Shown piece after piece: positions 1-20,000 of a stretch of 20,000 nucleotides of DNA (positions within the stretch are counted from its first letter, which is position 1; each line of letters opens with the position of its first letter). Under the pieces are notes generated by a model. That model was given only the letters and a program-made list of their open reading frames with translations, made no database searches and was not told the origin of the DNA. Origin of the DNA: an uncultured virus (IMG/VR IMGVR_UViG_3300030329_003010) (Duplodnaviria; Heunggongvirae; Uroviricota; Caudoviricetes); IMG/VR virus record IMGVR_UViG_3300030329_003010; one strand, given 5' to 3'. The position numbers were made by a program, and so were the translations under genes.

Positions 1-242
1 AATTTGTTCTTCGCTAGAATTTGAGTTACTTGGTTTGTAGTGAAGGAACTTCCTCGCTTACTACCGTACACATATACACCTTCTCTCTCCCCTTTACCAT
101 ACACATATTTTCTAGTCTTGGTACTTTCAGAATCCTTTAGGTATTCTATGATTTCATGGGTGTTCGCACTACCCACTTCATTCAAAAAGTCCCAAATCTT
201 CATTTTCAACTTACTGTGCCTACATCTTCTTCTATTCGCCAT
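1..242 (-). CDS. Winged-helix DNA-binding protein, DUF3860-like (runs off the window edge; not in ORF track)
   Basis: Manual translation from ATG 242: MANRRRCRHSKLKMKIWDFLNEVGSANTHEIIEYLKDS...SFTTNQVTQILAKNK, open to position 1; GGAGTG SD upstream. The pattern 'I..FL...G.ANT.EI.EYL...T..Q...IL.K' resembles euryarchaeal DUF3860-type wHTH (from recall, no search run). Confidence 0.65.
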   Translation of the reverse strand, partial: MANRRRCRHSKLKMKIWDFLNEVGSANTHEIIEYLKDSESTKTRKYVYGKGEREGVYVYGSKRGSSFTTNQVTQILAKNK

Positions 243-383
243 TCTTTTCACACTCCAAAATTAATTCAGAAATAATTAATCGTTGTACCAATCCCCGATT
301 CCGCTAATTCTTTTTTTGTTTCATAGATGTTTTAGAAATTAATCCTTATTTTCTAAACATACTAAAGACGAATAAAAAGAATT

Positions 384-410
384 CCGAAAAACGCTAGACT
401 GGTCGCCATT
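384..410 (+). repeat. 27-bp direct repeat, copy 1
   Basis: CCGAAAAACGCTAGACTGGTCGCCATT; 24/27 identical to 12721-12747. Confidence 0.8.
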
Positions 411-418
411 ATTTATTT

Positions 419-1288
419 CTACTCACCCCCGAATAAATCAAAATAATTGAGCGCATCCTTAGCGTCAAGTCTTTCGATTACAAACATATCTTTCATTTTT
501 AGTTTTCTTGTAGCACCATTAATTCTTGAATCATTCATACGATTCTTTTTACGGTCAGTAAATATCAAAGCACTACCTAATATACAAGCATCTTCCATTG
601 TGATAAAACAACCCATGAAAGTGTTCATATCTATGGAACAGAAAGTACCATCTACGTTGATTGCGGGTACGGGTTGAACGAAAAGATTACTCCATTCTAA
701 CCCCACATTAACCCTCGCAACAAAGGTCAAGATTGGTTTTTTGGACTTAGCGTACTGTCTTTGTGTTATGATAACTTCATGATTGCCTTCTTTATTGGGT
801 ATAGTCGCATTTATACAAATCCTCATACCAATAGCCTCCTTTTCTTCGTGAGGGAAAGGATTCGTAGTTATCCTAGCGTCATATCCTCTTTCTTTTATTG
901 TTTGTACTAGACCTACTAACCAAGCATAATCGTCAAACTTTTCTCTAGTCACGGCCTTGATATAAACTGAAACCGGCTCTCTCCACAGGGTTACAAAAAC
1001 ACCCTCTTGGTTTTCTATTAGTTCAGTCAATAGTTCCGAAAACGGAGTTTCTAAATCCATCATGCTATCATATACATCACGGCGATAGGGCGGTGGAGAT
1101 GGGTAGCATAAAGCACATACCAAATCATACACCGTTCTTCTATCGGTAATGTGGCCCATCAGCCTGTCGTCTTGATGTAACAAGGACAAATCACAGGATG
1201 TAAGACTTCCTACCCTGCCGGTAGTGAAATACTCAACCTTGATGTCTCTAGTATCAATTACCAAAGGGGCTAGATTATTTGTGTTCAT
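419..1288 (-). CDS. Hypothetical protein, 289 aa
   Basis: Long ORF with GGGGTGA SD; its ATG overlaps the upstream stop (ATGA). Confidence 0.85.
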   Translation of the reverse strand: MNTNNLAPLVIDTRDIKVEYFTTGRVGSLTSCDLSLLHQDDRLMGHITDRRTVYDLVCALCYPSPPPYRRDVYDSMMDLETPFSELLTELIENQEGVFVTLWREPVSVYIKAVTREKFDDYAWLVGLVQTIKERGYDARITTNPFPHEEKEAIGMRICINATIPNKEGNHEVIITQRQYAKSKKPILTFVARVNVGLEWSNLFVQPVPAINVDGTFCSIDMNTFMGCFITMEDACILGSALIFTDRKKNRMNDSRINGATRKLKMKDMFVIERLDAKDALNYFDLFGGE

Positions 1289-1461
1289 TCAATCACCCCA
1301 AGTAAAGCGTCATATATTGTGTCTAATCGTTTCTTATCAGACATCTTAGGATTGCCCGCTTCTTGGAATAGATACAAGGCATCCTGTATTCCCTTACGCA
1401 ATCGCTTAATTTCTGCGAGTAATTCTTTCTTTGTGTATATTGAAGATATATGGTTTTTCAT
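1285..1461 (-). CDS. Hypothetical protein, 58 aa (MKNHISSIYTKKELLAEIKRL...; not in ORF track)
   Basis: Exactly fills the gap between neighbours; GGGGG SD, TAATAATG junction at the start, ATGA overlap at the end. Confidence 0.8.
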   Translation of the reverse strand: MKNHISSIYTKKELLAEIKRLRKGIQDALYLFQEAGNPKMSDKKRLDTIYDALLGVIE

Positions 1462-1463
1462 TA

Positions 1464-1778
1464 TTACAACCCCCTTTGCATGGCTTTGTACTCTTCTTTT
1501 GTGTAATGTTCTTCAACTTTAGGAACAAACATTTTGATAATGTAAATCCAATGGCGTACAAGTTCTAATTCCGATTGAAGAAGATGAGAATTCGGATGCT
1601 CTTGTAAGTTTTGAGCCTTCTCTTGTAACACTCTTAAAACCCCTTTCTCCCAAATCCCTTTTCTAATAACTCCTGTATAATTAACAACCCAAGAAAGGTA
1701 GCCACCAAAACTATTATGTTTGTAGAATTCACTCGTCATTTTATCTGCTAATACTTCATTCCATTTTATATCACTCAT
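1464..1778 (-). CDS. Hypothetical protein, 104 aa
   Basis: GGAGGAGG SD; coupled to both neighbours. Confidence 0.8.
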   Translation of the reverse strand: MSDIKWNEVLADKMTSEFYKHNSFGGYLSWVVNYTGVIRKGIWEKGVLRVLQEKAQNLQEHPNSHLLQSELELVRHWIYIIKMFVPKVEEHYTKEEYKAMQRGL

Positions 1779-1780
1779 TA

Positions 1781-1972
1781 TTATTCCTCCTCCAACTCTC
1801 TTACCTTCTCATCATACAATGCGTACGCTTTTTGTTCATCTCCGATTTCCCATCCTTCGACTAACTCCTTTGTATCATTAGATGTATGTCTCACTATATC
1901 AATAGCCCAAACAAACTTAGCGAGTTTGTGCATCTCAACTTCTTTATCTCCAATCATCGCACTTTGAATCAT
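1781..1972 (-). CDS. Hypothetical protein, 63 aa
   Basis: GAGGGGG SD; coupled to both neighbours. Confidence 0.8.
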   Translation of the reverse strand: MIQSAMIGDKEVEMHKLAKFVWAIDIVRHTSNDTKELVEGWEIGDEQKAYALYDEKVRELEEE

Positions 1973-1974
1973 TA

Positions 1975-2289
1975 TTACAACCCCCTCTCTTCTTTTATCT
2001 TTCGTAAAACTCTAGCAAACGCCTTCCATTTCTTGTTGTATTCCTTTGTGAATTGTGAATTGTTAGGTGGCTTGACTCCAACCCAAGGAGCGATGCCTAA
2101 GATAACAGCCTCAAGAGTCTTAAGGTATTGCCTTTCAGCCTCGGCATAAGCGTTCATTCTATCACTCTCGGCAGGATTAAACTTACACTTAGGACATAAT
2201 ACATATCCTTCTTCATCCGGTAATGTGTCCTCCTTATTGAATGCGACGAATCTAGTGAAACAAGCCTCACAAGTCATTGTTATACCCAT
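1975..2289 (-). CDS. Zn-ribbon protein (CxxC...CxxC)
   Basis: CEAC and CPKC pairs. Start moved to ATG 2289 (MGITMT), just after the upstream stop and with a GAGGGG SD. Confidence 0.75.
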   Translation of the reverse strand: MGITMTCEACFTRFVAFNKEDTLPDEEGYVLCPKCKFNPAESDRMNAYAEAERQYLKTLEAVILGIAPWVGVKPPNNSQFTKEYNKKWKAFARVLRKIKEERGL

Positions 2290-2290
2290 T

Positions 2291-2581
2291 TTAAGCACCC
2301 CTCTCGATGTATTGTGTTGCTTCGTCTATGTTTACCAGCGCGTAAGTTTCTACATAAGTTCTCATTTCGTTGTCTTTACGAACCCTACCCATCTTCTCAA
2401 TACCTTTCCATCCGTGAAGTATTTGTGCAATAGTTCTCGCTGATGGTACTTGGAAATTTTTAGAGATAATCCTTTCTCTAATTCCATCGTTCATTCTTTC
2501 AACGATTTGGTTCGCGGTCAAAGTTCCTTCGTAGTTTCTTAGCACGAATAAAATCGCACGCCGTAGTCTAATGTGTCTCAT
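2291..2581 (-). CDS. Winged helix-turn-helix protein, putative transcription regulator
   Basis: RRAILFVL...LTANQIVERM...PSARTIAQIL...IEK gives a three-helix plus wing pattern; ATG is 29 nt from its own TATA box. Confidence 0.7.
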   Translation of the reverse strand: MRHIRLRRAILFVLRNYEGTLTANQIVERMNDGIRERIISKNFQVPSARTIAQILHGWKGIEKMGRVRKDNEMRTYVETYALVNIDEATQYIERGA

Positions 2582-2602
2582 AATTAATCATTCCTCCTCA
2601 AG

Positions 2603-2634
2603 TATATAATGTTTCCGGTAGCGGGTTTGTAAGG
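2603..2634 (-). promoter_or_regulatory. Class A promoter (CCTTACAAACCCGC-N10-ATTATATA)
   Basis: Conserved motif; ATG 2581 is 29 nt from the TATA start. Confidence 0.85.
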
Positions 2635-2763
2635 TTACTCTTCCTCATCCGGCCAACCACAATAACTGCACCAAGCAGTAGGTGAAGAGTCATCCCAATC
2701 ACCATCTAGGGTTAATCTGCATTCGCATCTAGGGCAAAGAGGTCTAGCATATCTCCAACTCAT
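2635..2763 (-). CDS. Small Zn-finger protein, 42 aa
   Basis: MSWRYARPLCPRCEC...WCSYCG; start at the ATGA overlap with a GGAGGT SD. Confidence 0.75.
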   Translation of the reverse strand: MSWRYARPLCPRCECRLTLDGDWDDSSPTAWCSYCGWPDEEE

Positions 2764-2945
2764 TCGTAGACCTCCAAATCTTCGGGGTCTACTTCCCATG
2801 AACAAGAGGAATAAGAAGTACAACCACAACCCTCGCAATACAATTCTACCGCGACATAAGGCATATTGGTTCCTTGAGAACCATAATCGGTCATTCGATA
2901 TACTACAAAGTCACAAAGACTTCTATCTTCTGCACAATCACTCAT
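2760..2945 (-). CDS. Small Cys-rich protein, 61 aa
   Basis: CEGCG motif; ATGA-coupled start with GGAGGAG SD. Confidence 0.75.
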   Translation of the reverse strand: MSDCAEDRSLCDFVVYRMTDYGSQGTNMPYVAVELYCEGCGCTSYSSCSWEVDPEDLEVYE

Positions 2946-3091
2946 TCTTTCTCCTCCCATTCAACATATTCTCCACAACTTCGGCATTTAACTTCGCATT
3001 GATTGAATACAGGATGTAAAATTTCATCCCATGTTCCACATTTACAAACCCATCTGTATAGGCTTTCTGTATAAGTTATATTGCACTTCAT
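2942..3091 (-). CDS. Small Zn-ribbon protein, 49 aa
   Basis: WVCKCG...KCRSCG; ATGA-coupled start. Confidence 0.75.
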   Translation of the reverse strand: MKCNITYTESLYRWVCKCGTWDEILHPVFNQCEVKCRSCGEYVEWEEKE

Positions 3092-3588
3092 ACTATCGCC
3101 CCCTTCCACCATGAAGGAGCAGGTCGCCCTCTTTCCCACTTGGCGAATGTTTTGGAATGATAATATGCTCGGTATGCTTTTACTACATCTGCATCTTTGA
3201 ACTCATCCGGCATACATTGAGCAAAGGGAGTCAATGGGCCTTCGGGAATCAAATGAGCCATGTTAGATAGTATCTCGATACCATCAGCACAAAAATGAGT
3301 CTTGTTGAATCTCTTGGTGTATTCTTCTGCTAGAGCGGCGGCATGATAACAAGCCCAAATGAAATTGTCTCTTGAATCACCACAAAAGCGAGTGGCGGGA
3401 TGATTGTGATAACCACCCTTGAGAGGCGTACCTTTCTTAGTAAGAGGCATCTGCTCCGGTGTAGCACCATGTCTAATAACACTAGAACCTAGTTGTTGGT
3501 AAAGTTCCACGACCATTTTAGGCAGGTGCTTGTCGCAATACATTTTGGCCGATACAATCGGGTCTTTATCAAGTACAAATATGTTCAT
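3088..3588 (-). CDS. Pyrimidine-dimer DNA glycosylase / T4 endonuclease V-like (Pyr_excise family)
   Basis: Characteristic motifs MNIFVLD..P..SA...CDKH..KM..E..Q.L, HNHP.T, Y..RF.K.H, TPF.Q.MP...K..D.V.AYR.YY and AKW, typical of the marine viral DenV-like family. Confidence 0.85.
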   Translation of the reverse strand: MNIFVLDKDPIVSAKMYCDKHLPKMVVELYQQLGSSVIRHGATPEQMPLTKKGTPLKGGYHNHPATRFCGDSRDNFIWACYHAAALAEEYTKRFNKTHFCADGIEILSNMAHLIPEGPLTPFAQCMPDEFKDADVVKAYRAYYHSKTFAKWERGRPAPSWWKGAIV

Positions 3589-3591
3589 TGG

Positions 3592-3819
3592 TCATTCCTC
3601 CTCGGTGCGGTCGGAAGTGGCTTCTGCCTCCCCCGACAACGTTTTCTCCACTGACTCCTCGTTATTAAACCCTTCGGTAGCGGCTTTGTAAAGTCCTATA
3701 TGTGCTATCATAACATCTCTTGTACAACGCATACAAGCATAATCTCCTCCGAAGATTAAAGTTAGTACGTTGCCTTGGTTACAAAGACAACATGAGTGAT
3801 ATTGTAATCCTGTTTCCAT
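3592..3819 (-). CDS. Small Zn-finger protein, 75 aa
   Basis: CCLC...CMRC; its 3' part overlaps a promoter copy. Confidence 0.7.
   Translation of the reverse strand: METGLQYHSCCLCNQGNVLTLIFGGDYACMRCTRDVMIAHIGLYKAATEGFNNEESVEKTLSGEAEATSDRTEEE
3662..3693 (-). promoter_or_regulatory. Class A promoter, degenerate and intragenic
   Basis: CTTTACAAAGCCGC-N10-TTTAATAA, upstream of the DenV-like gene. Confidence 0.6.
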
Positions 3820-3821
3820 AT

Positions 3822-4127
3822 TTAATTCTCCTCCATTATCATTTTCAGCATTATTAAGTAGCCAATCAAGTCATCTACAATATCCATATCACTCTCAATA
3901 CTATCGTTACCTCTAGCCAACCGTGATAGTTTATCATCAATGCGTACCCTAACTCCGGCTTCTGAATCTAACTTTGAGAACAAACGAACAGGATTGTTTA
4001 CACTGTCTCCATACTGTTCATTTTTATTGACCAGCAATTCACCTACACGGTATAGTATATCATTTACTTTCTGCGAAAAAGTCTGTGCTTTTGGGTCGGG
4101 CTGTCTTTTTTCAACCATATTAATCAT
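3822..4127 (-). CDS. DUF1599 / nucleotide-modification-associated domain 1 (MazG-like helical fold)
   Basis: Motifs KN.QYGDS, RIDDKLSR and D...DLIGY. The start could alternatively be ATG 4118. Confidence 0.75.
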   Translation of the reverse strand: MINMVEKRQPDPKAQTFSQKVNDILYRVGELLVNKNEQYGDSVNNPVRLFSKLDSEAGVRVRIDDKLSRLARGNDSIESDMDIVDDLIGYLIMLKMIMEEN

Positions 4128-4332
4128 CCCCCATAAGTTCAGTGTGTATAATTTCTGATTTCATTACCTTTACTCGCCAATTCTCTCTTTGTTCTTCATT
4201 AATACGGTTAAGAATACCCAATATACGAACTATCAAAGAAACATCATTATCGTATTTCTCATCAGCATCGTCTTGTTCATCATCATAAATAAATCTCAAT
4301 GTATATTCAGTGTTAAATAAATTCCGTTTCAT
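4120..4332 (-). CDS. Hypothetical protein, 70 aa
   Basis: Start re-assigned to MKRNLF, directly after the upstream stop. Confidence 0.7.
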   Translation of the reverse strand: MKRNLFNTEYTLRFIYDDEQDDADEKYDNDVSLIVRILGILNRINEEQRENWRVKVMKSEIIHTELMGDD

Positions 4333-4334
4333 AA

Positions 4335-4883
4335 TTACCACAACCATCCTAAGATTCTTCGGATTAGACCACTCTTTCTAGGTGGATTTTCTGCTAATAC
4401 TAACTCCAACTGCGCTACTATTTCTTCTAGTTCTTCGACTTGAGTTTCTAATACCGTAACCCTATCTTCTAACTCATAGATTTCACAATTGTTCTTGATG
4501 TCGTCGTAATCCACATAGTCACTAATATCAAAGCCACTAAACACTGATTCCGTAATATCATCTTCGATGTTGTATTTGATTGTATCAAAGTCAATGTGGT
4601 CATTGACCTGCTCAAGAATATCATCCTCGATTTCATATCTAATATCACAAGTGTCGATGTAATCATTAACATCAATGTAATCGGACAAATCCATGTTGCT
4701 CATAAATTCCTCGATAAACTCATGTACTTTACCTTCACTAATTAAGTCGTCAGTATCGATGAATTCTAAGAAATTAGTATTCTCAAGATGACTTAAGATT
4801 GATGCTTCAATCATCCCACTATCTATTTCACTCAATACACCTTCAATTATTGCGCTTTCATCAAATTCTATTTCTGCTTCCAT
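4335..4883 (-). CDS. Very acidic protein with internal repeats, a coiled coil and an amphipathic C-terminal tail
   Basis: About 52/182 residues D/E (hand count); repeated ID.D.I.Y.IEDDI; tail RKSGLIRRILGWLW; GAGGAGG SD. Confidence 0.85.
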   Translation of the reverse strand: MEAEIEFDESAIIEGVLSEIDSGMIEASILSHLENTNFLEFIDTDDLISEGKVHEFIEEFMSNMDLSDYIDVNDYIDTCDIRYEIEDDILEQVNDHIDFDTIKYNIEDDITESVFSGFDISDYVDYDDIKNNCEIYELEDRVTVLETQVEELEEIVAQLELVLAENPPRKSGLIRRILGWLW

Positions 4884-4885
4884 GT

Positions 4886-5062
4886 TTATGCCTCCTCTAC
4901 AATTATTTCTTCCACATAGTAATCTTTAGCCGGATGTGATTTACCGCCCAAATTTTCACGTTGTTCATCATATAGCCACGCCATATCATATGCGTCTTCT
5001 TCTGATTCTGCTTCTACAACAAACGTAAAAGCGACCATCTTTGTTACTTCGTATTCCTTCAT
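4886..5062 (-). CDS. Hypothetical protein, 58 aa (MKEYEVTKMVAFTFVVEAESEEDAYDMA...; not in ORF track)
   Basis: ATG exactly 29 nt from a TATA start; VEAESEE.A motif common in small viral proteins; stop abuts the next gene. Confidence 0.8.
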   Translation of the reverse strand: MKEYEVTKMVAFTFVVEAESEEDAYDMAWLYDEQRENLGGKSHPAKDYYVEEIIVEEA

Positions 5063-5083
5063 ATTTATTCCTCACATTCATTC

Positions 5084-5115
5084 CTTATAACTCTTTTCAT
5101 AGCGGGTTCGTTAGG
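5084..5115 (-). promoter_or_regulatory. Class A promoter
   Basis: CCTAACGAACCCGC-N10-GTTATAAG; ATG 5062 at +29. Confidence 0.85.
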
Positions 5116-5813
5116 CTTTCCTCCACTTTCAAAGAGTATTTGTACGTTTTTTCATCCCAATGATAATCCTCATAAAGACTCATGTTATCTATCAAATCCG
5201 CAACTAATCCATCCATACTTTCTTCGATTTGGTATATTGTGCTTGTGCCTAGCCATGTATCAATAACATATTTGGCCGTCTTTTTGAGTTGTTGAATTTC
5301 ATGATAATCGATTCTAGTTATACCATCGTACTTATGAATTTCCTTGATACGGTGCAGCCTCTCGATTTTAGCCTCATCATAGAGTTCTTCATGTAAACTT
5401 TCATTATAGTTTTCATCTTCTGCAAAAACCTTTTCCATTTTAAGATTCTTGTCTGCTTCATCCCTAAGTGAATTATTGGCTTGTCGTAAAGCCATGTATG
5501 CTAAAGCATGGTCACATTCTTCTGCCGATTTCCTAGCGGCATTACAAGTGAAATCTGCTTCGGATAATTTCTCAACAAATTCAAGAGTGATAGGCCAATA
5601 ATCTTGTGAAGGCTTAGGGCATTGTATTCTATCATAGAGAGAGAATCGTCTATACGCTTCTTCTATTGAAGTCTGATGTCGAGCGTCACCGATACTACCT
5701 ACGCCAGTGACCATACACATTACTCCCATTCCAAACGAAGGAATGAATTCGCGTTGAGCCTCGGTGAACTCTTCAAACTTTTCTTTATTCTTACATCCTA
5801 CTCTTAACGGCAT
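5097..5813 (-). CDS. Hypothetical protein, about 238 aa
   Basis: Start re-assigned to MPLRVG after the upstream stop, with GAGGGGGAG SD. Confidence 0.85.
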   Translation of the reverse strand: MPLRVGCKNKEKFEEFTEAQREFIPSFGMGVMCMVTGVGSIGDARHQTSIEEAYRRFSLYDRIQCPKPSQDYWPITLEFVEKLSEADFTCNAARKSAEECDHALAYMALRQANNSLRDEADKNLKMEKVFAEDENYNESLHEELYDEAKIERLHRIKEIHKYDGITRIDYHEIQQLKKTAKYVIDTWLGTSTIYQIEESMDGLVADLIDNMSLYEDYHWDEKTYKYSLKVEESLTNPL

Positions 5814-5814
5814 T

Positions 5815-6021
5815 TTACTCCCCCTCCTCTTCTTCATTTTCCATAGCCACAATCAATTGTTTCATTTCAGAAATTCTCTTCATTCTACTCCAAACCATAT
5901 AAGCATTATCGGTCATCGTTTCTAATTCCTCAAGACTATACCTATTCAACAATCTGTTTGGCATCTTTTGTTTCATCCAATACATTAATTCGTCTATCCA
6001 TTTCCATTCAATCGGTTTCAT
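5815..6021 (-). CDS. Hypothetical protein, 68 aa
   Basis: GGAGG SD; coupled to both neighbours. Confidence 0.8.
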   Translation of the reverse strand: MKPIEWKWIDELMYWMKQKMPNRLLNRYSLEELETMTDNAYMVWSRMKRISEMKQLIVAMENEEEEGE

Positions 6022-6022
6022 A

Positions 6023-6463
6023 TCATTCTTCCTCCTGTGTGTTTCCTGTTAAATTGTCCTCTACTTCCGCGCTTATATAGTTTTCGGTGGCGGGTTCGTT
6101 AGGTGTCCAATTGTTTTCTTTGTTCAAATTATAATCGTGTTTATGGCAAAACCAAACCGTACAACCAGCACCGTGCATTTGAACCCAACAAGCGACTGAT
6201 ACTCTACTATTAGCATAATCCTGTTTTTCACCTACACTCTCATTCACATTTTCTAAAAATGATTTGAAAGTAGGGAATGTTAAATGCAAACTAGGTATAT
6301 CTTTAGAGTTATAAACACCTGCTATGGCCCTAAAATACTTGAAGTGTTTACCAATCTTTCTTTTTTCTTTTTGTATTAGTTTGGTTACAAAAACAGGGTC
6401 GTCAAACGGACCTTGCCATTTTTCTTCGTTCAAATCTAGTGTGTATGTTATTTTTTCATTCAT
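6023..6463 (-). CDS. Hypothetical protein, about 146 aa
   Basis: Start re-assigned to MNEKIT; a promoter copy is embedded in its 3' end. Confidence 0.8.
   Translation of the reverse strand: MNEKITYTLDLNEEKWQGPFDDPVFVTKLIQKEKRKIGKHFKYFRAIAGVYNSKDIPSLHLTFPTFKSFLENVNESVGEKQDYANSRVSVACWVQMHGAGCTVWFCHKHDYNLNKENNWTPNEPATENYISAEVEDNLTGNTQEEE
6072..6103 (-). promoter_or_regulatory. Class A promoter, intragenic
   Basis: CCTAACGAACCCGC-N10-TATATAAG. Confidence 0.75.
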
Positions 6464-6464
6464 T

Positions 6465-6665
6465 TTATTCTTCCTCCTCAAAATATTGTAATATCTTTTT
6501 TATTGTATGGTCTGTGAACCTATCTTCCATATGGGCCTTATCAAGGGCGTAAATCAATCTCAATCTTTCGCTAGGTTGTTCTAACGCCTTAGTAAAAAGC
6601 GATGCTAGTGTATTATACCTATACGATTTCATTTTCATTGTGTTTGCATATTCTTCTAAATCCAT
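6465..6665 (-). CDS. Hypothetical protein, 66 aa, paralog A
   Basis: GGAGGTGA SD; 42/66 identical to 7124..7324. Confidence 0.85.
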   Translation of the reverse strand: MDLEEYANTMKMKSYRYNTLASLFTKALEQPSERLRLIYALDKAHMEDRFTDHTIKKILQYFEEEE

Positions 6666-6666
6666 A

Positions 6667-7122
6667 TTACTTCACCTCCAAGCCGACTATTTCATATCCA
6701 CTCCATTTAATACAAGCCCTTCTGAAATTATCATCTAAATCGTCAAGGATTGCATAACCATTTTCATCCCTTTCTATAACAAGTTCTTTGATTTCATCCC
6801 ACGATAAATCGCTTTCTTTCTGATGCTCTTCTGCTAATGAAACCCAAGGTGGGAATAAACAATTCCGGTCATTATAATTTTGAGCGCGGTCATCCCATGT
6901 ATTCCTTTCATAGTCCCATGTCCATTTGTAATTAGGGTCCGATTCTGAATAATGAATGATACCTTTCTTTTCTAAAGACGTAACTATCGCTCTCCATTGT
7001 TTAGGATTCATGCTACAATATGAAGCCGATACCCACATGACTATACCTGTACCGTCAGTCGTATGGTCTGAACAAACCATGTCCGTGATAAATTGAAATT
7101 CTAGTTTTGTTATTTGTTTCAT
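6667..7122 (-). CDS. Hypothetical protein, about 151 aa; N-terminus possibly winged-helix-like
   Basis: Start re-assigned to MKQITK; the 'WRAIVTSLEKKGII' pattern is HTH-like (weak). Confidence 0.75.
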   Translation of the reverse strand: MKQITKLEFQFITDMVCSDHTTDGTGIVMWVSASYCSMNPKQWRAIVTSLEKKGIIHYSESDPNYKWTWDYERNTWDDRAQNYNDRNCLFPPWVSLAEEHQKESDLSWDEIKELVIERDENGYAILDDLDDNFRRACIKWSGYEIVGLEVK

Positions 7123-7123
7123 T

Positions 7124-7324
7124 TTATTCATCCTCCTCATAATATTCTAATATCATTTTAATTGTGTGATTTGAAAACTCACCTTCCATATGAGCCTTAT
7201 CAAGAGTGCGAATTAATCTCAATCTTTCCCAAGATTGGTCTAACGCCTTGGTAAAAATCGCGGCCAATTTGTTATACCTAAAACTATTCATCTTTCTTCT
7301 ATGTGCGTGTTCATCTATATCCAT
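7124..7324 (-). CDS. Hypothetical protein, 66 aa, paralog B
   Basis: Start MDIDEH with GGAGGAGG SD; ungapped alignment to 6465..6665. Confidence 0.85.
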   Translation of the reverse strand: MDIDEHAHRRKMNSFRYNKLAAIFTKALDQSWERLRLIRTLDKAHMEGEFSNHTIKMILEYYEEDE

Positions 7325-7326
7325 AT

Positions 7327-7617
7327 TCATTCCTCCTCCAATAATCCCATTACAACCCAATTAGTTTCGTTTGAACCTTCAATCAAGACGTTACCATCTC
7401 CACCGTATTCGCACCATTTCCAATTAGGATAGTGCAATAACATTTTGTGAAAGCATTCTTTGATTGAATCATATTTTTTGATAGCCTCTCCTAATGTAGC
7501 AATCTCATATGATTTATCAGCAACACCTAAACTATAATCCCCATTATCATCTATATGACCATCTTCGGGGCCGTACCAAACAAGCACATTAAATTCTCTC
7601 ATTACATATTCACTCAT
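7327..7617 (-). CDS. Hypothetical protein, 96 aa
   Basis: GGTGA SD; ATGA overlap. Confidence 0.8.
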   Translation of the reverse strand: MSEYVMREFNVLVWYGPEDGHIDDNGDYSLGVADKSYEIATLGEAIKKYDSIKECFHKMLLHYPNWKWCEYGGDGNVLIEGSNETNWVVMGLLEEE

Positions 7618-7778
7618 TCTTCATCACCTTCTCTTGTTTCCGGCATACATTCGGGATGATACCAACGCTTCATTTTATCTCGCTCCGTTGCTCCAACTTT
7701 ATCAAAACTGAAATCCTCATAATGTGTAATCGGTTCCCCGCATTTCTTACAGGTGAATGGTGTCCTTCTTAGTCCCAT
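7614..7778 (-). CDS. Small CxxC...HxxC Zn-finger protein, 54 aa (not in ORF track)
   Basis: MGLRRTPFTCKKCGEPI...WYHPEC; ATG 29 nt from a TATA start; stop overlaps the next ATG. Confidence 0.85.
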   Translation of the reverse strand: MGLRRTPFTCKKCGEPITHYEDFSFDKVGATERDKMKRWYHPECMPETREGDEE

Positions 7779-7780
7779 AT

Positions 7781-8068
7781 TTACTCCTCTCCTTCTAGGT
7801 ATTTATAGTTTCCGATAGCGGGTTCGTAAGTTCGTATAATTTGATTCATTTTTCTTAGTATATCAAAAGCATGAATCAATCTATCCGTTGCATAATCCAT
7901 AGCATAATCGTACCCTTCTTCTTCTATCATTCCATCAAGGAAATTATATTGCTCAAGAACTGTTTCACAGACTTCCCAATTGTTAAGGAAATTCCATTCA
8001 CCAATCTCAATAGCCAATTCAATCCATCGTTGGTTTTTAGCCAATTCTTCAAAAATTCGCGTTTCCAT
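7781..8068 (-). CDS. Hypothetical protein, 95 aa
   Basis: TAATG coupling; its 3' end carries a promoter copy (reads TYEPAIGNYKY). Confidence 0.8.
   Translation of the reverse strand: METRIFEELAKNQRWIELAIEIGEWNFLNNWEVCETVLEQYNFLDGMIEEEGYDYAMDYATDRLIHAFDILRKMNQIIRTYEPAIGNYKYLEGEE
7800..7831 (-). promoter_or_regulatory. Class A promoter, intragenic
   Basis: ACTTACGAACCCGC-N10-TATAAATA; ATG 7778 at +29. Confidence 0.85.
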
Positions 8069-8487
8069 TAAGCATCATCTCCTAGATAAAATTCTTCTTC
8101 CAATCCAAATTCTTCTTTCAACATAAATTCTTCTCTCAACATAGTGATTACTCCATCAACAACATCGGGATATTTTTCACTATCGCGTTTGAAAGTCCAA
8201 TCAACAATCGGTACGACATCACACCAAGCATCTCCGGTATAATTAACGGCTACTGTTTGTTCATTTCCTGTTTCTTTGTTGAACAGTGTTACGTTACAAC
8301 CCTCAAAATTTTGGGCTTGATACGTCACTTCATCCAAATCAGAAAAGTCAATCGGTCTTACTTCTTCATATCCGTAACCCATCCAAGTTACCTCAAATCC
8401 TCGTTCTCTCATTTCCCAAAAGAAGGCGTATAAATTATCGCCAAACTTAAAGTTACAAATTCTTTCTTTCTTTATTCTTCCTCTCAT
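8068..8487 (-). CDS. Hypothetical acidic protein, 139 aa
   Basis: GGAG SD; ATGA overlap. Confidence 0.8.
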   Translation of the reverse strand: MRGRIKKERICNFKFGDNLYAFFWEMRERGFEVTWMGYGYEEVRPIDFSDLDEVTYQAQNFEGCNVTLFNKETGNEQTVAVNYTGDAWCDVVPIVDWTFKRDSEKYPDVVDGVITMLREEFMLKEEFGLEEEFYLGDDA

Positions 8488-8792
8488 TGTTTCACACTCC
8501 TTTTTTCTGCCCTATCGTAAGCATAATCCCATAAATCCTGTACTGAATCCTCTAAGATGTCTCCAGCATTATCATAATAGTCGGTCCAAACTAATCTTCC
8601 TCGACCCAATGATTTTCTGTATAAATCATCTTCTGAAAATCCAACAACAGGTTTGTAAGTTGGCTTCGCCCCAAGATGCGAACCAGTTTCAACTACACCA
8701 ATCCAAATAGTAGTATTACTATTTACCGATTGAGGTAAATCATCATTCGCTTCAAAAATTTCTTCTGCTAATTTGTCTATGTTATTCGTCAT
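8484..8792 (-). CDS. Hypothetical protein, 102 aa
   Basis: ATG 29 nt from a TATA start. Confidence 0.85.
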   Translation of the reverse strand: MTNNIDKLAEEIFEANDDLPQSVNSNTTIWIGVVETGSHLGAKPTYKPVVGFSEDDLYRKSLGRGRLVWTDYYDNAGDILEDSVQDLWDYAYDRAEKRSVKQ

Positions 8793-8813
8793 ATTTAGTC
8801 CTCTCCTTTCAAC

Positions 8814-8845
8814 TATTTATACCTTCCGATGGCGGGTCCGTAAGG
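8814..8845 (-). promoter_or_regulatory. Class A promoter
   Basis: CCTTACGGACCCGC-N10-TATAAATA; ATG 8792 at +29. Confidence 0.85.
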
Positions 8846-8846
8846 T

Positions 8847-9188
8847 TTACCAATCCTCCACGATTATACCGATTTGAATTTCTCTCCAATCCATTATACC
8901 ACCGGCTACATTCCTATCATAACCCCAAACAGGGATTACAGTGGTGTAGTCCTCAATATCCTCATCATCATCTAGGCCATAGGCTTCTCGGATTTCATCT
9001 TCATCCTCATATTCGGTATATCCACAACAAATTGCGATAGGGTCATATTCAATCTCCTCGCCTATATCGTCTTCTAATTGTTCAAAGTATTCAAACAAGG
9101 CTACTCTTCCCTCATAAGAGAAGTTATCCCCTCGGCCACAAAGCCTAAATCCGTCTATAAATGCGCTTCTAGTAACATGTTCTTTCAT
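8847..9188 (-). CDS. Conserved acidic viral protein (GR.DNFSYEG..ALF.Y.E.LE.D.GEEIE.D.IAICC family)
   Basis: Motif recognised from widespread phage hypothetical proteins; GAGGGTGA SD. Confidence 0.8.
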   Translation of the reverse strand: MKEHVTRSAFIDGFRLCGRGDNFSYEGRVALFEYFEQLEDDIGEEIEYDPIAICCGYTEYEDEDEIREAYGLDDDEDIEDYTTVIPVWGYDRNVAGGIMDWREIQIGIIVEDW

Positions 9189-9448
9189 TAATAATCACCC
9201 TCTTCATAGTATTTTTCAATATGTAATTCTAATTCGTGAATAGCATCGGGATGTATATTCGCTTCATCCTTAGTATAAAGAACCCCACCAATCATTACTG
9301 AATTTTCATGATTCATCGGGTCTTGAAAAACCTCTTCAACATCGGGAGCGTATTCAAGAACCCACTTTTCATATTTTCTTAATCTACGAACCTGCATCCT
9401 AAGATATGCAATATCCTTTACTAATGTTAAAATTTCCTTATTACTCAT
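9188..9448 (-). CDS. Hypothetical protein, 86 aa
   Basis: Start re-assigned to MSNKEI, with GGAGGT SD. Confidence 0.8.
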   Translation of the reverse strand: MSNKEILTLVKDIAYLRMQVRRLRKYEKWVLEYAPDVEEVFQDPMNHENSVMIGGVLYTKDEANIHPDAIHELELHIEKYYEEGDY

Positions 9449-9449
9449 A

Positions 9450-9539
9450 TTAGTTACCTCCATAAAATACCATTACAGGTGAATTGCGTTTAATAAATTC
9501 CGTTAGGAATGTTGGTTGTGTGTTGCTTTCTTTGCTCAT
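9450..9539 (-). CDS. Leaderless micro-protein, 29 aa (MSKESNTQPTFLTEFIKRNSPVMVFYGGN; not in ORF track)
   Basis: ATG exactly 29 nt from a TATA start; stop lies 1 nt before the next ATG. Confidence 0.7.
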   Translation of the reverse strand: MSKESNTQPTFLTEFIKRNSPVMVFYGGN

Positions 9540-9560
9540 ATATACCCATTATCGCCCTAC

Positions 9561-9592
9561 TATATAAACCTGTCGATGGCGGGTTTGTAAGG
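9561..9592 (-). promoter_or_regulatory. Class A promoter
   Basis: CCTTACAAACCCGC-N10-TTTATATA; ATG 9539 at +29. Confidence 0.85.
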
Positions 9593-9717
9593 TTTTTTCG
9601 GCCATATTGTTTTTGTAACCGTAACAAAAAATAAAAAAACTTACGACCCCCTTCTCGGTCCTCCACCGCTACCGGATGAGGGTGGGCCAAAAAAGGGGCC
9701 GTAAAAGGTGAATGTAA

Positions 9718-10011
9718 TTAGTATATAGCGAATCCAATAAAAGGAGTAATCCTTTCATCGGGAAAATTTGTAATATACCAAGCGCGAGTCATCTTGTCGA
9801 TTCTTTCTAGCAAATTCATATATCTTGAGCCTACACCGTATTTTATGCCTCGTATTTCTACCCAAAACATATGTCTATCATAACAAGCATGGACTATTTC
9901 ACTAAACTCATCTTTTGTTTTACATTTAGACAATGCTATTCTCACAGTTTTTTCCCAACCATCAAAAGTTCGGGAGTTGTAAATGTAATCTACGGGTTTC
10001 ATCTTACTCAT
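9718..10011 (-). CDS. Hypothetical protein, 97 aa
   Basis: Start re-assigned to ATG 10011, 29 nt from a TATA start. Confidence 0.8.
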   Translation of the reverse strand: MSKMKPVDYIYNSRTFDGWEKTVRIALSKCKTKDEFSEIVHACYDRHMFWVEIRGIKYGVGSRYMNLLERIDKMTRAWYITNFPDERITPFIGFAIY

Positions 10012-10032
10012 ATATACCAATTATCGCTATAC

Positions 10033-10064
10033 TATTTATAGTTTGTGATAGCGGGTTCGTAAGG
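10033..10064 (-). promoter_or_regulatory. Class A promoter
   Basis: CCTTACGAACCCGC-N10-TATAAATA; ATG 10011 at +29. Confidence 0.85.
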
Positions 10065-10539
10065 TGTTTTTGTAACCCTAACTTTTTATTTTACCAACTT
10101 AAATGTTTTTGTAACCCTAACTTTTTGTAGCGGTTTTTTAGGATTTTGTTTTTGTAACCGTAAGTTTCGGCTGGAGAAAGCGGGTTACAAAAACTGTTTT
10201 TGTAACCGGCGCGAGCGAGCAAAAAAAATAGCGCGAAAAAAAACGGGTTACAAAAACTTATAGAAGTCTGTAACAATGCGTTACAAAAACTCTCTTAGGG
10301 TTTCGCTCGGAGTGAGGGATTTACCGACAAACGAAGCGAGGATAGTTGTTCCCTCGTTGGGTATGTAAGAATGGGTTACAAAAACTCTCTTATGTTTTTT
10401 TGGTTTCCAATGCACGCTCTCGGAGCCAATCCCTCGATACGCTAGAGCAAGGTGCTAAACTCGCCCTTGCGGGAAATCCCGCCTTTTTGTAAAGCCCCTT
10501 TCGGAGCCATTGGAATGTGATAGTGGGTTACAAAAACTT

Positions 10540-10980
10540 TTACTTCTTTCTTCTTACGTGATATACTGATGTGACCCTATGCCTTCGGCCACTTGTCCAG
10601 TCATGGATTTGACCTGCTCGGACACACAAAACATGACTTCTAGTGAAAACAATATACACGCCACGTTTCGGGATAATTCCGGCCCGTTGCATGGCTCCGA
10701 TGGTCATAGACGAACCGAATTTTTTCCTCCAAAGAGTCGGACTCATTTTATGATTACCTTCAACCGGCTCGGTTACAAAATCTAAATCCTTCATCGCTCT
10801 TAGCATTCTTGATTCACAAAGACCTTTTCGATAACTTCTACCACGAAGGGCGCATTTACCATGAGCAGTTTCATAATTTACGCCGGTAGCAATCGCAACC
10901 GCTTTGACCGTACAATCATTCATTTCGCCCCATTTATCAGAGGCTTTAGACATCTTCTTGAACAATTTTGATTCACTCAT
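10540..10980 (-). CDS. Putative papain-fold (C39-like) cysteine peptidase/amidase
   Basis: NDC..KA.AIATG..Y...H, then Y.V....H...V..G...DW, which gives a Cys/His/Asp arrangement typical of this viral family. Confidence 0.6.
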   Translation of the reverse strand: MSESKLFKKMSKASDKWGEMNDCTVKAVAIATGVNYETAHGKCALRGRSYRKGLCESRMLRAMKDLDFVTEPVEGNHKMSPTLWRKKFGSSMTIGAMQRAGIIPKRGVYIVFTRSHVLCVRAGQIHDWTSGRRHRVTSVYHVRRKK

Positions 10981-11084
10981 ATGGTTCTACCCTCCAGACC
11001 ACAGTTTTTACAACGATAACGGAGACTGTATGGAATTCTTTCAAGATGAAGTCTTGAACAACAAAGATAGTTTTCTGCACTCAT
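10977..11084 (-). CDS. Zn-finger micro-protein, 35 aa (not in ORF track)
   Basis: MSAENYLCC...RCKNCG; ATG 29 nt from a TATA start; ATGA overlap with the next gene. Confidence 0.75.
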   Translation of the reverse strand: MSAENYLCCSRLHLERIPYSLRYRCKNCGLEGRTI

Positions 11085-11105
11085 ATTTACTCCTCTCCTT
11101 CTTTA

Positions 11106-11137
11106 CTTATAACACTTTCGATAGCGGGTTCGTAAGG
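11106..11137 (-). promoter_or_regulatory. Class A promoter
   Basis: CCTTACGAACCCGC-N10-GTTATAAG; ATG 11084 at +29. Confidence 0.85.
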
Positions 11138-11175
11138 TGAATTTCATCCATATAATCATAATCTAAACCTACCAT
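11107..11175 (-). CDS. Possible 22-aa peptide overlapping a promoter copy
   Basis: TAATG-coupled ATG with GGGGG SD; MVGLDYDYMDEIHLTNPLSKVL. Confidence 0.35.
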   Translation of the reverse strand: MVGLDYDYMDEIHLTNPLSKVL

Positions 11176-11270
11176 TATATCGCCCCCTTCAATCTCAAAT
11201 TTTTGCACTCTCTACATTTGCATTTTGCTGGATTTCCGGCACACATTTCATCTAAAATATCTAGTATCAT
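11175..11270 (-). CDS. Cys-rich micro-protein, 31 aa (not in ORF track)
   Basis: MILDILDEMCAGNPAKCKCRECKNLRLKGAI; coupled at both ends. Confidence 0.6.
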   Translation of the reverse strand: MILDILDEMCAGNPAKCKCRECKNLRLKGAI

Positions 11271-11462
11271 TCAATAATCATCTCCATTAAAGCCCAATTT
11301 TTCATGAATGAGATATAGAATATAATCTACTTGTTCAAATTCAAAAGGGTGAACACTAACTGTATCGTAATTAACGAATTTTAAGATTTCACAACATGCA
11401 TTTTCAAGTCTTGATATTTGCTCATCCGACATTTTTTCTAATTTTCTCTTTATTAAATTCAT
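11271..11462 (-). CDS. Hypothetical protein, 63 aa
   Basis: GGTGG SD; ATGA overlap. Confidence 0.75.
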   Translation of the reverse strand: MNLIKRKLEKMSDEQISRLENACCEILKFVNYDTVSVHPFEFEQVDYILYLIHEKLGFNGDDY

Positions 11463-11575
11463 GAAGCCACCACCTTTTTAGTTTTACAATGAGGGCAATT
11501 TTTATCTTTACAGGAATCGGGCCAAAGAGTGACCATCAAATCATGACCAATTTTCATTTCGGGTTGTTCGCTCAT
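11459..11575 (-). CDS. Cys-rich micro-protein, 38 aa (not in ORF track)
   Basis: MSEQPEM...CKDKNCPHCK; GGGGGTGA SD; TAATG and ATGA coupling. Confidence 0.7.
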   Translation of the reverse strand: MSEQPEMKIGHDLMVTLWPDSCKDKNCPHCKTKKVVAS

Positions 11576-11892
11576 TAAAATTTCACCCCCAACCATTGTT
11601 CAATAACATAGTCATCATAAAATTGGCCGGATTGGTCAAAATATTCCCAAGGTAAATTTACGTTATTTTCTGGCGGTATGAAATCAGTATAACCTCTATC
11701 TTTTAGGAAATTGACTAATAACCAATTTTCTAACTCTTCAAGATTCATTGAATCAAGATACAGTGAATAAAATTTGTACAATTGAAGTATTCTAGTTTTA
11801 TATTTCCCAAAATCGACCCATTCCTCTTTCGTGAAATCTTTTTCAAAGGATTTCGCATGAGCAATTTTGTATGGAGTTAATTTAGTAATCAT
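11575..11892 (-). CDS. Hypothetical protein, 105 aa
   Basis: GAGGAGGAGG SD. Confidence 0.8.
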   Translation of the reverse strand: MITKLTPYKIAHAKSFEKDFTKEEWVDFGKYKTRILQLYKFYSLYLDSMNLEELENWLLVNFLKDRGYTDFIPPENNVNLPWEYFDQSGQFYDDYVIEQWLGVKF

Positions 11893-11893
11893 T

Positions 11894-12127
11894 TCAATTC
11901 CTCCTCCTCAATAACGGCATCTCGTTCTCATATTCAACGGTTCTTATCATCATTTCAAGAATCATATCTTCATAAGTTCTAGTTTGAAGTACGATATTTC
12001 CATTTTCATCCCTCAATGTCCAATACAATCTTATTTTACCATCGTAAGGATTTTCTAATTCTTCTCGGCAAATTTCAAGACCCATACATTCATGTTTAAC
12101 AATTCGATTTTCATAATTACTGTACAT
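11894..12127 (-). CDS. Hypothetical protein, 77 aa
   Basis: Coupled to both neighbours. Confidence 0.8.
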   Translation of the reverse strand: MYSNYENRIVKHECMGLEICREELENPYDGKIRLYWTLRDENGNIVLQTRTYEDMILEMMIRTVEYENEMPLLRRRN

Positions 12128-12286
12128 TTAATAATCCGCTCCATTAAATCCAAGTTCTGCAATTTCATTCAAAACCCAATCCGATAGGGGTGGGTAAGAA
12201 TTCAATCGCTCCTTTCTTTCATTCAATATTCTTTCAATTTTAGCAATTACCTTGGGGCAACGCTTTGGTAGGCTTCTTCCGCTCAT
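12128..12286 (-). CDS. Leaderless hypothetical protein, 52 aa, first gene of the minus block (not in ORF track)
   Basis: MSGRSLPKRCPKVIAK...LGFNGADY; ATG 29 nt from a TATA start; stop abuts the next ATG. Confidence 0.8.
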   Translation of the reverse strand: MSGRSLPKRCPKVIAKIERILNERKERLNSYPPLSDWVLNEIAELGFNGADY

Positions 12287-12307
12287 AATCAACAATTAGC
12301 AACCTAG

Positions 12308-12339
12308 TATTTATATATATCGGTAGCGGGTTTGTAAGG
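12308..12339 (-). promoter_or_regulatory. Class A promoter
   Basis: CCTTACAAACCCGC-N10-TATAAATA; ATG 12286 at +29. Confidence 0.85.
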
Positions 12340-12720
12340 TCATACTTATGAAGTTTTTGTAACCCGATAGTTCGGGGGAGGATTGAATCTTTTCTACTAT
12401 AAAGTATGACGCGCTCACGCGAGTATAGCGTTTTTGATTTTGTAACCCATTTTTGTAACCTGTTTGAGAGTGATAATATATTTCAAGTTTTTGTAACCGG
12501 ATATTTTCTGAACTGTTTTTGTAACCCCGAAAAGACCTACTGCCTCATTCACACTTGCTTTACTCTTTGCACTCGGTTTACTTTTTACACTAACTTTGTT
12601 TTTGTAACCGATGGTTGGGGGTCGATTTTGCTCTCTCTGTGGGGTTACAAAAACACTTTTTGGGTTACAAAAACACGTTTTGGGTTACAAAGACAGGTTA
12701 CAAAAACACGCTTTTGTAAC

Positions 12721-12747
12721 CCGAAAATCGTTAGACTGGTCGGCATT
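12721..12747 (+). repeat. 27-bp direct repeat, copy 2
   Basis: CCGAAAATCGTTAGACTGGTCGGCATT. Confidence 0.8.
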
Positions 12748-12813
12748 TTTTAATCGTCAAAAAATAACTACGATTTGCCCCTACTTTATCGAGATTTTAG
12801 CACTTTTTTGAAT

Positions 12814-12851
12814 TTCACTTTCAGTTTTTTCTGAAAGTGAACCTGAAAGTG
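12814..12851. repeat. Perfect 11-bp inverted repeat plus an extra half-site
   Basis: TTCACTTTCAG-TTTTTT-CTGAAAGTGAA, followed by CTGAAAGTG. Confidence 0.8.
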
Positions 12852-13200
12852 TTTACGTCTAGCGTTTTTTAAATTTTTGTAACTGTTTTTGTAACCGGTA
12901 AAATGTTATTTTTTTGTTTTTGTAACTTGTTTTTGTAACCGACCCTTACTATATATTAATTTAGCAAACATTATATACTATGAATGGTTTTTGTAACCGG
13001 ACCCAAATCGCCAGCATATCGGAGCCGTTTTCTTGAAGCATCCACTTACAAGTATATAAACAATTGGTTTTCGCCCCCCCACCATTGTTTTTGTAACCCA
13101 CAATGTTTTTGTAACCGCGCTGGTGTAAAAAATGCACTAAATTACTAAAAAAAACCTAAAAGGTTACAAAAACAGAAAAAACCTACAAATGCACAAATCA

Positions 13201-13236
13201 ACGAACATACTATAAGGGAAGGGGGTATCTCGTAAC
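13201..13236 (+). promoter_or_regulatory. BRE/TATA-like leaderless promoter
   Basis: ACGAACA-TACTATAAG about 29 nt before ATG 13237. Confidence 0.6.
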
Positions 13237-13704
13237 ATGAGCAAAGAATACGAGCGAGAAAATAAGCCGAAGTGGTGCAAGCCATGTAAGAAGACCAAGA
13301 GGGGCATCATTGTTGATGATTGCTTCATGTGTGTTGATTGTGCAACCGAAGAGGGTTATACAGTCATCAAGAAAAGCAACGCTAACAAGACCTCATTCAC
13401 ATCAAAAACAGGTAAGAAGTCAAGAGCAAAGCAGTTGAATGATATAGACGCTATGCACCGAGCAAATCAAGCCCGAAGGGTCAAGGCTACCCAAAGAGCA
13501 AAGATGGCCGCAGAGAGGCGTAAAATCGCACTTATGGAGGGTATGGTAGGCACTGATGGACTCGCTAACCATTTCCGTATGAATGGAGTGTGTAAGTGCT
13601 GCAAGGGTCGCCTTCCTGTTTCTCAAGCCGCATATGTTCACCGTGACGCTTTTGTAACCCCGAACAAAGTTCCAACCGTACTATGTAGGGGGTGCGTTGA
13701 ATGA
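13237..13704 (+). CDS. Basic Zn-binding protein, 155 aa; C-terminus resembles a degenerate HNH
   Basis: N-terminal CKPC/CVDC; C-terminal CKCC...H...N....LCRGC; leaderless promoter upstream. Confidence 0.75.
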   Translation: MSKEYERENKPKWCKPCKKTKRGIIVDDCFMCVDCATEEGYTVIKKSNANKTSFTSKTGKKSRAKQLNDIDAMHRANQARRVKATQRAKMAAERRKIALMEGMVGTDGLANHFRMNGVCKCCKGRLPVSQAAYVHRDAFVTPNKVPTVLCRGCVE

Positions 13705-13943
13705 AAACTCCATTAATTACCCAAGAGGTTTTTGTAACCGAAAAAATTGCTTGGAGAGATTTTGAAAACAAAGACCTTGGTAAAATTGTCGTTAAACAAA
13801 TCACCTACGGGCCGCCCGTAGTTATTGGTTATGTGGTCGAAGATGATGAAGGAATGGAGAAGAAGGTAGTTCACTACAAGAACGCCAAGAAGTCGATATA
13901 CAAAGAAGATTCGCCGTCATATTTGAATGAGGTATTCGGATGA
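13701..13943 (+). CDS. Hypothetical protein, 80 aa
   Basis: ATGA overlap; GGGGGTG SD. Confidence 0.8.
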   Translation: MKTPLITQEVFVTEKIAWRDFENKDLGKIVVKQITYGPPVVIGYVVEDDEGMEKKVVHYKNAKKSIYKEDSPSYLNEVFG

Positions 13944-13968
13944 GTTTTTGTAACCGGAGGTAATAAGT

Positions 13969-14085
13969 ATGTGTAGAATTTGTAAACAATGGGTGAAAGG
14001 TTATTCTTATGAAAATGGCTCCTTTAGAGGTCAACCTAAATTTTGGGATGGTATCTGTACAAATTGCGGTAGAGATGAAAGTTGA
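13969..14085 (+). CDS. Zn-finger micro-protein, 38 aa (not in ORF track)
   Basis: MCRICKQW...ICTNCGRDES; GGAGGT SD. Confidence 0.75.
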   Translation: MCRICKQWVKGYSYENGSFRGQPKFWDGICTNCGRDES

Positions 14086-14320
14086 TTTTGTAACCGTTTT
14101 TGTAACCTATCTCTGTACGTTTTTGTAACTCTGTATCTCTCTGTATCTCTGTACGTTTTTGTAACCGTTTTTGTAACCTGTGCAATTTTGTTTTTGTAAC
14201 CGAAGGCGCGTAGCGCGGACCCCGATACCACTTGAGATGCAGGTATATAATCATATGTTTTTGTAACCCATAAGGGTGCTTTTCCGAAACATATATATGC
14301 TGTGGTCCCCTCCCATTAAA

Positions 14321-14427
14321 TAGAGGAGGAGGAAGCGAGAACAGACCACTTGCGGAAGGTCGAAATTGAAAGGAGGATAGCACCGAGTAAAGGAGAGCCG
14401 TAAGAAGAACAGTCATAAGCAGTTTTT
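14321..14427 (+). ncRNA. Candidate purine-rich small RNA, about 100 nt
   Basis: Promoter CCGAAACA-TATATATG at 14284-14299 matches those of neighbouring genes, but no ATG follows; ends at a T-tract motif copy. Confidence 0.4.
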
Positions 14428-14730
14428 GTAACCTAGTCCCACACCCCCCCGTAACCAATAAGACCTAACTACTTGCTTTTGTAACCGGCTGCTATACCAA
14501 CCACGGCGAAGTCACTGGGCTACGGGATAAGGGGGGGCGTGAAACTTTTTTTGTAACCCAGTTTTTGTAACTGGGTTATTTTTTTTGTAACCTAGAATGT
14601 TTTTGTAACCCACACTCTCTGTGTGTTTTTGTAACCTAATTTCTCTCTGTGTGTTTTTGTAACCCACACTCTCTGTTTGTTTTTGTAACCCAAGACGCGA
14701 AGCGTAAAAAATGTTTTTGTAACCCATTAT

Positions 14731-14806
14731 GTACAAAAACAAAATTGTTTTTGTAACCTATAACTACAATCCAAACATATATAAGGGGACACCCTATCCG
14801 ACAAAT
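14731..14806 (+). promoter_or_regulatory. Class B promoter (inverted motif pair, TATA, leaderless ATG)
   Basis: GTACAAAAACAAAATTGTTTTTGTAACC-N19-TATATAAG; ATG at +29. Confidence 0.8.
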
Positions 14807-15286
14807 ATGGGTACTAGATGTAACATACGAATAACAGATGAACGAGATGAATTATGGTTTTACCGTCATTATGACGGTTATCCCGATATGATTATACCGG
14901 ATTTGGCCCCGTTAATGGAAGCCTTGCAGAATGGTCATGTTCGCGATAATGTTGGCCAATTTAGCGGTTGGTTAATAGTAATCGGAAATAAGGATATGTG
15001 GAGCAATAGAAGCCTCCCAACAGGTAGAATGCGCGAGGGTGGTTATTCAGCATGGAAATGCGGAAACTATGAGCCAACAACAGGCAGACACGGAGACATA
15101 GACTTCCTTTATCATATCGACCTAGTTCAAAAAACTATGACGGTTTACAACGGATGGACCGGAGAAGAAGAAGATTTGGCTAAATTTTTTCCCCATGAAG
15201 TTATAGAGTGTTATCCCTATATCTCCTATCTTGATTTTGTAACCAACGAAAATTCTTATGGATATGAAGGTTGTAATTGGTCGTGA
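14807..15286 (+). CDS. Conserved viral protein with the MGTR...YRHYDGYP motif, 159 aa
   Basis: Start re-assigned to 29 nt after TATATAAG; the M.TR..I and Y.H.DGYP motifs mark a widespread phage family of unknown function. Confidence 0.85.
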   Translation: MGTRCNIRITDERDELWFYRHYDGYPDMIIPDLAPLMEALQNGHVRDNVGQFSGWLIVIGNKDMWSNRSLPTGRMREGGYSAWKCGNYEPTTGRHGDIDFLYHIDLVQKTMTVYNGWTGEEEDLAKFFPHEVIECYPYISYLDFVTNENSYGYEGCNWS

Positions 15287-15372
15287 TTTTGTAACCGTTT
15301 TTGTAACTCTCTCTCTTTAGTTTTTGTAACCAAAACTTTTTTTGTTTTTGTAACCGAATATTTCCTAGCACT

Positions 15373-15447
15373 GGCTACAAAAACAATTGTTTTTGTAACC
15401 CCATAACTTAACGAAACATATATAAGCGGAGGCTACATCTCACAAAT
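15373..15447 (+). promoter_or_regulatory. Class B promoter
   Basis: GGCTACAAAAACAATTGTTTTTGTAACC-N18-TATATAAG; ATG at +29. Confidence 0.8.
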
Positions 15448-15639
15448 ATGGAGCATTACCGTAACCATATGGTATCGAACAGGAGATACCACAAAGAACG
15501 ACGTTTGAACGCCAAGAAGCAGAAGAAAGCACTAGAGAAGGCCAAAGAGTCCACTCAAGTAGCCATGAAATTCGCATTCGCTACACGAAGCATATGCCTA
15601 AAATACGGCTACCGCTTAGAAAAGGAGGTTGAAGTTTAA
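15448..15639 (+). CDS. Small basic protein, 63 aa
   Basis: ATG 29 nt from a TATA start. Confidence 0.8.
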   Translation: MEHYRNHMVSNRRYHKERRLNAKKQKKALEKAKESTQVAMKFAFATRSICLKYGYRLEKEVEV

Positions 15640-15836
15640 TGTGCGAAAAATGTAAAAACGACGATGGATTGAAAGAGCATTTGAGGATTAAAGATGAGTC
15701 ACTAACTAACGGCTTGATTTATTGGTTCTGTCCCGATTGTGGTAGAATAGACAAACCATATCATGATAGATTCAATAAGTTAGGGTTCGGAGTATGGATA
15801 TGGGGTTCGCCCGATTGGATGATTCATGATGAATGA
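15639..15836 (+). CDS. Zn-finger protein, 65 aa
   Basis: CEKC...CPDCG; GGAGGT SD; TAATG coupling. Confidence 0.8.
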   Translation: MCEKCKNDDGLKEHLRIKDESLTNGLIYWFCPDCGRIDKPYHDRFNKLGFGVWIWGSPDWMIHDE

Positions 15837-15897
15837 TTTTGTAACCCTTTCTCTGTATGTTTTTGTAACCGAGGGATAAATATGTTTTTCATTTTTG

Positions 15898-15956
15898 TTT
15901 TTGTAACCGGACTACTCATTCCAAACCATTATATACCCGCACCACTTCGTAGGGGT
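15898..15956 (+). promoter_or_regulatory. Class B promoter
   Basis: TTTTTGTAACC-N19-ATTATATA; ATG at +29. Confidence 0.8.
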
Positions 15957-16130
15957 ATGAGCGAACAACACGACGCACACGTTAGAACATGGAAGCAATT
16001 TTGGAATGAATACTTCAATAATATGATGGATGAAGAAATATCAGAAGAAGAAGAAAGGAAAATGATGGAAGCAGACCTAGCATTAGACCGCCACCTACAA
16101 AGAATAGAAGATTCTTACGGAGAGTATTGA
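15957..16130 (+). CDS. Small acidic protein, 57 aa
   Basis: Start re-assigned to MSEQHD, 29 nt from a TATA start. Confidence 0.8.
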   Translation: MSEQHDAHVRTWKQFWNEYFNNMMDEEISEEEERKMMEADLALDRHLQRIEDSYGEY

Positions 16131-16131
16131 A

Positions 16132-16323
16132 ATGAGCAAACCATTGTTTTTTGTAACCCCCAACGCACCTAAAGGTCGGGCCTGTATTTGGACAGACAAA
16201 GCCCAACGCACTAGAGACGCACAAATCAAGGCACTAATCCCATTGGCCCATAATGGCAACGTAGAGGCCATGCAAGCCCTTCGACTTGTCCTTTGGACTA
16301 ATGTAGTAGCGGGTGCAGTTTAA
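16132..16323 (+). CDS. Hypothetical protein, 63 aa
   Basis: GGAG SD; coupled to the upstream gene. Confidence 0.75.
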   Translation: MSKPLFFVTPNAPKGRACIWTDKAQRTRDAQIKALIPLAHNGNVEAMQALRLVLWTNVVAGAV

Positions 16324-16324
16324 G

Positions 16325-16361
16325 TTTTTGTAACCAGAGGATAAATCACGACTATTATATA
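16325..16361 (+). promoter_or_regulatory. Class B promoter
   Basis: TTTTTGTAACC-N18-ATTATATA; the downstream gene has a short leader. Confidence 0.7.
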
Positions 16362-16398
16362 CTGCCTACTACTAGGGTCAATCAAGAAGGGTGCGAAT

Positions 16399-16674
16399 AT
16401 GGATATAGAAGTAAAATATAACGGAAAGAGTTGGGAGCCGAGAGTAACAAAATACAAGGTAGTTATGGGTAACTTTCATGGCCGAATGGATAAACACAAC
16501 GGCCAGTTCGTTCATCTTGATTTGTTTTTGAGTCTTGGGGAACAAGATTTGCAGGTTTATTATGGAAATATAGTCGCTAATAACAACAAAGAATTGAAGG
16601 AAATAATCGAGGAAAAGATAAGCGAGTTCAAGCCTTTTGTAACTAAGTTATATGAGTTTATGATGAACTTGTGA
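16399..16674 (+). CDS. Hypothetical protein, 91 aa
   Basis: Own TATA box at 16354; AGGGTG SD. Confidence 0.8.
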   Translation: MDIEVKYNGKSWEPRVTKYKVVMGNFHGRMDKHNGQFVHLDLFLSLGEQDLQVYYGNIVANNNKELKEIIEEKISEFKPFVTKLYEFMMNL

Positions 16675-16882
16675 TTTTGTAACCGGCGTTTTTGTAACCC
16701 TCTTTGTAACCGGTGTTTTTGTAACTCGTTTTCTTTTTTTTGTTTTTGTAACCCATGTTTTGTTAATCCTTGTGGGTACAAAAACATTTTTGTTTTTGTA
16801 ACCCTAGTTATTTTTTTGCTCGCGCAACGGTTACAAAAGCGTTGTTGGGTTACAAAAACAATATTATTGGGTAATCGTTGGG

Positions 16883-16911
16883 TTTATATACGAACACCCT
16901 ATCCGACAAAC
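16883..16911 (+). promoter_or_regulatory. TATA promoter, leaderless
   Basis: TTTATATA with ATG at +29; shares CACCCTATCCGACAAA with the 14807 promoter. Confidence 0.8.
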
Positions 16912-17097
16912 ATGAACGTACGACTATCGAACGACAAAGGAATGACTGTCCATTACATCAAGGCCCGAAGGTTGCTTATCAGAACCAATAACGGCGTACG
17001 AGATGTGACGACATTAGACGACCAACAAGCCCACGCTTTTGAAACCTTAGTGCTTCAAAACCGCTTCAAGGGCTGCACTATTGAGGTATTAGCATGA
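16912..17097 (+). CDS. Hypothetical protein, 61 aa
   Basis: Start re-assigned to MNVRLS, 29 nt after TTTATATA. Confidence 0.8.
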   Translation: MNVRLSNDKGMTVHYIKARRLLIRTNNGVRDVTTLDDQQAHAFETLVLQNRFKGCTIEVLA

Positions 17098-17522
17098 ACG
17101 AAAGAGCATACCACACGAATGAAATTATTGACTTGACCATTGAAAACGGCGGAGGCACTTGGCTAAGAGTAGGCATGGGTGTTTTTGTAACCCCGAATTC
17201 TAATGATAGGTATGTCTTAGCCGCTTATGATGGCGACGGCTTAGTTATCCCTAATTTCATGAGTCAACCAATTGATTTTGTAACCCAACTTGTTGATTGG
17301 TTTGCATCACAACAAAACAGCCGAATATACACAAACAGTGGTTTTTGTAACCAAGTTGTAAACGCTCATTTTGGAACTTGGGTTCGTGGTGATGATTTAG
17401 TGCTTGATATTGTGGAACTAGAAAATGATTTTGTAACCGCGATGGAAAAAGCGAGAGAGCGAAATCAAAATGCAATCTTTGACCTAGTAGAGATGAAAGA
17501 GGTTTTTGTAACCGAGGAGTAA
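17094..17522 (+). CDS. Conserved viral protein with G.W......LD...A...A...NQ.AIFDL motif, 142 aa
   Basis: GAGGT SD; ATGA overlap; contains five TTTTGTAACC copies. Confidence 0.8.
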   Translation: MNERAYHTNEIIDLTIENGGGTWLRVGMGVFVTPNSNDRYVLAAYDGDGLVIPNFMSQPIDFVTQLVDWFASQQNSRIYTNSGFCNQVVNAHFGTWVRGDDLVLDIVELENDFVTAMEKARERNQNAIFDLVEMKEVFVTEE

Positions 17523-17624
17523 ATGCTTTTGTAACCGAGGTTTTTGTAACCTCTCTCTCTTTGTTTTTGTAACCAAGAGATTTGTGTTTTTGTAACCCGT
17601 TTGTTTTTGTAACTTAACGTCGTG

Positions 17625-17700
17625 GCCACAAAAACAAAATTGTTTTTGTAACCTAAACGATAATCGCTACCTTTATATACGCACACCCTATCCCGTAAAC
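17625..17700 (+). promoter_or_regulatory. Class B promoter
   Basis: GGCCACAAAAACAAAATTGTTTTTGTAACC-N18-TTTATATA; ATG at +29. Confidence 0.8.
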
Positions 17701-17829
17701 ATGAACTACACAGATAACGAATACGGTTTCCATTGTGGAAACCCTGTATGTACACGAAATTGTTTTGCTTGTGCGAACCGCTTGACCATAATATATGGCC
17801 AATGGGTCGAAGTACCGGAGTTGATTTAA
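17701..17829 (+). CDS. Cys-rich micro-protein, 42 aa (not in ORF track)
   Basis: MNYTDNEYGFHCGNPVCTRNCFAC...; ATG 29 nt after TTTATATA. Confidence 0.75.
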   Translation: MNYTDNEYGFHCGNPVCTRNCFACANRLTIIYGQWVEVPELI

Positions 17830-17831
17830 AC

Positions 17832-18032
17832 ATGAACAACAGACAACGATTGATAAATGAATTAAAGAAAGCAGACGGTAAAGCGTTTGATACCTTAAGA
17901 AAAGAATTCAAAGAGGCGAATAATGAACAAATGGTCGGCTTTATGGATTGGATGGAGCGCACTCAAGGCAAAGGTTACGCGGTGGCCATACTTGAAGAAC
18001 TTGGGTATTTTGTAACGGAGGCGATTGAATGA
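17832..18032 (+). CDS. Hypothetical protein, 66 aa
   Basis: Start re-assigned to MNNRQR, with GGAG SD. Confidence 0.8.
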   Translation: MNNRQRLINELKKADGKAFDTLRKEFKEANNEQMVGFMDWMERTQGKGYAVAILEELGYFVTEAIE

Positions 18033-18184
18033 AACACTCAAGGTTAATGGCTACATTGTTACATGAGTTTTTTGTAACCCTTGAAGATGATAACCCTCTC
18101 AAAGATTATATCACATTTCATGTTGAAGTATTTGGTATTGAATCGGCAGTTCTATTTTTACGAGAACGAGGATATGATGTTTGA
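18029..18184 (+). CDS. Hypothetical protein, 51 aa (MKHSRLMATLLHEFFVTL...; not in ORF track)
   Basis: GGAGG SD; ATGA overlap; stop followed directly by the repeat motif. Confidence 0.7.
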   Translation: MKHSRLMATLLHEFFVTLEDDNPLKDYITFHVEVFGIESAVLFLRERGYDV

Positions 18185-18569
18185 GTTTTTGTAACCGCTT
18201 TTGTAACCGGAGAGCGGAACAATCTCTCTTTGTTTTTGTAACCCAAGGGGGTTCCCTTGTTTTTGTAACTCTCTTTTCCCCCTTCTTTTTTTCTCTCTCT
18301 CTTTGTTTTTGTAACCGAGCGGTCCCTTTGTTTTTGTAACCCTCTCTTTTTCTCTCTCTCTCTTAATGTGTATGTGTTTTTGTAACCCATGTTTTTGTAA
18401 CCCAAGTTACAAAACAAAATTAATAACTCAACCTTGAAAAATTAATAATGTGTTTTTGTAACCCAATTTCAAAAAATCAAGGGGTTGAATAATTGGGTCC
18501 GATGGGTCCGAAAAATGGCCCCGAAACGTGAAAAAAAGGCCGTTTTTGTAACCAAGTTGATATAGAGTC

Positions 18570-18586
18570 ACCCCCTCGGAGGGGGT
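18570..18586. promoter_or_regulatory. Palindromic operator-like site just upstream of the 366-aa gene
   Basis: ACCCCCTC-G-GAGGGGGT, ending 2 nt before the ATG. Confidence 0.55.
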
Positions 18587-18588
18587 AC

Positions 18589-19689
18589 ATGTCTACGACA
18601 TTGAACACACAGAAGAACGGGGAACAGGCGAGCAGCCTATTGATTAAATTGCTCGCTTGGTTTATCGGAACTTTGCCCAAATCGGGTCAAGTACTGATAT
18701 TGAACGCACTAGGTAAGGACACAAACAAGAACACCGACACCTATGATGAGTTGATGAGGGTTCTATACCTTGAACTCAAGAATAATACGAAGTGGATTAT
18801 GAAAAAGGACATCGGGAATACTGAAACATGGTTTCATCAATTCCCCAATGCCTTCAATTATCTACCATTCGTTGAAGTCACTCGTCGTCATATGGTCCGT
18901 GTTTCGGGCTATGTTACAGGTCGTTCAAAGCAGGTCGAAACCGAGACACGCAGAGACAAAAACGGGGCAGAACTTCAAGACGGTTTGCGCCACTTTTGCG
19001 CTAATTGTGGATGGCTTTCATACATGGGATTGAATGCCGATGGGGTCCGCTATTGTTGCGGTTCCGTTGCTGAATTAATGACCCGTGACGTTGCCGTATC
19101 AGACCGATATGAGCCGGTTATTCGCATCCCTTGGCTTGTTGGTGCTACTTTGATTGATTGGAGTGTAAACCTAACAACATTGGGCGGCGACCCTGTGGGA
19201 GCAGTTATGCGAATTATGGACACCGTGAGGGTATGGAATCATGATGATATGATGACTTCAACACCTAAAAGACACCCGAATCATGGACCGGATAACGCAC
19301 AACCCCACAAGGACAAAAACAAGCGCATCAAGGCCTTATTATGCCGAATTCCTGTGTTGAATGATATGGGTCAAACTGTGCCTATGTGGGTCAATTTACC
19401 GGCTATCAAGGGCGATATATTCCACCCAGTAGCACGAAGTTATCATGGATTAATTGATTCACAATTGAAGCGAATCGTTCAATATAACGAGATGCTAATG
19501 AGTCGCAGTCATTTGATTTCGATACTATCCGAGCAGACAAAAAGCCTCAAGGTTTCAAAGTTGGTTGATATTCCACAAGAAGTTCAAAACCACCTAAACC
19601 GTTACCCCAAGGCCCGAAACATCGACTTGAATGCAGTCGCTAGAGTTGAAGAAAAGAGGAGGAACAGACTGGTTGAAACCATATCTTGA
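18589..19689 (+). CDS. Hypothetical protein, 366 aa, with an internal Zn-ribbon (CANC...CC)
   Basis: Longest ORF in the window; palindrome just upstream and strong hairpins just downstream. Confidence 0.85.
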   Translation: MSTTLNTQKNGEQASSLLIKLLAWFIGTLPKSGQVLILNALGKDTNKNTDTYDELMRVLYLELKNNTKWIMKKDIGNTETWFHQFPNAFNYLPFVEVTRRHMVRVSGYVTGRSKQVETETRRDKNGAELQDGLRHFCANCGWLSYMGLNADGVRYCCGSVAELMTRDVAVSDRYEPVIRIPWLVGATLIDWSVNLTTLGGDPVGAVMRIMDTVRVWNHDDMMTSTPKRHPNHGPDNAQPHKDKNKRIKALLCRIPVLNDMGQTVPMWVNLPAIKGDIFHPVARSYHGLIDSQLKRIVQYNEMLMSRSHLISILSEQTKSLKVSKLVDIPQEVQNHLNRYPKARNIDLNAVARVEEKRRNRLVETIS

Positions 19690-19757
19690 GGGCTTCGGCC
19701 CTCCCCTTTCGGGGGTCAGTCTAGCGTTTCGGCGCTAGATTGGCCCCCTTTTTTTTA
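19688..19757 (+). terminator. Tandem hairpins followed by a T-tract
   Basis: GAGGGC-TTCG-GCCCTC, then a 16-bp stem (19711-19726/19733-19748, two G-U pairs), then T8. Confidence 0.75.
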
Positions 19758-20000
19758 TTTTTCAATCTCGATTGAAAATATTGACCATGACCCACGCTCA
19801 AAATTGCCGTTTCCTGTGCGTATAGATACCCTAGAATGCACGCAAACCCCTTCAAGCACAATATATACTACTGACCCCCTAAAGTGCGTTAAAACGCGTT
19901 CTAAGGGCATTTTTAGGCCTATTGCTCTCAGTGTAACGATTTTCTCTTTGTAATATATTCAACGCCAAAAATTAACAAAAATGCCCGTAGCCGTCTAGCC

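Follow-up and report, generated by a model that had tools for sequence, protein, structure and literature searches.

A 12-bp word, GTTTTTGTAACC, recurs throughout the early region of an uncultured marine phage and is probably a duplex-DNA half-site for a sequence-specific protein, likely phage encoded and lineage specific, that controls early-gene transcription. The window, meaning the whole 20,000-nt stretch of DNA analyzed, contains 99 copies of the 8-bp core, TTTGTAAC, versus 1.44 expected (SD, 1.16; maximum of 6 in 200 shuffles), with 81 on the plus strand and 18 on the minus strand. The core extends to the exact 12-mer in 63 copies, and the flanking consensus is G at -3 (89/99) and C at +8 (86/99). 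The word was restricted to ~9 kb of promoter-rich early genes.

Distribution and orientation of the word

On a gene map built from our own ORF calls (51 genes in the window), 82 copies were intergenic and 17 were in genes. Eighteen copies fell in ORFs before the one at 9612(+) was reassigned; counting this copy, antisense to ORF 9490-9690(-), as intergenic was a judgment call. With a coding score of 5.3, this ORF ranks lowest; it has a TTG start and overlaps a leftward promoter-like sequence, TCGACA-17-GATAAT. Overall, 86 of the 99 copies were co-oriented with local transcription. Intergenic polarity was 69:13, and some of the 13 inverted copies form perfect palindromes. Arrays occupy at least 10 intergenic gaps, with up to 11 copies per gap, a density for which a simple operator model does not account. 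Copy-to-copy spacing peaked at 12 and 23 bp, and no helical phasing beyond these peaks was found in the motif spacings.

Table 1. Intragenic copies and intergenic arrays of the word in the window
Feature	Position	Strand	Remarks
Copy VFVT, full 12-mer	990..997	-	Sense; 289-aa gene 419-1288(-)
Copy CLCN, off frame	3778..3785	-	Sense; gene 3592-3819(-)
Copy VFVT	6384..6391	-	Sense; gene 6023-6481(-); retained in G001, proteins 61% identical
Copy RICN, off frame	8452..8459	-	Sense; gene 8068-8487(-); 8-mer core match only
Full 12-mer	9612..9619	+	In doubtful ORF 9490-9690(-); inverted relative to leftward transcription, upstream of leftward promoter-like site
Left-arm array, 9 copies	10069..10534	.	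5 co-oriented with leftward genes, 4 inverted; perfect palindrome GGTTACAAAAAC-T-GTTTTTGTAACC at 10184/10199
Copy DFVT	10772..10779	-	Sense; gene 10540-10980(-), phrog_3754
Largest array, 19 copies	12356..13170	.	14 on +, 5 on -; near-palindrome 12697(-)/12713(+); in ~940-bp gene-free stretch dividing leftward from rightward gene blocks; ORFs here are motif translations only
Two sense copies	13651..13738	+	13651 AFVT near C-terminus of gene 13237-13704; 13731 VFVT near N-terminus of gene 13701-13943
Array, 7 copies	14087..14267	+	Begins at TGA stop of 38-aa zinc-ribbon ORF; then TATATA box and conserved ORF-less unit
Array, 9 copies	14550..14783	+	Ends in dyad ACAAAAACA-N4-TGTTTTTGTAACC (copy 14750), 19 bp, TATATA box P1 (14778-14783); upstream of gene 14807-15286
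Copy DFVT	15236..15243	+	Sense; 43 nt ahead of stop, gene 14807-15286
Array, 5 copies	15288..15424	+	From stop codon of gene 14807-15286; proximal dyad 15392, 18 bp, TATATA box P2 (15419-15424)
Array, 3 copies	15838..15935	+	Proximal copy 15900, 21 bp, TATATA box P3 (15930-15935)
Copy FFVT	16150..16157	+	Sense; codon 7, gene 16132-16323
Single copy	16327..16361	+	Just past TAA stop of gene 16132-16323; 20 bp, TATATA box P4 (16356-16361)
Copy PFVT	16636..16643	+	Sense; 31 nt ahead of stop, gene 16399-16674
Array, 8 copies	16676..16890	.	6 on +, then 2 inverted (16830, 16849); dyad 16795; TATATA box P5 (16885-16890)
Gene for 142-aa protein	17094..17522	+	phrog_17808; 17184 VFVT, 17277 DFVT, 17344 GFCN, 17430 DFVT, 17505 VFVT
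Array, 6 copies	17528..17679	+	Proximal dyad 17645, 20 bp, TATATA box P6 (17674-17679)
Two sense copies	18009..18078	+	18009 YFVT, C-terminus of ORF ending 18032; 18071 FFVT, codon 15 of gene 18029-18184
Array, 11 copies	18188..18552	.	10 on +, 1 inverted (18406, abutting 18394); upstream of 366-aa gene 18589-19689

Copies inside genes are constrained at the nucleotide level

An earlier note on this DNA had listed 16 intragenic copies, read as Phe-Val-Thr or off frame, and had stated that all are co-oriented with their genes. Each of the 16 was an exact TTTGTAAC on the strand given, within 1 to 3 nt of the position given (exact starts are in Table 1), and the five copies assigned to the gene for the 142-aa protein were found there as four FVT and one FCN. 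Co-orientation also held, for 17 of 17 copies with 9612(+) treated as intergenic; the additional copy, 8452(-), may be a chance match, since it is limited to the 8-mer core.

The 15,522 coding nucleotides thus hold 17 sense copies and no antisense copy, compared with 0.34 and 0.62, respectively, after codon shuffling. Resampling of synonymous codons with the proteins kept gave 3.5 sense copies (maximum of 9 in 1,000). These counts exclude a chance origin of the intragenic copies. One sense frame of the word contains a TAA stop, so only VFVT and xFCN readings are possible, and 14 copies were read as F-V-T and three as x-C-N. FVT and EEE were jointly the most frequent tripeptides; FVT occurred 14 times versus 0.63 expected from composition. 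Every FVT was encoded by TTT-GTA-ACN, 12 of them with ACC, despite usage of 0.63 for TTT, 0.37 for GTA, and 0.21 for ACC.

Comparison with relatives showed the same constraint. At site 1 of the 142-aa protein, two of seven close relatives have VFVT and five have GFCN, encoded by the same TTTTTGTAACC one base further along with the 11-mer intact. Motif copies were both gained and lost between relatives. Among 13 distant homologs of this protein (27 to 38% identity), FVT was present in one protein at one site only, and all five sites were absent from homologs in phages with another motif. Alignment with the nearest relative, G001, showed 98.1% identity at motif positions (620/632) versus 91.6% elsewhere in the aligned region (5,266/5,747), and 79 of 81 aligned copies were intact. 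Invariant codons, a frame switch with the word kept, and the lack of FVT in distant homologs together indicate selection for the nucleotide word at the expense of protein sequence, as the earlier note had proposed.

These data also bear on whether the copies are a by-product of recombination and duplication, arising from mobile promoter cassettes, tandem duplication, and ORF ends grown into arrays. Homology between the window and G001 does break at arrays, simple tandem duplication is present within some of them (14598-14692 holds 3.6 repeats of a 26-bp unit), and of the 17 intragenic copies, five are within the last 12% of their proteins and seven within the first 22%. Isolated full 12-mers deep within genes (990, 6384, and 17184-17430), survival of the word through a frame change, its conservation above that of its flanks, and its fixed distance to TATATA nevertheless make this origin extremely unlikely. 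PeSL elements of T4-type phages, which it evokes, are reported as conserved intergenic motifs that bear promoters, border small and variable early ORFs, and lie at the junctions of modular exchange (PMC2839356, PMC4122927), much as homology with G001 breaks at the arrays. A PeSL comprises one host-type early promoter and a stem-loop per junction; it is no 12-mer array, and PeSLs are not known from within coding sequence, so the arrays described here differ in both respects.

Arrays are placed ahead of predicted promoters

Promoters and terminators, in the window and in relatives, were read from sequence. The cassettes have a common layout: a head-to-tail array, often starting at the stop codon of the upstream gene, a proximal site, a TATATA(A/C) box, and a start codon ~25 nt further on. 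A perfect tGTTTTTGTAACC was found 18 to 21 bp upstream of TATATA at five sites in the window and six more in relatives. The TATATA promoters of the window had no recognizable -35 element, and the proximal site is predicted to span roughly -33 to -58. At four promoters, this site has partial dyad symmetry (ACAAAAACA-N3-6-TGTTTTTGTAACC). The degenerate inverted half precedes only four of 76 right-arm plus-strand copies (14750, 15392, 16795, and 17645), of which three are the final copy ahead of a TATATA box and one lies 90 bp upstream of such a box. Perfect or near-perfect palindromes, a symmetry typical of duplex sites, occur at 10184/10199, 12697/12713, and 18394/18406.

We lean toward activation as the sign of regulation, given promoters with no -35 element and a proximal site that would span about -33 to -58; repression or a roadblock (stoperator-like) may be involved instead. 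A specific model with this opposite sign, which we regard as unlikely, is polar silencing by a monomeric repressor that acts according to its orientation toward RNA polymerase. Copies close to promoters would block initiation, and those between and within genes would halt elongation, so that toxic early genes are silenced during lysogeny or at the early-to-middle switch. An asymmetric 12-mer found within genes and in the short gaps between them, as well as at promoters, mostly co-oriented with transcription and always sense inside genes, is consistent with this model, as are motif variants between lineages that resemble immunity specificities. However, the proximal site is upstream of the -35 position and does not cover the -10 box or start, there is no -35 element to occlude, four of 11 variants have the opposite polarity with respect to genes, and sites are far denser than one per gap. 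Among 34 window proteins and as many as 54 from a complete relative, Pfam and PHROGs scans identified no regulator, a result that weighs against our preferred reading as well, and no integrase or repressor homolog; one scan of species-representative genomes identified no prophage copy.

Orientation probably does not reflect an RNA-level signal

The earlier note had offered an RNA-level signal as one of two readings of the polarity. In such a reading, UUUUUGUAACC in mRNA would be the target of an RNA-binding protein, a nuclease, or a termination factor and would therefore have to be on the sense strand. Sense-strand bias inside genes was complete in the window (17:0). Compared with the intergenic copies (69:13), however, the difference did not reach significance (Fisher p = 0.12), so polarity does not set the genes apart from the arrays. 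Spacers between copies are CU-rich, and terminator-like sites numbered 15 versus 7.5 ± 3.0 in shuffles, with some spacer hairpins plus the motif T-run resembling weak terminators. No clear terminators were read between genes and arrays in this lineage, so its arrays may be transcribed. These features would fit an RNA signal, whereas the 13 inverted copies, with perfect palindromes among them, and the perfect copy upstream of each TATATA box, outside the presumed transcript of that unit, would not. In the two relatives read in detail, L017 and L086, arrays appear to lie between GC-hairpin/T-run terminators and promoters, and four of 11 variants carry the A-rich complement on the sense strand. 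An RNA-level role is thus very improbable. Because of the inverted copies, the placement ahead of promoters, and the A-rich sense strand in these variants, we conclude that sense-only polarity is a trait of the arrays of this lineage and not a general rule of the system.

Relatives carry local, lineage-specific variants

The word is also local in relatives. All but three of 102 copies in G001 are within 1 to 14 kb of 33 kb, 57 of 60 copies in the 99%-complete G005 are in 8 of 68.5 kb, and 71 of 73 in G007 are in 8 of 72 kb. Eleven G007 sites are perfect 16-bp palindromes, GCTACAAATTTGTAGC. The complete relative G006 had no array. Across 18 loci from phages with terminases 65 to 94% identical, we found ~11 variants consisting of TTTGTA plus 3 to 5 specific bases. 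Such lineage-specific variants point to a co-evolving reader that is probably encoded by the phages.

Majority orientation relative to the terminase gene was identical in 18 of 18 loci, which share ancestry and represent fewer than 18 independent events, though flanking genes were flipped in four of the 11 variants. A simple operator model does not account for this constant orientation. It is what a directional genome-axis cue would produce, that is, a polar word read by a replisome, a packaging or injection motor, or an exonuclease, and the earlier note had raised both a translocation cue and a likeness to DUS, USS, and KOPS. DUS, USS, KOPS, and Chi are over-represented oligomers kept by DNA-level selection even within coding regions; of these, KOPS and Chi are polar, and all are chromosome-wide and read by host uptake or translocation machinery. 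The word described here, in contrast, is tied to promoters, occurs in palindromic pairs that have no polarity, and is limited to the early region, about 11 to 12% of the genome in G005 and G007. Its left-arm polarity flips with the genes, with five of five intragenic copies there on the minus strand, and its sequence varies among close relatives, which rules out a conserved host machine as the reader. Neither proposal was thus supported, and we consider a genome-axis cue highly unlikely.

Comparison with known phage repeats

The closest analogue of the proposed regulator sites is the operator/stoperator system of mycobacteriophages. In Cluster A phages, the site consensus reportedly differs between related phages, as it does here. 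Unlike those phages, which have >20 single sites over a ~50-kb temperate genome, the phage studied here has ~100 sites within ~9 kb, arranged in tandem with up to 11 per array. Reversed polarity in four of 11 sister variants, a proximal site upstream of the -35 position, and the lack of a repressor or integrase among scanned proteins are further differences. Shared features are an asymmetric 12- to 13-bp site, its repetition both at promoters and in short gaps between genes, and an orientation that correlates with transcription direction. The sites of the L5 gp71-type repressor are asymmetric 13-mers whose correct orientation is required for repression (PMC9283540), a resemblance that counts in favor of the silencing model.

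In Cluster O mycobacteriophages, 17-bp repeats occur in >30 copies, about one-third in coding regions and some near gene starts, and recombination between copies leads to indels (PMC4351075). These repeats resemble the present word as short, conserved, multicopy sequences partly in coding regions but are palindromic and genome-wide, with little orientation preference and no arrays ahead of promoters. Protein-binding sites embedded in coding sequence are also found among the lambda ori iterons in gene O, a single cluster of four at the origin, unlike the arrays dispersed over many gaps here.

The word thus most likely serves to dock a phage-specific DNA-binding protein, and a role as an RNA signal is improbable. 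The predicted regulator would bind GTTTTTGTAACC arrays as duplex DNA and control a cassette-like early-gene region. Selection on site number would then place sites in coding sequence as well, where the protein tolerates them. The intragenic copies share the orientation of the adjacent array and are mostly close to protein termini.

Abundance and distribution of the repeated word

The 20-kb window contained 99 copies of the 8-mer TTTGTAAC, 81 on the + strand and 18 on the - strand, as compared with a mean of 1.44 (standard deviation, 1.16; maximum, 6) in 200 dinucleotide-preserving shuffles of the window. An exact copy was present at each position listed in an earlier note on this DNA, on the strand named there and with an offset of 1-3 nt. 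Alignment of the copies yielded a longer consensus, the asymmetric 12-mer tGTTTTTGTAACC, with G at -3 in 89, T at -1 in 95, and C after the core in 86 of the 99 copies; 63 copies matched the 12-mer exactly and 32 had one mismatch. With four exceptions, the copies spanned positions 9612-18552, and arrays filled at least ten separate intergenic gaps across 9 kb. The spacing between neighbors peaked at 12 bp (abutting sites) and 23 bp, and a spacing analysis of the window copies revealed no helical phasing and no long-range periodicity. Simple tandem duplication explains some of the arrays only.

The window covers an early region of the phage genome, with small ORFs, most of which had no match to a known family, arranged in a leftward and a rightward block. 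The gene map, made from sequence alone, comprised 51 ORF-based genes, and a simple codon-score caller gave the same map. On this map, 82 copies were intergenic and 17 were intragenic; copy 9612(+), antisense to ORF 9490-9690(-), was counted as intergenic, a judgment call based on the lowest coding score of that ORF, its TTG start, and its overlap with a leftward promoter-like site. Rfam and tRNA scans gave no above-threshold match. The closest relative, G001, is a 33,145-bp IMG/VR contig that is collinear with window positions 5284-20000 at 82-95% identity and that, beyond this region, encodes a terminase, an exonuclease, a portal-like protein, and tail proteins. Complete relatives (60-72 kb) encode a tape-measure protein, a DNA polymerase, a clamp loader, and a GroEL-like protein.

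Several ORFs of 52-115 aa in the window are translated arrays, rich in FVT/FCN on one strand and in GYKN/VTKT/LQK on the other. Such array-derived ORFs are gene-caller artefacts, spurious for annotation, and should not count as genes.

Copies of the word inside genes

The earlier note had described the copies inside genes as Phe-Val-Thr (FVT) codons lying always on the sense strand. All 17 intragenic copies were indeed in sense orientation, 12 in rightward and 5 in leftward genes. The reading frame was TTT-GTA-ACN (FVT) in 14 cases and xTT-TGT-AAC (x-C-N) in 3; the third sense frame is impossible because it contains TAA, and the three antisense frames (GYKN, VTKT, and LQK) are all open. Against the 17 sense and 0 antisense copies observed in 15,522 coding nt, codon shuffling within genes gave 0.34 sense and 0.62 antisense copies, and resampling of synonymous codons with the proteins kept gave 3.5 (maximum, 9 in 1,000) and 0.86, respectively. 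Since the coding strand is A-rich, composition would favor antisense copies. FVT was found 14 times versus 0.63 expected from amino-acid composition, and was the joint commonest tripeptide with EEE. Its codons were biased, with TTT-GTA in 14/14 and ACC in 12/14, as compared with background usages of 0.63 for TTT, 0.37 for GTA, and 0.21 for ACC. The copies clustered at protein ends, seven in the first 22% of the protein and five in the last 12%. Because their polarity of 17:0 did not differ significantly from the 69:13 found between genes (Fisher p = 0.12), intragenic copies behave as array members.

Homologs were compared at the protein and DNA levels. For the 142-aa protein of gene 17094-17522, seven close relatives (66-99% identity) were available. 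Site 1 is VFVT in two of them and GFCN in five, and in the DNA alignment with G001 an identical TTTTTGTAACC is shifted by one base. Sites 2 and 5 are invariant in these relatives, site 3 is absent from three, and site 4 is absent from one. Among 13 distant homologs (27-38% identity), compared at the protein level, FVT occurred at one site, in P0018 only, and the homologs in L017, L023, and L024, loci of phages with a different word, had none of the five sites. AFVT of the window corresponds to DFRN in G001 and FFVT to FYRT in the related locus L005, and the L004 and L005 homologs of gene 16132-16323 carry one additional VFVT. Relative to G001, 79 of 81 aligned copies were intact, and motif positions were 98.1% identical (620/632) versus 91.6% (5,266/5,747) for other aligned positions of the same region, the former being an upper estimate because the repeats partly seed the alignment. 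The invariant codons, the frame switch, and the homologs without FVT bear out the claim that selection on the nucleotide motif overrides protein sequence, and we conclude that the nucleotides are the target of selection.

Association with predicted promoters

Intergenic arrays often started at or just after the stop codon of the upstream gene, in some cases as TGA-TTTTGTAACC (see table). In five predicted units of the window, a promoter-proximal perfect copy lay 18-21 bp upstream of a TATATA(A/C) box, itself ~25 nt ahead of the start codon, and six more copy-plus-TATATA units were found in relatives. When the unit sequences were read, no -35-like hexamer was found 16-18 bp upstream of the TATATA boxes, and sigma-70-like sites were not enriched in the region (28 versus 26.6 expected). 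The TATATA box is nearly palindromic, so per-strand box counts cannot orient promoters.

A degenerate inverted half, ACAAAAACA-N3-6-TGTTTTTGTAACC, preceded only 4 of the 76 right-arm + copies. Three of these dyad copies were the last before a TATATA box (P1, P2, and P6), and the fourth lay 90 bp upstream of box P5. Thirteen copies were inverted relative to local transcription, every one of them intergenic, and several formed perfect or near-perfect palindromes.

Coordinates of features in the window
Feature	Position(s)	Remarks
Leftward gene block	stops near 12300	- strand
Rightward gene block	begins 13237	+ strand
Array starts, TGA-TTTTGTAACC	14083, 15283, 15835, 16672	
Promoter-proximal copies	14750, 15392, 15900, 16327, 17645	five predicted units
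Dyad copies	14750, 15392, 16795, 17645	
Perfect or near-perfect palindromes	10184/10199, 12697/12713, 18394/18406	
Leftward promoter-like element	2621, 9579, 10051, 11124, 12326	exact
Leftward promoter-like element	near 5060, 8800	variants
Leader ACACCCTATCC(G/C)NNAAAYATG	14787-14809, 16892-16914, 17681-17703	
Pyrimidine-rich spacers	14598-14700, 14111-14150, 17550-17565, 18215-18375	
ORF-less unit	14283-14545	sense copies at 14425, 14478
Interruptions of homology with G001	13713-14086, 14789-15619, 16335-16688, 17517-18008	
Translated-array ORFs	12406-12753, 14512-14742(-), 18118-18417(-), 18181-18339	artefacts
Zinc-ribbon-like protein gene	13237-13704	first rightward gene

The leftward genes had a second conserved promoter-like element, read on the leftward strand as ACCTTACRAACCCGC, 9-15 bp, and then TATAAATA or TTATAAG, in which the motif core is present in an inverted, variant form, TTYGTAAGG. 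As the leftward genes have an element of their own, there seem to be two predicted promoter classes in this phage, one for each arm. Three TATATA boxes were followed by a nearly identical leader without a Shine-Dalgarno sequence, found also in relatives; the internal genes of those units have a strong AGGAGG. On the sense strand, the spacers between copies were rich in pyrimidines (CTCTCTGTGT type), and some had small hairpins and then the motif T-run. Terminator-like sites numbered 15 versus 7.5 ± 3.0 in shuffles.

A ~260-nt ORF-less unit behind its own TATATA box was strongly conserved in G001 and in the related loci L003 and L005. We regard this unit as a candidate non-coding RNA of the phage; its predicted fold combines a CCCTCC/GGAGG hairpin at the 5' end with a long-range C7/G7 helix, no Rfam family matched, and compensatory change was seen in 5 of 60 predicted pairs. 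Homology with G001 was interrupted at arrays, with different gene cassettes between them, a pattern suggestive of modules being exchanged through recombination among the arrays.

Word variants in related phages

The G001 terminase had 132 relatives in IMG/VR, of which 80 (65-100% identity) were kept and k-mers were counted per locus. Counts across these loci are not independent, because they come in part from the same contigs (L013 and L014 are G001, L018 is the contig of L005, and L025 is that of L004) and from lineages with common ancestry; a locus search with close alignment matched G001 only. Every lineage had its own over-represented word, made of a common core and a variable 3' part, for ~11 variants: GTTTTTGTAACC, TTTTTGTCC, TTTTTTGTACT, TGTTTTGTAGTT, TAATTTGTAGTAA, TATTTTGTAGGGT, AAATTTGTAGCATA, TATTTTGTAGTC, GTTTTGTAGGCA, AAAATTGTAACC, and GTTTTGTAACA. 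The word of the related genome G007 was AATTTGTAGC, with eleven sites there forming perfect 16-bp palindromes, GCTACAAATTTGTAGC. Locus L041 had a very different over-represented word, CCTCGCAAGCGT-like, 8 times. G006, a complete 67.6-kb genome (L105-L108) with a terminase 65% identical, had no repeat array.

The words were local, with 99 of 102 copies within 1-14 kb of the 33 kb of G001, 57 of 60 within 32-40 kb of the 68.5 kb of the related genome G005, and 71 of 73 within 63.8-71.8 kb of the 72 kb of G007. In other lineages, the copies were almost wholly intergenic (61/63 in L032 and 57/59 in L045), so heavy intrusion into genes is special to the lineage of the window. The rare intragenic copies elsewhere read FVT or FCN (L091), FVV (L032), and FCR (L077).

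Polarity relative to flanking genes varied by variant. The sense strand was T-rich in the window clade (72:8), L032/L037/L057 (36:9, 24:2, and 37:12), L045/L046 (39:7 and 38:10), L091 (28:2), L087 (9:1), and L062 (11:6). It was A-rich in L017 (24:3), L023 (9:1), L086/L089 (18:8 and 15:8), and L075 (9:4), with the A-rich sense copies of L017, L023, and L024 sitting in short putative ORFs of 51-74 aa. The GTAGGG variant was mixed (L060, 11:5; L068, 7:5; L077, 5:4). The majority orientation relative to the terminase gene was identical in 18 of 18 loci. Read directly, the predicted order in L017 and L086 is gene, GC-rich hairpin with T-run, array, TATATAC box, and next gene, and the arrays there lie in putative untranscribed spacers.

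From the polarity, the earlier note had suggested an RNA-level signal or a directional translocation cue. The first is unlikely in view of the inverted copies and palindromes, the copy upstream of the presumed transcription start, the apparently untranscribed arrays, and the variants with an A-rich sense strand. A genome-wide translocation cue is likewise improbable for a word that is local, occurs in palindromic pairs, and is strand-neutral across the family.

This is a large uncultured marine phage family, with 132 terminase-related loci and no cultured relative above 27% terminase identity. Among the cultured phages searched, the best terminase match had ~27% identity, and megablast with the window DNA and tblastn with a 366-aa protein of the window gave no match. 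The 13 sequencing runs listed were all recorded as DNA from marine or sponge metagenomes, with no RNA run among them. A motif-pair scan of 185,579 species genomes found no prophage copies, and the four loci it returned consisted of unrelated tandem repeats or belonged to a different element. An unrelated 12-kb Anaerotruncus MAG contig (L012) carried TTGTCAAG...TTTTGTAACC-N-TTTTGTAACTTTT pairs with 11-bp spacing at 841-859, 3004-3043, and 4764-4782, possibly a paired site of this kind in a different mobile element, possibly a coincidence.

Search for the proposed binding protein

None of the proteins scanned matched a repressor or integrase family. The 366-aa gene adjoining the last array matched no Pfam or PHROG family and nothing in a protein atlas; the AlphaFold model of its product (mean pLDDT, 35) was unusable, and its profile did not match the equivalent neighbor genes of other lineages (probability, 3%). 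A search of four complete relatives for T7-like RNA polymerase or sigma region 2 gave no match and was uninformative, as the RNA-polymerase control was equally without match. Three unannotated families (256-301, 96-108, and 67-137 aa) were shared by the three complete genomes with arrays and missing from the one without, a weak association drawn from four genomes. The product of the first rightward gene, of 155 aa, has two zinc-ribbon-like CxxC...CxxC pairs around a very basic helix; it was 75-77% identical in G001, L003, and L005, had no family match, and is a possible candidate nucleic-acid binder.

Discussion

We propose that the word is a duplex-DNA half-site, read by a sequence-specific protein tied to promoters. 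This proposal is based on the palindromic pairs, the fixed distance to the promoter box upstream of the presumed start, the placement, in relatives, in putative untranscribed spacers, and the use of either strand within the family. The existence of lineage-specific variants and of a relative without arrays argues for a reader that the phage itself encodes and that evolves together with its site. From the sequence features of the units, we lean toward an activator of the -35-less TATATA promoters.

By analogy, the closest known systems are the operators/stoperators of Cluster A mycobacteriophages, the 17-bp repeats of Cluster O, and, from the part of their description available, the PeSL cassettes of T4-type phages. 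A stoperator-type repressor or roadblock acting at the sites is a serious variant of our proposal. It would account for the polarity seen in a single lineage, and the properties published for it, in the available part of the source, match best (PMC9283540). The two systems share an asymmetric many-copy site, of ~13 bp in Cluster A and 12 bp here. Cluster A sites are genome-wide, whereas the copies here are confined to ~9 kb; orientation follows transcription in Cluster A; here 86 of 99 copies are co-oriented in the window, and 4 of 11 sister variants show the opposite orientation. Cluster A phages are temperate and have a cognate monomeric immunity repressor; neither repressor nor integrase was matched in the proteins scanned here, and the scan of species genomes showed no prophage copy.

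About one third of the Cluster O repeats are intragenic, according to the available portion of the source (PMC4351075). Like the TATATA units with their conserved leader, PeSL-like cassettes have a conserved intergenic promoter unit that sits at mosaic junctions next to small early ORFs, but the PeSL combination of a host sigma-70 early promoter and a stem-loop terminator was not seen here. Origin iterons form one direct-repeat cluster by an initiator gene or AT-rich unwinding element, whereas the arrays here occupy at least ten gaps. The analogies drawn in the earlier note were not supported: DUS and USS have a high genome-wide density in the chromosome of a competent bacterium, whereas this is a local motif on a phage contig, and KOPS, like Chi, is skewed genome-wide along the replication or translocation axis and read by a conserved host machine, whereas this word is limited to the early region and differs between sister phages. 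The density of the arrays, the frame-switching retention, and the ~11-variant specificity series have no counterpart in the Cluster A, Cluster O, or PeSL systems, as far as the available parts of their descriptions extend. Literature searches by motif spellings and for analogues found no published description of the word, the matches listed being primers and the like.

A further reading, which we regard as rather unlikely, is that the word is a private address code. Each lineage would own a 9-13-bp half-site (TTTGTA plus 3-5 specific bases) and a putative fast-co-evolving reader that loads 50-100 times onto the ~8-kb early region, and the arrays would be a polar genome-axis device, not ordinary operators. 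The arrays could be such a device because their orientation relative to the terminase is fixed even where the genes between are flipped. If so, they might act as a one-way barrier, provide a moving machine with a loading track, or put a self-mark on early DNA by which related co-infecting phages are excluded.

The intragenic copies provide a clear natural example of a regulatory DNA word that overrides protein sequence, in which the VFVT-to-GFCN switch keeps the word. Because each lineage has its own variant, the family provides a natural series of specificities with which to look for a new DNA-binding protein and work out its recognition code. The finding also bears on how phage early-gene cassettes are insulated from one another and from related phages.

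Follow-up and report, generated by a model that had tools for sequence, protein, structure and literature searches.

A region-restricted field of short, oriented motifs among the accessory gene cassettes of an uncultured tailed virus: a possible operator/stoperator-like system

The question raised by this locus is why one short word, TTTTGTAAC, should crowd into one part of a viral DNA and be nearly absent from the rest. In the window, i.e., the whole stretch of 20,000 nt that was analysed, there are 95 exact matches, 80 on the plus strand and 15 on the minus strand, in agreement with the hand count of a preliminary description (about 80 forward and 14 reverse sites). The expected number is far smaller: in 200 dinucleotide-preserving shuffles of the window, the mean was 0.53 and the maximum 4, and none reached 95. 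The enrichment is regional, as had been claimed, with 93 copies within 9611-18552. The scarcity described for the first 9.6 kb is real, while the number of copies there is 2 (at 990 and 6384) rather than about 3. No exact match occurs in the window after 18552, and the last copy (18544-18552) lies 5 nt before the TATA-like box (about 18559-18566) of the gene for a 366-aa protein, at whose promoter the field had indeed been said to end. The features on which the argument draws are listed here, the gene calls being our own derivation from the ORFs:

2621..12338, minus strand: second promoter class (class L); box CTTACRAACCCGC occurs nine times, always on the minus strand, directly upstream of the TATA-like boxes of leftward genes
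9611..10780, no strand assigned: left sub-field within the minus-strand block, 13 copies (5 plus, 8 minus, including that at 9611)
10181-10207: perfect motif palindrome in the left sub-field
10540-10980, minus strand: gene with a copy of the left sub-field beginning 4 nt past its stop
12296..13236, no strand assigned: non-coding control region of 940 bases separating the divergent blocks, with 18 motif copies
12326-12338: leftward class-L promoter inside the control region
12816-12851: CTGAAAGTG repeats inside the control region
12355..18552, plus strand: main field, where TTTTGTAAC stands 75 times forward and 7 times reverse among plus-strand small-ORF cassettes
13237..13704, plus strand: first gene of the plus block, encoding a 155-aa protein
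14732..14758, no strand assigned: promoter-proximal inverted pair (degenerate reverse ACAAAAAC, 6 nt, then GTTTTTGTAACC), 20 nt upstream of the TATA box
15377-15400 and 17626-17653: similar promoter-proximal inverted pairs
14778..14785, plus strand: class-R cassette promoter, TATA-like box 21 nt 5' of the leaderless ATG at 14807
About 13209, 15419, 15928, 16883, 17672 and 18559: equivalent class-R TATA-like boxes
16326..16698, plus strand: cassette A, promoter and ORF 16399-16674, enclosed by direct repeats of the motif (16326 and 16690)
17094..17522, plus strand: 142-aa ORF (phrog_17808) with five in-frame motif copies (FVT four times, FCN once)
17504..18016, plus strand: cassette B, array and ORFs 17701-17829 and 17832-18032, with an in-frame motif copy on either side (17504 and 18008)
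18589..19689, plus strand: 366-aa lineage-specific ORFan, which borders the field in every relative

A logo of the 95 window copies extends the consensus to tGTTTTTGTAACC: 86 copies have G at -2, 83 have C on the 3' side of the core, and position -1 is T in 77 and A in 10. The repeated word has 10-12 bases, stands nearly always in one orientation and lies between small accessory genes. Distances between neighbours of the same orientation range from 12 to 58, with peaks at 12 (5 pairs), 23 (6 pairs) and 26-28 (7 pairs), and Tandem Repeats Finder (TRF) detects just short local arrays (2-3.6 copies, periods of 12-26); because the spacing is irregular and these arrays are short and local, the field is neither a CRISPR array nor a single tandem repeat, as the preliminary description had held. 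The 183 linkers of five genomes are 58% pyrimidine and poor in G (13.6% versus 21.2% in the field). Up to 12 copies, separated by linkers of 3-20 bp, occur in a single spacer, and copies are spread over at least eight intergenic spaces and inside several ORFs, across 6-9 kb. The worry that the field might be an assembly artefact is answered by independent Logan contigs from four runs and two studies, which reproduce it; one of 5505 bases spans 12945-18449 and another of 21,980 bases spans 13120-19000, each with 2 differences, and contigs from all four runs break in the control region.

Related genomes carry the same kind of restricted field. In G001 (33,145 bases), 95 of 98 copies fall in 4500-13971 and 2 in the next 19 kb; in G007 (65,128 bases, rated 99% complete), 83 of 89 fall in kb 42-49; and in G008 (42,746 bases), 76 of 81 fall in kb 26-33. 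There are fewer lineages than records, since G003 and G007, with identical tblastn values, are almost one and the same virus. The core is kept across lineages that share proteins of only 24-45% identity and range in G+C content from 38 to 47.5%. Against a common viral binder speaks that no viral protein common to all motif-bearing lineages is detectable except a DenV-like PF03013 enzyme. These viruses most likely form a lineage of marine tailed viruses of roughly 62-69 kb. When the non-coding blocks of the window and G001 are aligned, 450 motif positions are identical, 9 are gapped and none is substituted, compared to 2047 identical, 48 gapped and 80 substituted positions outside the motif; with 0 substitutions at 450 positions versus 80 in 2127 flanking ones, the motif is, on the evidence of this alignment, under purifying selection.

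The motif is also tied to promoters, which consist of TATA-like boxes at a fixed distance of about 21 nt before leaderless ATGs (28-30 nt when measured from the first base of the box, in 23 of 45 cases). In G009, five of eight perfect palindromes of the form GTTACAAAA-NN-TTTTGTAAC are followed after 14-15 nt by a TATA-like box and, about 21 nt on, by an ATG; the same layout is found in all three perfect palindromes of G008. At five promoters of the window, 18-21 nt separate the end of a forward copy from the TATA box, and at three of these promoters the copy has a degenerate reverse partner. There are two promoter classes with distinct upstream boxes, the motif marking one and CTTACRAACCCGC the other. 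This promoter geometry, together with the archaeal-type replication genes of G007, indicates that the host is probably an archaeon: the clamp loader of G007 matches archaeal RFC small subunits at 3e-30 (T4 gp44 at 2e-10 and bacterial gamma at 4e-8), its ERCC4 nuclease matches P. furiosus Hef, and its PolB is nearest to those of haloarchaeal tailed viruses (23-26% identity). When DNA of 401 genomes from one archaeal phylum was searched, the matches stayed at chance level.

Orientation follows transcription. In the fields of five records, forward and reverse copies number 332 and 40, and all 15 coding copies of the window are in the sense strand, where 14 read x-F-V-T and one F-C-N. Moreover, of the 68 plus-strand ORFs with 40 codons or more, 31 have their next forward copy starting at -8 to +3 relative to the stop codon.

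The copies coincide, too, with the boundaries of gene turnover. Cassette A is absent from G001, which has a single motif copy at the joint, and G001 likewise has a single copy, at 12709, in place of cassette B. Cassettes A, B and E are each flanked by direct copies where the relative has one, with the crossover falling within 9-15 bp, and replacements C and D also break at copies; in all, at least six cassette events are found in 6 kb between genomes that are about 90% identical. Since cassettes gained, lost or replaced among close relatives have their breakpoints exactly at copies, the repeats are also the joints of cassette shuffling. In the leftward block, the indels have their breakpoints at a shared promoter/leader module of that block itself, which indicates general recombination at shared repeats, and the shuffling is probably a by-product of recombination between shared regulatory sequences. 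Archaeal-looking promoters, co-orientation with transcription, abutment on stop codons and cassette indels at copies are all features absent from the preliminary description.

Most likely, a single sequence-specific protein binds DNA at the word GTTTTTGTAACC, an asymmetric site whose core TTTTGTAAC is invariant. The explanation that we favour, and on which we are evenly divided between belief and doubt, is that it is an operator/stoperator-like element of one promoter class, which insulates packed accessory cassettes and at whose copies recombination shuffles them. A putative binder, viral or host, would govern this promoter class. Each cassette would begin with the site, as an inverted pair or singly, followed by a spacer of 14-21 bp, a TATA box, a leaderless ATG about 21 nt on, and one to three small ORFs; from the stop codon, same-sense copies with pyrimidine-rich linkers between them would then run up to the next promoter. 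The promoter-proximal pair may act as an operator or upstream element, and the sense-oriented copies may act as polar barriers that, like the stoperators of mycobacteriophage L5, shield cassettes from the read-through of their neighbours. To our knowledge, no operator or stoperator system comes close to 12 copies per spacer, and this counts against the operator reading.

Pfam and PHROGs searches of 35 window ORFs and 62 ORFs of G007 revealed no regulator or binding protein. The preliminary description had proposed a landing platform for one protein over the viral early region; purifying selection and the inverted pairs at fixed distances from TATA boxes fit this indirectly, but the binder was not found in these searches, nor were the two wHTH proteins it mentioned, Pfam giving only a weak HTH_SB match (E 0.003) in a 96-aa ORF (2291-2581). 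The 155-aa protein, in which two zinc-ribbon modules are joined by a basic helix of 45 residues and which is conserved in G001, G003/G007 and G004, is a possible candidate regulator. The 366-aa protein has four invariant cysteines (C137, C140, C156 and C157); no relatives of known function were detected for it, and its structure model is without confidence.

Several other explanations must be weighed against the operator/stoperator reading. One is that the motif is the core site of dedicated site-specific recombination, in an integron-like cassette platform perhaps served by the adjacent 366-aa zinc-ribbon protein. The direct copies bounding A, B and E, the narrow crossovers, the frequency of cassette events, ORF ends flush with the motif and an invariant gene at the border of the array in every relative all speak for it, as do the FVT tripeptides of homologues of the 155-aa protein, which differ in position and sit at what look like mosaic joints. 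It is nonetheless unlikely: no recombinase family was detected by Pfam or PHROGs in the window or G007, the 366-aa protein offers neither informative relatives nor a confident model, the motif-lacking leftward block recombines at its own promoter module, and G002 has about 16 copies in a control region without cassettes; nor would it explain why arrays reach 12 copies or why the geometry of operator and TATA box is fixed. Orientation with the coding strand, first copies directly after stop codons and pyrimidine-rich sense-strand linkers could also mean that the motif acts at the RNA level: cassette transcripts would carry UUUUGUAAC in their 3' parts, and an RNA-binding protein or nuclease would bind or cut them there and thereby set the life-time or processing of the message. 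This we hold to be improbable, as the perfect palindromes precede the TATA boxes and are not part of the transcript of the cassette itself, copies at 9611, 10068 and 12355 oppose local transcription directly upstream of leftward promoters, and no RNA family was found.

Oligo-T runs terminate archaeal transcription, and the copies might be plain intrinsic terminators repeated after each cassette, given their sense orientation, their start at stop codons, the T5 run in 56 of 75 window copies and the pyrimidine-rich linkers around them. Yet the run is just T4 in G008 (67 of 68 copies) and G009 (55 of 55) while GTAAC stays invariant, outside the motif, runs of five or more T are without strand bias in the window (19 versus 19), 15 copies lie inside ORFs, and the palindromic pairs at promoters would go unexplained, all of which makes this very unlikely. 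A selfish or slippage-made mini-repeat, spread through non-coding DNA without function, would account for local arrays with periods of 12-28 bp that resemble duplication products, and for the high cassette turnover; it is distinctly improbable in view of the absence of substitutions in the motif, the persistence of one core across distant lineages and the fixed distances to TATA boxes. Highly improbable, finally, is a platform for replication, partition or packaging (iteron, ORB, parS or pac-like) or a mark of first-entering DNA, even though one region, beside the large non-coding control region, gathers many sites for a single factor, the terminase gene is 1-2 kb from the field in relatives, and G005 has inverted triplets of the 9-mer around AT-rich DNA. 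The parS/iteron role suggested earlier does not suit copies that are dispersed over spacers and several genes rather than gathered around a single AT-rich site, every set being linked to a promoter and to a stop codon; the field of G007 is internal, in a record without a terminal repeat, and no initiator or ParB-like gene was found among the searched ORFs of the window and G007.

Known systems resemble the operator/stoperator reading in part. In the hyperplastic regions of T4-type phages, promoter-early stem-loop (PeSL) modules flank small ORFan early genes and serve as recombination joints for shuffling. Regulatory repeats here likewise flank small ORFan genes and act as joints, but PeSLs, of which each gene has one, combine a bacterial sigma-70 promoter with a hairpin and lack oriented arrays of a short word. 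Integron attC/attI arrays share the one-way series of small cassettes, the repeated boundary site and the conserved gene at the array end; attC sites, however, are imperfect palindromes of 57-141 bp as opposed to 10-12 bp here, the cassettes here carry their own promoters, and no tyrosine recombinase was found in the ORFs searched. Another comparison is with cluster A mycobacteriophages and their operators and stoperators (L5 gp71 type): as PMC9283540 describes them, L5-type repressors bind more than 20 asymmetric 13-mers, located both at promoters and in the short gaps between genes, and repression is sensitive to their orientation. The sites here are also short, asymmetric and multi-copy (10-12 bp), similarly placed, and oriented with transcription. 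They differ in number (about 90 versus 20-30), in forming arrays of up to 12 within one cassette region of 6-9 kb where those of L5 are spread genome-wide, in their inverted pairs at promoters and in a host that is probably archaeal, and no integrase or recognisable repressor was found here in the ORFs searched. A prophage-silencing role like that in L5 is unlikely because neither gene is among the searched G007 ORFs (62 of at least 70 aa, field ORFs and three crossing the locus ends being set aside). In the archaeal tailed virus HF2, according to PMC8707807, intergenic repeats carry class-specific promoters (class I of 58 bp, class II of 29 bp); these are 7 and 2 long repeats, one per promoter, each with the TATA box inside it, whereas the unit here has 10-12 bp, is separate from the TATA box, recurs about ten times in each cassette and also follows stop codons. 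What the two viruses share is a pair of conserved repeat classes tied to separate genome regions and, in HF2, thought to be read by class-specific factors (PMC8707807), the two classes here being the motif and the CTTACRAACCCGC box.

The word TTTTGTAAC occurs 95 times in the window (80 copies on the plus strand and 15 on the minus strand), whereas shuffled sequence gives 0.53 copies on average and at most 4. The preliminary description had claimed that many copies of one word are gathered in one region, and the count bears this out: 93 of the 95 copies lie within 9611-18552, two lie further left (at 990 and 6384), and the stretch to the right has no copy. The site is 10-12 bp long, and its full logo, tGTTTTTGTAACC, is asymmetric. 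The spacing between neighbouring copies is irregular (12 to 58, with minor peaks at 12, 23 and 26-28), and TRF found just short local arrays of 2-3.6 copies. As had been proposed, the field is neither a CRISPR array nor a simple tandem repeat, there being no regular period with unique spacers and no field-wide head-to-tail units. Moreover, the field is reproduced by independent Logan contigs from four runs in two studies, and a single contig of 5505 bases spans 12945-18449 with two differences from the window; an assembly artefact, against which the field was to be checked, is therefore excluded. A text search of the literature for the motif matched only primers in unrelated papers. The motif may recall the half sites of OmpR/PhoB/WalR-type regulators, the -35 element TGTAAC of ECF sigma factors, the Ss-LrpB box, the SurR site GTTn3AAC or the cyanobacterial Pho box, look-alikes that count only as leads.

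Relatives were gathered by pattern scans, and four lineages were found to have the same motif core. The first record, G001 (33,145 bases, about 90% identical to the window in DNA), has 98 copies; the stretch 4500-13971 accounts for 95 of them, and the 19 kb after it for 2. The second family is represented by G007 (65,128 bases, rated 99% complete, 47.5% G+C), in which 83 of 89 copies lie in kb 42-49, that is, within 8 kb of a 65-kb record; G003 is approximately the same virus, so that the two are non-independent, and the locus L024 and the record G004 are fragments from this family. A third lineage is made up of G008 (42,746 bases), with 76 of its 81 copies in kb 26-33, and G009, with 64 copies. 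In the last lineage, formed by G002 and G010, the copies number about 16-18, have the flanks ACTTTTGTAACCTTTT and lie in a 900-base non-coding gap between divergent modules. The restriction to one block, first described for the window, thus recurs in G001, G007 and G008. The proteins shared by the window and G007 are mostly 33-55% identical, and the 366-aa protein (ORF 18589-19689, plus strand) is only 24-25% identical to its homologues in G003 and L024; both the word and its regional restriction have therefore been conserved over a deep divergence. A megablast search of the window against 50,697 phage records gave no match, and comparisons of TerL and PolB found no cultured relative, TerL being at most 27% identical to the terminases of T4-like cyanophages.

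The 9-mer alone is not diagnostic, since its three-copy pattern is found in at least 120 loci of unrelated bacterial and archaeal genomes, mostly as single arrays; the feature is defined by the architecture of the field rather than by the 9-mer. Two other occurrences were set aside as unrelated. In G006, a 172-kb phage (L127, G006:86000-100000), there are about 31 copies of the 9-mer within a different intergenic word, antisense to the orientation in the field; this word consists of a stop codon, GTTACAAAAAACGCATAG and then often a 5-6-bp hairpin, occurs roughly once per gene and looks like a promoter or terminator signal of G006's own. At the start of locus L069, the 9-mer overlaps the -35-like TTGTAA hexamers of bacterial-type promoters. 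A further record, G005, has the 9-mer in inverted triplets that surround AT-rich DNA, with a primase gene on one side and baseplate genes on the other.

According to our own ORF calls, the plus-strand block at 12.3-18.6 kb is made up of cassettes, each with three parts. The first is a single upstream copy of the motif, or an inverted pair, 14-21 nt before a TATA-like box. In G009, five of eight perfect 20-bp palindromes (GTTACAAAA-NN-TTTTGTAAC) are followed after 14-15 nt by a box resembling TTCATATAG, with an ATG about 21 nt further on, and the same succession of palindrome, box and ATG is found in 3/3 cases in G008; in the inverted pairs of the window, at 14732, 15377 and 17626, the reverse half is degenerate (ACAAAAAC-N4-6-GTTTTTGTAACC). 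The second part comprises one to three small ORFs, many of them with CxxC pairs. The third is a run of sense-oriented copies with its start at the stop codon. Of the 68 plus-strand ORFs of at least 40 codons in five records, 31 have their next forward copy beginning between -8 and +3 of the stop; 13 are flush, as TGA|TTTTGTAAC, and in four the motif's own TAA is the stop. The linkers between copies are G-poor and often (CT)n. Such sense-strand (CT)n or CT-rich tracts, as at 14129-14150 and 18270-18375 in the window and in the G009 arrays, recur in all lineages; they might act as terminators of a pyrimidine-rich kind, form a DNA structure or provide a second binding site.

The orientation of the copies follows transcription, with 332 forward and 40 reverse in five fields. 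All 15 copies inside gene calls of the window are on the sense strand, where 14 encode F-V-T and one encodes F-C-N; coding does not force this bias, because the antisense strand contains no stop in any frame. The word is also under constraint. In the alignment of non-coding DNA between the window and G001, the motif has no substitution in 450 positions, with one whole copy missing, against 80 substitutions in 2127 positions elsewhere. The 142-aa ORF at 17094-17522 (phrog_17808, E 2.6e-8) contains five in-frame copies, 67-93 nt apart, which are present in its G001 homologue too and may be either recombination scars or selected in-gene sites.

The comparison of the window with G001 reveals at least six whole-cassette events in the field, of which five are described here.

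Cassette gains, losses and replacements between the window and G001
Cassette A (gained or lost): window 16335-16698; flanking copies at 16326 and 16690; one copy there in G001
Cassette B (gained or lost): window about 17518-18007; in-frame flanking copies at 17504 and 18008; one copy (12709) and a fused reading frame in G001
Cassette E (gained or lost): specific to G001; lies between motif copies
Cassettes C and D (replaced): left end at a shared promoter; right end at TGA plus motif

These joints lend themselves to the reading of the motif as a dedicated recombination site, in which TTTTGTAAC would be the crossover core of an archaeal-virus system for the capture and exchange of cassettes, a viral counterpart of the integron. 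Accessory genes with their own leaderless promoters would be inserted and excised at TTTTGTAAC, the sites would double as regulatory barriers, and the recombinase, of an unrecognised kind, might be the 366-aa ORFan, an invariant zinc-ribbon protein encoded where the array ends. The gains and losses do break exactly at the motif, and homologues of the 155-aa protein (ORF 13237-13704, plus strand) have FVT tripeptides at differing places where subgroups switch from one sequence type to another, which fits joints within genes. However, indels in the leftward block break at a shared promoter/leader module of their own, so the simplest reading is that the cassette joints arise by recombination at any shared regulatory repeat; moreover, no recombinase family was found in the window or in G007. 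A dedicated site is accordingly considered unlikely, and a signal acting at the level of RNA is given the same low standing; a functionless repeat that spreads is more doubtful still.

The preferred reading, to which we give an even chance of being right, is that the motif is a protein-binding cis element belonging to one class of promoters, with the shuffling of cassettes as a consequence. The copy or pair on the promoter side would work as an operator or upstream element, the sense-oriented copies would work as a polar barrier that separates one cassette from the next, and shuffling would follow from the presence of the copies. The sequences themselves show that the motif is conserved, how it is placed relative to promoters and stop codons, that it is polar and that cassettes join at it; the binding of a protein, the sign of the regulation and the block to elongation at the motif are what we infer. 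Another explanation of the copies after stop codons would be that they are plain terminators of the archaeal oligo-T type, since most copies in the window have T5. The T run differs between lineages, however, with T4 in 67/68 copies in G008 and 55/55 in G009, so that a run of at least five T is not the conserved feature, whereas TTTTGTAAC, and GTAAC within it, is invariant; T runs outside the motif have no strand bias. Together these observations argue against an oligo-T terminator as the conserved function, and we consider it very unlikely. Least probable of all is a platform for replication origin, partition or packaging. The preliminary description had suggested a site like parS or an iteron, which is judged unlikely: the copies are spread over at least eight spacers and several ORFs instead of occupying a single AT-rich site like iterons, ORB or parS, and neither an initiator nor a ParB gene was found in the window or in G007.

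The motif would serve the plus-strand cassettes, while the leftward genes have a separate upstream box, CTTACRAACCCGC, which would serve nine leftward promoters. Nine copies of this box (at most one mismatch allowed, 0.03 expected), all on the minus strand, are found at 2621-12338 directly 5' of TATA-like boxes, and several of them are followed by a shared leader, GGAGAGGAGTAAATATG. The box is probably a second temporal class of promoter. At the borders of the field (9590, 10063 and 12338), rightward-pointing copies of the motif abut leftward promoters. Within the minus-strand block lies a 470-base non-coding island (10066-10535), 96% conserved in G001, with G+C-rich inverted repeats, and nine motif copies in both orientations, among them a perfect palindrome at 10181-10207; no Rfam family matched this island. 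In the control region between the divergent blocks, at 12816-12851, CTGAAAGTG(AA) is present as two to three direct copies and one inverted copy. It is conserved in G007 (locus L363, about 6140-6235) and takes the form CACTTTCA..TGAAAGT in G002 (locus L125, 7650-7670); these repeats may belong to an origin or act as a second operator. The Logan contigs of all four runs break in the control region (11.4-13.1 kb), at 12841-12974 and 11413-12125. In three runs, 12841-12974 is present as two alleles that are set apart by 9 differences and 4 gaps, which makes the control region polymorphic in the population.

No clear candidate emerged for the protein that would bind the motif. Winged-helix proteins had been put forward, and this proposal found no support, as no integrase, repressor or HTH family scored above threshold in the window or in G007, and searches of Pfam and PHROGs named no regulator among the proteins of either. 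The 155-aa protein, encoded by the first gene of the plus-strand block, is modelled with confidence (pLDDT 82) as a pair of zinc ribbons with a basic helix of 45 residues between them, and the model has no match in the PDB with E <=0.001. The 366-aa protein bounds the field in all relatives and is a lineage-restricted ORFan: among 1.8 billion proteins it has 10 close homologues, with 9 representatives. Its AF2 model has a pLDDT of 47, the Atlas contains no hit to the protein, and the 426-aa protein that occupies the equivalent position in G002 matches it in BLASTP only at E 0.16. The only protein common to the window, G002 and G008, and to all motif-bearing lineages, is the DenV-like PF03013 protein (phrog_624; window 3088-3588, minus strand), which is 57-68% identical in G002, G007 and G008. 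It was set aside as the binder because its family is very large, highly conserved and enzyme-like (937 homologues, many of them on 60-69-kb marine contigs) and is found on many types of contig; it is most likely an enzyme and is useful as a marker of the virus group. A conserved host factor would also fit the invariance of the word across diverged viruses.

G001 and G007 encode TerL, a portal, a tail tube, an SbcD-like exonuclease, PolB, an RFC-like clamp loader, a PD-(D/E)XK nuclease and an ERCC4+HhH nuclease. The best PDB matches of the G007 clamp loader are archaeal RFC small subunits (3e-30), as against 2e-10 for T4 gp44 and 4e-8 for bacterial gamma/tau; the ERCC4 nuclease matches P. furiosus Hef, and PolB is closest to those of haloarchaeal tailed viruses (23-26% identity). 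G007 also has, beside its tail genes, a minus-strand ORF of 2488 aa (L361, 10367-17833) with no Pfam match, whose product could be a giant virion protein such as a tape measure. The TATA-like boxes (TTTATATA, ATATATAA or TTCATATAG) lie at a fixed distance 5' of the ATG of the first gene in every transcription unit, the first base of the box being 28-30 nt from the ATG in 23 of 45 box-ORF pairs from five records, and GGAGG precedes operon-internal genes. The centre of the box lies some 26 nt ahead of the ATG, as in archaeal TATA promoters that yield leaderless messages. Bacterial sigma-70 promoters were rejected, as the spacing from TTGTAA to TATATA is 18-23 nt and a distance of 28-30 nt from box to ATG misfits a -10 element. 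From the archaeal type of the replication genes and this geometry, the host is read as probably an archaeon. When 401 genomes of one archaeal phylum were searched at the DNA level for a host link, the only matches were short, at chance level and inside host genes; Rfam and tRNA scans of the window gave nothing.

The virus appears to resemble the magroviruses, which the available text of their description presents as marine archaeal tailed viruses with 65-100-kb genomes and an archaeal-type replication apparatus that includes MCM, primase and clamp (PMC5434244). These three were not detected in G007, and that text mentions no repeats, promoters or motifs. Little is known of gene timing and insulation in viruses of uncultured marine archaea. 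A word of 10-12 bases used about 90 times could serve as an oligonucleotide bait for its regulator and as a marker for the accessory-gene region in metagenomic contigs, and the fixed spacing from TATA box to ATG hints, from sequence alone, that an abundant lineage of 62-69-kb viruses has an archaeal host. The breaks at the word show the turnover of a variable set of genes, probably including host-takeover or anti-defence genes; if a dedicated enzyme were to make the joints, the virus would have a gene-capture system of a new kind.

Among known systems, the integron differs from the field in that no tyrosine recombinase was found here and in that the sites are 10-12 bp long rather than long imperfect palindromes like attC. 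In L5-type mycobacteriophages, operators and stoperators are asymmetric 13-mers in promoters and short intergenic spaces, with an orientation that is required for repression (PMC9283540). As with these cluster A stoperators, the 95 copies of a short asymmetric site lie at promoters and directly after stops and are oriented with transcription (332:40; 15/15 coding copies sense). Unlike the stoperators, which are genome-wide, 83 of the 89 copies in G007 are inside 8 kb; moreover, the cluster A phages are temperate with a monomeric repressor containing an HTH and a stoperator domain, while among the families searched no integrase, repressor or HTH exceeded threshold in the window or G007. A further property of cluster A systems, which the field may share, is that the bound protein halts both initiation and elongation, depending on how the site is oriented. 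The halovirus HF2 has class-specific intergenic repeats that carry promoters (PMC8707807), and here too separate classes of repeat go with separate blocks of genes (the motif with the plus-strand cassettes, CTTACRAACCCGC with the leftward genes), in a host that is only probably archaeal. The HF2 repeat, however, includes the TATA box together with the start site, each promoter having one repeat, whereas the motif stands in arrays and ends 14-21 nt 5' of the TATA box. What sets the field apart from both systems is that its copies number about 90, form arrays of up to 12, keep to one cassette region, sit flush with stop codons and lie at recombination joints. By analogy, the L5-type operators/stoperators and the HF2 repeats would be the nearest working models for the field.
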